A DNA stretch of 64,000 nt from Nitrososphaerales archaeon (lineage in GTDB: Archaea > Thermoproteota > Nitrososphaeria > Nitrososphaerales > UBA213): the NCBI GenBank assembly GCA_965197925.1, contig CBDAOC010000019.1, positions 160,001 through 224,000 of the forward strand, written 5' to 3'. Positions within the stretch are counted from its first letter, which is position 1; every line of letters begins with the position of its first letter. A program made the translations under genes and the position numbers. A model generated the notes under the pieces. It saw nothing but the letters and a program-made list of their open reading frames with translations, searched no databases and had not been told where the DNA came from. Below, one piece after another: positions 1 to 64,000 of this stretch.

Positions 1-285
1 TTTACTGCAAATGGCAGTTGGAATGAGGATGAATGGTTTGAGATACTACACAAGGAGAAGGCGTGGATTATACAAATAAGAGACAGGAATAATGAAAGCA
101 AGCCGTTCAGAGTATTCAAAGGCGCACAAACCGAAGAGGCTAAAATGATCTTTCAGGGAAGCCTTGCAAGGTTTGCGATGCTGGTGTTGGGGAAAGAGGA
201 GAGGATGCATCATAACAAGCCGGACAGATGCGCTCCTTGTAAGTACTTTGATAAATGCCAGTTTAGGCTAGAACCAACTAAATGA
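1..285 (+). CDS. 3-prime part of a Cas4/AddB-like PD-(D/E)XK nuclease (truncated by window edge)
   Basis: Open frame from base 1 to TGA at 283-285 ending ...KPDRCAPCKYFDKCQFRLEPTK; C-x2-C-x5-C is the C-terminal Fe-S motif of Cas4/AddB-type nucleases. Confidence 0.5.
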   Translation, partial: FTANGSWNEDEWFEILHKEKAWIIQIRDRNNESKPFRVFKGAQTEEAKMIFQGSLARFAMLVLGKEERMHHNKPDRCAPCKYFDKCQFRLEPTK

Positions 286-659
286 CGGAAGTTTGCATCT
301 TCCATTTTTTGTAGAGTTGTAATGCATGCTCTATAGAAACAGGTTCGACTCGTTTTTTCACATGTATCATCCTACTATCTTTCATTTCGTAAGCAGGTTT
401 GTTATGTGCTAGAGCATGGTTAACCTCTTCCTACACCAGAAGTGATCTTGCCTAACAATCTTGAAAACACCAATAAATCGCAACCGTCAACAAGTTTCTT
501 ACAGAACTACATTCCACCATTTCTTTTCTCTGGTGCATTTTTATAAGTGCCTGGGTCTACTGCGCTACAATTCGGAAATTCTTTCATGACAAGGTTCACA
601 TCTTCTTTCTCATCCCGGCTTCCATATGTGCACTTAGCGTGAGTGTAATAGATTTTCAT
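278..659 (-). pseudogene. Nucleoside 2-deoxyribosyltransferase-like protein, disrupted
   Basis: MKIYYTHAKCTYG...DPG...GGM*FCKKLVDGCDLLVFSRLLGKITSGVG/EVNHALAHNKPAYE; internal TAG at 507-509 and a frameshift near 425; S-G-x-x-x-E-x-x-x-A-x-x-x-x-K-P motif of the NDT fold. Confidence 0.55.
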
Positions 660-957
660 GCATTTCTTGTTATCATTCTGAAATTTATTGCTTGAGTCGT
701 CTTCCCCTTGATTAGATATGGCAATCGCCATGCAAAATGAATTGAGGTTTCGTAAGGAAATTATAATTATCTTGGAACAGTCCCTAACTTGTTACGCCTC
801 ACACGATCGAAGCTCTCCTTCCTTGTACCGGTTCCTAACCTGACAGGATAACTGAACTTTCCTGCATTGTCTTTGACGCTGACAGGGTCTTCTGTCTATG
901 CGATCGCTGTAATCAAACGATATTTATCAACACCGTCTTCAGCTTTTAGCTTCAACG

Positions 958-1132
958 ACTCTAGAAACCATGGATTTTAGCCCATTGTATATCGAACTGC
1001 ACCATTGGATCAACGTGTTACGTGCCATGCATGCCTATGCATGAAAGAGTCCAGATACGTCAAACTTGCAAAAACAATACCTGATGTCTTGACAAGGGCT
1101 AGAGTACCGCCCTGCATGCACGGGAAGAACAA
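958..1132 (+). mobile_element. Left-end fragment of the GGCTCTGTAGAAAC-ended IS5-family element
   Basis: Near-identical to 20492-20665 (AGAAACCATGGATTTTAGCCCATTGTATATCG...MKESRYVKLAKT). Confidence 0.8.
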
Positions 1133-1227
1133 TGTTATTGGTGCTATACATAATCGGCTAGCACTCTTGTGCAGCTTGACAATGACAATTGATCCCTACT
1201 CGGTTTCTCATATATGATCTTCACTAT

Positions 1228-1338
1228 ATTGCTTCAGTCTTCACCCTAACTATTCATCTTTAACCAAAGGGGCGGACACATTCCTGGGGCTGCAAATAAT
1301 TGCTTGTCTTCACCCTAACCATTCAGCTTTAGCCCAAA
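1228..1338. repeat. Imperfect ~40-bp direct repeat pair separated by ~30 bp
   Basis: ATTGCTTCAGTCTTCACCCTAACTATTCATCTTTAACCAAA versus ATTGCTT--GTCTTCACCCTAACCATTCAGCTTTAGCCCAAA; core copies start at 1237 and 1306. Confidence 0.7.
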
Positions 1339-1689
1339 CAGAATGTCATTTAAATGACCGCAGCCATGGGTCGCCTAGCATTGACAGCCAGCAGATACGG
1401 TAGAACCGTCGGTGCAAGGTTAAAAGAAGAATTAGCAACATCTAGCTATGGCACCTCCCCTAATCTACGTACGCCATCCAGCCTAGTTGATATTGGATAT
1501 GAAGACCATAAGGTACATCTACCAAAAGACCAACAGCAAGTATGGAGACCTTGTTGATGCCTATATTGATCCAGATGACTGGAATGCAAGCCAAAGAAAA
1601 TAACATGCCGACAATTAAACAACATCTAAAAAACAAGAAAAGTTCAGTTCAGAAATCAAGAGAATGCCTATCACTCGACACTTCACGGA

Positions 1690-1718
1690 GAATTATCACG
1701 CGTTAGCTTGACAGGGCC
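1690..1718. mobile_element. Possible IS6-like terminal inverted repeat (element end)
   Basis: TTAGCTTGACAGGGCC resembles archaeal IS6-type ends; homology to the leader-family promoter begins immediately after it; no recognisable transposase. Confidence 0.3.
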
Positions 1719-1763
1719 AATTATTTACTATACTTAAATACGTCTGTAAGAACCACTAGAATA
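1719..1763 (+). promoter_or_regulatory. Conserved promoter of leader-family copy A (TATA box CTTAAATA at 1733-1740)
   Basis: Homologous YTTAAATA-containing segment precedes all five family members. Confidence 0.6.
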
Positions 1764-2339
1764 ATGAACAAACTAACAATACCAAGCATATTGGCAGCAA
1801 CAGTATTGATAGCAGGAATATTTGCCTTGATGCCGGTTGAGAAGGCAAGCACGGTGCACACTGGTATACAAAATACGTTAACAACTGAGTTGACGAAGGT
1901 ACAAAATAATATAAAAGATTTAGAAAATAAAATTACGGTATTGGAAGTAGAACAGGAAACTGATAGTGACCTGGACAGTGGAGACAAGTTCACGTTAGAT
2001 TGTACGGAAGAATTTGCAGTAATATCTATTTTTGCAGGATTGACGGGAGATGCTGGTACCAGTACCAGCCTCGCTGTCTCAATTGGAGGCGAAGATATTG
2101 GTATGCCAGTTGCTCTGGCAACTAATGGGTTCAAGGAATTAGTTGAAGAGGTTAGAAGACCTGAACCTGGAAGGGCTTTTATTGCAGTAGCAGACGAGGA
2201 CGTGGTACTAACTGCTGCTGAAGCAGATGCTGATGATGGCAATGACGAAGAGGTGACCGTAACGGCTCAGGTACTGGTGTCAAAAGGTGGAAGCTGCACG
2301 TTTGAAAATATTGCAGCACTAGCAGCACCAAACGGATAA
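1764..2339 (+). CDS. Leader-family secreted/surface protein, copy A (leader + coiled coil + acidic beta-rich head with a Cys pair)
   Basis: 191 aa; N-terminus MNKLTIPSILAATVLIAGIFALMPVEKASTVHTG; first 109 aa identical to 25193-25753. Confidence 0.85.
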   Translation: MNKLTIPSILAATVLIAGIFALMPVEKASTVHTGIQNTLTTELTKVQNNIKDLENKITVLEVEQETDSDLDSGDKFTLDCTEEFAVISIFAGLTGDAGTSTSLAVSIGGEDIGMPVALATNGFKELVEEVRRPEPGRAFIAVADEDVVLTAAEADADDGNDEEVTVTAQVLVSKGGSCTFENIAALAAPNG

Positions 2340-2345
2340 ACTATT

Positions 2346-2510
2346 TTTTTTCTAATATATTACTGGTTATTGGTAACAACATGCCAAATGATCTCATTAC
2401 AAATATATTGTTTTTACTCCGCACCGTAGCTAAAGCCTAGTCTTCCTTCCCCGATCCTCTTTCGTTGGTTTACCTGTTTTTGCTCAAGTATCTTATCTTC
2501 TATGTGCTTT
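2346..2510 (+). repeat. Dispersed non-coding 3-prime-flank element, copy 1
   Basis: TAATATATTACTGGTTATTGGTAACAACATGCCAAATGATCT...GGTTTACCTGTTTTTGCTCAAGTATC also at 5135-5284, 24836-25192 (rc) and 31288-31455 (rc). Confidence 0.8.
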
Positions 2511-3217
2511 TATGACGAATGTGATCCACATATCCCCTTCCTAACTCCATACTCTATCTCAGGGAAATCATATCCTATTCATGCATATGTTCTGTTTAAC
2601 TTTGGGCCTATCAACAACAATGCTATCTATTGTAGGAAAAGCTGATTTCATATCGTGTTTATTTGCTTCAGTAATTACAGACGAGAGAGGAATACCTCTT
2701 CTATCAACCAGCATGTGACGTTTGGTACCTAGCTTACCTCTATCCGTTGGGTTTGCTCCGGTCGTTTTCCCCCTAAATGTGCCTTCACTATGGCACTATC
2801 GATAGACTGCCAGTTCCATCCTATACCTTTCAGCTCATCATACCTATCGGCCAGCCTTTGCCATACCTTCTGAAACACTCCCTTCTTGACCCATTGTTGG
2901 AACCTAGCATGACATACAGAAGGAGATGCATATTCCTTTGGCACCTTCTTCCACTGGTACCCAGTCCTTAGAACAAACAGTAATTCCATCTAGCACTCTT
3001 ATGTATGGCACAGCAGGCCTCCAACTGTGCTAAGTTTCTTCCATATTGGCAGTACCCGTTTGAATTCGTTCCAGAGATCGTCTGGTATATGCCATATCGT
3101 TGGCATGCTCTTCTTCTTCTTATCCTTCTTGACCTTTCTCACAGTTTGAGGTAAGAGACGATCTAGATCTTTTTTGGTACAGGAAATAAGCTATATTGTT
3201 AATTTTAGTATAGGCTC
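2511..3217 (-). mobile_element. IS5 family (IS1031-like) transposase pseudogene with left TIR
   Basis: MPTIWHIPDDLWNEF...VLRTGYQWKKVPKEY...WQSIDSAIVKA...TDRGKLGTKRHMLVDRRGIPL; frameshifted; end AATTTTAGTATAGGCTC at 3217. Confidence 0.85.
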
Positions 3218-3251
3218 TAAATCAAAACTCTTTCTTGATTATAATAAAAAA

Positions 3252-4517
3252 ATGAGCCTAATGTTCAGGTATTGGATCGCAATAGTCGCGGTAGCATCAT
3301 TTGCAATAGGTATAGTGGCAGGTCCTATTGTAACTACTGCAACTCAAGATCTAGGTGTGGAACTAAACAGCACAGACAATATAGAGAAATCTAGTGATGA
3401 GATTAGTGATGAGATTAGTGATGAGATTAGTGATGAGATTAGTGATGAGATTAGTGATGAGATGAAGAAACTTAGTGATGAGATGAAGACGTTTGGTGCT
3501 GAGATAAATGAAATTAAGAACAAGTCAAATGAGGAACGGCCTGAGGTTTCTGAAGACATAGCAAACTGGGAAAGGCAGATACAAATTATTGATTTAAGGA
3601 TTGATAGGTTAAGCAATTTATCTGGAGATATAGATGAACTTAGGAAAGAGATTGCAAGCCTGAAGACACTACAGCAGTCACAATCGCTATCAGCATCTCT
3701 TGGGAGCTCTGAGTATAAAGTAGGAGATTCATTGATTCTGAATGGTGTTGGTTTCTCAAACAGATCGGTAAAGATCTCGTTGCTGGATTCCAACAGACTT
3801 ATCATCAGCGAAGGATCAACCACATCTGACTCATCTGGGAAATTTACATTTACAGTACAGCTCTCGACAAGTCTGTCGGATGGAAATTATATCATTAAAG
3901 TGAGCCAGGAAAGTGATGTAATCGAGGAACCCTTTAGAATAGTATCAACAATAATTCAGACTGAAGGATTTACACTTACAAGTGATGACAGGGAATATTT
4001 ACGTGGGGAAAAGGTTCTGCTTAGAGGTATCACTGATCCAGATGTATGGGTTGACTTTGACATATTTGACAGCAATAAAATACAACTTAGAATTTCAACA
4101 AAGTCAGACGCTGATGGAAGATATAACGTTGAGTATACAATTTCCACAAATGCTGTTATTGGTAAGTATGAAGTTAAAGCAACGGTAGGAGATAAGCAGG
4201 TTAATGTCAAATTCTCTGTAGTCCTGACAAAATCATCATCAGCCTCAACATCAAACAATCTAACAATTGAGACTGGCAGATCCCCATTCAACAGGGGAGA
4301 TTTCGTTACTGTAGTGGGTAAGGGCAAAGCAAATGAAAAGGTTACCATACTTGTAGAACCTCCAAGAGGGGATAACTTGTTACTTACAGTGAATCCTGAC
4401 AGCTCTGGAAACTACAGATCAGTGTTTGGCATAAAACAAGATACCTTCACAGGACAATGGAAACTTACAGCAAAGCAGGGAACTGATGCTGCTACAATTG
4501 ACATTACGGTGATTTGA
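3252..4517 (+). CDS. Membrane-anchored/secreted protein with coiled coil and about three Ig-like repeats
   Basis: N-terminal TM/signal, SDEI repeats, coiled coil, repeated S.D..G.F/Y...G.Y beta-sandwich units; start moved from 3174 (inside IS end) to ATG 3252. Confidence 0.75.
   Translation: MSLMFRYWIAIVAVASFAIGIVAGPIVTTATQDLGVELNSTDNIEKSSDEISDEISDEISDEISDEISDEMKKLSDEMKTFGAEINEIKNKSNEERPEVSEDIANWERQIQIIDLRIDRLSNLSGDIDELRKEIASLKTLQQSQSLSASLGSSEYKVGDSLILNGVGFSNRSVKISLLDSNRLIISEGSTTSDSSGKFTFTVQLSTSLSDGNYIIKVSQESDVIEEPFRIVSTIIQTEGFTLTSDDREYLRGEKVLLRGITDPDVWVDFDIFDSNKIQLRISTKSDADGRYNVEYTISTNAVIGKYEVKATVGDKQVNVKFSVVLTKSSSASTSNNLTIETGRSPFNRGDFVTVVGKGKANEKVTILVEPPRGDNLLLTVNPDSSGNYRSVFGIKQDTFTGQWKLTAKQGTDAATIDITVI
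3392..3484 (+). repeat. In-frame 12-bp tandem repeat TAGTGATGAGAT x6 plus one displaced unit
   Basis: Encodes (SDEI)5 SDEM KKL SDEM. Confidence 0.95.
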
Positions 4518-4749
4518 TATGTGCAAGTATGCTGCTGGCATATATGGAGGGTTCATGACTGGTGTTGTCGTTGCGTTTGTTGCAGCTCCTACTGTAGCGA
4601 GTCATACGACTGTTCAAGATGCATCCACAATATGGAAAAGGTTCATAAACGAAGTATATTACCAAAGATTTGCGTCATTCCATATGTGTAATAACAATTG
4701 ACCTACCAATTAATAATTTAGGAAATAATTATTCAATTAATAGGTAGTT

Positions 4750-5130
4750 GAGGCTTGGTCGTAATTAAGTAGCTCGAAACGATAAGATCAGGTTCCAATT
4801 TTCATTGGTAATGTGTTTAGCTGACTCGATACTTCGTATATTATTTTTGATTGACGTGATTCCTCGGCCAAAACCTCTTAGGAAGAGAGGTAAACCCTAC
4901 TATTCTCCCACAGTAATGGTGAGACGCTTCATCGTTAGAGTATGGCTAAGAATACCAAGCAACAATGCTTTGCATGAAACTTTTCGATAGACATGCCATG
5001 CAACAGGAAGGTAATGATGGCATGTGGTCTTGATAGGTTGCCAGACAGAAGAACATTCGACAGAAGGTTCAAGACCATATCAATTGACATAAGATCAAGG
5101 ATAGGTGCTATGGGTGTGCTCTTCATAAAA
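4750..5130 (+). mobile_element. 5-prime fragment of a GAGGCTTGG-ended DDE IS element
   Basis: End GAGGCTTGGTCGTAATT shared with 29952, 36783 and 56328, and in inverse at 18740; encodes KRGKPYYSPTVMVR...LPDRRTFDRRF transposase N-terminus with frameshift. Confidence 0.7.
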
Positions 5131-5134
5131 GATG

Positions 5135-5284
5135 GGTTGGCAGACCCAGCATCTATTGGGTACCACTAGGGAATCACCCGACACATCTTATAATATGTTA
5201 CCAATAATTGGTAACAATATGCTAAATGATCTTCCCCAATATTCCTTCATTGGTTCACTTGTTCTTGTTTCCCCAAGTATCCTG
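5135..5284 (+). repeat. Dispersed non-coding 3-prime-flank element, orphan copy
   Basis: Matches rc of 31288-31420; contains palindrome TGTTACCAAT-A-ATTGGTAACA at 5196-5216. Confidence 0.75.
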
Positions 5285-5360
5285 GAGCTTGCACGAAAAT
5301 CCTGTTTCAGGGATTGTACCCTGCCCTTATACCAGCAATAATTATACGGAATTATTGAGT
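5285..5360 (-). mobile_element. Right-end fragment of IS1031-like element
   Basis: GAGCTTGCACGAAAATCCTGTTTC...CCAGCAATAATTAT aligns with 28323-28390. Confidence 0.6.
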
Positions 5361-5361
5361 T

Positions 5362-5655
5362 GTGCAACAAGGCAGCTATTATGATAAAGAGACGCTACCT
5401 GCAATCAAGGTAAGGAAAACATCTTCAGTCAAAACGGATTGCTATCCCAGACGAAAAGCTGTTTTGGCACAATCGTGCAACTTGGATCCGTGGAGGCTTA
5501 GCGAAAGCTGTGGGCAACGATGGATTGTAAGATCCGTATTTTCATCATCCAAGCGGTTCTTTGGTGAGCATGCTACGGCACACAAATTCTGTAACATGAT
5601 AAAGGAACTAGGACTCAATGGCGTCTTTGTATAATTTGTTTGCAGGTGCTTGATT
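5362..5655 (+). mobile_element. C-terminal fragment of an IS5 (IS903-like) transposase
   Basis: PAIKVRKTSS...GQRWIVRSVFSSSKRFFGEHATAHKFCNMIKEL resembles the DDE C-terminal motif. Confidence 0.6.
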
Positions 5656-5894
5656 ATTAATGAATCATCATCTAGCGTGAACTGCAGAAATAATCATTCA
5701 GCTATGCAACACAACATCCTGCAACATCCTTAACCCATGCTGGTATTGCATCACCTTGAGAGCATGCATAGCCAAGACCAACGCTGAAGGCAACTGCAAA
5801 AATCAAGCAAAAAATAATGGTTTTCATGCTATCCCTCGAGGATTAGACAGAACCGGTGTCACTAGGAGGACCTAATTTTTGTGCACCAGGCCAG

Positions 5895-6359
5895 TCAGCC
5901 TTTGTAGTATCCAGAGCCGAAGATGTACCCGTCATGCAATACAAGCCAAGAGCGCTTGTGCCCCTCTCCGCCTGTTTGGGGATTTGCAAACTGATACCCT
6001 GCCCAGGCGTGCCCGTTGCGTTCGAGATCTGCCAGAATCTCTTCAGCCGGCCTGTCTGCATCGGTAAGAATGACAGAATTGGTTCCAACCAGGTATGGGT
6101 ATGCACCGTGCGCCACAATTGTTGCGGTATTGGGATTTATGACAAACGGATAACTGGGGTCGGTGCTGGCCATTGCGCTGATCCTCTCAAGGGTGCTACC
6201 TGGATCCGCATCATACATGCGGATTGTCTCCTTGACTACCTCCTGGACCCTTGATTCCGGCGTACCGGCAACCTGTCCGTCTAACTGGTAGGCAATGCCG
6301 GCCATGACTGCCACCGCAACTGCTACAACTGCAATCGGGATCAGTACTTTTAAGCGCAA
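5895..6359 (-). CDS. Stand-alone membrane-anchored single Cache-domain protein
   Basis: N-terminal TM, then YPFVINP...IVAHGA and WAGYQFANPQTGGEGHKRSWLVLHDGYIFGSGYY, typical of Cache domains; GC-rich. Confidence 0.75.
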   Translation of the reverse strand: MRLKVLIPIAVVAVAVAVMAGIAYQLDGQVAGTPESRVQEVVKETIRMYDADPGSTLERISAMASTDPSYPFVINPNTATIVAHGAYPYLVGTNSVILTDADRPAEEILADLERNGHAWAGYQFANPQTGGEGHKRSWLVLHDGYIFGSGYYKG

Positions 6360-6476
6360 TGCATCTTACCTAGCTGCACGTTAATGCGTGTCGTATTTAT
6401 AATTTTAAACCGGGCTAGAGGAAGAAAAGGAACCGTTTTCTGATGGTTTAAGAGTGGCACAGGCAAAGTAACATGA

Positions 6477-7316
6477 TTGGGAATCCACAAACTATCTGAT
6501 ACGTCATCCTTGGCATTGCTCTGGGCTGACGGGGCAGTCCACACCTGCAGGCACTCTAAAAAATATCTGAACCTCCTGGATCTTGATTCGGGCAGGGCAC
6601 TCCACTCCGAGTGCGTCAGGATATGGCCGCACTACGGCGAAGTAATAAAGAACAGGAAAAAATGCATCATGGATCTGGTTGTTCATCATACCATGGGAGA
6701 GAAGATCACGCAGCTGGCAATCTTTGGCAGTGGCATGGATGCCCTTTCCCTGGAAACAGTCTCACGCACGGGAGGCGTTGCTGCCTATGAGGTTGATTAT
6801 TCGCGGATGAGTCTCAAGGAAGGGCTCATCAGGAAGGCATGCGGCACGGGAATCCCAATCAGGTGCATTTCCTCGGATCTGAATGATGTAAAAAAGGTTC
6901 TTGGCTGCATGAGAAAAAGAGGGTGGAACAGCAGCATGCCGTCTGTTCTGGTGCTTGAGGGGATATCCTACTTTTTAGGCAGAAAAAGCCTGTGGGACCT
7001 TATTGCCGCATTCAGGACGGCAGACAGGAGAAACGTGCTGCTGCTAGAGTACCTGATACCCAAAGAAAACATTGCCAAGAGCAGGCAAGGGATACCGGAG
7101 CGCGTTTTTGGAGCGATTCAAAGAAACAGCGGTTCGGAGGTGCGCCGGACTGCAAGATACGACATAGGCGAGATGGGGGCGCGCCTTGGAAAGATTGGCG
7201 GGAAGATCATCAGGCGGTACAGCATGAAGGACATGGAAAAGAACAGGACGGGACGCAATGTGTATTTTAAGACATGCAAAAGCGGGTGGATTGAGGTGTG
7301 CCAGGCGTCCATCTGA
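6477..7316 (+). CDS. Class I SAM-dependent methyltransferase (leucine carboxyl methyltransferase-like)
   Basis: QLAIFGSGMDALS, YEVD, ISSDL and VLVLEGISYFL motifs. Confidence 0.75.
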   Translation: MGIHKLSDTSSLALLWADGAVHTCRHSKKYLNLLDLDSGRALHSECVRIWPHYGEVIKNRKKCIMDLVVHHTMGEKITQLAIFGSGMDALSLETVSRTGGVAAYEVDYSRMSLKEGLIRKACGTGIPIRCISSDLNDVKKVLGCMRKRGWNSSMPSVLVLEGISYFLGRKSLWDLIAAFRTADRRNVLLLEYLIPKENIAKSRQGIPERVFGAIQRNSGSEVRRTARYDIGEMGARLGKIGGKIIRRYSMKDMEKNRTGRNVYFKTCKSGWIEVCQASI

Positions 7317-8267
7317 GCATGCCTTGTGACATGCCAAGAATATTGAAAAACTGCGTGAGGTACTGACAAGCCTCCTGGCTGGATAATGATTTTTCTTTTC
7401 ATTGCCAAAATATTCCACGATTACCTGTATAAAGAAACACTTGAGCGGTTCAAACCGAAATAACTGGTTTTCGATACATCCTGGATGTTTCTTTTGCAAG
7501 AAGGATGTTTGCAACAACCCGTGAATTATACAGAATCAGCGAATGGTAAAAGTACGGCAACCTGGTGGATTGGTTCGGGCCTGCCGTTCCTGGCTGCAAT
7601 CTTTCAATGCACGCATAACTGTCCCTGTTCCCCACCCCTGTACCAGCAAACGCGTCGATCGCAGAAATCTCATTAACCGTTAAAAAGTTGAGATATCCAT
7701 GGGTAGCCAATACTTAACACGGCAACTGTTTGCGGGATTATTGTCGGCATCATCAAGAACCCTGAATCCCACGCTATTTTGCGCCGGGCCTTCACGGCTT
7801 GACCGGGTTCATGGGCTGATGTCATGGATGAGATCGAACCTGACTAATTATTCCTTGGCATCAGAATAACTGGCGGGCATTCCCAGCCAGCTATCTAACC
7901 CCCGGCATTCCAGAATTTTATATCGCGGCGGATTTGGATATCAAAATTACATGATTTGCTGATTTTCCGGTGATCCCTTTTGCCAGGTGCATGATACGTG
8001 AAAGATATGAGCTGGTCAAATGGACATGTCAAAACATCGTCTTAACTTATCCTTAAATACTCCAGATCAAGGTTCCAGTTCCTCTCATCATCCCTGATGA
8101 CGAGATGCAACGTCATATGAGACTTGGAGAACAAAACCATCGCATCCTTGCAACAATTGTTGACACGCGTATTGTCCTTCAATGGTGTATAATATGACAA
8201 CTTCTAGATCAACATTATACTATCCAGGCTTAAGGATGCTGCATTGCATATATAGCTATAGACAAAC

Positions 8268-8657
8268 ATGTCAAACAACAAGTACGAAATAAAGAAGGGT
8301 ATCCGAAATGGAGCGATTGCGGGACTCCTTGCAGGACTGGTGTTAGCAGTTACTATGTTTGCCACAAACACTCTGGACCTTCAAGTGCTATTGCCTACCA
8401 CTCTAATCATAGGTGCAATATACGGTGTGTTGACATCCAACGATAGTGTTAAACCAGTAAGAACCAAAGATGCAGTATCGTTAGGTGTAATTACTGGATT
8501 GGTATCTTTCGCTGTAATAGCAAAGCCAGTATCAATGCCGTACACAGAATTACTTGTGCCATTACTACAGTATGCTCTCTTTGGTGCCGTCCTAGGATGG
8601 ATGACGTCATTCCTGGCTAACAGGGAAGAGAAGCGTAAGGTAAGCCTCCACGCATAA
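8268..8657 (+). CDS. Small integral membrane protein (about 4 TM)
   Basis: 129 aa with hydrophobic G/A-rich helices. Confidence 0.7.
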   Translation: MSNNKYEIKKGIRNGAIAGLLAGLVLAVTMFATNTLDLQVLLPTTLIIGAIYGVLTSNDSVKPVRTKDAVSLGVITGLVSFAVIAKPVSMPYTELLVPLLQYALFGAVLGWMTSFLANREEKRKVSLHA

Positions 8658-8792
8658 GAAGACCCCGACTTGGCTCCATAATTTCCCCTCTTTTTCTTTT
8701 TCCTAATTCAATTATGATTTAAGATTCACTTCTGTTATGCTATAATTGGACTAGTCTGCATGACTCAGTTTATCATCAATCGTAATACTTGT

Positions 8793-10013
8793 CTACAATA
8801 ATGGGTTCTTGAATCTAGTAGCAGCTATCCCCATACCTACAACAGCTGTCATTATTACGAGAACACTTGATGGAAATTCTGGAACCACAGTTAGCGAGAT
8901 GCTTGCCATGCCGCTATGCTTTGTATCGTACGGCTTGTTAATGCCCAGACCTGCTATGTCAATTACTAACGTAAATGAACCTGTATTTGAAAATGGAACT
9001 GATTGTACATCTACACCTTCATGAGTGTGCATATTTGCTGAGTTCATCACACTGATACCCTCTTCGTCCGTAATCATGAAATTATAATTCACATGTTGTA
9101 GGGGTTGACCCGTTGCTGGATCAAGGAACCTTATGTCAAACCTGACTGGCTGAGGTGGATCTATTGTTAAGGATTTATCATCTACTGTTCCATTGTCTAT
9201 AATAACTTCAACGTTAACGGAACCATTGTTTGTCGGTATTTCTATCTTCTGTTGTGGTGGTGACTCAATCTCTCTGAACTCGTGGACTATTTCTTCTATT
9301 AGAGTACTAACCTGTTCTGGGCTCTGCATAGAAGCAATTGCATTCTTCAGATCGATAAAAGATAGTTCGATTTCTTCATGCTCATGTTCAATGGTCTTGT
9401 TGGCTATACCTTTGAATACAGCTTCCGCACGTATGACAAAGCCTTGTGCATCTTGATACTCGACCATTTCCTCTATACCAACTTCAGATATGGCTTCCTC
9501 ATACTCGTAATCAGCTGTTTCTAGTAGTTCTATCGCAACTTTAGTCCAGAATACAGTGTCTTCCCTCAATGAAGATGAAAGAGAAGCTCTTATTACATTT
9601 TCAAGTAAGACATTTATTTTATCGACTTCCTTCTTGAAATCGGCGTTGCTCAATATCTCTACCTTATTGAAAAGTTGTTCCAACGCTGTTTCTAATTCAT
9701 CGTGTAAAGCCTTATTATGTTTCAAGATCTCGGGTGCCATTGAATCAAAGTGTTCTACGATAGGATGACCTGCATGAGCTTTTGCAAGGTTAATTTCATT
9801 GGCTTCTTTATTTGCAACAGCCTGCTGAAGATGTCCCCTAATGAATTCTATTTGTGTTGCAAAGTCAACATGGTCCTCTTCCCCTCCATGATGATCTGCT
9901 TCTGATGTGTATACATTGATTGGTGCTGTTGCGTATACATTGCTTGGTACTACAAATACAACTAGTCCCGAAAAAATTATCGCGATTCCGATTAGTATAC
10001 TTTTATTATTCAT
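8793..10013 (-). CDS. Secreted His/Glu-rich putative metal-binding protein with C-terminal PEF(G)-CTERM-type sorting signal
   Basis: Signal peptide; IRGHL...AHAGHPIVEH and EYQDAQGF helical domain; HVNYNF..MHTHEG beta domain; VVPEFP + TM + basic tail. Confidence 0.75.
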   Translation of the reverse strand: MNNKSILIGIAIIFSGLVVFVVPSNVYATAPINVYTSEADHHGGEEDHVDFATQIEFIRGHLQQAVANKEANEINLAKAHAGHPIVEHFDSMAPEILKHNKALHDELETALEQLFNKVEILSNADFKKEVDKINVLLENVIRASLSSSLREDTVFWTKVAIELLETADYEYEEAISEVGIEEMVEYQDAQGFVIRAEAVFKGIANKTIEHEHEEIELSFIDLKNAIASMQSPEQVSTLIEEIVHEFREIESPPQQKIEIPTNNGSVNVEVIIDNGTVDDKSLTIDPPQPVRFDIRFLDPATGQPLQHVNYNFMITDEEGISVMNSANMHTHEGVDVQSVPFSNTGSFTLVIDIAGLGINKPYDTKHSGMASISLTVVPEFPSSVLVIMTAVVGMGIAATRFKNPLL

Positions 10014-10052
10014 AGTAGATTGCCCAAACAACATTATTTAAATCATATCTTT

Positions 10053-10200
10053 GGCTCGGTAGAAACCATACTATAAAGACAGTCATTCTGTGCATATTGT
10101 AAGCAATTACCCTAAATGTTGATTCCCTGTTATGCATCTTAACAAGTCTTGATGTTACATGCTCTCCAGACCATCTCTTTATCACTTGAATATTTTCATT
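10053..10200 (-). mobile_element. Right-end fragment of the GGCTCTGTAGAAAC-ended IS5-family element
   Basis: GGCTCGGTAGAAACCAT end; encodes FRVIAYNMHRMTVF as at 40519-40905. Confidence 0.75.
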
Positions 10201-10307
10201 CCATGAGCTGATTATCATTATTGAAAAATGTGTATCGGATTTAAAGGATATTGTAACGAATATAGCATCGCATGGTAAGAACATTGAACAAGGAAGCAAT
10301 TACACGT

Positions 10308-10541
10308 ATGAAAGGAATATTCTTAGCATTACTAGTCCTAAGCTTAGTAGCTATTGTTGTATTACCCATGACTTATGATATTCTAGACAAAAGAGAATCT
10401 CTAATACAAATTGACATCTACATTACTCTCCTTGTAGTTTGGATATTGTTGATGCTTACCCTAGCCATCATTTACCTTGTAGGGGAAGCTGGTAAGAGGT
10501 TCAAACCATATTCCCTGCCTATCAAGGGGGAGGTAGATTAG
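10308..10541 (+). CDS. Small two-TM membrane protein
   Basis: Two hydrophobic helices; directly upstream of the CBS gene. Confidence 0.55.
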   Translation: MKGIFLALLVLSLVAIVVLPMTYDILDKRESLIQIDIYITLLVVWILLMLTLAIIYLVGEAGKRFKPYSLPIKGEVD

Positions 10542-10542
10542 A

Positions 10543-11076
10543 GTGTCTCTGGAGGCTACATTAGTATCGGAAATAATGATGAAGGATGTAAAGCAGGTAA
10601 AGTCTTCAGAACCTGTTCTTTATGCAATTGGTATAATGGCAAAACATAAGATAAGCAGCGTTGTAATAGTTGATGAAAAAGATAGGCCATTAGGTATCTT
10701 CACAGAGAAAGATGTCATAAGAATCATACCTGAACATAACAGACCATTGATGCTGCTGTTGAACTTAGTGATGACAAGCCCACTAGTAACCATACTTCCC
10801 TCTTCATCTCTATCGACTGTTTTGATGTTAATGACACAGAAGAATATTAATCACTTACCTGTAGTCGAAAACGAGAAACTCATCGGAATAGTTACAGAAA
10901 AAGATATCTTCAGGTACGTTTTGCGGAATGCAGGATTGATGGAAGAAATGCTTACTGAAGGAGCTCGACAAATCCCTGCACAGATGTTGGAAAGGTTTGG
11001 AATGGAAATGGTGGAGAAAGGGGTCTGGCCAGAACCAAGCAGGACAAAACAAGGTCCGTTCTTATTACAACCCTAA
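10543..11076 (+). CDS. CBS domain-pair protein
   Basis: VSEIM...PLGIFTEKDV and HLPVVENEKLIGIVTEKDI. Confidence 0.9.
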   Translation: MSLEATLVSEIMMKDVKQVKSSEPVLYAIGIMAKHKISSVVIVDEKDRPLGIFTEKDVIRIIPEHNRPLMLLLNLVMTSPLVTILPSSSLSTVLMLMTQKNINHLPVVENEKLIGIVTEKDIFRYVLRNAGLMEEMLTEGARQIPAQMLERFGMEMVEKGVWPEPSRTKQGPFLLQP

Positions 11077-11124
11077 TTTGATATTTGTGGATGGTCACTC
11101 GGCGGCAAATTAGCAGGATAGGAC

Positions 11125-11469
11125 TCGCTATAGGCCAGCCTATGATTACCAAATAATAGCTGAGTATTGAAAACGCTGTGCTTACCAGAATGATTCCTAA
11201 CCATTTAAAACGCTTCCTTATCCTCTCAAAACTTGTTATTACTGATGTTTGGTAATGACGACCCACAACAAATTCCAATATCATCAAGGTCAAGCCAAAG
11301 CTGAACATTATGATCAGATACGGAACCAGAAACGCGCCCCCACTGTTTGTGCCCACAATTAGGGAAAGCGCCAGATATCCCCTATTCCAACTGCCGAACC
11401 TATTCCAGCAAAAATGAATCCCACATACGAATCCCAATGCCTTCTATTTTTCCCAAGTCTGTATGTCAT
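11125..11469 (-). pseudogene. Sodium-dependent (NSS family) transporter, truncated 5-prime fragment
   Basis: RHWDSYVGFIFAGIGSAVGIGDIWRFP, frameshift, GGAFLVPYLI...LEFVVGR...SYYLVIIGW, then lost. Confidence 0.8.
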
Positions 11470-11655
11470 AATTCATGTTCTTAAAAGTATAATACAATTT
11501 GATCGGTTTTTTGTACGGGCAACAGAAGATTGTATTCAACAGTTTGTTTAATGATTATTTGATGTCTATTGTTTTGATCAAATAATGTTTTAAATTCATT
11601 TTAGATCAAACTTTTGTAAGCAACGTTTAAAATACCTGTAGTTTGGTTTTTGTTA

Positions 11656-12189
11656 ATGAATGGTAATGTACTAGATCAGCCATTGAGGAACTTTATTCAT
11701 AAGAAGGTTATCATGCTTGATGTCGATCAAACTATTGAAGAGGCTGCGAAGACAATGCGTGATGAGCAGATTGGCAGTATTCTTGTTTCAGAGAAAGGTG
11801 AGCCAGTTGGAATTATTACAGAAAGAGATATTCTTTATAAAGTAGTGGCAGGAGGCAAAGATCCTTCTGAGTTAAAAATAAAGGAAATTGTTAGCAAACT
11901 GTTGATCTTCATAGATTCCAATGCAAAGGTCAAAGATGCTATAGCCTTGATGGTGAAGAAGAATATACGTAGACTGGTGGTGATGGATGGAAAAAGCCTT
12001 AGCGGTGTTATTTCACAGAGGGCTGTTGTTGGTGATGTGCATAAAGCTGATGTTTCTATTGCGGAAATTGATTTGCCCAAGGGAATATCGTGTCCATACT
12101 GCAGTTCCGTTTTCGAAAACAAAGAAGAACTTTCGAAACACCTAGACAGGATACATATTGGATACGGGTTGCTAGAAGGTATAAGGTAG
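11656..12189 (+). CDS. CBS domain-pair protein with C-terminal C2H2 zinc finger
   Basis: PVGIITERDIL; CPYC...LSKHLDRIH. Confidence 0.88.
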   Translation: MNGNVLDQPLRNFIHKKVIMLDVDQTIEEAAKTMRDEQIGSILVSEKGEPVGIITERDILYKVVAGGKDPSELKIKEIVSKLLIFIDSNAKVKDAIALMVKKNIRRLVVMDGKSLSGVISQRAVVGDVHKADVSIAEIDLPKGISCPYCSSVFENKEELSKHLDRIHIGYGLLEGIR

Positions 12190-12320
12190 ACACATCTAAA
12201 TTCTTAGAAATACCATATTAATATACCCGGTAATTTACTCGATGATTTGATATAACAATCATAGTAATGTTCTACTTGCAGATTTTATTGTCAGCAATGG
12301 AGCACAATATATGAAGATGC

Positions 12321-12590
12321 TTATTTCTTGCATTCTCGCTCTATTTCCTTCAAACTTCTTCGGTGAAGGAAATACAGAAAACCTCCGCTGATGATCATAA
12401 CACCTCCAAATATGGTTAAAGCCTGGTAGTATTCCATATACTGAATAGCATATTTCGGATCCTCTTGAAATTGCTCAACAGGAATAGTTGTAATAAACAT
12501 AGCCCATAATGCGAACACCGCAAGTACCACTCCAACGCTTGTTATGGAGATTCCAGCTATCTTTGACAAACGATACACCATTGGGATCAA
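12321..12590 (-). CDS. Small two-TM membrane protein
   Basis: 89 aa with two hydrophobic helices. Confidence 0.55.
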   Translation of the reverse strand: MIPMVYRLSKIAGISITSVGVVLAVFALWAMFITTIPVEQFQEDPKYAIQYMEYYQALTIFGGVMIISGGFLYFLHRRSLKEIERECKK

Positions 12591-12719
12591 ATATATTTAC
12601 TTGAACATTCTTAAAAAGACAATACTAAATTTTCAATTATGATTTTCATTATTGAAAATTTATTATTTGAGGTTAAGCGATATAATAAGGATCCAGACGG
12701 TCCTTGAGGAGTGAAATTT

Positions 12720-13256
12720 GGTAACAGGGCAACACGGTAGTTGTTATAACGAATACCAGTACCTTGATTACAGAAAGACAAAGACAGGACAAAATATTGA
12801 GCCGTGACAACCTCTATTTTTGAACAAGTTTGAAGGACCGATATCTACTGCCTGGGTATTTAATAGTTTTTCACGTATTGCACAAAGAGAGCAGGAATTC
12901 AAAAGTTTGTCAAAATTAACGGCAGAAAACAATACAAAATACAAGATGGACTCTCACGAACTACGGGACCTGTCAAAATCGACATTTATTGATTCCTGAT
13001 TCAGACCGGATGTGGCAGACCACGTTATAGGTCACAAGCCAAATGACTCTTACGAAAAGCAGGAAAAACTGTACCTGAAACTCCAAGAAAGGAATTGCAA
13101 AAGCATCAAAGAGACTCGACATATTCACAAAATTCTCCATCAGTAATCAATGGAACTGATGATGCAGATGAACTGAAAACAGGGTTAAAACAAAAAATTC
13201 AGGAAATGGATGACCTAAAAAAAGAAATTGTAACCGAAGCAGCGATTAAGAAGTAG
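12720..13256 (+). pseudogene. Tyrosine recombinase/integrase, C-terminal catalytic region, disrupted
   Basis: QPLFLNKFEGPISTAW...MDSHELRDLSKSTFIDS*FRPDVADHVIGHKPNDSYEKQ (H-x-L-R and GH...Y motifs) with stops and frameshifts. Confidence 0.75.
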
Positions 13257-13414
13257 ATATAACTATTCCACGACATCGCATTGACCCCAGATTTAACATC
13301 AAAACAAAACCCGTAAGATCCTGATTACTTAACAGAACCAAAACTAAAACAGCCCCGAAGTTTCCAATGGAAAAACTAATCTAGTTTGTTGCGCCTTTGT
13401 TGGTACGGATATCA

Positions 13415-13836
13415 ATGAGTAAATCCGAAATTAATACCTTGGATCTCATACCCGTAAGGATGCTGACACAGTATGTCTACTGTAAACGTTTGGCATACAT
13501 GGAGTGGGTACAGGGCGAATTTGCATACAATGCAGACGTAGTAGACGGCAAGTACCGGCATAGAAATGTGAACAAACCATCTGGAAGAAGAAAACTTGAG
13601 CAGGGCAGCACGGATGAAAAAATTCACGCAAGATCAATCACTTTATCAGATACAGAACTTGGACTTGTATCCAAGACGGATTTGTTGGAACTGGAAGGAA
13701 GCATTGCAACCCCAGTGGAGTATAAACGTGGAAGCACTCCTGAAAATCAAGATAGGGTATATGAGGATCATATCATACAGGTATGTGCACAAGGACTGCT
13801 ACTTCGTGCAAATGGGTACACGTGTACAAAAGGCAA
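13415..13836 (+). pseudogene. cas4: Cas4 domain (N-terminus of a type I-G Cas4/Cas1-type protein), truncated by deletion
   Basis: IPVRMLTQYVYCKRLAYMEWVQGEF...DLLE..PVEYKRG...QVCAQGLLLRANGY; C-terminal Cys triad and any Cas1 part missing. Confidence 0.85.
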
Positions 13837-15828
13837 TATGTCATAATAGGAACGCAAGACATGCTCATCTCAGGCGCATTGAATCGCGCATATGGGAACA
13901 ATCCAAATGTATGGCCAATCATCTTTGGTTTACTCAACAATGACAGCATGTGGGTTATGGATGAGGTTCAGATTATGGAAAATGCTCTGCCTACGTCGAT
14001 ACAGCTAGATAAATTTCGAGATCAGTTTGAAACATATGGGCCACATAAAACAGTATGGATGTCTGCCACAATAAATCCTGATTGGCTAGAGACTGTTGAC
14101 TCTCCAAAGGGCAGTCTGAAGATACACAATCTTGAAGAAGCAGACAGCAATGATGAACTCGAAACACGTAACAAGGCGAATAAAACCCTTCACAAAGCGC
14201 CAATCACGTTAAAAAAGGAATACAGTAAAAAAGACGTAGAAAAGATGCTAGAATTACACAAAAAGGGTACTACAACTGCAATAATGGTAAACACAGTAAA
14301 AAGGGCGCAAGATCTGTATAGAATTTTATCAGGACAAGCCGACTGCAAGTTGATTCATTCAAGATTTAGGACTGCAGAACGGAATGAATTAAACAAATGG
14401 ATAAGCAATTTAAAAGAGAATGAAGATAAAATTATTGTTTCAACACAAGTACTTGAAGCAGGTGTGGATGTCTCTGTTAGAATGATGATTACGGAGGTTG
14501 CGCCTTGGGCTAATTTGGTTCAAAGATTTGGAAGGTGTAATAGACGTGGAAAACTGCCAGCTGGAGATGTGTATTGGATAGACATTGACAAAAATTATCC
14601 GCCATACAGCGAGGATGATCTCACACACGCAAAAAACAAACTAGACAAGCTGGAAGACAAGTCCATATCGCCTAGCGAATTGCGAGACATTGAAGAACAA
14701 AAATTCTTCGATGCCGTACTGCGCCGCCGAGACATGATTAATTTGTTTGACACTGCGCCTGACCTGTCTGGCAATCACACTGACGTATCTAGGTTCGTAC
14801 GCAATATGGAACAGCAGCTAGATGTGAGTGTGTTCTGGCGCGATGGATGTAATTGTAAATATGACAAAAAGGACAGATTCAAACCCGAAAGGGATGAGAT
14901 ATGCAGCGTACCAATATCCGATCTTAGAGAATTTCTCAAAAAGAAGAGCGTATATGGATATGTTTGGGATTATGCGGATAGAACATGGGAAGAAGTTTAT
15001 CATACGGATCTATTGCCCGGACAAACTGTCATGTTGGATAGTGGGATTGGCGGATACTCCAAGACCTATGGCTGGGATGGCAAAAGCAACGACCGCGTAG
15101 ATGTTGTAGGAAAACCACAACAGGTGCCAGAGTCACATGATAGTGATCATACATCACAATTACGGATACCGGTAACGTTAGGAGATCATACCAAACATGT
15201 TCTGTGTGAAATAGATCTTTTTTTGAAAAACATTTCATATTTGGATGATGGTGTCAAAAATGCCCTTCGCACAGCAGCAAGATATCATGATGTTGGAAAG
15301 GCTCACAGCGTGTTTCAGGAAACGATGAAAAAAGGCATCTGCGATGAAAGAAAAAATGAAGGCAAGGTTTGGGCAAAGACTCAAAAGATGTCCAGACACA
15401 GTATATCGGGTTTCAGGCATGAGGTTGTAAGTGCATTGGCATATCTCAAACAAAAAGATAAGCTCGATGAGGAATTAAGAAACCTAGTTGCATATCTCAT
15501 AATGTCGCATCACGGAAAGGTCAGGCTTTCATTAAGAAATTTTTTCAAGAAGGAACGCACAAAGAAAGATAAGGAATATCTATTTGGCATAAAAACAGAC
15601 GGAGACATGCTGCCAAAATTCTCCAGTGACGATGTATCCATTGAAGAGACGCGTATTGATATGTCGTTGGCTAGCATCGGAAGAGATGAATCAGGAAATT
15701 CTTCATGGACAGAACGTGCAATCGCGTTGCGTGACAAGTATCATCCGTTTCGTCTTGCATATCTGGAGATGTTGATCAGGAGAGCAGATTGGCTTGCAAG
15801 TGCAAAAGAAAACGAGGAGAAATGTTGA
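13830..15828 (+). pseudogene. cas3: Type I-G Cas3 helicase-nuclease with C-terminal HD domain, lacking N-terminus (no Walker A)
   Basis: IGTQDML, DEVQ, MSAT, VNTVKRAQ, HSRFR, TQVLEAGVD, QRFGRCNR, then H...HDVGK...FRHE...SHHGK...RRADW at the C-terminus. Confidence 0.9.
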
Positions 15829-17951
15829 TGAACCAACACCTACTAGAAGGATGCAGGACAACTCCGGTATCCAACTATCTCAAGGCCCTGGGACTGTTCA
15901 GGATTGTATCAAAAAAAGATCCCGGAAGTACGGCCTGCTGGAAGAACGATAATTTTGTTCTTGAAACTGAGATGAGCAAGGAGGAGATCATGGAATTTTT
16001 GTTAAATAAATACAGCCCAACTCCAATAATTAGTCCATGGAGTTTTAATAAATTTGAAAAAACTCGTGATAAACTCAAGGATTTAATTGAATTAGAACGG
16101 TTCGAACCATATAAAAAAACAGTTGATTGTGTTCGTGACGTATTTAATAAGTTACATGGCATTCATAAGATAGAAAAAATTTCTAAAAACGAAATAAACG
16201 AAAAAATAAAACTGTCGCTCTTGAAATTATGTCGCAACTATCTTCCGGATGAGGCTGTACCATGGCTTGATGCTACTTTTGTAATTGAAGCAACAAGCAG
16301 ACGTAGTTTTGCTCCGATACTGGGTACAGGCGCAAATGACGGGAATTTTGACATGGCGGAGAATTTTGTTAAATGTATCCACAAGATATTTGGATCTGGA
16401 GGAGAAAACAATGCTAAATCCAAGGAATGGTTAGAATCTGCATTATTTGGTAATGTCGTTGAATTAGATGAAAGATCAACAACAGGCCATGATCCTGATG
16501 GATCAGGGGGTCCAAATTCAGGAATGGGTTTTGAAGGCAAGTCTTTGTCTAATCCCTGGGGTTATGTTCTGATGATTGAGGGCACCGCATTATTTGCAGG
16601 CAGTTTATCAAAACAGCTGTCTGCCAACAATACGGGCAAAGCCGTGTTTCCATTTACTGCTGGTACTTCAAGCGCAGGATACGCTACGGCATCCAACGAA
16701 GACAGAGATGGGATAAAAGACTCATCATCTAGGGGCGAAATTTGGTTGCCAATATGGGAAAACCTCACAACATATAAAGAAATAAAATATGTTTTTAATG
16801 AGGGGAGAATCCAACTTGGAAAAAAACACGCGAAGACAGGAACCGAGTTTGCACGTGCCATCATATCTCTGGGTACGGAACGCGGAATATCAAAATTTCA
16901 GCGGTTCTGTATTTTGAAAAGAAAAGGCAAGTGCTACCTTTTCACAAACGCCGGCAAAATAACCGTGGCAGACGAACCCGTTGCCAGTCTGTTGGACGAA
17001 TTAGACAAATGGTATAACCCAATCATCAAACAAAGCAAAAAGAATGCATCCGAGAAACTTGTACGCTTGGTAAAAAGTCTTGATGAATCTATAATGAAAT
17101 TTTGTACCTATAGAAAAAAACAGAATCTGCTACAATTATTAATAATGATAGGAAGGCTTGAGAGATACATATCTGGAGATGCTGACTTTGAACCATTAGA
17201 AAAACTGTCAGACAGATGGTTGGTTGAATGTTATGATGGATCCGCAGAATTCAGATTAGCCGCATCTATCGCGTCGATAAAACATGCGAATGGCGTAGGC
17301 AGCATACGGGAAAATTTAGAAAATGTAATACAAAAAAATGACGGTTGGAAACATAAAAAAAATTCAGTATCATTTGTATGGAAAGAAGACGATAACTTGC
17401 TGAAAAATATGAGTCGTGTCTTGCAAAGACGCAGTCTGGACGGAAAGATCAAGTCACATGACATCATTCCAATCAAAGGAATCATACCTGCTAAAATTGA
17501 TGACATCACTAAATTTCTCAATGGTGATTTGGATACAAGAAAAATAAGCGATCTCATACTCCCATTATCGATAGTAGACGTGACACCTGAAACAGAATAT
17601 TCTTGGAAAAATAACCTCCAAGAGGACATTAGTTTGCCATTACCGGAGGCATATATGATTATGAAGTTAATTCATCCTTCAGATGAAAAAGAAAACATCC
17701 CATATGATATGTCTGTGCTAAATTTGCTGTTTGCGGGACTAATAGATAATGCATATGCAAAAACAGCATACATGCTACATGCACATGGATTATCGCCTCT
17801 TAGATATTCTAAAAAAACAGGCAATGCCAAGAGCACGTCTCTTTCTGACGTTGTGAAGGAATATTTAGTAGCCTCATTACTTTTTCCAATTTCAGGTAAG
17901 GACAGAGAATTAATGTTAAAATCAGTAATAGTAGATCACACTTGGGCCTAA
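15828..17951 (+). CDS. cas8u1: Type I-G CRISPR large subunit Cas8g/Cas8u1 (Csx17)
   Basis: LEGC...YLKALGLFR, YSPTPIISPW, PILGTGANDGNFD, NPWGYVLMIEG, RGEIWLPIW, EFRLAASIAS; TGATG coupling to cas3. Confidence 0.88.
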   Translation: MNQHLLEGCRTTPVSNYLKALGLFRIVSKKDPGSTACWKNDNFVLETEMSKEEIMEFLLNKYSPTPIISPWSFNKFEKTRDKLKDLIELERFEPYKKTVDCVRDVFNKLHGIHKIEKISKNEINEKIKLSLLKLCRNYLPDEAVPWLDATFVIEATSRRSFAPILGTGANDGNFDMAENFVKCIHKIFGSGGENNAKSKEWLESALFGNVVELDERSTTGHDPDGSGGPNSGMGFEGKSLSNPWGYVLMIEGTALFAGSLSKQLSANNTGKAVFPFTAGTSSAGYATASNEDRDGIKDSSSRGEIWLPIWENLTTYKEIKYVFNEGRIQLGKKHAKTGTEFARAIISLGTERGISKFQRFCILKRKGKCYLFTNAGKITVADEPVASLLDELDKWYNPIIKQSKKNASEKLVRLVKSLDESIMKFCTYRKKQNLLQLLIMIGRLERYISGDADFEPLEKLSDRWLVECYDGSAEFRLAASIASIKHANGVGSIRENLENVIQKNDGWKHKKNSVSFVWKEDDNLLKNMSRVLQRRSLDGKIKSHDIIPIKGIIPAKIDDITKFLNGDLDTRKISDLILPLSIVDVTPETEYSWKNNLQEDISLPLPEAYMIMKLIHPSDEKENIPYDMSVLNLLFAGLIDNAYAKTAYMLHAHGLSPLRYSKKTGNAKSTSLSDVVKEYLVASLLFPISGKDRELMLKSVIVDHTWA

Positions 17952-18030
17952 ATTCGATACCAGAAATATCCATCGGTGGACGCCGTTTAGTTTGTTCTAT
18001 TCGACTGGATCCAATATCTGATCTGCCATC
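17942..18030 (+). pseudogene. Probable N-terminal stub of Cas7g (Csb1)
   Basis: Overlaps the cas8 stop at the expected operon position; RRLVCSIRLDPI resembles the first strand of Csb1; sequence then diverges. Confidence 0.4.
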
Positions 18031-18164
18031 ATGGATAATGCGGGAGGCTTGCATTGGCCAGAACCGGAGCGGCCAACAGATATTGTGTTGGTTTCGGTGC
18101 AAGATTGGTGTATTGCCCTGGACTGTCCAATCCAAAGGCACCAAATGAGCACGGAGTTCTAGTT

Positions 18165-18740
18165 TATGCATGGCTACGGCAGAACCAGGGGATGGATGTT
18201 AGGATACAAGCTGCATATGGGCTGCAGTACAGGCTCATTGATTGCACCATTGTCTGCTGACCTGGCTACGGCAAATATTTCTGATAATAACATGCATGAG
18301 AGTATAACGGCACCATTACCAGAAGGGGGTTAGATACATTGCGGGAGATGAAGGATATGATGATCACAAGTTATGTGATTTCAGCGGGTATAGAGGGCAT
18401 CCAGTATTCCCATTGGAAAGGTACAAGCATGCCACAGATAATAATAGACTAGCTGCGGTTCTATAACTCTGAATATGGGCAGTATGCATATTCTCGGAGG
18501 GGCATGAGCGTTGAGCCATTGATAGAGCAGATAATGGAGATATATTTGATAGATCCATTGCCAGTAGAGGGTTCAATAAGGCAGGGAGCATGGTACTGTT
18601 ATCAGTATTGTTGTATCAGGTAATGGTGTACTACAATCTAGCAGGAAGGCCATTAAGAGAATTGAAGTATATGCTGGACAGTTAGTTAAACCACATCCAT
18701 ATGCAGCAGGTATCTTATTGCTTAATTATGCCTAACCCTC
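18165..18740 (+). mobile_element. 3-prime half of the GAGGCTTGG-ended DDE IS with right TIR
   Basis: GYKLHMGCSTGSLIAPLSADLATANISDN...YIAGDEGYDD; end AATTATGCCTAACCCTC is the rc match to GAGGCTTGGGCATAATT. Confidence 0.75.
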
Positions 18741-18904
18741 AAATATTTGGTTGGATTATTTTTCCAGACGGATAATTTTTTCAACCCATTGCTTATACTA
18801 GGAACCATGTGATTCACGACATGCCAAAGTTATCAAACAGGATAAATGGCAATACAAATAACAAAAGCAGGATAATGCAGGATAGAATACTGAGCACGGT
18901 TGGA

Positions 18905-19475
18905 ATGAAACGTGAAGATGATGCCAAATACATCGTAAGTTATGGGGGAGGAATAAACTCTACGGCCATGATTGTGTATTTAGTCAAGAACAAGTTTCCA
19001 CTTTGTATTTTCAGATACCGGAGATGAGATGCCAGAGACATATGAACATCTTGATGTAGTGGAGAAACATCTTAAAGGAAGAAAAATTCCGTTTGAAATT
19101 GTAAAGGTATGAAATGATACTTCTTTGTCTGACAGATGTTTTAAGCTAAAAGCAATCCCATCACAAGTTTGGCGATGGTGTACCCGTGACATGAAGGTAA
19201 CCCCGATTCATTCATTTTATCGAAAATTGCATTCACACATATATCAATACATGGGAATTGATTATGATGTAGTTCATAGAATGAAACCAGCCAAAGTAGA
19301 TTATATGACTAGTCTGTACCTGTTAATTGACTGCAAGATAGGCAGAAAGGAATGTGTAAATCTGATCAAAAAAGCAGGACTGCCAATACCTGTAAAAAGT
19401 GGTTGCTAGATGTGCCCATTTAACAACATGGAGAGGTGGGCAGAAATCTATGAAAAACATCATGGTTTATTTAAT
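18905..19475 (+). pseudogene. PAPS-reductase-like / adenine-nucleotide alpha-hydrolase (MGE type), disrupted
   Basis: IVSYGGGINSTAM, DTGDEMPETY, RWCTRDMKVTPI, MGIDYD, LPIPVKSGC*MCPF; frameshift and stops. Confidence 0.8.
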
Positions 19476-19608
19476 GATTTATTCAATTCCAACATAGAAA
19501 TCAAAGGCAGTGAACCATTTTTTCATAGTTATAATATAATAGGTGAAAATCAAACCAAAGTTGTTGGTGCTGGAACTATTACAATAGGTGCAAGTAAAAA
19601 CTGCGTGG

Positions 19609-20424
19609 TTATTTCGTCATTATTCCGCCATCGACAATAAGAACCGCCAGTAACCCAGCTAGATGATTCTGAAGTGAGGTACAGTATAGCCTGCGCAACA
19701 TCTTCTGGCTCACCTATTCTTCCTAGGGGTTGCAATGAATTGAGTATCTGCTTTGCTCCATCATCCTCTAAGTATGGTTGGAGGAAGGGACCCCTAACTG
19801 TACCGGGACACACACAATTAGCCCTCACATTGTACTGTCCATATTCCAATGCTATACTTTTTGTAAACATTATAACTCCTGCTTTGGAGGCGTTGTATAC
19901 CGCCAAAGGAATCTTCTCTACAGCCTTCATACCTGCTACCGAAGCAATGTTAACAATAACTCCATTCTTTTGTTCAAGCATTGTTGGAAGCACCGCTCTA
20001 GTCATCCTAATAGTTCCTATCATGTTGGTATCAACCAGTTCGTGGATTACCTTATCTGACATTGTATGAAAGGGTTCGGGATCATTAATCACAGCCGCGT
20101 TATTTACCAAAATATCTATTCTATTGAAGTGCCGAAGTGTCTGTTCAACAATATTCTGTACCTCATTTTCATCTGATATATCACCTTGTACGGCTACAGC
20201 CTTCTTACCTTTTTTTTCAATTCGGAAACTATTCTGTTTAGATTTTTTAAATTCCTAGCTACAAGAGCCACACTAGCTCCTTCATTGGCAAAAAGCTTTG
20301 CCGTGGCCTATTTTACCTATCAAGGGCTATCGGTGACATAAGGAATTCATTGGCAAAAAGCTTTGCCGTGGCCTATACTACCGCTCGCCCCTGTGACTAT
20401 GGCAATTTGATGACTTAACGACAC
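19609..20424 (-). pseudogene. Short-chain dehydrogenase/reductase (FabG-like), disrupted
   Basis: AIVTGASGSIG, LVNNAA, YNASKAG, RANCVCPG, PLGRIGEPEDVA; several frameshifts plus an insertion near the 5-prime end. Confidence 0.85.
20281..20376. repeat. 31-bp exact direct repeat flanking a 34-bp unrelated insert
   Basis: TTCATTGGCAAAAAGCTTTGCCGTGGCCTAT at 20281-20311 and 20346-20376; insert TTTACCTATCAAGGGCTATCGGTGACATAAGGAA. Confidence 0.9.
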
Positions 20425-20489
20425 GTAGGAAATTCAGACTCATCATAATAAAACATTTTCCTTCTTATATGTCAAATTTTCGTTATTAT

Positions 20490-21444
20490 GGCTCTGTAGA
20501 AACCATGGATTTTAGCCCATTGTATATCGAATTGCACCATTGGATCAATTTGTTACGTGCCATGCATGCCTATGCATGAAAGAATCACGATACGCCAAAC
20601 TTGCAAAAACAATACTTGATGTCTTGACAAGGGCTGGAGTACCGCTCTATACGCACGGGAAGGGCAACCACATCCATACGGTCTGGCAGCATATCATCCT
20701 GCCAGCATTCAGGCAGTATGAAGGGAAGGGCTACAGGAGGTTTGTGGAATGGCTGCGTGAAGCATGCCATCCCGGAATGTTTATGCAGCTAGGCAGGGTG
20801 CCACATTATACAACGCTCCAGGAGTTTGCCTCAGGAATCAACGGCACCTTGATGTACAGAATAGTATCCTCATTCATGCTTCCTACCAAGATCAGGAAAT
20901 TGTTCGTAGGTACGGATGCATCAGGATTCAGGTCGGGCAATGCATCGTCATACCATACGGACAGAAAAGGAAAAAGTACATCAGGCCATCGATGGGTGCT
21001 GAATTGAAGGAACAGACAGCATGTTCATTAAAGACAAGAAGGGCTCCCAAGCATGATGCCATGGATTTCAGGGCCAATCATGGAGAGAGCGTCAAGCATG
21101 ATGCCACTCCATCGTTGTAGCATACAAGGGTTATGATAGCGAAGATGGTGAAGCAAATCATGAATTTGTGCGAAAAGAACCTGATGCTGCCAGTATCATG
21201 CCTGCCTGATATGAAGATGTTCCAGTATGGAGAACATGTGGAAGATACGGGAAGCAAATGAAGAGGAGATTCTATAACCAACTTTACCATCAGAGGAACA
21301 AGAATGAGACTATCAGTGATAAAGAGGATGTTTGGTGACTGTATAGCATCAAGAATGGTGAAGATGCAGAACAGGGAAGATGTTAAGTAATAGCCTGCAA
21401 CATGCATGGATTGACTGTATTTATGGCATGGTTTCTACATAGCC
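20490..21444 (+). mobile_element. Full-length IS5-family element with degenerate transposase
   Basis: TIRs GGCTCTGTAGAAACCATG / CATGGTTTCTACATAGCC (17 of 18 match); PHYTTLQEF, GTDASGF, KGYDSE motifs across frameshifts. Confidence 0.88.
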
Positions 21445-21504
21445 CACTGCTCATTATGTTTAAATATCTCCGTAAGAAAGACATCTGTTAGATTAAGGAT
21501 GATA

Positions 21505-23227
21505 ATGAATAAACTAGTAATACCCAGTATATTGGCAGCAACAGTATTGATAGCAGGAATATTTGCGTTCATGCCAGTAGAGAGGGCAAGCACGGTGCAC
21601 ACTGGCCTAGAAGCCAAGATGGAGGCAGTTGAAAATGCAATCAAGGGTGAAATTAATAAGAACAGATTTTTCCTGGAGACCGTTAACCTGAGTGATCTTG
21701 ACGATGGGACTACGGTAGTAGTCGCTGATACTACTCCCCACGGAATGGGCCAGGTTCACATAGCCGCAACCCTTCCGGTCGCAGACGTTGGTGCCGATGG
21801 ATGCACTGATGAGGAGCCATTGGTGGATGTAAAGGCGGGTCAGGCTCCAAATCTTGATATAGTGCTGACGGGTGCCCATAACACGGGAATTGCCGGAAGA
21901 GCGGAATATCAATACGAGTGATAATGCGTTTCCCACTGGCACCGATATGTGCGTATTCCATAGGACCATAACTGTCGCAAATGTCGGTGCAGACCTGCTG
22001 ACCGACATAGTAGTAGAAGGAAAGGTGGGAGCACTACCGGCAGACGCCTTCATTACCGTGTCAGGCACGGGCTTGATGGATGACGCCATGGGGCTATTGG
22101 GTGAAATATCAATTGGATTACTTACTCCACGAACAGGAGACATTGCTTCTTTTGGCGAAGAAAATTTGGCAAGCATTAGGCTGGGAGTAGTTGATTTTAA
22201 TAAACATCTCGAAGGGATGGGAGCTCCATGGAATCTCAGAATTGTTGAGAAGGACACTGCAACTGACCCCGACACTGCATTAGAAAAACTAAAGGAGCTT
22301 GATGCTGAAGGAATTGAAATTGTAATTGGTCCTGCAACTAGTGCAAATGTTGAAAGAATCAAAGGCTATGCAGATTCTAATAACATCCTACTTGTTAGCA
22401 CCGGTTCTACTTCACCTAAACTAGCTTATCCAGGTGATAACGTGTTCCGCTTGGTTCCGGATGACAATAAACAGGGAACTGCACTTGCAGAGCTAATACA
22501 ATCTGAAGGAATTGACGTATTGGTTCCTGTGTGGAGGAATGACCTGTGGGGTAATGGATTAAAAGCGGTCGTGGCTGATTCATTTGTGGAAAAAGGTGGC
22601 CAAGTAGATGATGGAATTCGTTACGATCCTGAATCTCTGGATACTTCTACAGTATCTACAGTAACTTCTCAGTTAGCCGGTATAGTACAAGGATATGTTG
22701 ATGATGCTAATGTTGGTGCAGACAATGTCGCTGTTTTATTTGTAGGATTTGACGAGATTTTAGAATTCCTAAAGGAAGCTTCAGACCACGATGTCTTAGA
22801 TGATGTAAGATGGTTTGGATCAGATGCCAATACAAAACAACAACTTCTAATAGATGATTCTACGGCATTAGATTTTTCAACCAGAGTGCAATTTATATCG
22901 CTCCAATTCACGGCATCTAAAAACGAAATCTATGATAGGGTGAAGGCTGACCTCGGGAGTGATCCTAGCACATTTGCTTACGCCTCATACGATGCCGTAT
23001 GGGTGATTGGACTTACAATGCTTGATACCCAAAGCACCGATGCCCTTACCATAAAGGGAAAGCTTCCAGAAATTGCAGGATCCTATACTGGTGCAATAGG
23101 ATCGACAAGACTGAATGCGGCAGGAGATTTGGCACAAGCTGATTATGATATATGGGGAATCAGAGGCGGAGAATGGAAACTATTGGGAAAATACACCCAA
23201 AGCACTGACAGTGTGGTACTAACATAG
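21505..23227 (+). pseudogene. Leader-family copy B: leader + beta domain + branched-chain amino acid-type ABC substrate-binding domain, one +1 frameshift near 21903
   Basis: ORFs 21499-21921 and 21872-23227 join to align with intact copy D; IGLLTPRTGD, IVIGPATS, FRLVPDD, YDAVW. Confidence 0.85.
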
Positions 23228-23274
23228 TTCCTAGATACGCTTGGCTCAGGGCGTACCAGTAATTCTTTTTTTAT

Positions 23275-23963
23275 GCTATACAGTGCGGGGCAAGGCCCGT
23301 GATGTTTTTTTGATGAAAGCTGATGTCGCCTGAATATATGGTGGACAAGCCAAGGACGCTTTTGGGCAGGGTGCTCTTGCCGTTGCCGCTGGGTCCTGTT
23401 ATTACGGTAAGTCCCTTTTTGCCTTGCCTTAAAATCCATGCCAGACAATACGTGGCTGTTTGCATAACCGGCATTTAGCGCGCCTGCACGAATTGTTGCT
23501 TGTGACATCTACCTCCCGGACATGATTCTACCACTTTTTTATCATCTCCTCCGAGCTATCCCCCTGCAATCATTCGTCCTGCATTCATCGCAAATACATG
23601 ATCTGTATATCACGGTGCAATATCCAGTACAGTATGTGCTCTATAATTAAAAATGTGATTTTTTGCTCCCTGCAAATTTTTGATATCTTCTCAAATATGT
23701 CGTGCGCCGGCGCCGGGTTTACACCTGCAATTGGCTCATCCATTGGGATCATTTTGGCACCCGGCATCATTGCCCTGCCTAGATCCGGCAGTTTTTGCCG
23801 GCCTCCGCCTGAGGTTTTGACTGGAAATACCCTTCTTCCCTATCAGACTGACTATCTCCATTACCTCCAATGCCCCGTCATGATCTTTTTTCCACTTTGA
23901 TTTTATTGGCGTAAAAATAAACGGCTCGCCGGCATTTGTACTTGGTATTAAAAAATTCTCCAT
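23275..23963 (-). pseudogene. Decayed branched-chain amino acid ABC ATPases (LivG-like then LivF-like)
   Basis: MDEPIAGVNPAPAHDIF...TFLIIEH; LNAGYANSHVLSG...ITGPSGNGKSTL; multiple frameshifts; GC-richer. Confidence 0.75.
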
Positions 23964-24109
23964 GGTATCTTATTTTGTTTTACTTGATAATGGTATCTTC
24001 CAATGTACATGCAAAGTGGCGAAGTTATTGAGGAAGATCTTGACTACGAAGAGATTGTAGACGCAATGCCTCAGGCCTTGACAGGCGAAAGGCATAAGGA
24101 TCCTTCCGT

Positions 24110-24330
24110 CTATCGTTTCTTGATTTTAATAACTGGATTAACAGTTACTAGATAAATTGGTTCTCCTCCAATCACAACCAATCTTGATTTTCTGACTTGA
24201 GCTAGGATGGTCTTTAGGCTAGGCACCATAGAATTGCTTAAATCATACACACCAAAGTTTTCTCGTAAAACATCAAACTCTACATCTTCATCACTAATAG
24301 TATTCCTCGTTTGTAATGTTAGATTGGCTA
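24110..24330 (-). pseudogene. Degenerate archaeal hypothetical protein
   Basis: EDVEFDVLRENFGVYDLSN...LKTILAQVRKS...GEPIYLV looks protein-like; start unclear. Confidence 0.35.
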
Positions 24331-24624
24331 TTACTTGCTCTAGGATTAAGTGTATTGTATGGATACCTAGCACGACGAAAGCACTCGATGAAATATTTGG
24401 ACTATCCAGAGTTATTACGGTAGATGCTTCCCTCAGCTTGGAATAGTTCAATCATATGGAAAGAAATCATTTTAATTCAGGGTTAATCATGCGTGTTTTC
24501 ATATGGGGTTTCATGAGCCTTGGTCAGCATACGTCATAGGTGCTGCAATAGCCATGGTTGCTGCATATATAGGAGTAACTTATTACCAAAAGTCCCTATT
24601 AACAAGCAGTTGAAAAGTTCCGAA

Positions 24625-24830
24625 GATTTACAAGTGTATGCCAAGTCCGTACCTGATCAGGTATTGAAGAATTATGCAGGCTGGACTGCCGATTCAGGTG
24701 CAGCCTTGAGATATATCCATCTGTCCGGCGGGATGTAACGCCTGCCATACTAGCTCATCATGGTTCGGGTGAGGTGGCAGAGCAGAAACGGATGAAGAAA
24801 TCCAAAAATTAACCAAGAGACAAACGAGGC
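24625..24830 (+). pseudogene. C-terminal fragment of an archaeal tyrosine integrase
   Basis: DQVLKNYAGWTADSGAALRYIHLSGG/DVTPAILAHHG resembles the GWT..S.M...YVHLSG.D catalytic-Tyr motif. Confidence 0.7.
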
Positions 24831-24835
24831 TAGAA

Positions 24836-25192
24836 AAAGCACATAGAAGATAGGATACTTAAGCAAAAACAGGTAAACCAACGAAAGAGGATCTGGGAAG
24901 GAAGGAAGGAAGACTAGGCTTTAGCTACGGTGCGGAGTAAAAACAATATATTTGTAATGAGATCATTTGGCATGTTGTTACCAATGACCAGTAATATATT
25001 AGAAAATAATGTTCCGCTAGGATTTATAGCTGCTAGCTGGAAGACCTGGTTTCGTTTGATAAAGGAATTTAATGGTTTCTCTCTAATTAGCGGACGATTA
25101 TCCTCCTTGCTGTGTCGGTAGGGTTCTCTGATACTCCCGGGCAGATGATCGGTCTGATCAAGCAGGGTTCAAGCCAAGTTGTAAAAAATAGT
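24836..25192 (-). repeat. Dispersed non-coding 3-prime-flank element, longest copy
   Basis: 24836-25007 is near-identical rc of 2346-2510; 25150-25190 matches 31420-31455. Confidence 0.85.
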
Positions 25193-25753
25193 TTATCCGT
25201 TTGGTGCTGCAATATTTTCAAACGTGCAGCTTCCACCTTTTGACACCAGTACCTGAGCCGTTACGGCCACCTCTTCGTCATTGCCATCATCAGCATCTGC
25301 TTCAGCAGCAGTTAGTACTACGTCATCGTCTGCTACTGCAATAAGAGCCCTTCCAGGGCTTCCAGCCTCTCCAACTAATTCCTTGAACCCATTAGTTTCC
25401 AGATCAACTGGCATACCAATATCTACGCCTCCAATTGAGACGGCGAGGCTGGTACTGGTACCAGCATCTCCCGTCAATCCTGCAAAAATGGATATTACTG
25501 CAAATTCTTCCGTACAATCTAACGTGAACTTGTCTCCACTGTCCAGGTCACTATCAGTTTCCTGTTCTACTTCCAATACCGTAATTTTATTTTCTAAATC
25601 TTTTATATTATTTTGTACCTTCGTCAACTCAGTTGTTAACGTATTTTGTATACCAGTGTGCACCGTGCTTGCCTTCTCAACCGGCATCAAGGCAAATATT
25701 CCTGCTATCAATACTGTTGCTGCCAATATGCTTGGTATTGTTAGTTTGTTCAT
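25193..25753 (-). CDS. Leader-family secreted/surface protein, copy C (paralogue of copy A)
   Basis: 186 aa; identical to copy A for 109 aa, then clustered substitutions and indels. Confidence 0.85.
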   Translation of the reverse strand: MNKLTIPSILAATVLIAGIFALMPVEKASTVHTGIQNTLTTELTKVQNNIKDLENKITVLEVEQETDSDLDSGDKFTLDCTEEFAVISIFAGLTGDAGTSTSLAVSIGGVDIGMPVDLETNGFKELVGEAGSPGRALIAVADDDVVLTAAEADADDGNDEEVAVTAQVLVSKGGSCTFENIAAPNG

Positions 25754-25885
25754 TATTCTAGTATTCTTGCAACTTTATTTAAGCATGATAGACAATTGGT
25801 CTAGAATCCCCTGCACGAAATTGTCAGAACTTTCTAGAATAATGTAGAACATTGTGGAATCAGGTTTAATCGCTAGTGTTGCTGG
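25754..25885 (-). promoter_or_regulatory. Conserved upstream region of leader family (copy C)
   Basis: TTCTAGAAAG...TTCTAGACCAATTG...CTTAAATA...AAGAAT shared with 28204-28322 and 32275-32400. Confidence 0.7.
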
Positions 25886-26079
25886 CGCGTGGTGCGTAAT
25901 GCATAATATGGGCGGGCAATTACACCGGCAACAGCATTTCTTGATATCGCTGGAGAAACTGTAGCCATTTGCAACTATTAATTCACCGGGAAAGTTACAA
26001 TACCATACGCCTTCAAGTGATTTTCTGATAGGAGTTCAAGAATTGAAACAAAAAGGGGGAGTTCTATCATTATCTGCAA

Positions 26080-26250
26080 CAGGTGGCCACGATAGTGGTG
26101 GCTGAGGCTGATCTATCTCAACAACCTTGTCATCCCATCCTATCATTTGCCCTACGCCTATGTCCTTGGCTTAGCCGGTGGTTCTATGAACTTCCGCTGC
26201 TCACCTGTTAATTCATTGAATTTCATGCAATATTAGGCATGGTGCCGGCA
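26080..26250 (-). mobile_element. N-terminal fragment of an IS5 (IS427-like) transposase
   Basis: MKFNELTGEQRKFIEPPAKPRT followed by degenerate sequence. Confidence 0.45.
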
Positions 26251-26415
26251 AATGGACCGAGCGATCGTGGAAGTTTCACCAGTCGCTTAGTTTTGGGATG
26301 ACTTGTGGTTGAACAAGATGTAAGGCATGCCCTAAAGTTGGGAGGCTCTTTGCTGGCAAGGGCGTCTTTAAAGGAAAGCCGCAAGAATTACTGGTACACC
26401 CTGAGCCAAGCGTAT

Positions 26416-28203
26416 CTAGGAACCAGTTAGTACCACACTGTCATTGCTTTGGGTGTATTTTCCCAGCAAGACCCACTCACCGTTACGAATTCCCCATATA
26501 TCATAATCAGCTTGACCCCGATCCCCCGCATCATTTAGTATTATCCCCTCCATTCCACCAGTGGCACCGTCAAAATTTTCTGCAATCCTAGGCAGTATTC
26601 TTTTTATCATATCAACATCGGTGGACTGGGTTTCAAGCATTGCCAGGCCCACAATCCATGGTGCATCATAGGAGGGATGCACATACGTACTGGGTATTCC
26701 ATCAACCGCCTCAGATACATGATCATTCACACGATGGTATCTCTCGCTATTAGATACTGCCACCAGCGTTGTAGTAAACCGTACATTTGTGGCAAAAATA
26801 TCCTCTAATCCTATTGGATCATCAACTAGCCCACGCTCCTTAGCGTTAGCCGCAGGGCCAAACCATCTTACATCATCTAACACATCGTGCCCCGAAGCCG
26901 ACTTCATGAATTCTACAATTTCACCAAAGCCCAAGAATAGAACAGCTACCTTTTCCGGACCACGGTCATCAACGTGCCCCTGTACTTCCTGTGCCAGCAA
27001 TGAAGTTTTTGCCGAAAACCCGGGGGACTCCGGGTCGTAAGGAATTCCTTCGCCAACCTGGCCTACACGTCCTTCAAACGAATTGATTGTAGACTCACTT
27101 AGGCCCCTGCCCCATACATCGTTCCTGTACACAGGGATCATTACTTCTATTCCCTCATGATCTAACAGCTTGGCAAGTGCAGGGCCTTGGTTGTTATCAT
27201 CTGGTATCAGACGGTATACACTGTCACCTGCTATGGCAAGTGAGGGAGCAGTCGAGCAGCAGCTGACAAGCAGCATGTTGTTTGAATCAGCATAATCCTT
27301 GACCTCCCTGACATTGGCACTGGTCTCAGGGCCAATTATTATGTTGATTCCCTTGGCATTTAATACCCTTATCTTTTCCAGTGTAATAGCAGGACTTGTT
27401 TCAGAGTCTTCTGAAACCAGTTCAATGCTCCATGGCTCCCCAAGTCCGGCCAAGTGATCGTTAAAGTCGGCAACACCTAGTTCCGTGGCTATCCGATTTT
27501 CTTTACCAAGATCGGATAAATCTCCTGTCAGTGGAAATATGCCGCCAATTTTTATCCTGCCGGACAGTCCCATGCCATCATCCAGCATGCCCGTACCTGA
27601 CACGGTAATGAAGGCGTCTGCCGGTAGTGCTCCTACATCGCCTACTACTACTATGTCGGTCAGCTTCGTTACGGTTTCTAAATCATCCTCATCTGGAGTA
27701 CCTGCATTTGATTCTCTGATCAATTCATTTACTATTGCAAGATCTATAGTCGTATGGAATACACACATATCGTCAGTAGAGCCAAATGGTGTACCGATGT
27801 TCACTCTTCCGTTAATCCCCGTGTTTTCCTCAGCCCCCAGCACTTTTATGAGAGCTTCGCCAGCCTGACCTGCAAGTACATCCACCAATGGCTCCTCATC
27901 AGTACATCCATCGGCACCAGTGTCTGCAACCGGAAGGGTTGAGGCTATGTGAACCTGGCCCATTCCGTGGGGAGTAGAATCAGCGACGACTATTGTACTA
28001 CCATCGGTAACGCCGCCCAGGTTAACGGTCTCTAGGAAAAATCTGTTCTTGCGAATTTCGCCTTTAACTGCATCTTCAACCGCATCTATCCTAGCTTCTA
28101 GGCCAGTGTGCACCGTGCTTGCCCTCTCTACTGGCATGAACGCAAACATTCCTGCTATCAATACTGTCGCTGCTAATATGCTTGGTATTACTAGTTTGTT
28201 CAT
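26416..28203 (-). CDS. Leader-family copy D: leader + beta domain + branched-chain amino acid-type ABC substrate-binding domain (intact)
   Basis: MNKLVIPSILAATVLIAGMFAFMPVERASTVHTG; IKIGGIFPLTGDLS, IIIGPETS, STAPSLAIAGDSVYRLIPDD, SYDAPW. Confidence 0.9.
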   Translation of the reverse strand: MNKLVIPSILAATVLIAGMFAFMPVERASTVHTGLEARIDAVEDAVKGEIRKNRFFLETVNLGGVTDGSTIVVADSTPHGMGQVHIASTLPVADTGADGCTDEEPLVDVLAGQAGEALIKVLGAEENTGINGRVNIGTPFGSTDDMCVFHTTIDLAIVNELIRESNAGTPDEDDLETVTKLTDIVVVGDVGALPADAFITVSGTGMLDDGMGLSGRIKIGGIFPLTGDLSDLGKENRIATELGVADFNDHLAGLGEPWSIELVSEDSETSPAITLEKIRVLNAKGINIIIGPETSANVREVKDYADSNNMLLVSCCSTAPSLAIAGDSVYRLIPDDNNQGPALAKLLDHEGIEVMIPVYRNDVWGRGLSESTINSFEGRVGQVGEGIPYDPESPGFSAKTSLLAQEVQGHVDDRGPEKVAVLFLGFGEIVEFMKSASGHDVLDDVRWFGPAANAKERGLVDDPIGLEDIFATNVRFTTTLVAVSNSERYHRVNDHVSEAVDGIPSTYVHPSYDAPWIVGLAMLETQSTDVDMIKRILPRIAENFDGATGGMEGIILNDAGDRGQADYDIWGIRNGEWVLLGKYTQSNDSVVLTGS

Positions 28204-28322
28204 TAATTGATCAGTCATTCTTACAGGCGTATTTAAACATAATCAGCAATTGATCTAGAATTACCTGTATGAAATTATTAGAGCTTTCTAGAATTATGTG
28301 AAATATCATGGAATTAAATTAA

Positions 28323-28395
28323 GAGCCTATCCGAAAATCCTGTTCCATAGATTGTACGCTGCTCTTATGCCAGCAATAATTATATCGGAATGATG
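28323..28395 (-). mobile_element. Right-end fragment of IS1031-like element
   Basis: GAGCCTATCCGAAAATCC TIR; rc encodes ...YNLWNRIFG*. Confidence 0.7.
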
Positions 28396-28574
28396 GAAAA
28401 TAAATATAGACATCTCTTTCTGGGTGTGATTTTATCAATTTTGTAGAAAGCGCACGCTATAGTAATTCCAAAATCATGTACCTTAAAAGAATGTGATGCA
28501 ATGAGCCGAGCTGCAGAAATTTATCCCTTAAGACATGTAATCCAAAAAGAGTTATTTCATCTTAAAGAAGATAA

Positions 28575-28810
28575 ATTCAATGGAGAAATTATCAGAAAAT
28601 ATTTTCAAGCTAAATAGCTGAGGGTTTGAGCCTTGCCAGAATAGAGAAATGCATAAACATGATGAAACAAATACCTAGACTCTTTCGCAAGCCGTTCACC
28701 AATGCTACAAAGGAAGACATTGTAGAAATTGTTGGCAAGATAGAGCAGAAGAACTGTACTGATTGGATTAAATAGGATTATAAAATTATTCTGAAACATT
28801 TCTACCAATA
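28575..28810 (+). pseudogene. N-terminal (SAM-like) fragment of an archaeal tyrosine integrase
   Basis: AEGLSLARIEKCINMMKQIPRLFRKPFTNATKEDIVEIVGKIEQKNCTDWIK*DYKIILKHFYQ. Confidence 0.7.
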
Positions 28811-28831
28811 ACAAGGGAGGATTCGAGAATA

Positions 28832-29125
28832 TTGTCTTCGTTAATGAAGCATCTTCCTGGAAAGTATAGAACCGCTAAGCCAGACAAGATTTTACTGGGT
28901 GAAATAGTGAGTTGTATTATTAGTAATAGAAGTAGGGTTAGTGATGCAGATGAAAAAACAATAGTTTATCTGATTGACAAATATGGGGCATTCTTTCTAG
29001 ATTTGGAACTTCTCATAGAGGAGATATCGAAATACCTTGATTTTTTTGGAAAACATTTTATCACTAGGGAGGAGCTGGACAAGCCCGAATACTCCTTTGC
29101 ACAAACATTAAAGAAGACCTTATAA
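28832..29125 (+). CDS. Hypothetical protein or gene fragment
   Basis: 97-aa ORF with plausible composition; no motif recognised. Confidence 0.3.
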   Translation: MSSLMKHLPGKYRTAKPDKILLGEIVSCIISNRSRVSDADEKTIVYLIDKYGAFFLDLELLIEEISKYLDFFGKHFITREELDKPEYSFAQTLKKTL

Positions 29126-29131
29126 TCAAAA

Positions 29132-29600
29132 TTAAGATGTATTACCTGAAGTGCCAACAAATACTGTTTGGATGATTTTTTCAAGTGTAGACGCAACAAA
29201 ATCTGGATGTTGCTTGACGTAACCAACGAATTTTCTCATTTTACTCTGCCGTTTCGGGTCCTGAGATATTTCCTTAACTTCGGGATCATCAGTTGATAAA
29301 GTCTTCAAAGCTTGGTCGGCTATACTTAATACAACATCAATTCCATAATTCGTAATTTTTATGTGAATAGGATGGGCCTTACCTAGTGCGGCTACACCTT
29401 CTATGAGACCACCGTTCTTCAAATAGATTACCTCAGCGTAAGCAAAATCTGAATTAACTTCTTGTAATTCAGACTCCTTTATTATTGAATCTGTCTCATG
29501 ATAATTTGCTGGCTGACCACCATAATATTTCTGATAAAGTGTATGTAAGATCCTGAATCTAATTTCTTGATGAATCCATCTTTCTAATGATGAAATATTG
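29132..29600 (-). CDS. Hypothetical protein, possibly winged-helix, longer than the ORF track shows
   Basis: Frame stays open upstream of 29422: ISSLERWIHQEIRFRILHTLYQKYY...AYAEVIYLKNGGLIEG...IKITNYGID; no ATG/GTG/TTG at the 5-prime end. Confidence 0.5.
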
Positions 29601-29951
29601 ATAATTATAAACTTTTAGAAGGAACTTTAGGATATTCACGCCAGCACCAACTCGCGAATAAGCAATATAGCCGCAATTTAACCTTACAACATATCTACTT
29701 ACAACTTCCACACTAATCTATAGTTCTATAGAAATGAATTGACATTGAGTGAATTGGTTCGAGATATCATTTAATATTGTAACAAGGTGTTGTATGACGT
29801 CCTGTCCTTTACATTTTGATTGTTATATCCCATTCACTTTAACTTCTGGGCTAGCTTCTAGAAGATCTAAACTATTATCTTCTTTTCTCAATTCATAATG
29901 TTTGAACAACGAGGAATATTTACAAATTGTTTAATTATATGAGAATTATAT

Positions 29952-30000
29952 GAGGCTTGGGCATAATTTAGTTCGAAACGATCAGATCAGGTATTCTATG
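29952..30000 (+). mobile_element. Isolated left end of GAGGCTTGG-ended IS
   Basis: GAGGCTTGGGCATAATTTAGTTCGAAACGATCAGATCAGG. Confidence 0.6.
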
Positions 30001-30079
30001 ATAGTATGGTGTGAGTAAATATAAGCATTGCAAGCACTATGAGCTTCTATCCATAATCAAGGAGAAGGATGAACATTAT

Positions 30080-30334
30080 TTAGCTTTCCAATAGAGCTAA
30101 TAGATCCTTATGTTTACGTAGAATACTTTTACCTCTTGCAGTCAACAAATTGTAGATTCTACGCTTCCTCTTAACACGGTTAACAAAGCCCCTCTTAACA
30201 CAAAACCGTAATACATCATGTATTCCAAAGTCATCAAAGTCCTCTAGCAACTCACGCGTATATTTTTCTTGTTGCAACCTATCCAATACCTTGCCTACTT
30301 GATTCAAGCGTTCATACTTGTCCGCACTTATCAT
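30080..30334 (-). CDS. Small winged helix-turn-helix protein
   Basis: VLRFCVKRGFV...RIYNLLTARGKSIL wing motif. Confidence 0.6.
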   Translation of the reverse strand: MISADKYERLNQVGKVLDRLQQEKYTRELLEDFDDFGIHDVLRFCVKRGFVNRVKRKRRIYNLLTARGKSILRKHKDLLALLES

Positions 30335-30577
30335 ATATAGTTATGTTATAACCTAACCTTTATAGCTTCCCGCATATACAGTAGATCGACAAGTGTAATT
30401 AGGATGTTCTGTTAAGTTTCAGAAATGTGTTATCAAGCTATCTATTCTCTATCTTAATCTGCTTCAATATTTCCTTAGCTTGGCTGGGCTGAAAACTCCT
30501 TCCTTGACCAATTCTTTACTACAACATATACTTCTTCGTTCTTGGCACCATCCATTTTTGCCAGATTCATTACATTC

Positions 30578-30757
30578 AGTTTGATATGCCCTGCCTAGTA
30601 ATTTCCTTCATAACAAGACCAGCTAACAGTCCTATCAAAGCACCTAATGCTAAATTTTTTACCCATAAATATTCTTGGATCTTCTTCAACTGATCACGCA
30701 CTTGTTTCAATTTATCATATTCTGTCTTCGGGACTCGTAAATTAACATATGGAATAT
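30578..30757 (-). pseudogene. Small RHH-like/membrane protein cut at its 5-prime end by an IS
   Basis: PYVNLRVPKTEYDKLKQVRDQL...ALGALIGLLAGLVMKE; abuts IS end at 30760. Confidence 0.35.
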
Positions 30758-30759
30758 TA

Positions 30760-31286
30760 GAGCCTATCCTAAAATTCTAGCTGATAGTTAACGATTGGTA
30801 GAAATGATATCATTTAGAATGCAAGAATATTAGTTCATACTGTCAGGTTTAGTTTTCTTACTAATGATATAATTAGTATTGTAGATAGTAGATACTAGAA
30901 ACAGTTGCATTAACGTGTTTATGACACTACCAATATATCGCTCTATGCTATTAGGCACTGCTATTAGGCAGTCAGCAAATTCTGCTAGCACCTGATAATT
31001 TTCCTCCTCGGATTTTTCGACACCTTCCACTGGCATCCGGTTCTTAAAACATGCAGTATTCCATCCCAGCACTTCTAAATGGCACAGCCGCCCTCCAACT
31101 GTTCTTGCCGGTTTCCCTAGTGGCAACACTAGCTTGAACTCTTTCCATAGATCGTCTGGTGTATGCCGTATGGCCGGCATGATCATCTTCTTCCTAGATT
31201 TTCTCACAAATTTAGCTAGAGATAACGGTTCTAGAACTTTTTCGGTATAAGCAATTAGGCTATGATGTTAATTTTCGGACAGGCTC
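30760..31286 (-). mobile_element. Internally deleted IS1031-like element with both TIRs, flanked by TA
   Basis: TA-GAGCCTATCCTAAAATT...AATTTTCGGACAGGCTC-TA; MPAIRHTPDDLWKEFKLVLP N-terminus, then unrelated internal sequence. Confidence 0.8.
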
Positions 31287-31287
31287 T

Positions 31288-31455
31288 AGGATGCTTGGAA
31301 AAAGCAGGTAAACCAATAAAGGAATATTGGGGAAGATCATTTAGCATATTGTTACCAATGATCAGTAACATATTAGGAAATGTGTCTAGTGGCCCTCTAG
31401 TGATATTCAGTAGATGGGCGGCCTGATCAAGCAGAGTTCAAACCAAGTTGCATAA
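31288..31455 (-). repeat. Dispersed non-coding 3-prime-flank element downstream of copy E
   Basis: TGTTACCAATGATCAGTAACA core and CTGATCAAGCAGAGTTCAAACCAAGTTG shared with the copy C flank. Confidence 0.75.
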
Positions 31456-31599
31456 ATAAAAAAAGGGTATCCTGCCTAAGGATAATCCTAGTAAATACCA
31501 CCGGGGTCTACTGACGGACAAAACCACCGTATACTGCCGGGGTTTACATACCCTACTAACGAGCAGTCTGCAGTTATTGGCGTTTGCATGGTAACCATT

Positions 31600-31735
31600 A
31601 CTACGAGATGCCGTGGAGCTCCCATCTCCTCGAGATGTTTATTAAAATCAACTACTCCTACTTGGAGCTCTCCCAATTTTCTTCGCCATAAAAAGTCTCC
31701 TGTTAGTGGAGTAACTAATCCAATTGTTGTTTCAC
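31600..31735 (-). pseudogene. Stub of an ABC substrate-binding domain formerly fused to copy E
   Basis: GETTIGLVTPLTGD...GVVDFNKHLEEMGAP aligns at DNA level with 22100-22235 of copy B. Confidence 0.75.
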
Positions 31736-32274
31736 CCAGTTGTTGTTTCTCTTAGCGTACAAGTTCCACCGCTTGACGCTTGAACGGCAAGTAATATGAC
31801 TGCTTTTTCGTCATCGTCATCATTTGTTTCACTAGCGGCTAGTATTACGTCATCGGTGGCCGGCGCTACAATATTCTCTGGATATATTACTCCAGTAGAG
31901 TTTGGAGCATAACTTATTACTTTATTTGGAGAATTAAATACAATATCCTCATCCTCTTCATTAATTCTGTTCTCTCCAACTAAGACATGGAGGGAGTTCT
32001 CATTTAGAGTTCCCTTCATACTAACAATGACTTTAGTTACTACAAAGCCTGTAGTACAGTCTATCACGTACCTGTCTCCGTCGTCCTGATCCTCATCAGT
32101 GTGTTCTAATACACTCAATGAGATAATTTTACTTTCTAATTCTTCTTGTAAAGTGTCTATCTTAGCTTCTAGACCTGTGTGCACCGTGCTTGCCCTCTCT
32201 ACCGGCATCAAGGCGAATATCCCTGCTATCAATAGCGTTGCTGCCAATATGCCTGGTATTGCCAGTTTGTTCAT
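31732..32274 (-). CDS. Leader-family copy E (leader + coiled coil + A/C-type head, divergent)
   Basis: MNKLAIPGILAATLLIAGIFALMPVERASTVHTG; DGDRYVIDC...GGTCT parallels SGDKFTLDC...GGSCT of A/C. Confidence 0.85.
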   Translation of the reverse strand: MNKLAIPGILAATLLIAGIFALMPVERASTVHTGLEAKIDTLQEELESKIISLSVLEHTDEDQDDGDRYVIDCTTGFVVTKVIVSMKGTLNENSLHVLVGENRINEEDEDIVFNSPNKVISYAPNSTGVIYPENIVAPATDDVILAASETNDDDDEKAVILLAVQASSGGTCTLRETTTG

Positions 32275-32679
32275 TAATTTCCGATTCTTGGAGTTTTATT
32301 TAAACATAATGAACAATTGGTCTAGAATTTTCTGGAATAATGTAAAATATCATGGAGTTAAATTTAATCGCTGGTGTTATTGGTACGGGCATGCAATTAC
32401 TCCAAACCGGTATTTCTTGCATTCCTCGCACTCCAAAACGGAGGTCGGAATGATGAATGCATTGCCGGAAGGATGAAAAGATTGCAACATGTTCATTCTT
32501 AAATTGAATTTTGTTTTTGAATTACACCTTTCTTGTTACTTCTTAAATTCAGGAACCTAGAGCGAACGTACCCGAAATAAAACTATCCGTCAATGGGAAG
32601 GAATGGCCAGACCCTTGACGGGGGAGACTTTTTAGAATTTCCGCCTGATCCTTATTTGTCACCAATGTAATTTGTGGGT

Positions 32680-32838
32680 ATGGACAGGATATACCTCAAG
32701 AAGAAGCAGATTGTCGCGAGTTTTATTAGGAAGCATGGAAATATGGACCACGCAAGGATTCTGAATGAAGTTAATGTTGATTACGATACCCTGATGGAGA
32801 TATTATCGGATCTTAAGCACGAAGGAAGGATTAAATAA
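32680..32838 (+). CDS. Small (52 aa) HTH-like protein not in the ORF track
   Basis: MDRIYLKKKQIVASFIRKHGNMDHARILNEVNVDYDTLMEILSDLKHEGRIK*. Confidence 0.55.
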   Translation: MDRIYLKKKQIVASFIRKHGNMDHARILNEVNVDYDTLMEILSDLKHEGRIK

Positions 32839-33029
32839 ATAACGGCAACGAATCCGTTCTTGTTAAGATGCCGCAACACGGATAATTCCTCCGGGTATTC
32901 CTATTACTGACAACATTTGTCACCCATCACATTTATTGTATCAACAACCTTCCCTTGCCCTGATTGCGTGAACGATACAAATTTGTGATTGGGGGATAGT
33001 GATCCGTCAGTCCAAGTGGCGTTGATTTC

Positions 33030-33560
33030 TTCATCTATTGTTAGTGAACGATTATCAATTATGTCAATGACTCCGGGTTTGCTGATTGCACGGTCAAGGC
33101 GTTGTCAACTTGGGTTGTACCAAATCACATGTGGCTCTCCTGCAATTTGCATAACTGATGTCTCTCTACCTGATTTGATGCCTAGTACAACGATTGCTTA
33201 GCCAACACACGCAATGAAGGCTTGACCGGTTTCTTCCTCAAAGATCCAAACCATGTGGCCTTGCTATAGAAGTGGATAAGAAATCCTTTGTTCCATAGTT
33301 TCCGGTTAGATCATGAACAACCCTGCAGGACCACTAACGCTTACCAAAATATTATCTGACTTGCGATCATATATGCACCAATGCGGCCTACCAGCCGGCT
33401 TTACGTAAGCTAGATGAATGTGCCGCCGGTGTGACTTTGTCAGAATATTCTTGCATACTAGGAACCGTTCTAAAATCAGCGGATATCCAATCCTAAACTA
33501 TGGTTACTGCTAGGAAGATTCTTTGATAAATCTGGATGAGCAAAACTGTTTGGAAGTGGT
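33030..33560 (-). pseudogene. Decayed YVTN/YncE-like beta-propeller protein
   Basis: EETGQAFIACVG*AIVVLGIKSG...IAGEPHVIWYNPS*QRL..AISKPGVIDIID with multiple stops. Confidence 0.45.
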
Positions 33561-34221
33561 TGGTCGATAAGATTTTATCAATAATAAATAGTACGACTTT
33601 AGTGATGCATAATAAATTCAAGAAAAAGGAGCTTTAAGGGCGTTCTGACTAGGACCAAACCCCAAGAATACCCTTGCAGCTGTTATTCGCCCGCACAACC
33701 CAAGAATTGCTGAAAGTCCAAACGGTGTTATGAAAGATGTAGCGAGTGAAACTCCTCCCTTTTGAGTTGGTATTACATTATAAGCTTCCCAATCATCTGT
33801 AACAAGAATAAATACCCCAAGAAAAAATAATGTGCCTGCTATAAGGATAACATCAATTTGTACAATTTGTCTGGCTCCAATTAACAACAAGCTCTACATC
33901 ATGTTAGGCGCATTAAGGGACATGCCATAATAAATTGGCACGTAAACCTAGAATGAACATTTTACCAAGATTCCTTCCTTGGATCGAATATTATGATACG
34001 TTTCATCACATGATAAATTTCGTCATTGAAGCGTTAGGCGCCGAGATCGATGCCTGTCACGGAGGCGGCATCTTTATTATAAGACTAAAATGGGAACATC
34101 ACCTCAAAATTGATGATCATATGCAAGAGCTTCATCAAATATTTAAACTATTAACGATATAGACTAAAGCTAGTTGCATTTCATGATTCTGATAAATTCC
34201 ATACTTGTAGGGATGGTCTGA

Positions 34222-35583
34222 CTGGACGCTTTGATAATAGCAGCGGGAGAGGGAACGAGACAACGAGCTAGAGGTGATTCTAAACCACTAATCCTTGTGC
34301 TTGGACTGTCCCTCATCGAAAGGACAATTTTGACTGCCAAGAAATCGGGAATCACAAAATTCTATATTGTAACAGGATACAATGGTAACCGAATTAGACA
34401 TAGTTTGGGAGATGGGAAAAAATATTGTATAGAAATTGAATATCTTCACAATAACGAATGGGAACGAGGTAATGGCATCTCGGTTCTCAAAGCCAAAAAT
34501 AGCTTAAAGGAACCGTTTATCCTCTTGATGGCTGATCATATCTATGACAGCAGGATACTTGACAGCCTTCTTACAAAAAACGTTAGAAAAGATGAGTGCA
34601 TCCTGTGTATAGACAAAAATTTTCCACCACACTTGAATATAGACGATGCCACAAAGGTCTTGACTGAGGGCAATCTAATTAAAGATATTGGAAAAAAGCT
34701 AAAAAATTACAACGGTATAGACCCTGGCATCTTTCTATGTAATCCAGTTATTTTTGATGCATTGGAAGAAAGTACTGCCAGGGGAGACGACGGCCTTTCT
34801 GGAGCTATCAGAATTTTGGCACAACACGATAAAATGAGATTTGAGATGATTGACGGTAATTTTTGGATAGACGTAGACGATGGTGAAGATCTAAAAAATG
34901 CTGAGCGACTTTTGTATAATAATTTAAAAAAAGAGACTGATGGTCCTGTGTCTAAAACGCTTAACAGGCCAATGTCTCTGTGGATCTCCAAGATTCTTCT
35001 GAAGACAGGCATAACACCAAACCAGGTTTCATTGCTGAGTTTTATCATTGGGATTTCTGGAGCGTCATTATTTTTCCTTGGAGAGTATTTTTATCTGATA
35101 CTGGGAGGAATACTGGTTCAAATCCATTCAATCATAGACGGTTGCGATGGAGAGGTAGCACGGTTAAAGCTAAGAGAGACAAAATACGGAGCATGGTTTG
35201 ATGCAGTTTTGGATAGATATGTCGATGCAGGCATAATTTTGGGATTAACATATGGATACTGGAGTATAAACAACGACGGGTTGATATGGTTAATAGGATT
35301 TGTAGCCCTGACCGGAAGCTTCCTCAATAGTTACACCGGTGACAAGTATGACTCAATTTTTAGAAATGAGGGCAAAGCCATTAGATCTAGAATTAGAATT
35401 GGGAGGGATGTGAGGTTGCTGCTGATAACAGTAGGCGCACTAACCAATCAAATTCCCGTAATGCTGGTGATTGTGGCGGTTTTGGCTAATTTTGAGGCTT
35501 TGCGGAGATTGATAGTGTTCAGGGGTAAAGTAGAGAATGACATAGAAGCGAATGTAAGATCTAGAATTATTCCAGAGGACTAG
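34222..35583 (+). CDS. Bifunctional NTP-transferase / CDP-alcohol phosphatidyltransferase (IPCT/DIPPS-like)
   Basis: LIIAAGEGTR...KPL, GNGISVL, LLMADH, WIDVD; then ITPNQVS and DGCDGEVAR...GAWFDAVLDRYVD; start is CTG 34222 or TTG 34231. Confidence 0.88.
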   Translation: MDALIIAAGEGTRQRARGDSKPLILVLGLSLIERTILTAKKSGITKFYIVTGYNGNRIRHSLGDGKKYCIEIEYLHNNEWERGNGISVLKAKNSLKEPFILLMADHIYDSRILDSLLTKNVRKDECILCIDKNFPPHLNIDDATKVLTEGNLIKDIGKKLKNYNGIDPGIFLCNPVIFDALEESTARGDDGLSGAIRILAQHDKMRFEMIDGNFWIDVDDGEDLKNAERLLYNNLKKETDGPVSKTLNRPMSLWISKILLKTGITPNQVSLLSFIIGISGASLFFLGEYFYLILGGILVQIHSIIDGCDGEVARLKLRETKYGAWFDAVLDRYVDAGIILGLTYGYWSINNDGLIWLIGFVALTGSFLNSYTGDKYDSIFRNEGKAIRSRIRIGRDVRLLLITVGALTNQIPVMLVIVAVLANFEALRRLIVFRGKVENDIEANVRSRIIPED

Positions 35584-35669
35584 CCCAAATAAGGTATGAA
35601 AAAAAGAAAAAAGTTTGTTTTATGTTTTGCAACTAATTGGAAGCTTCGCAGCCCAATGGTATCTCACCA

Positions 35670-35800
35670 TTCTGGCAGGTTTGATATATCGTGACTCTCA
35701 TGCATAACAGCGTATGGCATGTAACACAATGATCTAATGGTGCAATTCGATATGCAATGTCGATATACAATGGGCTAAAACCCATGGTTTCTATAGAGCC
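35670..35800 (-). mobile_element. Left-end fragment of the GGCTCTGTAGAAAC-ended IS5 element
   Basis: CGATATACAATGGGCTAAAACCCATGGTTTCTATAGAGCC is the rc of the 20490 end. Confidence 0.75.
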
Positions 35801-35852
35801 AATTCAGATTAAAAACATATTAATATTACACTGGGAAAAACACGGAACATAT

Positions 35853-36776
35853 ATGGGTAATCCATTTAAGAAATTTAGAAGAGACGGTGAACCAGAGGAG
35901 GCGGTCCGTGAGAGACCTAGACATAGCAGACCCAGGTCACCTGAGAGCAAAACGAAGCTTGGACTTGGGATAGTGACGGCAATAATCATTTTGGTAATAG
36001 TCTCACAGTCCGTAGTAATCGTTGAGGCAGGTCATCGTGGAGTGGTTTTATATTTTGGTGCCGTTGAAGATAGAGTACTTCCTGAAGGCTTCTCCTTCAT
36101 AGCTCCGTTTGTGGAACAGGTTGTACAAATGGAAGTTAGGACCCTAAAGTATGAGGCGGATGCGAGCTCGTCTTCCAGCGACCTCCAAGTAGTATCTACT
36201 GCAGTTGCTTTGAATTTTCATGTAGATCCCGCGGTAGTTCATACAATTTATCAGGAACTTGGAGAAGATTATGCTGCTAGATTAATTGCACCCACCATAC
36301 AGGAATCTGTAAAGGGGAGCACTGCAAAGTTCGTAGCCGAAGAATTGATCACTAAAAGAGAGGAAGCAAAGGCAAGGATTGGTGATACAATCAGTGAAAC
36401 ATTGATCACGAGAGGCTTTATCGTAGAACAGGTCTTCATAACTGACTTCCAATTTTCAGCTGATTTCGCTAGATCAATTGAGCTGAAGGTGGTAGCGCAA
36501 CAGGAAGCAGAGAGAGAGAGAAATGTCCTAGAGAGGGTGCGAGTGCAGGCAGAATCAAGAGAAGCCGAGGCCATTGGTAACGCGAACGCAAACATAGCAC
36601 AGGCAAAAGGTGAAGCTGAAGCAATATTGATAATACAAGAACAACTCAGAGAAAGCCCCGATTATCTAAAGTGGCAGGCGATAAACAAATGGAATGGAAA
36701 ATTGCCAATAGCGATGGGAGGAGGAGGAGCAATGCCATTCATCGATATCACTACCTTAGCTACTCAGCCCGAATAA
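35853..36776 (+). CDS. SPFH/prohibitin (band 7) family membrane protein
   Basis: VEAGHRGVV..FG, SSDLQVV, AEELITKRE, AQAKGEAEA, INKWNGKLP; start moved past the IS end. Confidence 0.9.
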   Translation: MGNPFKKFRRDGEPEEAVRERPRHSRPRSPESKTKLGLGIVTAIIILVIVSQSVVIVEAGHRGVVLYFGAVEDRVLPEGFSFIAPFVEQVVQMEVRTLKYEADASSSSSDLQVVSTAVALNFHVDPAVVHTIYQELGEDYAARLIAPTIQESVKGSTAKFVAEELITKREEAKARIGDTISETLITRGFIVEQVFITDFQFSADFARSIELKVVAQQEAERERNVLERVRVQAESREAEAIGNANANIAQAKGEAEAILIIQEQLRESPDYLKWQAINKWNGKLPIAMGGGGAMPFIDITTLATQPE

Positions 36777-36782
36777 TTGATT

Positions 36783-36955
36783 GAGGCTTGGGCGTAATTA
36801 AGTAGCTCGAACCGATAAGATCATGTTTCTGTTTTTATTGTTGATATGTTTAATTCAGACTCCATACCTCGTATATTATTCTTGATTGGCGTGATTCCTT
36901 GGCCAAATCCTAATAGGAAAAGAGGTAGATCATTCTACTCGCCAACATTAATGCT
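36783..36955 (+). mobile_element. 5-prime fragment of GAGGCTTGG-ended IS
   Basis: Aligns with 4750-4920. Confidence 0.75.
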
Positions 36956-37506
36956 ATATTGTTCTGAGAATTATCCCCATTCTTTAGCTTAATATCTCTA
37001 GTTATCTGGCATTAATGCACCATAACGTTGATGTTATGTGACATAAAGCATTACATAACTTTAATAATTTCAAGCCTTTGCTAACGTGTAAAAATTAACG
37101 TGTTTAGTGATGTTTGAGGGTGTTAAAGTCCAAAGCAACAATGGAAACATAAAGATATTATCTGGACCGCTTCTGCAGACAAACAAGGATTTAGAATACA
37201 TTGCCTTCGGTAACATCGTCAACATTTTTAGGTATTGATGTTCTCTTGGTACTCCAATCCCTCCTAGATCACGATAAACACGAGAATTAGTTGAATAAGG
37301 AATATTTATAAGCAAACATCGAGTGATGTCTAATCAAGTCAACAATTATGGTGGCTAGTTCTTTAGGATCCTTTACTCCTTGCCCTATAATCTGGTCATG
37401 ATTAAGGTTTGTTAATCATGTGCTAATTAGTCAAAATTCCATATTTAAAAAAAGATAATTGGCCAAGTTATGAAAGCTTAAATAGAAAATTTGTGCAATT
37501 ATAAAA

Positions 37507-37644
37507 ATGCCGATAGATCCTGTATGCCGTATCGAATTAGAAGAGGATGATGCTGTTGCCTTAGCCCATGGTGGTAAGACATATTGGTTTTGTTGCGATG
37601 GTTGTAAGAGAATTTTCTTAAAGAGTCCAAGAAAGTACAAGTAA
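37507..37644 (+). CDS. YHS/TRASH domain metal-binding protein (45 aa), not in the ORF track
   Basis: MPIDPVCRIEL...GKTYWFCCDGCKRIFLKSPRKYK; followed by a C/T-rich terminator-like tract. Confidence 0.85.
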   Translation: MPIDPVCRIELEEDDAVALAHGGKTYWFCCDGCKRIFLKSPRKYK

Positions 37645-38137
37645 GCCCCCCTTTTTTTATCTCAATTTTAATGAGGTCGAATTTACCGGAGACATTACCT
37701 CGAATCAAAGGAGTATTGGCTCAGGTCAAAAAAGACATCGAGATTTATTACAATTATCAACCAAATCTTATGAATTCCATATATGGCTAGATTATTTTAA
37801 AAATATAAAACTACCTCTCTTTCCAAACCTTCTATTAGGGATAATATTACCTCTATAGTATGGTTCCTGTCTGATATTATCTACATCGATATAAGAATGT
37901 GAGCTGGCCTACCCTAGTTTTTTCCTGATAATTGATTATTTCGTCAAAGACCCAAGACGCCGGTTATATCATCTTCCTAACTGGATCTTATAAAGAAGAA
38001 GATGGATTACAGTAATCCTAGTACTAGATATACTGTGAATCTAGATTTGATAACTTCCCTTTCATGAAACCGCAATAATCAAATTGCATTGACAAGTCCC
38101 TCTGTTTATTCATAAAATAATATTCTCTCGATATTAA

Positions 38138-39546
38138 ATGATATCATCATTTGAGCTTCAAGCTCAAAACATTGAGGAAGCATTTAGCTCCGTCTTTGAA
38201 AGAGTCACATCTTCTCATGGGAATCAAACAAGGGTCTCAGAATTATCAATTTATCCCAACGATAAGATTCCACCAATTCATGAATTGTTTGATTCGCTTG
38301 GGATTTCTCAACTACTTCAATCTTTGTCACAGTTAGATTTTACAGCGCAGATGTTATTGCTTGGAGTAGGCCTCGTAATCTTCCTAGGGATAGCAGGAGA
38401 ATCATTCTTCAAAAGGACTGGTATTCCCGACATTGCATTTCTCATGATATTTGGTGTAATTCTAGGACCCTTATTAGGAATAGTAGATCAAGAAATAGTA
38501 TTCAAAATAGTACCGTATTTTGCCCCCTTGGCTTTGATAATGATAATGTTTGACAGAGGTCTAAGTTTGGATATACGAAACGTTGTAAAAACTGCACACT
38601 TCGCTGTATTGATTTCTATAGTGGGTTTTGCGGTATCTATTTTGATAGTAACCTTACTTGCAGTTTATGGGTTGAGATGGGCATGGCTTGACAGTATACT
38701 ACTTGGATCCATTGTAGGAGGAAGCAGCTCTATCATTGTGTTTGGATTGGTTAAAAGACTACATGTTTCTGATGAGACGAAATCGATGTTGGGTTTGGAA
38801 TCTGCCATAACAGATATCTTGGCTACAATAGGAGCTTTTCTACTTTTCGAAACAATCCTAACAGGACAATTCGATCTTAATCTAATTTGATTTACTGCTG
38901 CTAAGGCCGTTGCTGTAGGTTTCATCCTTGGCTTTGGAGTTGGGATACCTTGGATGTACGTAACCACGAGGCTTTCAAACGAAGCATTCCTATGCTTACC
39001 ATTGGAATTCTTTTTGTACTTTTCTTCATGGCAAACTCACTGGGAGAATCTGGGGCTCTTACAGCATTAGTATTTGGCATGATGGTTGGAAATAGGAAAC
39101 ATCTATCCAAGTGTCTTAGATGCAACATACGAGAGATATCAACTGATAACACTTTCCATGAACAACTAACATTTTTAGTCAGAGTATTTTTCTTCGTAAT
39201 TATCGGCTTGCTAGCAAGCTTTGGACAAATAGAATATCTCATATTCGGAATAATAGCCGCAGTTTTGATTTATTTAGGAAGAGGAGGAGTGATAAGAATA
39301 TCTCTTACGGGAAGATTCTCCATGGTTGAGAGAAAGATAACCTCAGTCATGATTCCTAGAGGCCTAGCTGCCGCAGTACTGGCTACATACCCCGTGACGC
39401 TCGGCCTTCCAAACGCGGAGGCTTATCCACAAATTGTATTCGTAATAATCATGGCAACAATGATAATTACTACAATAGGCCTTGGCAAAGCGAAGAGGCG
39501 GCCGGGACAGATGCAGACAACCACAAAGATCTACCGACCTGGTTGA
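38138..39546 (+). pseudogene. Cation:proton antiporter (CPA1/NhaP-like), split by frameshift(s) near 38885-38960
   Basis: FFKRTGIPDIAFL, LGLESAITD, FFVIIG, MIPRGLAAAVLA spread over two ORFs. Confidence 0.8.
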
Positions 39547-39825
39547 AATATTCTCGAATTAACTTGCTGTAAATTGATCATCAATCCGTTAGTTTATTGT
39601 AAAAATCATACTTTCTTGGGAATAGGATTACTTCAGAAAGCAGATAACTGATCAAATATAATGCAGTATCCACTTTACCATGGAAAGTATCTTCCAACAG
39701 ATTAAAGAAACAAAGCAGAATAACATTTTCTGTTGTCCTATCGTTTGCAGACTTTAACCTCGAAGGAATACGATACTTACATTGGTATCTGTTCTTAATC
39801 TTGATATACACCCAATCGGTAAAAA

Positions 39826-40206
39826 GGATGAATGATAACCATAGACTGCAAGGATATGAAAGATCTCTTGTTGGAGGCAGCTGTATATCTTGCAGATAAT
39901 ATTGGGGCAGTGCCTGCAATAAAAACTGGATGTATAGCTCTTGATCCACTGACAGGTAGTGAATTAAATACAAACAATGTTAAAACACATCTAGAGGGGT
40001 TCCTTACTGAAAGAGGCATTTTACAACATTTTATCATCAAAGTTGATGGTGAGAAGATCAAGATTACAGCTATTTCAGAAAGGAAGATTGAAGAGAAGAA
40101 TATGCAATCGCCCTTCCTTATGTGTCCTTATTGCGGTTTTGTCACATCTTATGAAGAAGAATTGGATGTGCATATGAAGGCAGATCTTAGTGGTGGCATC
40201 TTTTGA
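39826..40206 (+). CDS. Hypothetical protein with C-terminal zinc-finger-like motif
   Basis: CPYCGFVTSYEEELDVHMK. Confidence 0.65.
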
Positions 40207-40541
40207 GGACTTTTTATCCTCCTTCCACTTTGCCTACCAATTCTCATCGTCATCGTGTTTCCGCGAATTTTGTTCTGGTAGATGTGAACCGCTAAAGTTT
40301 GCCTTTCTCCTAAGGCAGAACCTCCTCCTAAATGCAAGGGGAAAAATTATAGGAAAAAAAAGGAATAAGAAAAATATGTCTAGTAGTAGAGATATTGCCG
40401 TTACAGCTATAGATGCCGCGCACAGGATCCAGATTAAATTACTTTTATACAATTCATAGGTAGTTAGTATAGGGGCTTTAAATTCAATTTGCACCCATGT
40501 GCTCACTTCTGGTAGGTTTCATATAGAAGATAATTGATTCC

Positions 40542-41495
40542 AACTCTGTAGAAAACATACCATAAATACAGTCAATCTATGCATGTTGTAGGCTATCACT
40601 ATGAACAGCAGCCCCCATTCTGCATCTTCATCAATCTTGATGCTATATGCACACCAAATGCGTTTTACTATAGACATTATCGTCTCATTCTTGTTTCTAT
40701 GATGATATAGACTTGTATAGAATCTCCTCTTCATTTGCTTGCTGTATCTTTCATGGGTTCTCCATATTGAAACATCTTCATATCTAGCTGGTATGATACC
40801 AAGAACATTAAGTTCTTCCCTTACAAATTCATGATTTGCTTCGCTATCAATGCCCTTGCCTGCTACAACTATAGATAGTATAATTATGTTAGAAGTTCTT
40901 TCCATAATTGGTCTGAATTCTATGGTATCGTGTAGGTGCCCTTCTTATCTTCAATTAGAATGCTATTTTCTCTCTTAATTAAACACCTGCCGATAGCTTG
41001 ATATACTTTTTCCTTATTTCTTTTCTATCCTTATAGCATGATGATGCATTACTGGATCTGAATCCAGAAGCATCTATTCCTACCAACTATTTCCTAATCT
41101 TGGTAAGAAGTATGAATGAAGAAAACATTCTTTATAGTATGTTGCCATCTATCTTTGCAGCAAATTTCTGAAGCTTTGTGTAATATGGGACTCTAACTGT
41201 AGGTACATTCTAAGTTAGATTGCTTCATGGAGCTATTCCACGAACCATTTGTGTCTCTTTTCATCATACTGTCTTAGGGCTAGAAGGATAAGGTGTATCT
41301 ATCCAGTATAGATGTGATTGCTCTCCCTGTGCATGTGTAGAGGCACTCTAGCCCGCATCAAAACATTGAGCATCGTTTTGACAAGTTTGACAGACCTTTA
41401 TTCCTTCATAAGTAGGCATTAGTATCATTTAGCACATTGTTCTCATGCTGCAATTCTTTATACAACGGGCTAAAATCTATGGGTTCTACGGAGCC
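40542..41495 (-). mobile_element. Degenerate full-length copy of the GGCTCTGTAGAAAC-ended IS5 element
   Basis: Ends AACTCTGTAGAAAACAT and ATGGGTTCTACGGAGCC; GIDSEANH...YHHRNKNETIMS...VIAYNMHRL. Confidence 0.85.
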
Positions 41496-41822
41496 GACTA
41501 GGAACCTACAGAGCCTAATCGTATAATAGACCTTCGATCTCAAACCTGATCGTTACTACCTATTGGCAACAATAAATGCCACAGGAGCAAGATGGTTAGG
41601 ATGTTAATTTCATACGTGAAGTATGACTGGGATTTTGAAATCCTCGATCCTCTCCCTAGAAGAGTAAATATTCCAACACTCCGCACACCAAGATCCCACC
41701 CTACATGTCAAAGTCTATTGATTAACAACTCAATGTAAATAAGAGATTCATAGATTATTATCAATTATAGAAATATATCTATAATAATGAATCTAAAAAG
41801 TCATGAGGAGGATCTACGGATT

Positions 41823-43322
41823 CTACATTAATTGATCTTTAGAATCAAAGAGTTGAATCAAATTGGGTTTGAGTATCTTACCCAACGCATTACGCGGAAA
41901 CTTATTAAGTTTTATTATTTGCCTTGGTATCTTATATGCTGCTAGACGCTCTTGAGCCCATATACGTAGTGAGCTTAAGGTTAAATCTGCTTTTTCTTCA
42001 AGTATCAGTGCTGCACAAACTCGTTCACCCAATAGATGGTCTTTGATTCCAACAACTGCACATGTCTTAATGAGTGGGTGATTGAGTAGCACTTCTTCGA
42101 TTTCTATTGCTGATAACTTGTATCCACCGGTCTTAATAATGTCCAAATCACTTCTGCCTAATATACGAAATATCCCATCTTTTTTGACCCCAATATCACC
42201 AGTACAGAACCAGCCATCATGAAACGCCTTCTTAGTAGCTATAGGATTTCTCCAATACTCAATGAATACACCAGGCCCTCTGACCTCGATCTCTCCGGCG
42301 GTTCCTTGCTCGACCAAATTCCCTTTCTCATTAACAAGTCTTACTTCCACATCAGGCAGGGCTGTGCCAACATATCCTGGTGATCTATGACCATGAAGCG
42401 GGTTGGAAATACTCATGCCAAATTCTGTCATGCCATACCTTTCCAAAAGAATGTGACCGCTAACCTCCTTCCATTCTTGAAGTGTACGAACAGGTAAGGC
42501 CGCTGAACCTGAGACCATGAGACGAATATTGGAACATGATTCTGTCATGATTTTTTGTTCTCCCGACGAAGAATTTCTCCAGAATTTAATCAACTTCTCA
42601 TAAATGGTGGGGACGGCCATAAAGAGAGTTAATTTGCCCTTTGTGATACATCTCCACGCTTCTGCCGAGTCAAACCGAGGAAGCATTTCGCTCCAACCCA
42701 GAGTGCACAAGTCAATACATTGATTATACCATGCACGTGATGTAGTGGCAACACAAGAAGGATGTGATCCTCTCCCGCCCATTCCCATGGCGAAACCAAG
42801 CTCCTGACTTGTGCTTCGATGTTTTTATGGGTGGTAAGCACGCCCTTAGGTTTACTGGTAGTACCACTTGTGTAAACAATCATTGCCCGCCTGCCCATCC
42901 CTACCAAGGGGAGCTCGTTTTTGGGTGTCTTTGAGGGCATCGGTTGTTAGAACAAAATGTAAGCCACACATCTCCGCCACATGACGAGCATCCTTTTCAT
43001 AATTTGGGTTTCCAACAATGATACTTGAGCCAGAATTACTGATGAAATATTCTAGCTCTGGTATTGGATGCAAGATGGAAAGTGGAACCGCAATACCTCC
43101 AGCGCGCCAGATCCTCCATTGAGTAGCAACATACTGAAATCCTGGTTGCATCAAAAAGGCCACAGATGTTTCTTTCAGATCGTGAGCTCCATTAAGCAGA
43201 GATGAGGCAATACTACTTGATGCTTCGAGAAGCTGCTTGTAGGTGAACACTCCTTCCCTTGCAATAATGGCAGTTCTCTCCACGTATTTTTTGGCTCGCT
43301 CAATTAATTGGAGGTTAGACAT
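41823..43322 (-). pseudogene. Acyl-CoA synthetase (malonyl-CoA synthetase MatB/ACSF3-like), two frameshifts
   Basis: [49 protein letters not shown] spread over three ORFs. Confidence 0.85.
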
Positions 43323-43702
43323 TCTGCATTCTACCTTAATGTTGCAATGTTCTCCAAGATAAGAATTGAGGTATTATGAATTGTTATCAATCAAATAAAT
43401 CAGGACAACAAATATCGGTATCCAAATTATATAAGGATTGAAAGAATTATTATATGATTAGAATTTCCTCCTGATCATGGGCGACAATCTCTAGTAATTA
43501 TTGAATATATTCCCAAGTTTTAAAAAAATAAAGAAAGATATGGAATAAATGAGTATATACGATTATAGATGTCACTGATATAGTGAGCAAGTAATCAAAA
43601 GAATGGTGGACTTCTGATGCAATGACAATTATAACCATATTTTACTATTATTCCGATTGGATTACATTTAATAAAGAATTTATGATAATATGATACGAAT
43701 TG

Positions 43703-45388
43703 ATGAATTTATACAAAGAGATTGGGGTCTTGATGTTGATCATCTCACTTTTTGTACCAATACTACTTAGCACCCACTCATCTTATAGTTATCCCTCCTC
43801 AGTTAAGGGGATAGGCCTAAAGTGGTCCAACCTGCATCTTTCCATTTGCATAACCAACTCGGCTGATCCCAAGTATGAGAAATTGTTTATCAGGGCTATC
43901 GATGAATGGAAAATTATTTGGCCGCACTTTACTTATGAGATTCCAACCGTTCAAGCCTGTAATATAGATGTCTTAATCCTAAAAGATTATGCAGAATATC
44001 AGGAAGGAGGATTTCTGGGCAGCATGGACCCAAAATTTGTTTACAATGATGAACAAGGGTATTTGGAATTTTTGAGTGCAGAAATCATCATTCCAACCAA
44101 GAATAAGTTTAATTTGATGCAAGGTGATTTCTGTTGCCGACAAGTCTACATTGAAACTACCGAAAAACAATTCTATGTAACTGCAATGCATGAATTTGGT
44201 CATGCTCTTGGTTTAGGCCATAGTAGTGACAATGGAATTGGCTCTGTTGATTTGATGAACAGCGCAAACCTTGCCGGGGTTCTAGAAAACGAAGATGAAG
44301 AGAGGAAATACGTATTATCCTCTTTGACCATTAATAAACTGGACGAGATTTATGGTACCGCTACTCAAGCAAAAGATACACCGCTTGACATAAGATCATC
44401 GGTGACTCTTGATGTAGCTATTGATAAAGGGATCTATTACTTTGATGAGACAATGCAGGTAACAGGAAAAGTCTCAGATACAGATGAAGCTGGTTCGATT
44501 ATTCTACTTGAAGCCGTTGAAACTGATTATAATGCGACCAATATCCTCCAAGGACATACGATACACGAATTCAAGAGTTTCAAACCGGATCGAAATGGAA
44601 TTTTCAACTTAAGCCTTGATTTGAGAATAGATAACCCTGGAAAATGGTTGTTATTAATCCAGTTTATGGGAACCACAAAATTTCTATCTTTTGAAGTAAA
44701 AGAAATATTCCCTGCAATCCATGCTCAGACTGATAAAACAATCTATACTTTAGGAGAAGTTGTAAAAATAAATGGTAATGTAACAAGACATGGAAAAGAA
44801 GTTGATATATACCTGATTAATCCTGATGGTATCAACTTCAAATTTGTCAGGACTCCAATCTTGAAGAATAAGAACTTTGAAGCAGAGTATACTTTGCATG
44901 AATCAAGGCTTACTGTTGAAGGTGTATGGACAATTCGTTTAGCCTATGCTGATATTATTACTGAAATTACATTTAATCTTGAAACCAAAGTAGGTACAAA
45001 CGAATCCGAGGAAATTGAAACGGAACAGTTCGATGAAAGTTCATCTCCTGAGGCGTTATTAAATGTTAGAATTCAAGCTAAGCAGATAAAAGATGTAATC
45101 ATCATTCGTGTAAGAAATATGGCGGGTAGCACAGTAGATATTGAAAGTTTCAAGATACTATTTCCCGATTCCTCATTAAAGGCATTCAAAGGCCCAAGAG
45201 ATTGGACAAAAGAAAGTATATTTGATAACGGAGCACTATTTTCAGCCCCCGATAATCCTATTAATGGAGGAGATAAAGAATACTTTTTACTAAGGGTAGA
45301 AAATGTAAAACCAACAATTCTATGGGAAGTGTATGGTTCAGATAAAACTTCGTTAGTATTGGGTTCGGTTATCCCATTCATGAGGTAA
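43703..45388 (+). CDS. Secreted metzincin (matrixin-like) metalloprotease with Ig-like C-terminal domains
   Basis: Signal peptide; HEFGHALGLGH plus Met-turn VDLM; D.K..Y..GE.V.I.G repeats. Confidence 0.85.
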   Translation: MNLYKEIGVLMLIISLFVPILLSTHSSYSYPSSVKGIGLKWSNLHLSICITNSADPKYEKLFIRAIDEWKIIWPHFTYEIPTVQACNIDVLILKDYAEYQEGGFLGSMDPKFVYNDEQGYLEFLSAEIIIPTKNKFNLMQGDFCCRQVYIETTEKQFYVTAMHEFGHALGLGHSSDNGIGSVDLMNSANLAGVLENEDEERKYVLSSLTINKLDEIYGTATQAKDTPLDIRSSVTLDVAIDKGIYYFDETMQVTGKVSDTDEAGSIILLEAVETDYNATNILQGHTIHEFKSFKPDRNGIFNLSLDLRIDNPGKWLLLIQFMGTTKFLSFEVKEIFPAIHAQTDKTIYTLGEVVKINGNVTRHGKEVDIYLINPDGINFKFVRTPILKNKNFEAEYTLHESRLTVEGVWTIRLAYADIITEITFNLETKVGTNESEEIETEQFDESSSPEALLNVRIQAKQIKDVIIIRVRNMAGSTVDIESFKILFPDSSLKAFKGPRDWTKESIFDNGALFSAPDNPINGGDKEYFLLRVENVKPTILWEVYGSDKTSLVLGSVIPFMR

Positions 45389-46005
45389 TCTCTAACATGA
45401 AATAAGAAGATCCAGATTTAGCCCCTCCTCATATTCGCTTTTCCATACCGAATACTGCATAAAACCTAATTCAATCATAGGGTAAGTATAAATCTCCAAA
45501 AGATAGATAAACCTCGCTTCGCTCATTTTGAAAAAATAAACTTTTCGCTGAACATTTCAGTACGGTTAAATTCTCAAACAACTATTTCTCCGTAATTTAG
45601 AATTGCTTGTCCGCTGTATTGACATTCCTATTCCTATCCTAGATGGCTCGCAATATATTGAAGAAAATTTCTATATTGAGATATTCCATGGTGTATCATT
45701 AGTGGCAAATATCACAATAATATTCTGTTAATGAAATAAATCTTATTTGATATGATGAACCGTAACTTTCAATCTATACAGTCATAGACTGTACAAGAAA
45801 TGGAATTTAATCAACTCTTCCAAATAGAATATTCTTAGAATATTGTATATTTAATTCGCCTATTATTCACATATTCAAACCTGAGAGCTTACATCACTAT
45901 CATATTGAGGGAAACCAATTCACCCCGAATGACGTTGTCCTACTAAATTGTTCAGGCTTGTTCGCATAGAGGAAGGCATTAATTCACCTTTGCTATTGTA
46001 AAATA

Positions 46006-46980
46006 CTACAAAACTGCATTTGTTCTTATAGGCATTATTGGAAATGCGCCGCAGGTGTCACAGAATTTAGAATCTTTACTGACGTATCCTTTGCAGTCAG
46101 GACATCTATTGTCACCCTTCATAGTTTTCGGTGCGTCAAAGAACCTTCGATAGATCATATAATAATACAAATGTTCTCTGGTGCGTATCCTCACTGAATC
46201 CTCCGAAACAACAGATTTGACACTTTCTGAATAGGTTGTATCATTGATATTGATATTAAGTGATTTTGCAAATACGTCCAAACCTGCACCTTCTTCCAAT
46301 GGCATTTTTCTTCTCCAAGCAATATCTCTCGTTATGTCATCCTCAAAGCAAGTTCTTAGTATCCACTTGCCAAACTTTACACCTTCATTATCACCTATCT
46401 TAAGTCCGATAGGAATGTGTTTAGAGAATTCCAAAAGCTCCCTATCCAGATATGGTGTTCTCACGTTGACACCTAATGCCTTTCCTATAGTAATTGAAGA
46501 AAAATGCATCTTGTGCCATAGTTCTTTTAACATACTTTCAAGTGTCTCATCATCAAGTTTTAGCATATAATTATAACCAACAAATATTTCGTCTGCACCA
46601 TCTCCTGTCATGACAGAACTGAAGCCATTACTCTTCAGCTCCTTCAAGGAGGAGTAAATTACACTCGTGTTCCTGATCTCCATTGGATCAAAAGATTTTA
46701 TAATTTTAACCACATTTTCTATTGCATCATTCATATCTTCTATCGTAAGATGATTTATGAGATGCTTGAATTGATACTTCTCCGATACAATCTTAGCATA
46801 TAATAGATCGGGGGCATTTTTATTTACAGTAGTTATACCCGTTAAACCGGTGATTTTTACTGCTATGCTTGCTATTATGCTACTATCAACTCCTCCAGAT
46901 AATAAAATAGCGTTAGAGAGATTTCTTTGAATACTAGCTGAGAGTAAATCTCTTAGTTCAACATAATTCCTTTCAGGCAT
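46006..46980 (-). CDS. Asparagine synthase C-terminal domain protein with Zn ribbon
   Basis: LLSGGVDSS, TGDGADEIFVGY, RTPYLD, CPDC...CDTCGAFP. Confidence 0.88.
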   Translation of the reverse strand: MPERNYVELRDLLSASIQRNLSNAILLSGGVDSSIIASIAVKITGLTGITTVNKNAPDLLYAKIVSEKYQFKHLINHLTIEDMNDAIENVVKIIKSFDPMEIRNTSVIYSSLKELKSNGFSSVMTGDGADEIFVGYNYMLKLDDETLESMLKELWHKMHFSSITIGKALGVNVRTPYLDRELLEFSKHIPIGLKIGDNEGVKFGKWILRTCFEDDITRDIAWRRKMPLEEGAGLDVFAKSLNININDTTYSESVKSVVSEDSVRIRTREHLYYYMIYRRFFDAPKTMKGDNRCPDCKGYVSKDSKFCDTCGAFPIMPIRTNAVL

Positions 46981-47130
46981 GCCTTTAACAATCTAAAATT
47001 CTTTTATGTCATGGTATAAAATTGTTGAATTCTCTATTAAGCATAAATTAGTAAGATGGGTGTCTTTAATTCTAATCAATGCTAATAACGAATCAATTAA
47101 GCAGTAATAATTCCCCACACACATTTGTGC

Positions 47131-47679
47131 TCATGGACTAAAGAAGCGAGTAACAATGGTGTTCGAAGCGAATGTTATCAAGAGCAAGCTAATAGCTGAA
47201 CCCATCAATACAACAATCAAAACTTTTGAACCCACACCAAGCATTCTACCAATAACAGTTGTAGTAGATGAACCTGTTCCTTGAAATGGAATTATCATGA
47301 ACAATATCAAGCCCACCCACCAGAGCTTGCCAAACCATTTCTTATTTATGATCGTATTGCTCTTCCTCTCTACCCTAGTCATCACTCTTCCAAAAAATCT
47401 AATTTGTTTCAGCAATTCATAGTTCCAGTGTACAAACAACGCAGCCAAAAAATCCATCAAAAGGATACTAATTGCAAGAACAAATGGATCTATTTTAAAA
47501 GAAATTCCTAATGGTACTATAGATTCTTTTCCAAACGGTGGTATTATATACGTTGAGAGTAAAGACATAAGAAGTACAGCTGATTCATACTTCAGTGCAA
47601 TCAAACTGTACACATAAACTACACCCACAGTTGGTGGGATGAGTATCTTGAAATATTTAATTTTTGATCTATCCAACAT
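47131..47679 (-). CDS. Small multidrug export-like membrane protein
   Basis: PPFGKESIVPLG and FMIIPFQGTGS motifs. Confidence 0.7.
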   Translation of the reverse strand: MLDRSKIKYFKILIPPTVGVVYVYSLIALKYESAVLLMSLLSTYIIPPFGKESIVPLGISFKIDPFVLAISILLMDFLAALFVHWNYELLKQIRFFGRVMTRVERKSNTIINKKWFGKLWWVGLILFMIIPFQGTGSSTTTVIGRMLGVGSKVLIVVLMGSAISLLLITFASNTIVTRFFSP

Positions 47680-47880
47680 CCTTATTACATCCTCAATATT
47701 GATGCGTAGTCAATAAACCTTTACAATCACTTAATTTATTTTGTTGATGTCTTCTAAAGAATTTGGAACAAACATTATTTCTACAATATTGCCTAACTGT
47801 TATTCTCCTTGGAGGATAAGGATTTAATTTGGATAGGATTTGGATAAACCGATAAATACGAACAAAGTGAAATTTAGGTA

Positions 47881-48606
47881 GTGGAAATAAGTATTATTAT
47901 AGCCGCAGTAGTTGGTGTCGGCTCATTTTTCTCGCCATGTATGATACCAGTGTTACCTGCATTTATAGCCTACCTATCAGGAACCAGCGTTCGTGAAATG
48001 AGTTCGAGCAATGGGCTAACGCTCACTTCAACTAGACTAAACATCTTTTTGAATACTGTGTTTTTCGTGCTGGGATTCTCGCTGGTTTTCTCCTTATTGG
48101 GCGTTTTGTTAAACAGCGTATTCTCTATCTTTGCTGTTGATTTTGCATTGTGGCTTGCAAGAATAGGTGGGATTATGATAATTGCCTTCGGATTATACTT
48201 GTTTGCATCAGCAAAGCTCCACTTTTTAAATTTTGAGAAGAAGATCAAAATTTCTAAATTCAAACTAAGCTACCCCACATCCTTTGTGTTCGGGCTTGCA
48301 TTTGCAGCTGCATGGACACCTTGTGTTGGTCCTATACTAGGCAGTATATTTACACTAGCAGCTGCGTTGCCGGGGCAGGCATTCAATCTTTTATTGGTAT
48401 ATTCCTTAGGGTTAGGAATTCCATTCCTGCTAACGGGGTTATTCTTCTCAAGAACAACTGCAATCGTTAAAAATGTGAGTAAACATTTGAAGTTCTTCAA
48501 TGTAATTGTGGGTGCTGCATTGATCGCTTTAGGCATACTTGTATTCACTAACCAGTTAGCGGTGATAGGAAGCTTTCCAATTGTGAATGATATCATATTG
48601 AGGTGA
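47881..48606 (+). CDS. ccdA: Cytochrome c biogenesis CcdA/DsbD transmembrane protein
   Basis: SFFSPCMIPVLP and AWTPCVGPILGSI. Confidence 0.9.
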   Translation: MEISIIIAAVVGVGSFFSPCMIPVLPAFIAYLSGTSVREMSSSNGLTLTSTRLNIFLNTVFFVLGFSLVFSLLGVLLNSVFSIFAVDFALWLARIGGIMIIAFGLYLFASAKLHFLNFEKKIKISKFKLSYPTSFVFGLAFAAAWTPCVGPILGSIFTLAAALPGQAFNLLLVYSLGLGIPFLLTGLFFSRTTAIVKNVSKHLKFFNVIVGAALIALGILVFTNQLAVIGSFPIVNDIILR

Positions 48607-49721
48607 TCAAAACGAGAACAGAGCTGAGGAGTGCAATTATAGTCTTTGCGGCAATAGGTGTAGCCATAGCGGGAATAAGTATTTACTTTAATTCTATTCA
48701 GACGGGTGACAGTGTTTCGTACCAGCCTGCAACAACAAACAATTCTGGCGTTATCACTATTGACAAGTCAAAGTTTCTCAAAGCACCAGAACTGGAGGGA
48801 ATAAGCGGGTATATCAATACCGAGCCCATTACTACGGAGGAGCTAAAAGGCAAGGTAGTGATCGTAGATTTCTGGACATATTCATGTATAAATTGCATCA
48901 GAACCATTCCATATCTTAATGGATGGTATGAAAAGTATTCAGATGACGGTCTTGTAATTTTAGGCGTGCATAGTCCTGAGTTCGAGTTTGAAAAGAACTA
49001 CGACAATGTAAAATCTGCTGTAGAAAAGTTTGAGATCCGATATCCGGTAGTGCAGGATAATGAAATGGCCATATGGAAAGCCTATAAGAATAATTTTTGG
49101 CCGCACAAGTACATTGTTGATCATGAGGGTTACATACGCTATGATCATATAGGTGAGGGAGCTTATGAAGAAACGGAATCTGTAATACAGGAATTGCTGA
49201 ATGAGAGGGCTGTAGCATCTAGTCTTGAAATTGACCTTGAGGAGGGTATGATTTCTCCTGAATCCACCGTTGACGTTGATTTCTCCAGAATACAAACGCG
49301 TGAGCTTTATCTTGGTTATGGGTTTGGTGTTCAGCTTGGCAATAAAGAGAGGCTTATCCCAAACGAAACAATGAATTTTTCACTTCCCAAGGATATTGTG
49401 ACAAACAAGGTTTACCTGCAAGGAGCTTGGAAGAGTAGTAGGGATTATATGGAATTGATGTCCGATACTGGCAAAGTTGTTTTGAATTATAACACAAAGG
49501 TAGTGAATATAGTTGCTGCAGGAAATTCTACACTCACCATTAAACTTGATAATTTATTGATAGATAATTCTAACATTGGTAAGGATGTCCATGAGGGGCA
49601 GGTTCATATATTGGAGGAAAGACTGTATAATTTAGTTTTCAGTGAAGAGTATGGCGCGCACATCATTGAGATAGATGTTGAGGGAGAGGGGTTTAGGCTC
49701 TACACGTATACTTTTGGTTAA
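48603..49721 (+). CDS. Membrane-anchored thioredoxin-like protein (DipZ C-terminal type)
   Basis: VDFWTYSCINC, GVHSPEFEFEK, terminal YTYTFG; GTGA overlap with ccdA. Confidence 0.9.
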   Translation: MIKTRTELRSAIIVFAAIGVAIAGISIYFNSIQTGDSVSYQPATTNNSGVITIDKSKFLKAPELEGISGYINTEPITTEELKGKVVIVDFWTYSCINCIRTIPYLNGWYEKYSDDGLVILGVHSPEFEFEKNYDNVKSAVEKFEIRYPVVQDNEMAIWKAYKNNFWPHKYIVDHEGYIRYDHIGEGAYEETESVIQELLNERAVASSLEIDLEEGMISPESTVDVDFSRIQTRELYLGYGFGVQLGNKERLIPNETMNFSLPKDIVTNKVYLQGAWKSSRDYMELMSDTGKVVLNYNTKVVNIVAAGNSTLTIKLDNLLIDNSNIGKDVHEGQVHILEERLYNLVFSEEYGAHIIEIDVEGEGFRLYTYTFG

Positions 49722-49753
49722 GGTTTTTATAATTAATAAACAGAATAAAAGTT

Positions 49754-49954
49754 ATGGAAAGGCCTTTAGTGAGAAGACGGGTAAGAGATATGCGTATGGT
49801 TAGGGAAGGAAGAGGATATTCTCTTCCGGAGCTTAGGGAAGTAGAACTTGATGGTTCAAAGGCTCTAAGAAGGGGTATTCCCTTTGATAAATTCAGAAAG
49901 ACAAAACATGAAGACAATATTAAGAAATTGAATTCCATTTTGACACACAATTAA
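49754..49954 (+). CDS. rpl13e: 50S ribosomal protein L13e
   Basis: REGRGYSLPELRE...GIPFDKFRKTKHEDNI. Confidence 0.8.
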   Translation: MERPLVRRRVRDMRMVREGRGYSLPELREVELDGSKALRRGIPFDKFRKTKHEDNIKKLNSILTHN

Positions 49955-50004
49955 GAAATTAGGTTAAAGAAAGTTTATATAAATTATAGCCAATAACGAT
50001 TAGA

Positions 50005-50409
50005 ATGTTATTACCCTCAGAGATCGAATCAAAGTCACTGATTCCTGCAATTCGAGTAATCATAGCAAAAAAACTCTCTCTAGAATTCTATCTTAAAGAG
50101 GATGATATTGCCAAGATGCTTGGTGTTACCCAGGCAGCAATAAGCAATTACGTACGAGGTACAAGAGGAGATATGGAACTCGTTACAAAATTAAATAGCA
50201 TCCCTGAAATAATGCGTATGGCGGATGATATAACAAAGGATTTGGCAGCGAACAAAGTGTACACCCCGTCTAGCATGGCGAAGTTTATAGCATTGTGTAA
50301 TTACATGCGACAGAGTTTGATTATTTGTGATGTACACCACACTCTTGAAGAAAATATTGATGAGGGTGTTTGTAAAAGCTGTGAAAGTAATCTTTTAAAG
50401 GGATATTGA
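50005..50409 (+). CDS. HTH transcriptional regulator (archaeal, COG2522-like)
   Basis: MLLPSEIESKSLIPAIR...LGVTQAAISNY; C-terminal Cys/His cluster. Confidence 0.85.
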   Translation: MLLPSEIESKSLIPAIRVIIAKKLSLEFYLKEDDIAKMLGVTQAAISNYVRGTRGDMELVTKLNSIPEIMRMADDITKDLAANKVYTPSSMAKFIALCNYMRQSLIICDVHHTLEENIDEGVCKSCESNLLKGY

Positions 50410-50468
50410 ATTTAGCCGTAGGATGTTATTATTATCAAGACAGTATAATACCAGTTGATAATTTTCTT

Positions 50469-51492
50469 CGCTCATAATGTCGAATCTTGTTACTGCTTTT
50501 TGTAGCCTTGGTTTGATGGAAATAGATCAATGCTAGTGCGTTTGCATTAATACATGCTTAGGTTGCTCTTGTCTCTCTTCCTTGATGAGTCTATCTATGC
50601 TTCCCTGCTCAAGAATACCAAATGATATAAAGTCATCTTCTATCAAATATGCTATTCAAGGTGGGTGAAGAGATATAGTAAGTATAAGGATGTGTTTGAA
50701 CGATACTATTGCAATTAATGCAAACATACATTCAGGACAAGACTGGAACAATATTCCATTATTCACACATTTCATTGTCTGAATAGTTTCTAGTAATCTA
50801 TCTGATCTACATACCATAGATGAGTATGTCGATAAGCGGTATAAGCTACCAGTTCAGCATACCATACAGAATATGCTACCAAATGATTAGGGGAGTAATG
50901 GAGAGACCTGCATCTGTAGAAGTAAAACTCAAGCTTGATGGCAGAGTAGAGATATGAATTATACGTAAAGGCTGGCACGAAGGGAGGGAAGTACCATGAC
51001 CTCATAATTAGAAATAGAATGCCCAGAGGAAGGGATATAAAGTAAAACCATGGAAGGACAGGGAATATTTTACAAGGATCATCCAATGGTTTTGAGTTAT
51101 CAAAGGAATTGTGAGACTGTATTCGATATGCCCATGCATTATGATTCCATTTCAAGCGTGGTTTGTAAGACTGTCAATTATGGTTCCAGGGTGGATACCG
51201 ATGAGTATGCTTCATGCAGTCCATTGAAGGAACATGGCTTCAAGCATGAATGTGTATCTCATTCTAGGAGAGAGTATACCAGAGCTGATGATATGTGTCA
51301 ACAACTGTAAGGACAGAACTAATCTGCAGAAGATGTGGTTATCTAAGTTCATGGGTGTTAACAAGTTAAACCTCTAAGGATACAAAAAGACATTCCAGTT
51401 CCTGCATAACAACAGGGCTATGAATATCTATGAGAAGTTTAAGAAAATATTATTAATAATGGTTATAGCAACAACATTCTACATTATGAGCG
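50469..51492 (+). mobile_element. IS1595-family element, degenerate transposase, intact ends and 8-bp TSD
   Basis: TIRs CGCTCATAATGTCGAAT / ATTCTACATTATGAGCG; ATTTTCTT duplicated at 50461-50468 and 51493-51500; VDTDEY...HECVSHSRREY motif. Confidence 0.9.
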
Positions 51493-51816
51493 ATTTTCTT
51501 AATATTTAATTTTTATCAAAAGCGGGTATAAATATTCCAATGGAGGCATTTTCTGAACATATCTAGGATTTTTATGGTGTTTTAGAGAATTTGTTTGCTA
51601 TGCGAAAATGGCCCTGCTCAAAAAACTCATTATCTGATGCCTAGGGCAAATATTCACCCAGAAATTGTTTACGGTCATCATTGTCAGAATGTACATTTCA
51701 TTTCCAAATGAACCTTCCTATAGCACTTCAATAATCTCTAATTGTATTTCTATAAATAAATTTAGAATCCTATTTTCTAGAATTTCCCAATATTTTTTTT
51801 ACTAAATCTGCACAAG

Positions 51817-52281
51817 CTAATTTTCAAGCAACCAAGTAATCGGTATATCCTGATACTTTCCATTAGGTAAAATTCTTCGTAAGGAAATAGGTAACGCCTT
51901 CTGCATCAATTCGGCTTCTCCCATTAAGATTGAATCCACAACACCTTTTAAAGGAGCTATCAGTGATGGTGCTCCCAGAGAAAGCTGTAAAGCCCTTATT
52001 CCTATTATTCTTGCCTTTTCAAACCTTGTCAAGCGTGGAGGGCCTACTACAATTTTCTTACCCTCTTTGGGTCTTAATTCTCTGAGTTCCTCTACTATTT
52101 CATCCGCACTCACCTGTTCAGGCAATTTTTCTACTACTTTCTCTGTTTCATGGAGTTCTAGTGGTTCCATGACTTCTGCAACTTCTGTGACTATGACTGA
52201 TTTTTTCTTACCCTTAGCCATAGGGGTTTCAATTTTTGAGTCATTTCCCTCTACAACTTTTTTAGAAGAATTGCTTTTCAC
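51817..52281 (-). CDS. rpoK: DNA-directed RNA polymerase subunit K (Rpo6)
   Basis: GPPRLTRFEKARIIGIRALQLSLGAP...LPISLRRILPNG; start uncertain (52281 or 52221). Confidence 0.92.
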   Translation of the reverse strand: MKSNSSKKVVEGNDSKIETPMAKGKKKSVIVTEVAEVMEPLELHETEKVVEKLPEQVSADEIVEELRELRPKEGKKIVVGPPRLTRFEKARIIGIRALQLSLGAPSLIAPLKGVVDSILMGEAELMQKALPISLRRILPNGKYQDIPITWLLEN

Positions 52282-52384
52282 TGGCAAGAATATCAGGTGA
52301 AATAATTGTAATATAATTAAATGTTGCGAAAGAATATTCACGATTTTTCACATGCTTTAATAGGAACAATCCAATTTAACATTC

Positions 52385-52762
52385 ATGCCAGGATCGGTAT
52401 CTAGAACGAAGCTATTATTGGAATTAACGGGGAAGGGGGTTTGTGAATGCGAGCTTGTAAGACATTTGGCTCCTTTTACTGTTGGAACACTTTTGACTAG
52501 GCTACCACTAGAAGGTAGGAGTTTTTGGTTTGAGGATAAGTTTGTTTATTTTGAAACCGGTCTAGCTATTGGAACTGAAAAACAGCGATCCCACTTCAGG
52601 AAAGGTGATATGACATTCATGATAGCAAGTGGTTCTGTTTGCACTTTCCTTCAAGATACATCAGTAAATACAGTCATGAATCCAATTGGTAAATTACTCA
52701 CTAACATTGAACTGCTTACAAACTGTGTTCCTGGAGATGTACTTCAGTTAAGAAAACCCTAA
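52385..52762 (+). CDS. Cyclophilin-like fold protein (thaumarchaeal)
   Basis: CELVRHLAPFTV, YFETG, MNPIGK. Confidence 0.75.
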   Translation: MPGSVSRTKLLLELTGKGVCECELVRHLAPFTVGTLLTRLPLEGRSFWFEDKFVYFETGLAIGTEKQRSHFRKGDMTFMIASGSVCTFLQDTSVNTVMNPIGKLLTNIELLTNCVPGDVLQLRKP

Positions 52763-53160
52763 TTTTGATCTTGAGGACTACCCTCACTCGCTACTTCCTG
52801 TTCTGGAGAATCATTCTTTATTTTTTCCTGTATCAAAGCGTATACTTTATGACCACTATATCCTCCAACATATTTGATATTACCCCCAGCTTCAAGAGAT
52901 TTTAAGAATGCATTTGCCACAGAAATTTTAACGCCAGTGTTCTTTGCCAACTCTTGTGGCGTTATAGCCTTCAAACCTGATATCGCTTTCATACCATCCC
53001 CCTCATTTAGCATTACTGATATCCTAGCTTTCTGTTGAAGACCCTTATCCCCTTTCTCTTTCTTATCCTTTTTCTCATCTTTCTTTACTTCTGCTGCCTG
53101 AGGGCCAGAATCTTTAGACTTTGAAGATGACCCTACATCTTTCTTCTTCGCTCCTACCAT
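52759..53160 (-). CDS. rps25e: 30S ribosomal protein S25e
   Basis: MVGAKKK...KAITPQELAKNTGVKISVANAFLKSLE...GGYSGHKVY. Confidence 0.8.
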   Translation of the reverse strand: MVGAKKKDVGSSSKSKDSGPQAAEVKKDEKKDKKEKGDKGLQQKARISVMLNEGDGMKAISGLKAITPQELAKNTGVKISVANAFLKSLEAGGNIKYVGGYSGHKVYALIQEKIKNDSPEQEVASEGSPQDQN

Positions 53161-53237
53161 AGCACGAGTCATGTGTGACCGACTTATTAATCTACCATAG
53201 ATCCATCCTTTTATTTTGGAATACTCTTGATCCTTGT

Positions 53238-54998
53238 ATGTGGTTTTCCATAATCGTGGAAATTTTTGAAATGATGGAGAAGACAACTAAGCGCCTCGAA
53301 CTTACGGATCACTTAGTAATGTTATTCAAATCCACGACAAGAGAACTTATCGATAAAGTGATCTATTTAATTCAAGGCAAGCTTTATCCTGATTACGAAG
53401 GAGTCGAATTAGGAATTGCGGGAAAACTTGCAATGAAAGCAATTTCTTTTTCCTCTGGCTTAAGTGTAGATAATATTGAACAGATGTATAGGAAGATTGG
53501 CGATATTGGGAGTGTAGGTGAAAAGGCATTGAAAATGAAGTTACAAACCACACTGTTTCAAGAAGATATTACAGTTGAAAGGGTTTATTCAACACTCGAC
53601 AAAGTTGCTGGCTTTATTGGAGAAAGGTCTCAGGATATGAAATTGAAACATATCTGCAGCTTGCTCAACGATTCAACCCCTGTAGAGGCTCGCTATATAT
53701 TGAAAGTTATAACGGGAAAATTGCGATTGGGTATTGCGGATTACACTGTACTGGATGCACTTGCAATTGCTTTCACAGGTAAGAAAGAAAACCGAACAGT
53801 ACTCGAACGCGCTTACAATGTAACCAGTGACCTTGGTTTGGTTGGTAAAACTATTGCCATTAATGGCCTAGATGCTGTAAGGGCTATAATGATCGAGGAA
53901 TTTAGACCCATACGATCCATGTTAGCTGAAAGAGTTTCGAATGCAGAAGAAGCGCTTGAAAGGATGAATGGCAAATGTGCGGCTGAATACAAGTTGGACG
54001 GAGAACGAATACAGATTCATAAGTCTGGAAATAAGATTATGTTGTTTTCTAGACGCCTTGAAAACATAACGAACCATTACCCAGATGCAATAGACGTAAT
54101 GAAAGTGTCAGTCAATGTACATGATGCCATATTGGAAGCCGAGGCGGTTGCAATAAATCAAGATACCGGGGAGTATTTACCATTTCAGGAATTAATGCAT
54201 AGAAGAAGGAAGTATGGTATTGAAGAAGCTGTTAAGAATTATCCCATATCTCTGAACTTTTTTGACATTCTTTATAAGAACAAAGAAGATTGCACTAATT
54301 TAGAGTATGAAAAAAGAAGGGAAGTGCTCGAGAGAGTGATCATAGAGGATTCCAAAGTTAGAGTTGTTCCCATGATCATTAGTAATGATAAAAAAACGAT
54401 AGAAGACTTTATGGAGCAAGCGATCGGCGAAGGATGTGAGGGTTTAATGATAAAGGATCTTAAAAGTAACTATAGGGCAGGAGCAAGGGAATTTGCTTGG
54501 ATAAAACTAAAGAGAGAATATAGGAGTGAAATCGTAGATACACTAGATCTAGTAATAATAGGTGCTTTTTATGGGCGAGGAAGAAGGGTGGGAAAGTATG
54601 GAGCTTACTTACTTGGATCCTATGATATTGATGATAATTTATTCAGAAGTATTTGTAAAGTAGGAACTGGTTTCACAGATGAAAATCTTACAAATTTTCA
54701 TTCCATACTAAAAAAGTACATAATACCTCGAAAACATCTTAGGGTAGATTCTAAGTTAGAAGCTGATGTATGGTTCGAACCACATATTGTCATAGAAATA
54801 ATTGCTTCGGAAATAACATTAAGTCCACTACATACATGTGGTATAAACATGATAAGCCAGGGTATTGGCTTAGCTCTCAGATTTCCGAAATTCACCGGTA
54901 AACTACGAGAAGACAAAGATGCTCAAGATTCGACAACGACGCAAGAAGTAGTAAATCTTTATAAGAAACAGCTCAAAGTTGTGAAAGAAGAATTATGA
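53238..54998 (+). CDS. lig: ATP-dependent DNA ligase
   Basis: EYKLDGERIQIH, EGLMIK, WIKLKREY, ALRFPKF. Confidence 0.97.
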   Translation: MWFSIIVEIFEMMEKTTKRLELTDHLVMLFKSTTRELIDKVIYLIQGKLYPDYEGVELGIAGKLAMKAISFSSGLSVDNIEQMYRKIGDIGSVGEKALKMKLQTTLFQEDITVERVYSTLDKVAGFIGERSQDMKLKHICSLLNDSTPVEARYILKVITGKLRLGIADYTVLDALAIAFTGKKENRTVLERAYNVTSDLGLVGKTIAINGLDAVRAIMIEEFRPIRSMLAERVSNAEEALERMNGKCAAEYKLDGERIQIHKSGNKIMLFSRRLENITNHYPDAIDVMKVSVNVHDAILEAEAVAINQDTGEYLPFQELMHRRRKYGIEEAVKNYPISLNFFDILYKNKEDCTNLEYEKRREVLERVIIEDSKVRVVPMIISNDKKTIEDFMEQAIGEGCEGLMIKDLKSNYRAGAREFAWIKLKREYRSEIVDTLDLVIIGAFYGRGRRVGKYGAYLLGSYDIDDNLFRSICKVGTGFTDENLTNFHSILKKYIIPRKHLRVDSKLEADVWFEPHIVIEIIASEITLSPLHTCGINMISQGIGLALRFPKFTGKLREDKDAQDSTTTQEVVNLYKKQLKVVKEEL

Positions 54999-55081
54999 AA
55001 AGAAAAATACGATTACATGGTAAAAAAATTGTCTTCAATTTATAGGAAGAGTTATTAAATAGATTAGGCTTTTTATGAAAT

Positions 55082-55732
55082 ATGTACAGTGGAGAGCTGG
55101 AAGTTCAGGCTAAACGGAAGGCTTTGGCGGTTTTGCAGGATGAAATAACTAAACTATTGAATGCCGGACGTGATCTCTCAACAGTTTATTCACATTTGAT
55201 AAATGGTGACTCTAAAGATTTGCATGTCTATCTGGAAAAGATGCGTAACACTGAAGAAGAGGTGGAAAATCTTAGAAGAAAAATAACCAGAGATGTATCG
55301 GAAATTGGAAGCTTGATGATGAACAGGGAAGACATTCTGAGAACAGCTTATCTAATGGATGAAATTGGTGGTTTTATGAGTGGTGTTGGTTTTAGGCTAT
55401 CTGTGATAAAACCAAGTGTTCTTAAGAAGGAATTTAGCAATGAGATTCAGTCTCTTGTAGATTTGGTCGTAGAAGAATTATTCAGACTAAATGAAATGGC
55501 AAGAGCATTGAGTATGAGTCCTCTTAATGCAATAGAAATTGCACCTGCAGTTCAAAAATTGGAGAGGCAAGTGGATGAAAAATATAGACTTTTAACGATG
55601 AAAACATTAAATGAAGTTTCTAGTGTGAAAGATATGCTATTGGTAAAGGATGTTATAGAGGGCATCGAAGGACTATCAGACAAGTGTTTAGAGACTTCTG
55701 ACTCCTTCAGTATTTTGGCTTTAAGCATGTAG
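55082..55732 (+). CDS. DUF47/PhoU-like phosphate transport regulator
   Basis: NREDILR, LERQVDEKYR, IEGLSD helical bundle. Confidence 0.8.
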   Translation: MYSGELEVQAKRKALAVLQDEITKLLNAGRDLSTVYSHLINGDSKDLHVYLEKMRNTEEEVENLRRKITRDVSEIGSLMMNREDILRTAYLMDEIGGFMSGVGFRLSVIKPSVLKKEFSNEIQSLVDLVVEELFRLNEMARALSMSPLNAIEIAPAVQKLERQVDEKYRLLTMKTLNEVSSVKDMLLVKDVIEGIEGLSDKCLETSDSFSILALSM

Positions 55733-55742
55733 ATATAATATT

Positions 55743-56294
55743 ATGAAGATTAGAGGCGAGCTTGTAGAGAATAGGATAGTCATATGGAATCTTGAGCAAT
55801 CTAGAAATTTATTTGAAGAAGGATTTTTTGGTAAACCACTGGGGGTATCTAAACCAAAAGGGAGTGACTTCAATTCACCTTTAATTCTTGACCTTATCGA
55901 AGGTCACTATCTTATTGAACAAAATAAACTTACTATTTACAAGAATAATGTACGCAACTTGGTTTCAATAAAAAAAATGAATTCCATATGCAAAAAAGAA
56001 TATGAGGACTTTGAAAGCAAGTATCTTGTATTCACTGAACTACGTAGAAATGGTTATGTTGTTACTCCGGGTATAAAGTTTGGCTGTGATTTTGCGGTTT
56101 ATGAACATGGACCTGGGATAGATCATGCACCATATCTAGTACAGGTTGTAAGGCCAACGGATATGCTTACTGCAACTTCGATCATACTTGCTGGAAGATT
56201 GGCTACAACTGTAAGGAAACAATTCATAATAGCCAGCCCCAAACTTAAAGAACGAAAAGTTGAATTTGTGTCATTTGATTGGTGGAAAGCTTGA
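55743..56294 (+). CDS. endA: tRNA-intron endonuclease catalytic subunit
   Basis: GYVVTPGIKFGCDFAVYEHGPGIDHAPYLV, GRLATTVRK. Confidence 0.92.
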   Translation: MKIRGELVENRIVIWNLEQSRNLFEEGFFGKPLGVSKPKGSDFNSPLILDLIEGHYLIEQNKLTIYKNNVRNLVSIKKMNSICKKEYEDFESKYLVFTELRRNGYVVTPGIKFGCDFAVYEHGPGIDHAPYLVQVVRPTDMLTATSIILAGRLATTVRKQFIIASPKLKERKVEFVSFDWWKA

Positions 56295-56327
56295 TTGCCT
56301 TGATTAAGTTTGGATGGTTAATTATGT

Positions 56328-56360
56328 GAGGCTTGGGCGTAATTTAGCTCGAAACGATAT
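56328..56360 (+). mobile_element. Isolated left end of GAGGCTTGG-ended IS
   Basis: GAGGCTTGGGCGTAATTTAGCTCGAAACGAT. Confidence 0.6.
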
Positions 56361-56495
56361 CTAGAATATCAAAACATCAGGTCATACTAGTGGACATTAT
56401 ACCACTGACTTTCTATTAGGTAACGATTGAATAAAATGCCCTTTAAATCTTTCAAGAGTTGGTAGTTTCGATGTTATTTATTCTTTGGTCCACCA

Positions 56496-56714
56496 GAAGG
56501 TTCAACCCTACATTATGTTGTGATAAACCCACCGTAAGCTCACCAGAAACCACCTTTTTTGTTTCTAATCAAGTTCGACAGTTAACATGAATAACCAATG
56601 GTATTATTTTTACAGGAATCGCTAAGCCATTCGCCTATCGAAGGTTCTATCCTCAATTATACTGTAATAAACCCACCAAAAGCAGACCAAAACCCACTTT
56701 TTCTTTTTTCTAAT
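56496..56714 (+). repeat. Two imperfect ~74-bp direct repeats, 144 bp apart
   Basis: GAAGGTTC...TAAACCCACC...CCAC + T tract at 56496-56569 and 56640-56714; encode EGSTLHYVVINPP* and EGSILNYTVINPPK. Confidence 0.7.
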
Positions 56715-56970
56715 AATAGTCTAGTTCCAGCGGTTCAGAATAGTTCTACATGAGCATTAGGTGTCTATGGGACAGACGGTTGTCTTGCTCTATTGCAGAG
56801 ACCATGACCCCGACGGAGTTAGAATCTCTGACTTTTTTAGGTCAAACTTGGAGAATTAATAATTTTTAATGGGAAGACGGAGAAGATGGTTACGACGTTG
56901 AAAACCTGGAGATAAAAAGATAGGAGAAAGAGACAGTATCTCCCCCTTTTTTCTTCAAAAAGAATTGTTT

Positions 56971-57582
56971 TTAGATAATTGTTTCGCAAGTTATGTTTGG
57001 TGCATCGCATACATCAATGTCCATTCCGCCTTCTGTATAGTCGCCATCGCCGCTACCAATCAATCTGTCATCGCCCGTGCTGCCAAAAAGTCTGTCGACA
57101 CCATCGTTACCTTTGAGAAAGTCATTTCCTGGTCCGCCTTGTATCCAATCGTTACCATCGTTACCTGCTGCAAAGTTATCACCTTTACCAGCACCAATAA
57201 AGTCCCTGTCTGGACCGCCGAAGATTCTATCATTATCCTCATTTCCATTCAAGTTATCTGCACCACTTCCTCCACTTACCAAGTCTTCACCAAGACCAAC
57301 ATTTACAAGATCGTTACCAGCTCCACCAAATATCCTATCATTCTCATCGTCGCCACATATTCTGTCGTTTCCACCAAGACCTTGTATAAGATCATTGCCT
57401 GCCTTGCCTTTTATTACGTCATCACCAGGGGTTCCTATTATCTCGTCATCGCCATCAGTTCCTATAATAATTACTTCTTCACCAAAGCACTCAGGGACTG
57501 CCATTGAAGGTATAGGTGCCATAACTGTACCAAAAACTCCTAATGTCAATATTGCGAACATCAGTGTATCTACTTTGTTCAT
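56971..57582 (-). CDS. Secreted RTX/hemolysin-type calcium-binding repeat protein
   Basis: Signal peptide, then many GGxGxDxLx nonapeptides; C-terminal Cys pair. Confidence 0.88.
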   Translation of the reverse strand: MNKVDTLMFAILTLGVFGTVMAPIPSMAVPECFGEEVIIIGTDGDDEIIGTPGDDVIKGKAGNDLIQGLGGNDRICGDDENDRIFGGAGNDLVNVGLGEDLVSGGSGADNLNGNEDNDRIFGGPDRDFIGAGKGDNFAAGNDGNDWIQGGPGNDFLKGNDGVDRLFGSTGDDRLIGSGDGDYTEGGMDIDVCDAPNITCETII

Positions 57583-58030
57583 TGCTTAAATCACCACCAA
57601 CTTTCTAATAACTGCTCGTGGATAATACGATCGATTATTCCTTATCATATATTCCCATTTTTTAATATAGAAAATAATATTGTTAGTTATGTAGTTCAGG
57701 GTAAATTTGTCATATTTAGTCTAGCAAAGAGCCCGAATGTAGTGAGCGAATAAAGTGAGTGAGCGTTAAGCGTAGTTCGGACATGCGGGTAGTCTCTGAA
57801 TTTTCTTGAAACATCTAGGACACTGCGGATTTGTTAAGTTAGCCAAAAAAGCCAATCCAAAAAAACCGAGAAGTAAGGATGCTAAGGCTTCTCATAGGTC
57901 GTCATCCTTAGACATATAAAATACTGGAGATATATCCTGTTAAGCCTTTTGGATTTTCTTATTCCTGTTAACTATGAATGATAGAATCAAATAGTTCTCT
58001 AGTTCTAATTTTCTCGTATCTAAACCAAAA

Positions 58031-58285
58031 TTGGATAATTATATATTTTTCGAGTTTCTTACTAATGTCAATGAAAGCAAAAGGATTGAAGGTTTTCTTG
58101 GAATTCCTGGAATCTCACGTAATGGAAATTTATACTTACCCAGTGAACTAGCAATACAAGACGGTGAACCAGTTCCTATAGATTGGGATCATGTAGCCAA
58201 AACACTAGGACAAGCTACACTACACTGGGATGAAGAATTGCAGCAATTAAAGATAATATTCGAAGAAGTATGGAGTTTGAGTTAA
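58031..58285 (+). CDS. Hypothetical protein or fragment
   Basis: 84-aa ORF with protein-like composition, convergent with the terminase relic. Confidence 0.3.
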   Translation: MDNYIFFEFLTNVNESKRIEGFLGIPGISRNGNLYLPSELAIQDGEPVPIDWDHVAKTLGQATLHWDEELQQLKIIFEEVWSLS

Positions 58286-58408
58286 ACACATCAACAATAA
58301 AAACAGGAACCTGAGCTGATCGTTTCGATTCAGGAAGGACCTGAATACATATTGATGTTAATATATGCAGTAACATAATTCTTATCCAGCTTGCCAAAGT
58401 ACAGACAT

Positions 58409-59050
58409 TTACTCGGGAATATGAATGGCAACATCCGTTACTGTGATCCCGGGCTTGTTGAGGAATGGTTCATCTGTATACTCCCTCGTCCCTGCTATGT
58501 AGCTTCTAGGACTGTACCAGTTTTTAGTTACTACAATTGTATGTTTACTACCCCTGCCCATAATCCGATGTATGCCATATACTCCTATACAGAAGGCCCA
58601 GAAGAGGTCGTCATGCATATTTGATGGATGTGTGAACCTTATCATGCCTGATTGCATCAAATCTCTTTCTTGCTCTTGTAGCTGCTTCTTGAGCTGTTTA
58701 GCTCCTTTCTTTGGAAGTGTTATCCTCTATTCCTGCATAAGCCTAATAACAGTCTCGATTATCTCTACCCTCTTTGGGTTTGATAGGGTTATACCCTCAA
58801 CAAGGAGATTCTTGGCCTTCAGCATATCAATGAACACGTTACCCATGCCAGTCTGATCGAGGAATATCTTCTTTAAGTGATATTTTTTATGCAAAGATTC
58901 GACATAGTTCGCTACTATAGTGTAGTCAAGTTGCAGTTCATTCAGAGCGACAAGTTTGATTGTATTACCCATCCTTTCCAGCAAGACAATGCCAAAAAAG
59001 TCATGTTGTTTGGCAGGATCTCCATCAAGATAGTATTCTGTGCTAGTCAT
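58409..59050 (-). pseudogene. Viral terminase large subunit, C-terminal RNase H-like nuclease domain
   Basis: YYLDGDPAKQHDF, IFLDQTGMG, LIRLMQE*RITLP, FTHPSNMHDDLFWAF; internal TAG at 58727-58729; 5-prime part replaced by IS. Confidence 0.75.
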
Positions 59051-59074
59051 TAGATCTCCTCGAGTAAATAGTCC

Positions 59075-59427
59075 TCTTCCATACCTTCTCGAATACTCCA
59101 ATGCTAACCCATTCCTGAAATCTTATATGGCAAGTTGAGCCAGAACCAAATTCTTTCGGCACCTTCTTCCACTGACATCCAGTTCTTAAAACATACAGTA
59201 TTCCATTCAACACTTTTCTAAATAGCACAGCTGGTCTTCCAACTGTTCTTACCTGTTTCTCTGGTAGCAACACTAGTTTGAACTCTTCCCATAGATCATT
59301 TGGTATACGTCATATGGTCGGCATGCTCTTTTTCTTAGCTTTTCTCACAAATTTAGCTAGAGATAACAGATCTAGATCTGTTTCGGTATAAACAATTAGG
59401 CTGTGATGTTAATTTTCGGATAGGCTC
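59075..59427 (-). mobile_element. 5-prime fragment of IS1031-like element with left TIR
   Basis: VGRPAVLFRKVLNGILYVLRTGCQWKKVPKEFGSGSTCHIRFQEW; end AATTTTCGGATAGGCTC. Confidence 0.85.
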
Positions 59428-60281
59428 TTAATCAATACAAACCTCAAACCCAGCGAATTGATTCTTCCCTAGATTTGAATATGAATGTTCTGTTTAAACA
59501 GAAACACGTATTTTGATCAAATATTTCTATTTAAAAGTTAGTGACAATATTTTTTTGGTGTCATAGATCTTGTTGCATTTCTAGATTCCTAAATTGCCAC
59601 TTGGTATTCTCAGTTAACTTGCACAAGAATCAATTGTAACATGTTGACCATTTCTTGAATAATATAAATATGGAAATAAGAGAATATTTCTAGAAACCCT
59701 GTTAATTGTTCAACAATCTAAAGATGCGTGTGACAACCTTCACAGTTAAAGAAGTTCAATTTTATCAATGTTAGGAATAGTTGTGCAAAGCAGTAGTTGC
59801 TAAACTTGTCTCATTCCAGCCTTGCATTCATCGATAAAGCATTTTGTTCTCTCATGAAAGTTAATGATGTAAGAATAACAAAAATTCTTGTTGCAAACCA
59901 ACTATTCTACTCCGTCTCAGAAGATTTTTCCCATAGGATTAAAATTTGATTCACTCAATTAATATTTCATCATAAACCTAGAGGTGGTCTTGAATATCAA
60001 ACAAGTACATCTGGACCACATGGTTTAACAGCATTCCAACTCTAATAGGAGTTTTGTCCAAGTATTGCCTCCTGTGCTTCTGTTGAAATTTTCCATCTGA
60101 ACTAGATGCAGGCTTGTTAGTACATGACAGGTATAAAGATAGTATTTTCTGTTTTATGGACAGTGGTGGTTCACAAGGAGGGGGGCTTATTCACCCTCGA
60201 TATACTGAATCATAAACCCTGATGTTTAATATTTAATCAAAATTTTTCTATAGTAAGAGCCCCAATCGATTATTAGCTTGG

Positions 60282-61733
60282 CTATATAACTCTCAATTTC
60301 AGAGCCTCTGGCCTTGACAGAGGATTAGGTTCTTCTAGGCTTTTCCATACGAATATTTCTATTTTATAATCACCCTGTTTTTCCGGTATCCAGAATATTG
60401 TAGGATTATTACTCTCTAGGGGATCTAACGACATACCCTTTATCCACGTTATCAATACTGTAAATCCTTCAGCATTCTTCACTTGCACTATGTAAAGTAG
60501 AGATACTGCTTGGCTTTCATTACTTGTAAGTGTAGACTTTATACCTACTGGAATACCCATTGAACCTTCATCGATTTTTTCTCCTAGTTCGTTAGAAAGA
60601 GATGATGATTGCAATGAAATTGGAAGCAATTTCGTTGCTAATTCACTAACAGTGAAAGAATCTTTTACTTGTAAACCTAAGAACGTTGCAATGATACCCC
60701 ATTCACCAGCAATTGCTCCAGGCCCACCAATCCTAAACTCATAACTGAAGTTGCCATCCAAATCAGGGGTTATTTGACCAAAATTGTGTATTACTCCATT
60801 AGGATTCATGACATTTATGAGAACCGGTCTTCCCTTTATCAGGGGCTTGGCTGTACCCGTAATGACTGTGAAATCTCCCAACGTATATTCACTCCGGTCC
60901 ATCCTCATAATCAGATCTGCAGACATACTTACCTTTGTTGAAACAGTAATGGTAGCAGTTATTGTTTCTCTTAAATAGTCCGCCTTGTCAGCCAGCACGG
61001 TAACCTTGTGAAGGTTTTCTGACAGAGCAGGAGAGGTAAAGAAATAAGACCCAATCCCCCGGTGTATGGGGGTTATACCAGTTGACCCGAAGAATACCTC
61101 CAATTTATCAGGATCGATTAGCTGACCTTCGGGATCTCTAAATGTAACAGAAATTTGTGCCGATTCGTGTGCAGCGTACATCTGCTTGTCGGCCTGAATA
61201 ATAACATCAAGGCGTAGTGGTTTTAATTGAACTATATATCCTCGACTGGTTGATTTCGCATTGGTAGAACTTCCGTCATATACGGCCGATATCTGAAGTT
61301 TTAAGTTTTCTAATGCCCCAATCCCTTCCTTTACTTTATATACACCAATTTCCTTGAATTTTTTAGCACTTACTTTCCATTCGAATATGAAGAACCCATC
61401 TTCGTCTGATTTGGATGTTGCTAAAACGATAGGATCTTGTGCATTGTTGAAATTATCTATAAGCTTTATTTCAGCATCCGGCAATGCTTGGAGGTACCTG
61501 CCATATGGAAGCTCCATAAGCCTACCATATATTAAATGAGTTTCACCAACACGTACAAGAGATGGAAAAGCGTTATCTGGATCGCCTGTTACTTTACCAT
61601 CAAAGTCTTTCTTTAACCCAAGATTTAACCGAGTTTGGGTATTACCCTGCGCATCTACAGGAGTTGTAAAGGCAAAGATGGACATCATCAATGATATTGC
61701 TATAGTTAAGGCCAAGAATTTGGAAAATTTCAT
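60282..61733 (-). CDS. Secreted multi-Ig-like-domain protein (thaumarchaeal surface protein)
   Basis: Signal peptide MKFSKFLAL; beta-sandwich repeats; C-terminal YIVQV...WIPE..GDYKIEIFVW..L..P.PLS domain. Confidence 0.8.
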   Translation of the reverse strand: MKFSKFLALTIAISLMMSIFAFTTPVDAQGNTQTRLNLGLKKDFDGKVTGDPDNAFPSLVRVGETHLIYGRLMELPYGRYLQALPDAEIKLIDNFNNAQDPIVLATSKSDEDGFFIFEWKVSAKKFKEIGVYKVKEGIGALENLKLQISAVYDGSSTNAKSTSRGYIVQLKPLRLDVIIQADKQMYAAHESAQISVTFRDPEGQLIDPDKLEVFFGSTGITPIHRGIGSYFFTSPALSENLHKVTVLADKADYLRETITATITVSTKVSMSADLIMRMDRSEYTLGDFTVITGTAKPLIKGRPVLINVMNPNGVIHNFGQITPDLDGNFSYEFRIGGPGAIAGEWGIIATFLGLQVKDSFTVSELATKLLPISLQSSSLSNELGEKIDEGSMGIPVGIKSTLTSNESQAVSLLYIVQVKNAEGFTVLITWIKGMSLDPLESNNPTIFWIPEKQGDYKIEIFVWKSLEEPNPLSRPEALKLRVI

Positions 61734-61831
61734 AAGAGAATTAATACTACGCGTATATAAAAGGGGTACCAACAAAATATGAACTACTAATAGTAAAAAT
61801 TAATCTCTGTGATGTGATTATCCAATTTACC

Positions 61832-62314
61832 TTACTTCAATTGCTCGTCCCATTTTCCCTCATCTATTTCCTGCAGGACTTCTTGAGGAGTCTTGCCCTC
61901 TACCTTCAAACCAATGCTTACACATGAACCCAAAACCTCTTTCACACATCCACTTAGATTGCTTGCATATGAGCCACTTATCTTCAATTTAGCAACTTTC
62001 ACTATTTTTTCGATTGACATATCCCCTACAAATTCTGTTCCAGCTTGCCCCGAACCCTTCTGGATACCAGCCTCTTTTGCCACAAGAGCTGCAGTGGGAG
62101 GCACACCTACTACAACATCGAACTCCTTTGTATCTGAATCAACCTCTACCTTTACTGGAATTTTTGTACCTGCATAGTCCTTTGTCTTTTCGTTTATCAG
62201 TTTCACAATAGAAAGGACATTTACTCCTAATGGTCCTAAAGCAGGCCCTAATGGTGGTCCTGCATTCGCTTCTCCCCCTGTAACCAACGCCGATATCGTC
62301 TTTTTATCACCCAT
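61832..62314 (-). CDS. rpl11: 50S ribosomal protein L11
   Basis: GGEANAGPPLGPALGPLG, GVPPTAAL. Confidence 0.97.
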   Translation of the reverse strand: MGDKKTISALVTGGEANAGPPLGPALGPLGVNVLSIVKLINEKTKDYAGTKIPVKVEVDSDTKEFDVVVGVPPTAALVAKEAGIQKGSGQAGTEFVGDMSIEKIVKVAKLKISGSYASNLSGCVKEVLGSCVSIGLKVEGKTPQEVLQEIDEGKWDEQLK

Positions 62315-62358
62315 CGTTAATCTCCTTTGCTCAGCGAATTATAATCCTTCCTATTCTA

Positions 62359-62838
62359 CTAAGGAAGCTGTTGTGAGGTCTTCTGCACAAGTTTGAGGTA
62401 GTTAGCATCTACAGTAACAGGCAACTGATAAGGTGCATCAAGCAGAACAATGGTAGCCTCTTGCTTTTCATAGTCAACACGTGTTATCTTTGCTTTCATG
62501 CCTTTGAAGGGACCTCCAGTAATTTCCACAGTGTCATCAACAGATAATTCTGTAACCGTTGCCTTTTTGATCAGAAATCCTTCTATATCCTTGAATTGTA
62601 GTTCACCTCTGATCTGACCTCTAACATGTCTTACACCTGTAAGAACTTCATAAACTACATTGGCGTCAGCAGCTTCTATCACAATATAACCTTTCAGGTT
62701 ATCTAATACAAGTATGGATTGAATATCAAGTTTTTTTATTGCAACTCTGTTTTCTAGCAATTTGGCTACAACGTGTTCCTGACCACCAGTAGTACGGATC
62801 GCAAAGAACTTTGAGTCGGATTCAGAAATCAAAGTCAT
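62359..62838 (-). CDS. spt5: Transcription elongation factor Spt5 (NusG)
   Basis: FAIRTTGGQE, KGYIVIEA, KOW motif VEITGGPFKG. Confidence 0.96.
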   Translation of the reverse strand: MTLISESDSKFFAIRTTGGQEHVVAKLLENRVAIKKLDIQSILVLDNLKGYIVIEAADANVVYEVLTGVRHVRGQIRGELQFKDIEGFLIKKATVTELSVDDTVEITGGPFKGMKAKITRVDYEKQEATIVLLDAPYQLPVTVDANYLKLVQKTSQQLP

Positions 62839-63023
62839 CCTCCGCTGAAGGAGATCAGGGATGATATAAACTGAATCACAAAGCCTATGGCGCCTACTAC
62901 CACAAGGCCCAGCAGAACCAATTTAAGATGAATCTTGTATTCTGTCCAAGTGCCCTTTTTTGCAAGTTTTAATGTGTTATACATATCTCTGAATTTTTTC
63001 TCTAGATTAATCTCCAGTTTCAT
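62835..63023 (-). CDS. secE: Protein translocase subunit SecE/Sec61-gamma
   Basis: LKLAKK...EY + single TM; conserved position upstream of spt5. Confidence 0.88.
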   Translation of the reverse strand: MKLEINLEKKFRDMYNTLKLAKKGTWTEYKIHLKLVLLGLVVVGAIGFVIQFISSLISFSGG

Positions 63024-63062
63024 TTCAACGACTATAAATAAACTGAGTTTTATATTTCTTTC

Positions 63063-63857
63063 ATGTTACCTTTACTCATAGCATCAACACTTGATCCTGC
63101 TGGTTACAACATGGCATCTTATATGATAGCAAATCATGGCTTCAAGAAGCTGGATAATGATCTTTATACAAATGAATTTGCGATGTTATATATCTCTGTA
63201 GAAGAGGCCCTTATGATGGAATGGCTTGATAATAAATTCTCTACCCTCTACTATGTGTTCCTGTCAAAGCATAAATCTAAAAGCGGCATACCAGCACTTA
63301 CCTGCCATACAACAGGCAATTTTTCTAATTCTAACCAAATGGGTGGCAAACCCAGAGAACTGGCATATGTGTATCCATCTCTTCAGAAGCAATATATGAA
63401 GACCCTTTACAAGAAAAGCGGTAGGATTCCAAATTATCAACTGGTAATAGAGGCAACTCATCATGGTCCTACTTCACTAACTAAACCCATTCTGTTCATA
63501 GAAATAGGTTCCGCTGAACAACAATGGCACGATAAAAACGCAGTGTCAGTTGTCTGCGACGCAGTGATGGATACTATAAGGACAGTAAAGGAATATGGTA
63601 GTATTGGCATTGGTCTTGGTGGTACACATTACCCTTCTAAATTTACTAAGATGCTTGTCGAATCTGATTATACCTTTGCATCCATTGCTCCAAAATATTC
63701 ATTGCCGAGTGTTGATAAGAGAATAATCCAACAAATGATAACTAAGAGTGTTGAAAACGTGGAACATGCTTTCATGGATTTGAAAGGTCTAGGTACGGAG
63801 AGGGATAGGTTGATTAGCATAGTTAACGATTTGGGTCTTAAAGTGACCAAGGTTTGA
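63063..63857 (+). CDS. dtdA: D-aminoacyl-tRNA deacylase (archaeal DTD2)
   Basis: FLSKHKS, LTCHTTGN, EATHHGPT, FIEIGS, GLGGTHY. Confidence 0.92.
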   Translation: MLPLLIASTLDPAGYNMASYMIANHGFKKLDNDLYTNEFAMLYISVEEALMMEWLDNKFSTLYYVFLSKHKSKSGIPALTCHTTGNFSNSNQMGGKPRELAYVYPSLQKQYMKTLYKKSGRIPNYQLVIEATHHGPTSLTKPILFIEIGSAEQQWHDKNAVSVVCDAVMDTIRTVKEYGSIGIGLGGTHYPSKFTKMLVESDYTFASIAPKYSLPSVDKRIIQQMITKSVENVEHAFMDLKGLGTERDRLISIVNDLGLKVTKV

Positions 63858-64000
63858 ATTTTTATGAAAGAATCTACCACTTCGTTTTGAAGATCCCCAA
63901 AGGGAGGGTCACCAGTTATGGTGAAATAGCAAGAGCCATTGGGAGACCAAAAGCAAGTCGAGCAATAGGGCGAGCATTGAATAAAAATCCCTGTCCAATA
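63854..64000 (+). CDS. MGMT/Ogt-family DNA alkyltransferase-like protein (truncated by window edge)
   Basis: LNFYERIY...IPKGRVTSYGEIARAIGRPKASRAIGRALNKNP. Confidence 0.85.
   Translation, partial: MNFYERIYHFVLKIPKGRVTSYGEIARAIGRPKASRAIGRALNKNPCPI

Follow-up and report, generated by a model that had tools for sequence, protein, structure and literature searches.

Neisseria pilE/pilS, Borrelia vlsE, and Campylobacter fetus sapA provide surface proteins that each combine a constant N-terminal part with mosaic variable parts, and antigenic variation of the pilE/pilS or vlsE type relies on one expression locus accompanied by promoterless silent cassettes. For lpl of Staphylococcus aureus, a cluster of tandem paralogs, a conserved block within each paralog is reported to serve as a homologous-recombination site, and the trees of the flanking modules conflict (PMC2568036). 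Two further sources (PMC9245690; bioRxiv 10.64898/2026.01.04.697558) describe the TasA superfamily, to which tapA-sipW-tasA of Bacillus subtilis as well as AbpA, AbpX, Tafi, CanA, and thread belong, as secreted acidic jelly-roll proteins with a dedicated signal peptidase I and often an accessory membrane protein.

The window analyzed here is a stretch of 64,000 nucleotides from a Nitrososphaerales archaeon (genome G000). An earlier note on this DNA had placed the starts of five genes with a common leader, A to E, at 1764 and 21505 on the plus strand and at 25753, 28203, and 32274 on the minus strand; all five are present, and the leader spans 33 amino acids. Gene A (1764..2339, plus strand; 191 aa) consists of the leader (residues 1-33), a predicted coiled-coil stalk (about 35-57), and a jelly-roll head of type 1 (58-183). 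Gene C (25193..25753, minus strand; 186 aa) is a near-copy of A, inverted relative to it, with zero differences from -8 to +263 and a different upstream region. Gene D (26416..28203, minus strand; 595 aa) is intact and encodes the leader, a stalk, a jelly-roll head of type 2 (about 54-204), and a LivK-type binding domain (PF13458/PF01094). The combinatorial cargo that had been proposed is realized in D; however, gene B (21505..23227, plus strand), which has the leader, head type 2, and a LivK-type domain of the G1 type, is disrupted near 21902 by a +1 frameshift that lies at the margin of a variable loop, and is split into a 138-aa open reading frame and a separate 451-aa frame. Nor does the supposed substrate-binding stub of gene E (31732..32274, minus strand; 180 aa) belong to its protein, which stops at 31732: it is an untranslated relic (31605..31737, minus strand), derived from the 5' end of a binding-domain gene of the B/G1 type, joined to E at its stop codon, out of frame with it and containing small deletions. 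The grouping of A, C, and E by head type 1 is sound for the near-copies A and C, but the head of E is divergent, sharing 40 of 133 residues with that of A. A 1,240-bp unit around E has copies of 100% identity at two further sites of the assembly. In runs X2 and X3, E was covered by DNA at about 1.5 to 1.9 times the depth of the unique flanks, which weakly hints at two copies and not three. The idea that E is an IS-bounded unit was rejected, the boundary motif having 2 copies only.

A YTTAAATA box precedes each gene, as had been noticed (A, 1733..1740, and B, 21459..21466, on the plus strand; C, 25776..25783, D, 28230..28237, and E, 32297..32304, on the minus strand). The promoter segment is common to all five over a BRE/TATA block of about 25 bp, but farther upstream the types differ: C, D, and E share one, A has another (type X, also found before the paralog G4 outside the window), and B abuts the end of a high-copy IS-like element (20489..21444, no strand assigned) that stops about 14 bp before its TATA box. 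Shared 3' flanks were confirmed for A (2345..2511, plus strand) and C (92.6% identity over 175 bp), for A and E (47 bp), and for B and D (62 bp, last codons included); the A/C type recurs at about 10 other places in the genome.

The window genes are part of a large archaeal surface-protein family without a name. A leader profile search of this genome gave 16 matches, far more than chance would produce, with E values between 3e-24 and 3e-7 and the following match at 0.17, and the family comprises 726 clusters at 50% identity, the members of which had no match in Pfam, in NCBIfam (up to E 1), or among PDB sequences. The conserved stretch stops at residue 35; the 179 heads behind it split into 58 BLAST components, heads 1 and 2 are alignable in profile comparison over the leader only, and the cargo includes ice-binding, TSP3, and SBP_bac_3 domains. 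These data support the earlier suggestion of a constant N-terminal export module bearing variable cargo. Relatives hold 1 to 8 scattered copies each, and this genome contains broken copies, most of which keep their 5' ends. The excess DNA conservation of the leader that had been named as a test was not seen: identity at four-fold sites, which number only 14 to 24 per pair, was 67% within the genome versus 49 to 65% to five other genomes, and it did not exceed that of the heads. The leader is conserved as a protein, without excess synonymous identity. In 197 aligned leaders, columns 28 to 32 hold A in 194, a variable residue, T in 196, V in 186, and H in all 197.

The constant leader is better explained by a signal peptidase I paralog (G000:C20:845539-846012) and a small two-helix accessory membrane protein (G000:C19:243550-243771) that co-occur with it. 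The paralog forms its own signal peptidase I clade (support, 97/95). Among 401 genomes, it scored at least 178 bits in eight, and 99 bits in the one ranked next; the same 8 genomes had strong matches to the accessory protein, and all six genomes with strong leader matches are among them; the eight represent two lineages, and the profiles drew in part on genomes that are themselves counted, the leader profile on G000, G002, G006, and G008, the accessory profile on G002, G003, G006, G008, and G371, and the peptidase profile on G000. The accessory gene was found in 0 of 350 other genomes of a phylum sample. In metagenomes, the peptidase paralog adjoins leader genes at 15 of 43 loci; among the 19 loci that have 1.5 kb or more of downstream sequence, the count is 12. 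From the neighbors they share, 13 of the 15 adjacent loci seem to belong to a single clade. At one locus (L070) a leader gene is flanked by two peptidase genes, and at another (L014) the peptidase next to the leader gene is long-branched and does not group with the paralog clade. In another family, sampled with 112 genomes, one genome (G371) has leader, accessory gene, and three peptidase copies, with one peptidase gene directly 3' of a leader gene. In G000 itself, neither the peptidase nor the accessory gene adjoins a leader gene.

Judged from these sequence data, the front end that these proteins have in common most likely serves as an address label that is cut by its own signal peptidase, and we consider it probable that variable surface spikes of Nitrosomirales-type archaea are exported in this way by a dedicated, SipW-like route. 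The leader would act as a specialized signal peptide, read by the dedicated signal peptidase I paralog together with the small membrane protein, much as TasA is served by SipW. By the (-3,-1) rule, on which the predicted site is based, the cut would likely fall after A28-x-T30 and leave a mature Val-His N terminus. The exported product may be a homotrimeric spike, in which a stalk that varies in length carries a variable head, in most cases a jelly roll. Literature searches found no description of a leader/peptidase/accessory system, and signal peptidase terms had no match in 12 of the 14 supplementary files of PMC10811736.

In structure prediction, head 1 (pLDDT 81) and head 2 (pLDDT 86) modeled as jelly rolls, and A is modeled as a homotrimer with a coiled-coil stalk and jelly-roll heads. 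The trimer model of A (residues 31-186) scored 0.66, compared with 0.00 for the best control; in the calibration, 20 of 30 solved pairs and 1 of 23 single chains attained the pass mark. Contact agreement between runs was at least 58%, and pLDDT was at least 70. A trimer job is, however, unlike the two-copy calibration of the tool, and a coiled coil may score well because it resembles those already solved. These models bear on the view that the proteins are TasA-superfamily fiber subunits, which would polymerize by donor-strand complementation after a dedicated cut. The dedicated peptidase, accessory gene, jelly roll, and pI of ~4.05 fit section 9 of bioRxiv 10.64898/2026.01.04.697558, and in short-linker members the first strand begins a few residues after the predicted cut. 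However, the trimer model of A is an in-register coiled coil with no strand exchange, its single-chain model accommodates nine strands in one chain with a helix after the cut site, and some members lack a jelly roll altogether. Searches of Pfam and NCBIfam up to E 1 linked neither members nor leaders to PF12389 or to a signal model cognate to SipW, PF12389 was found in 0 of 5 genomes, and fold searches gave no clear relative, with TasA, AbpA, and CanA not among the best 50 rows. We regard the fiber reading as unlikely.

It is also conceivable, at a low probability, that the leader is never cleaved and anchors the protein in the membrane, with its helix packed in a trimer and the peptidase paralog serving other substrates. 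An anchor would accord with a hydrophobic stretch that is conserved residue by residue and with G003 and G007, which have both peptidase and accessory gene without a strong leader match, and it would hold the binding-domain fusions near the LIV transporter. The repeated adjacency of peptidase and leader genes, the three peptidase copies in G371, the leader gene enclosed by two peptidase genes at L070, and the A-x-T pattern behind a helix-breaking proline argue against an anchor. A LIV-I transporter, livKFGHM, with an operon-encoded livK is described for sponge ammonia-oxidizing archaea (PMC13552627). This genome likewise carries a LIV operon (C17:96-101 kb), whose livK is 66% identical to the binding domain of D; in addition, four extra livK-type domains lie outside this operon, fused downstream of a leader, a stalk, and head 2. 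The fused domains probably catch amino acids outside the membrane, and in this sponge-associated lineage the family has expanded to 16 copies and become fused to amino-acid-binding domains. Loss of the native livK anchor was rejected as a reason for the fusions, since livK has its own hydrophobic N terminus.

The reshuffling by recombination or gene conversion that the earlier note had proposed is borne out. Trees of heads and binding domains conflict (AU p = 0.004 and 3e-61), a runs test within head 2 gave p = 0.001, and other assemblies carry A/C mosaics, of which P0001 and P0002, on a 2.63-Mb contig, look like near-reciprocal A/C recombinants. Mosaic alleles and incongruent module trees are a hallmark of antigenic variation, and a programmed cassette shuffling or phase variation that changes the displayed head, whether by pilE/pilS-like conversion or by A/C and B/D inversion, would also find support in the inverted orientation of these two pairs, in the hypervariable loop of head 2, which differs among 14 alleles, and in the occurrence of all four combinations of upstream type and head type. 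We nevertheless consider it very unlikely that the exchange is programmed, because each of the five window genes has its own TATA box and start, breakpoints are scattered and vary in position, no recombinase lies nearby, and an unrelated paralog family used as a control is equally mosaic (p = 0.0002). With leader, TATA box, and start present in all five, a single expression locus with promoterless silent cassettes is not what the window contains. An adjacent recombinase with a fixed crossover site, the hallmark of site-specific inversion or a shufflon, is absent at the locus: as had been noted, no dedicated recombinase is among the 44 window ORFs scanned, and the genome has no match to the resolvase PF00239 and two weak matches to the tyrosine recombinase PF00589, on contigs C18 and C1. 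Moreover, D and E both match RNA contigs of one run (X11) without differences, and copies in relatives are dispersed. Joints in short assembled run contigs, compared over a stretch that excludes A, extend over 23 to 100 letters on their shorter side and are compatible with other paralogs. The copies exchange DNA by ordinary recombination, not by a programmed cassette switch; homologous recombination and gene conversion would find their homology in the leader and in further conserved blocks, mixing promoters, heads, loops, and binding domains and leaving many broken copies behind. That mosaics and extra copies are artefacts of mixed-population assembly is hardly credible: a contamination estimate of 5.4%, the position of E2, a copy of E, 350 bp from a contig end, and the presence of the G4-type letter, not B's, throughout the depth listed for position 21903 in X2 and X3 would fit, but the same kind of patchwork occurs in independent assemblies, in other runs long contigs show 0 to 2 differences from the unique flanks, and the leader family and peptidase result would be untouched.

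Other identities were rejected. A class III signal peptide has a basic-Gly/Ala site before its hydrophobic stretch. The leader has no such site, in agreement with the earlier note, and no pilin or archaellin family match was obtained; with the platform gene missing as well, a type IV pilin was discarded. The type IV filament gene set, as listed in PMC13705601, comprises a platform protein, an ATPase, and a prepilin peptidase; in this genome (98.7% complete) the platform protein PF00482, present in 6 of 8 relatives, was not found, the ATPase match is borderline (25 bits over 120 positions), and a prepilin peptidase match is present. A viral origin was dismissed, as none of 16 pattern matches in viral contigs was confirmed and Atlas matches reached 0.76 to 0.77 only. 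A Nitrosopumilus-type S-layer gene neighbors 15 of 43 leader loci, and docking on this S-layer was dropped as a general explanation because these loci are apparently one clade and G000 gave no tblastn match.

Export through a dedicated signal peptidase would give a probable route to a large unannotated family in widespread, uncultured ammonia-oxidizing archaea, and the prediction, which reduces to one peptidase, one 33-residue signal, and one cut, is directly testable. The expansion and transcription of the family in the sponge-associated lineage, together with its fusion to domains that bind amino acids, are relevant to mixotrophy and to contact with hosts or viruses. More generally, no programmed switch is needed for a constant leader to acquire interchangeable cargo. 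A broader scheme, possible but doubtful, is an undescribed three-part display system of ammonia-oxidizing archaea: the peptidase would expose an N-terminal Val-His, three of which would form a metal-bound foot at the base of the trimer, docking on the accessory protein or another hub, any cargo behind the 35 residues would be displayed, and in the sponge symbiont ongoing conversion and inversion between copies would vary the tip loops and mount amino-acid-binding proteins on stalks.

Compared with known systems, the heads resemble trimeric jelly-roll heads such as those of the phage KHP40 cement protein, TNF/C1q, the BclA C-terminal domain, and Ena subunits. The best match of head 1 was 7dou (Z 9.1, rmsd 3.5, 113 aligned) and that of head 2 was 7a02 (Z 7.0, rmsd 4.0, 97 aligned), with many TNF/C1q rows at Z 5.4 to 6.4; middling scores, 4 to 18% identity, and the lack of a PDB sequence match suggest a common fold and no family assignment. 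The constant N terminus and mosaic variable parts recall pilE/pilS, vlsE, and sapA, but the leader family has neither one sole expression site nor an array of promoterless cassettes. As in lpl, a conserved block may be the recombination site and module trees conflict; unlike lpl, these archaeal copies are dispersed, occur in either orientation, and have their main conserved block at the 5' end, in the leader. The closest likeness in parts is to TasA/SipW systems: a dedicated-type signal peptidase I linked to its substrate genes by adjacency (elsewhere than in G000), clade, and co-occurrence, an accessory gene, a jelly-roll core in the models of both heads, and an acidic pI. Unlike TasA, the accessory is an unnamed two-helix protein of 80 aa and not DUF5305, A models as a coiled-coil trimer and not as a donor-strand polymer, and the leader substrates are many, scattered, and unrelated past residue 35.

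The five leader genes of the window (A to E) start where the earlier note had placed them and share the leader, a constant 33-residue N-terminus followed by a stalk and one of two head types, and each has a YTTAAATA box 22 to 38 bases upstream of its start. The observation as a whole was confirmed in part: B has the leader start but is not an intact fusion, carrying a +1 frameshift near 21902; the binding-domain stub ascribed to E lies past E's stop codon in another reading frame; and of the supposed common promoter segment, all five share the BRE/TATA block but not the longer upstream region, which is of one type in C, D and E, of a different type in A, and an IS end in B (20489-21444, ~14 bp ahead of the TATA box). 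A similar transposase end runs into head type 1 genes in P0015 and P0016 from related assemblies, which, together with B, suggests repeated insertion ahead of this promoter. Two TCTAGA palindromes ~33 bp apart, possibly a regulator site, lie upstream of the TATA box in C (25790-25870), D (28240-28320) and four further leader copies of this genome (G1, G2, H and J). Elsewhere, the window holds a Type I-G CRISPR-Cas remnant (13397-17951: a cas4 fragment, Cas3g, whose model match begins only at position 123, and Cas8g1/Csx17), three MG2-domain surface-type proteins (3174-4517, with a weak SlaB match; 43700-45388, with a matrixin-like domain; and 60282-61775) and a 203-residue protein (56971-57582) in which RTX calcium-binding repeats form six stretches.

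We consider it fairly probable that the leader proteins would be exported via Sec, cut by a paralog (the second signal peptidase I of this genome) together with an accessory small membrane protein, and assembled through the stalk into trimers displaying variable heads, with extra amino-acid-binding domains mounted on stalks in this genome's lineage and the copies mixed by homologous recombination. In the model of A (pLDDT 81), two helices (6-22 and 26-54) precede a head of nine strands; the model of D(1-204) (pLDDT 86) is similar, and in fold comparison both heads matched jelly rolls with middling scores. Three chains of A(31-186) scored 0.66 (best control, 0.00), with contact agreement of at least 58% and pLDDT of at least 70; 20 of the 30 solved pairs reached the mark set for this multimer score, as did 1 of the 23 single chains. 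In this prediction, the chains meet in register along the coiled coil (35-57) and through residues 58-62, 83-88 and 169-175 of the head, which supports a trimeric spike as a candidate architecture for A. The jelly-roll matches could also accommodate a donor-strand fibre; set beside the modeled trimer, this appears unlikely.

The 40-position leader profile matched 726 clusters at 50% identity, 439 of them at E 1e-10. Among the proteins fetched, which are the best-scoring matches rather than all 726 clusters, the median length was 170; in 189 of 191, anchored on the motif, positions 1-35 were conserved and entropy exceeded 3 bits from 36 on. From these best-scoring matches, 179 heads formed 58 BLAST components. 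In a scan of 30 members of the family, Pfam domains were recognized as cargo in 5: binding proteins in two, an ice-binding domain in one and TSP3 repeats in two. Judged from the sequences, the constancy is protein-level. Four-fold sites did not bear out the excess DNA conservation that the earlier note had proposed checking: identity was 67% (543/808) between leaders within this genome and 49-65% to those of five other genomes, and it was no higher in leaders than in heads (for the pair A and E, 9/14 leader sites and 15/21 head sites). The leader is therefore not a recently copied DNA cassette, and homogenization is seen in close pairs such as A/C. Columns 28-32 (n = 197) read A (194), a variable residue, T (196), V (186) and H (197). 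Signal peptidase cut sites follow the (-3,-1) rule, which a cut after T30 would fit better than one after A28, where E, Q or D would occupy -3. The invariant His would then be the second residue of the mature chain and may, speculatively, bind a metal or a partner. The leader could instead be an uncleaved anchor, a reading that we find quite unlikely beside this putative site and the distribution of the paralog.

One type of signal peptidase I gene occurs in 15 of 43 metagenome loci with leader genes (12 of the 19 having at least 1.5 kb downstream), and the small membrane protein in 16. Shared neighbors suggest that 13 of these 15 loci represent a single clade, the others being L070 and L104; in one clade, leader gene, accessory gene and peptidase directly adjoin an S-layer gene with divergent transcription (L087:3289-4724, L075, L084, L096 and L114). 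The source genome (G000) has the paralog at C20:845539, the housekeeping signal peptidase I at C20:807568 and the accessory gene at C19:243550. Phylogenetically, the paralog stands apart as a clade (support 97/95; bootstrap not fully settled) and reads S-D/T-S-M where housekeeping enzymes read S-G-S-M. It reached at least 178 bits in 8 of 401 genomes of the order (G000, G001, G002, G003, G006, G007, G008 and G371) and at most 99 bits in all others; the accessory had strong matches in the same eight and five weak ones elsewhere. Strong leader matches (E <1e-8) occurred in six genomes, each within the eight, a co-occurrence that covers two lineages only and uses profiles partly built from these same genomes; four further genomes had weak matches only, and G003 (95% complete) and G007 (85% complete) gave no strong leader match despite having paralog and accessory. 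G371, left out of both the leader and the peptidase profiles, is the sole strong case in a family of 112 genomes, with eight leader matches and three peptidases, one immediately behind a leader gene. Although a search of G000 yielded no type IV platform gene, which 6 of 8 relatives carry, a prepilin peptidase match persists there.

The per-module trees that the earlier note had proposed came out incongruent: head and binding-domain trees reject one another (AU p = 0.004 and 3e-61) across 14 fusions of full length, drawn from the present assembly and others (truncated P0204 and broken B excluded), among which one head loop is hypervariable. When G1, G4, B and D are compared, G1 pairs with B at 291 of the 297 informative sites in the binding domain, while the grouping in head 2 changes blockwise (runs test p = 0.001; blocks of 19 and 10 sites). 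Of the 15 quartets among six copies, 13 gave p < 0.05, uncorrected. A and C show zero differences from -8 to +263 and diverge upstream, new A/C segment combinations occur in P0001, P0002 and P0196, and the frameshift of B lies at the junction of a G1-type stretch and a G4-type loop. An unrelated control, an unnamed five-copy family of 443 aa with sharp mosaic blocks (C19:38660, 426034 and 457299; C20:35241 and 1018466), proved mosaic in each of its 5 quartets (p 0.001-0.0002). A four-copy ATPase family was also mosaic (p = 0.006); IS families gave no clear mosaic signal. RadA-like genes are present, and no site-specific recombinase was found near the leader genes, in agreement with the earlier note. 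Recombination between copies is real but generic, and the cassette-switch reading is not supported, since controls are equally mosaic and no such recombinase lies nearby; programmed switching, for all the incongruence of the trees, is very unlikely.

A profile search found 16 leader copies in this IS-rich, 2.9-Mb archaeal genome, nine of them within C19:145-192 kb; the window corresponds to C19:160001-224000. Ten have open frames (G1, G4, A, C, D, E, two identical copies of E, H and K), and six are broken or degenerate. Four carry PF13458; the fifth PF13458 gene is livK, adjoining LIV permease genes on contig C17. The livK described in PMC13552627 is likewise encoded in the operon. K has a different binding domain, PF00497. 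A leaderless head type 1 fragment adjoins an SPFH/band 7 gene (window ~35524-36938), which lies within a 1,415-bp stretch 100% identical on C20. Named leader-bearing records are Ca. Nitrosomirales and uncultured Nitrosopumilales, and the family to which the source genome belongs is probably Nitrosomirales; 17-28% of sampled words were found in RNA runs labeled sponge metagenome. Contigs of one RNA run, which attest the presence of transcript sequence rather than expression levels, covered genes B to E; across 300-560 bases, those at D and E departed from the genomic sequence at 0-3 positions. Of 30 bins, 14 had zero depth, every one between or outside these genes. That the mosaics and extra copies are an assembly artefact is highly improbable.

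The reading that we favor, export and dedicated cutting of stalked trimers, has counterparts. As far as the consulted parts of the reports describe them, the sipW-tasA and abpX-SPI loci work in the same manner, a dedicated peptidase serving jelly-roll matrix proteins (PMC9245690; bioRxiv 10.64898/2026.01.04.697558). Sequence searches gave the leader family no link to the TasA superfamily, and donor-strand assembly is a candidate; hence, we do not file the family there. Recombination of leader copies resembles that in the Staphylococcus aureus lpl cluster, as portrayed in the consulted portion of PMC2568036. The word "peptidase" is absent from the main text of the Nitrosomirales paper (PMC10811736; 12 of 14 supplements covered), and our literature searches, whose coverage left out most subscription papers, found no description of the system. 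Within the literature found, the leader family would stand as a previously undescribed variant of dedicated-peptidase surface systems.

Follow-up and report, generated by a model that had tools for sequence, protein, structure and literature searches.

The window analysed here is a stretch of 64,000 nt from a Nitrososphaerales archaeon assembly of 20 contigs (contig C19, positions 160,001–224,000; the other contigs are named likewise). It carries a decayed short-chain dehydrogenase (SDR) gene, the 5′ part of which contains a repeat–insert–repeat unit, as well as the remnant of a type I-G CRISPR–Cas locus and an older repeat–insert–repeat scar (Table 1). Paralogous secreted proteins with one common signal peptide, some of them fused to periplasmic binding domains, are encoded at 21499–32274 and 1755–2511, and this family includes near-identical inverted copies. 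The initial annotation, made from the letters alone, described an exact 31-bp duplication of SDR coding DNA around a 34-bp insert, and this is borne out: the two 31-mers are identical, with 0 nt of extension on either side and 34 nt between them.

The SDR gene has two other lesions: one nucleotide is missing from an A-run and two are missing close to the 3′ end. In the intact paralogue (C20:~662,850–663,640) the duplicated stretch is present once and is 5 bp longer. The additional 5 bp, which are missing from both 31-mers, are present in the paralogue and in contigs of all four public runs examined; without this damage, the duplication would measure 36 bp. At its start the insert has some of the missing 5 bp, making the window unit a mosaic.

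Table 1 Features of the window and repeat–insert–repeat scars of the genome (bare positions are window coordinates; sizes are repeat + insert in bp)
Feature	Position	Strand	Size	Remarks
Older scar, in 289-aa ORF	1228..1333	+	37/35+34	Diverged repeats; insert = C19:317289-317322
Cas4 half of type I-G Cas4g/Cas1g fusion	13397..13846	+		Profile positions 1-132 of 546; Cas1 half gone
Type I-G cas3g, N-terminal part missing	13783..15828	+		Profile match from 123 of 854
Type I-G cas8g1/csx17, full length	15789..17951	+		
Decayed SDR gene	19609..20424	-		Pfam adh_short; intact paralogue on C20
First copy of duplicated SDR coding DNA	20281..20311	+	31+34 (unit)	31 bp; 36 bp before 5-bp loss
Insert	20312..20345	+		Assembled length 34 bp, original length likely 37 bp; 20319-20346 = C1:51316-51343
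Second copy of duplicated SDR DNA	20346..20376	+		Without the 5-bp loss in run X5
Scar	C17:50384		36+37	Exact donor C13:68501; also at C20:514583, 515586, 533472
Scar	C20:730231		37+36 or 36+37	Exact donor C19:469639
Scar	C15:78685		36+37	85% donor
Scar	C20:935899		36+36	88% donor
Scar	C17:116185		31+39	86% donor; 3 bp shorter than paralogous site
Scar	C19:147098		26+38	No donor

Donor and alleles of the window unit

A protospacer for the insert had been called for, and one was found in the same genome as an exact match of 28 nt, for which the expected number of chance occurrences is approximately 5e-9. The donor lies inside a C1 gene of 492 aa, whose M6 metalloprotease-like domain scores below the family cut-off. 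The first 4 nt of the insert are again identical to the donor, at precisely the position expected for the start of a 37-nt piece, and together with the restored 5 bp this match gives a unit of 36+37 with a period of 73, a reading that was set down before the reads at the donor were examined. A variant donor allele was considered as the source of the odd end of the insert and was rejected, given that the donor is invariant in 4/4 runs. The 27-nt core of the insert has no match in metagenome contigs. A mini-array of 31-bp repeats is located 2 kb from the donor (C1:49193–49290).

Raw data were available as contigs of four public runs from three studies. All four have the empty, intact single-copy allele, including the 5 bp, and four of eight same-family genomes match both flanks of the unit almost gap-free, which answers the proposed search for empty alleles in the affirmative. 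Run X5 has an additional contig of 59 nt, at a depth of 5 compared with 16–20 for the donor, in which 29 nt of undeleted SDR target are followed by 30 nt of donor (C1:51316–51345) at the junction seen in the window. This junction is clean. The window differs from it at three diagnostic positions, namely the first letter of the contig, which agrees with the undeleted target, and the last two, which agree with the donor and not with the window. The filled allele thus exists outside this assembly, as a minority allele that is canonical at the three readable positions. The proposed check in raw data therefore yielded one target–donor junction, that is, one of two junctions in one of four runs (X5 may be the source sample of the assembly), but the filled allele is spanned by no contig in the four runs.

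The missing spanning contig and the three differing letters are what speaks for an assembly or library artefact. Against this, the exact junction occurs in an independent short-word assembly, another scar is present in four separate IS copies and one scar has aged repeats, and we consider an artefact very improbable; the 31+34 distortion might be due to one, but the insertion is not accounted for in this way. The window unit is real and recent. Its 31+34 form is probably a distorted or derived copy of an original 36-bp duplication with a 37-nt insert, a geometry suggested by the three diagnostic letters in run X5 and by the paralogue, and the change would be either a later secondary mutation or a consensus error. 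The earlier reading of a repeat-sized duplication around a spacer-like insert is supported, but the event itself probably had a geometry other than 31+34.

Scars of similar size across the genome

The whole genome was scanned for such units. In one scan, 329 raw pairs were reduced to 42 by a low-complexity filter and 24 of these were isolated, with a period of 64–73 in 10 rows (seven events). In another, 22 of 129 candidates were kept, consisting of eight array rows, 11 scar rows (eight events) and three unassigned rows without donor (C9:2796, C14:61996 and C19:266191). The genome thus has eight isolated scars, namely the window unit and seven others. The others are scattered over four contigs, and the nearness of the window unit to the I-G genes therefore means little.

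The repeats are perfect in seven of the eight scars. An exact donor in the same genome was found for four and a donor of 85–88% identity for three, leaving one without a donor. Four events have a period of 72–73 and a fifth has 71; the departures from canonical size are the window copy and the 31+39 and 26+38 scars. A duplication of 36 bp is seen in the window unit (as restored) and in three or four other scars, to be compared with 36 bp for type I-G repeats and 37 bp for the arrays of the genome itself. Microhomology at the junctions is 0–3 nt, which, like the mosaic nature of the window unit with part of its deleted 5 bp at the insert start, would suit templated insertion during error-prone break repair, either by microhomology-mediated end joining or by template switching, in which a fragment from a distant site would have been copied in between the duplicated ends. 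We consider this improbable, given that four of eight events fall at 72–73 and a fifth at 71, which is the period of CRISPR arrays, and that the X5 junction is clean; break repair is not known to use a 36–37-bp ruler.

The scar at C17:50384 occurs in four IS copies that are approximately 94–96% alike, and 86 empty copies span its site; five of the six copy pairs have only the ~1.1-kb element in common. The site of another scar is spanned by 95 empty copies, and no empty allele of the older scar in the window was found in the genome. In the IS copies at C17:50384, C20:514583, C20:515586 and C20:533472 the scar is letter-identical and the copies otherwise differ by approximately 5%, a hint that not only transposition but also gene conversion has spread it.

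Read in frame, the inserts of the C20:935899 and C17:116185 scars encode peptides that we take, from their translations, to be cdc6-like and cbiD-like, with mostly silent differences from the corresponding host genes. The former adds 24 in-frame residues at the start of a 217-aa ORF. Because the repeats are perfect and the differences from the host genes mostly silent, the donors of these two inserts would have come from a related organism. The cdc6-like insert and the insert without a donor each gave 0 exact matches in viral contigs, and the cbiD-like insert, at up to three mismatches, had no match among 400 further genomes from the same order.

Candidate integrases and choice of target

A complete type I-G set (cas3g, cas8g, csb1, csb2, cas4g/1g, cas2 and a 36-bp array) is absent, and what remains is the truncated cas3g, cas8g1 and the Cas4 half. 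Using the proteins of a relative, tblastn detected no Cas1g, Cas2g, Csb1 or Csb2 in the assembly, which also contains no I-G repeat or repeat remnants. The remnant at 13397–17951 is rearranged, with the Cas4 half abutting the truncated cas3g, unlike the gene order in three relatives (loci L028–L030). All three csx17 homologues found (51–53% identity, thaumarchaeal) adjoin arrays with 36-bp repeats and a period of mostly 72–75, and the restored duplication has this cognate repeat length, making type I-G plausible by length. The nearby I-G module had been named as the actor. Length, the 36-bp cognate repeats and the TTG at the donor fit this proposal, but with no cas1g or cas2g, only the Cas4 half and no I-G repeats in the assembly, the remnant cannot be shown to have acted. 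A type I-G Cas4g/Cas1g–Cas2 complex is nevertheless the leading candidate, and we give it about an even chance of being the enzyme.

The assembly yielded no intact integrase that would have a ruler of 36 or 37 bp; as one of its arrays runs off a contig end, such genes may be unassembled, or they may have been present in the past. The only Cas2 of the genome is fused to a frameshifted I-B Cas1. At this locus (L001:1090–2388; C20:38917–40219), cas1 contains a tandem duplication of 15 nt and, close to its 3′ end, a frameshift, and continues in frame into cas2. The resulting fusion ORF has 432 aa and adjoins an intact cas4, with no array nearby. Relatives of the I-B Cas1 have 30-bp repeats with a period of 66–67 in four of ten loci scanned, and the other six showed no array; these 30-bp repeats do not fit the scars, and the I-B Cas1 was rejected as the ruler.

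A possible, if less likely, source of the enzyme within the same mechanism is the adaptation module of the 37-bp-repeat arrays of the genome, which occur on C1, C18 and C19 with a period of 70–73. The C1 array is cut by the contig end on what, judging by its ATTGAAAC end, would be the leader side, and the assembly may thus lack its cas genes. A repeat of 37 bp is compatible with two scars, and an ATN motif fits four of six donors. Conversely, the perfect repeats of three clean scars stop at 36 bp, the restored window unit has at most 36 bp, a matching Cas1 was not found (a search with the Cas1 of a family relative gave four weak hits) and the repeat is absent from the eight family genomes searched. 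The regions C18:158000–170000 and C19:2000–13000 share both a gene run and a three-repeat array, and are either a segmental duplication or a strain haplotype.

Some other Cas1 as the integrase would be a slim prospect. C1 encodes a solo Cas1 that is intact and 398 aa long, the genome is rich in IS elements and it has one reverse transcriptase ORF, all of which could be taken to indicate a duplication made by a casposase, an IS transposase or a reverse transcriptase. IS target duplications are usually <15 bp, and the inserts come from the interior of genes rather than from the ends of elements. The reverse transcriptase domain is in a 1042-aa frame on a 4.7-kb contig (L055; C5:3–3128), which we take to be a LINE-like eukaryotic element and probably a contamination of the bin. 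For a Nitrosopumilus family 1 casposase, the available text of PMC8464041 gives a duplication of 13 bp, and a casposon insertion was rejected on the grounds that the 13–14-bp duplication and terminal inverted repeats expected of it are not seen in the window unit. We regard these enzymes as very improbable sources. In genome G005 (L048:2289–6299), casposase-like Cas1 genes and their neighbours carry repeated basic HSEETRRKISE-like peptides, which resemble NUMOD3 DNA-binding motifs.

The target itself had been described as mimicking a repeat, which the data do not support: compared in register with the I-G repeats, the window unit has a similarity at chance level (p 0.62–0.67). Among 24 uncorrected tests of scar targets against repeats the best p values were 0.011 and 0.067; no scar is significantly like any repeat, and repeat mimicry was rejected. 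The hairpin reported in the duplicated unit is real (−5.4 kcal/mol, a value reached by 1 in 400 random genome windows) but is not a targeting feature, given that one of eight scars has it and 0 of the 7 others have a comparable one. Target choice looks ruler-driven rather than sequence-driven. TTN is found beside four of the six scorable donors (nominal p 0.016, post hoc), including the TTG that adjoins the donor of the window insert if the shared junction base is assigned to the spacer. The two scars left out of this count are the one lacking a donor and one with an unseen orthologous donor. ATN fits equally well (four of six), and the PAM therefore cannot discriminate between the candidates.

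Probable off-target integration and its known counterparts

Judged by its geometry, the window unit is likely an off-target Cas1–Cas2 spacer integration outside any array. What was observed is that the target is duplicated, that the insert has a donor, that an empty allele exists, that independent raw data contain a junction and that the genome has seven further scars of comparable size; the integrase and the steps of nicking and filling are inferred by analogy with normal adaptation. A Cas1–Cas2 complex loaded with a chromosomal fragment of ~37 nt from the protease gene of the cell would have cut into both strands of the non-array SDR site, at positions separated by ~36 bp, and joined them to the prespacer, and gap filling would have duplicated the target around it. 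Later, 5 bp would have been lost from both copies and the end of the insert garbled, by secondary mutation or consensus error. A ruler that works in the absence of a proper leader may be at play, given how weak the sequence preference is and how decayed the arrays are. In the loci examined, most interference genes seem to be gone, and under such a loss self-derived pieces could persist.

Rather than a working array, what resulted is probably a dead scar, given that the repeat is unlike any CRISPR repeat in the genome. The initial annotation had proposed a nascent neo-array, which is at odds with this dissimilarity and with the lack of a third repeat copy (best identity 0.45). The unit has an empty allele, a duplication of repeat length (36 bp restored, 31 bp assembled) and a spacer-sized insert with a protospacer; the assembly has no cognate intact Cas1–Cas2 and the target does not resemble a repeat. 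Hence, we class the unit as a variant of known off-target integration and not as a proven member.

It has been proposed that CRISPR adaptation carries off-target integration as a cost and that new arrays can arise from it, and in the literature examined it was seen mainly in overexpressing E. coli and in vitro. In the present genome the events are natural, and among them are cases with empty alleles and exact donors, one allele that is a minority in raw data, one scar spread by an IS and an in-frame peptide insertion. Such scars make the rate, ruler length, PAM use and fitness cost of integration measurable directly from reads, and two inserts resemble the orthologues of a related organism, so that scars may log DNA transfer between species. 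We tentatively suggest, as a possibility that we hold to be doubtful, that in this archaeal population a CRISPR integrase serves as a mutagen guided by a ruler and indifferent to sequence, which writes 36–37-nt pieces of the chromosomes of the cell and of related organisms (the cdc6- and cbiD-orthologue pieces) into ordinary genes and IS elements. This would be so recent that alleles are still segregating although an intact cognate integrase is missing from the assembly, the enzyme having perhaps acted in trans or been lost shortly afterwards. If this were true, scars would be a readable record of the entry of DNA from other species and a source of in-frame peptide insertions. A literature search, with most subscription journals outside its coverage, found no report of natural genome-wide scars in archaea.

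Nivala, Shipman and Church reportedly described non-canonical (off-target) spacer integration and neo-CRISPR loci for E. coli's type I-E system in 2018. The E. coli events, as relayed in the accessible portions of 10.1101/148544, PMC7054753 and PMC6698737, and the units seen here are alike in that spacer-sized DNA is placed outside an array and a repeat–spacer–repeat is made from ordinary chromosomal DNA. In contrast to E. coli, we see a natural archaeal population without overexpression, duplications of 36–37 bp, no evidence of units acting as arrays, donors that are genes of the cell itself or orthologues from related organisms, and alleles that segregate and ride in IS copies. The accessible part of the cited review on off-target integration describes natural cases as circumstantial and limited to two species. 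For Pyrococcus furiosus Cas1–Cas2, the available text of PMC6698737 describes off-target sites in vitro that have features in common with the repeat; an archaeal integrase at non-CRISPR sites is the likeness, whereas the scars here lack significant repeat resemblance. Nitrosopumilus family 1 casposons, with a fixed target and terminal inverted repeats besides their 13-bp duplication (PMC8464041, as far as available), are alike in Cas1-type staggered integration with target duplication and differ in duplication size, target and terminal inverted repeats. In normal arrays of Haloferax, self-derived spacers and spacers from mating partners are known (PMC7521656, in the accessible text). For the type I-G (I-U) Cas4/1–Cas2 of Geobacter, the available text of PMC6547450 gives mostly 36-bp spacers, TTN in 50% of unique spacers and about 70% plasmid-derived acquisition. 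Our case differs in that Cas1g, Cas2g and the array are missing and the donors are chromosomal, and is alike in the ~36-bp spacers, in the TTN beside four of six donors and in the 36-bp repeats of thaumarchaeal type I-G systems.
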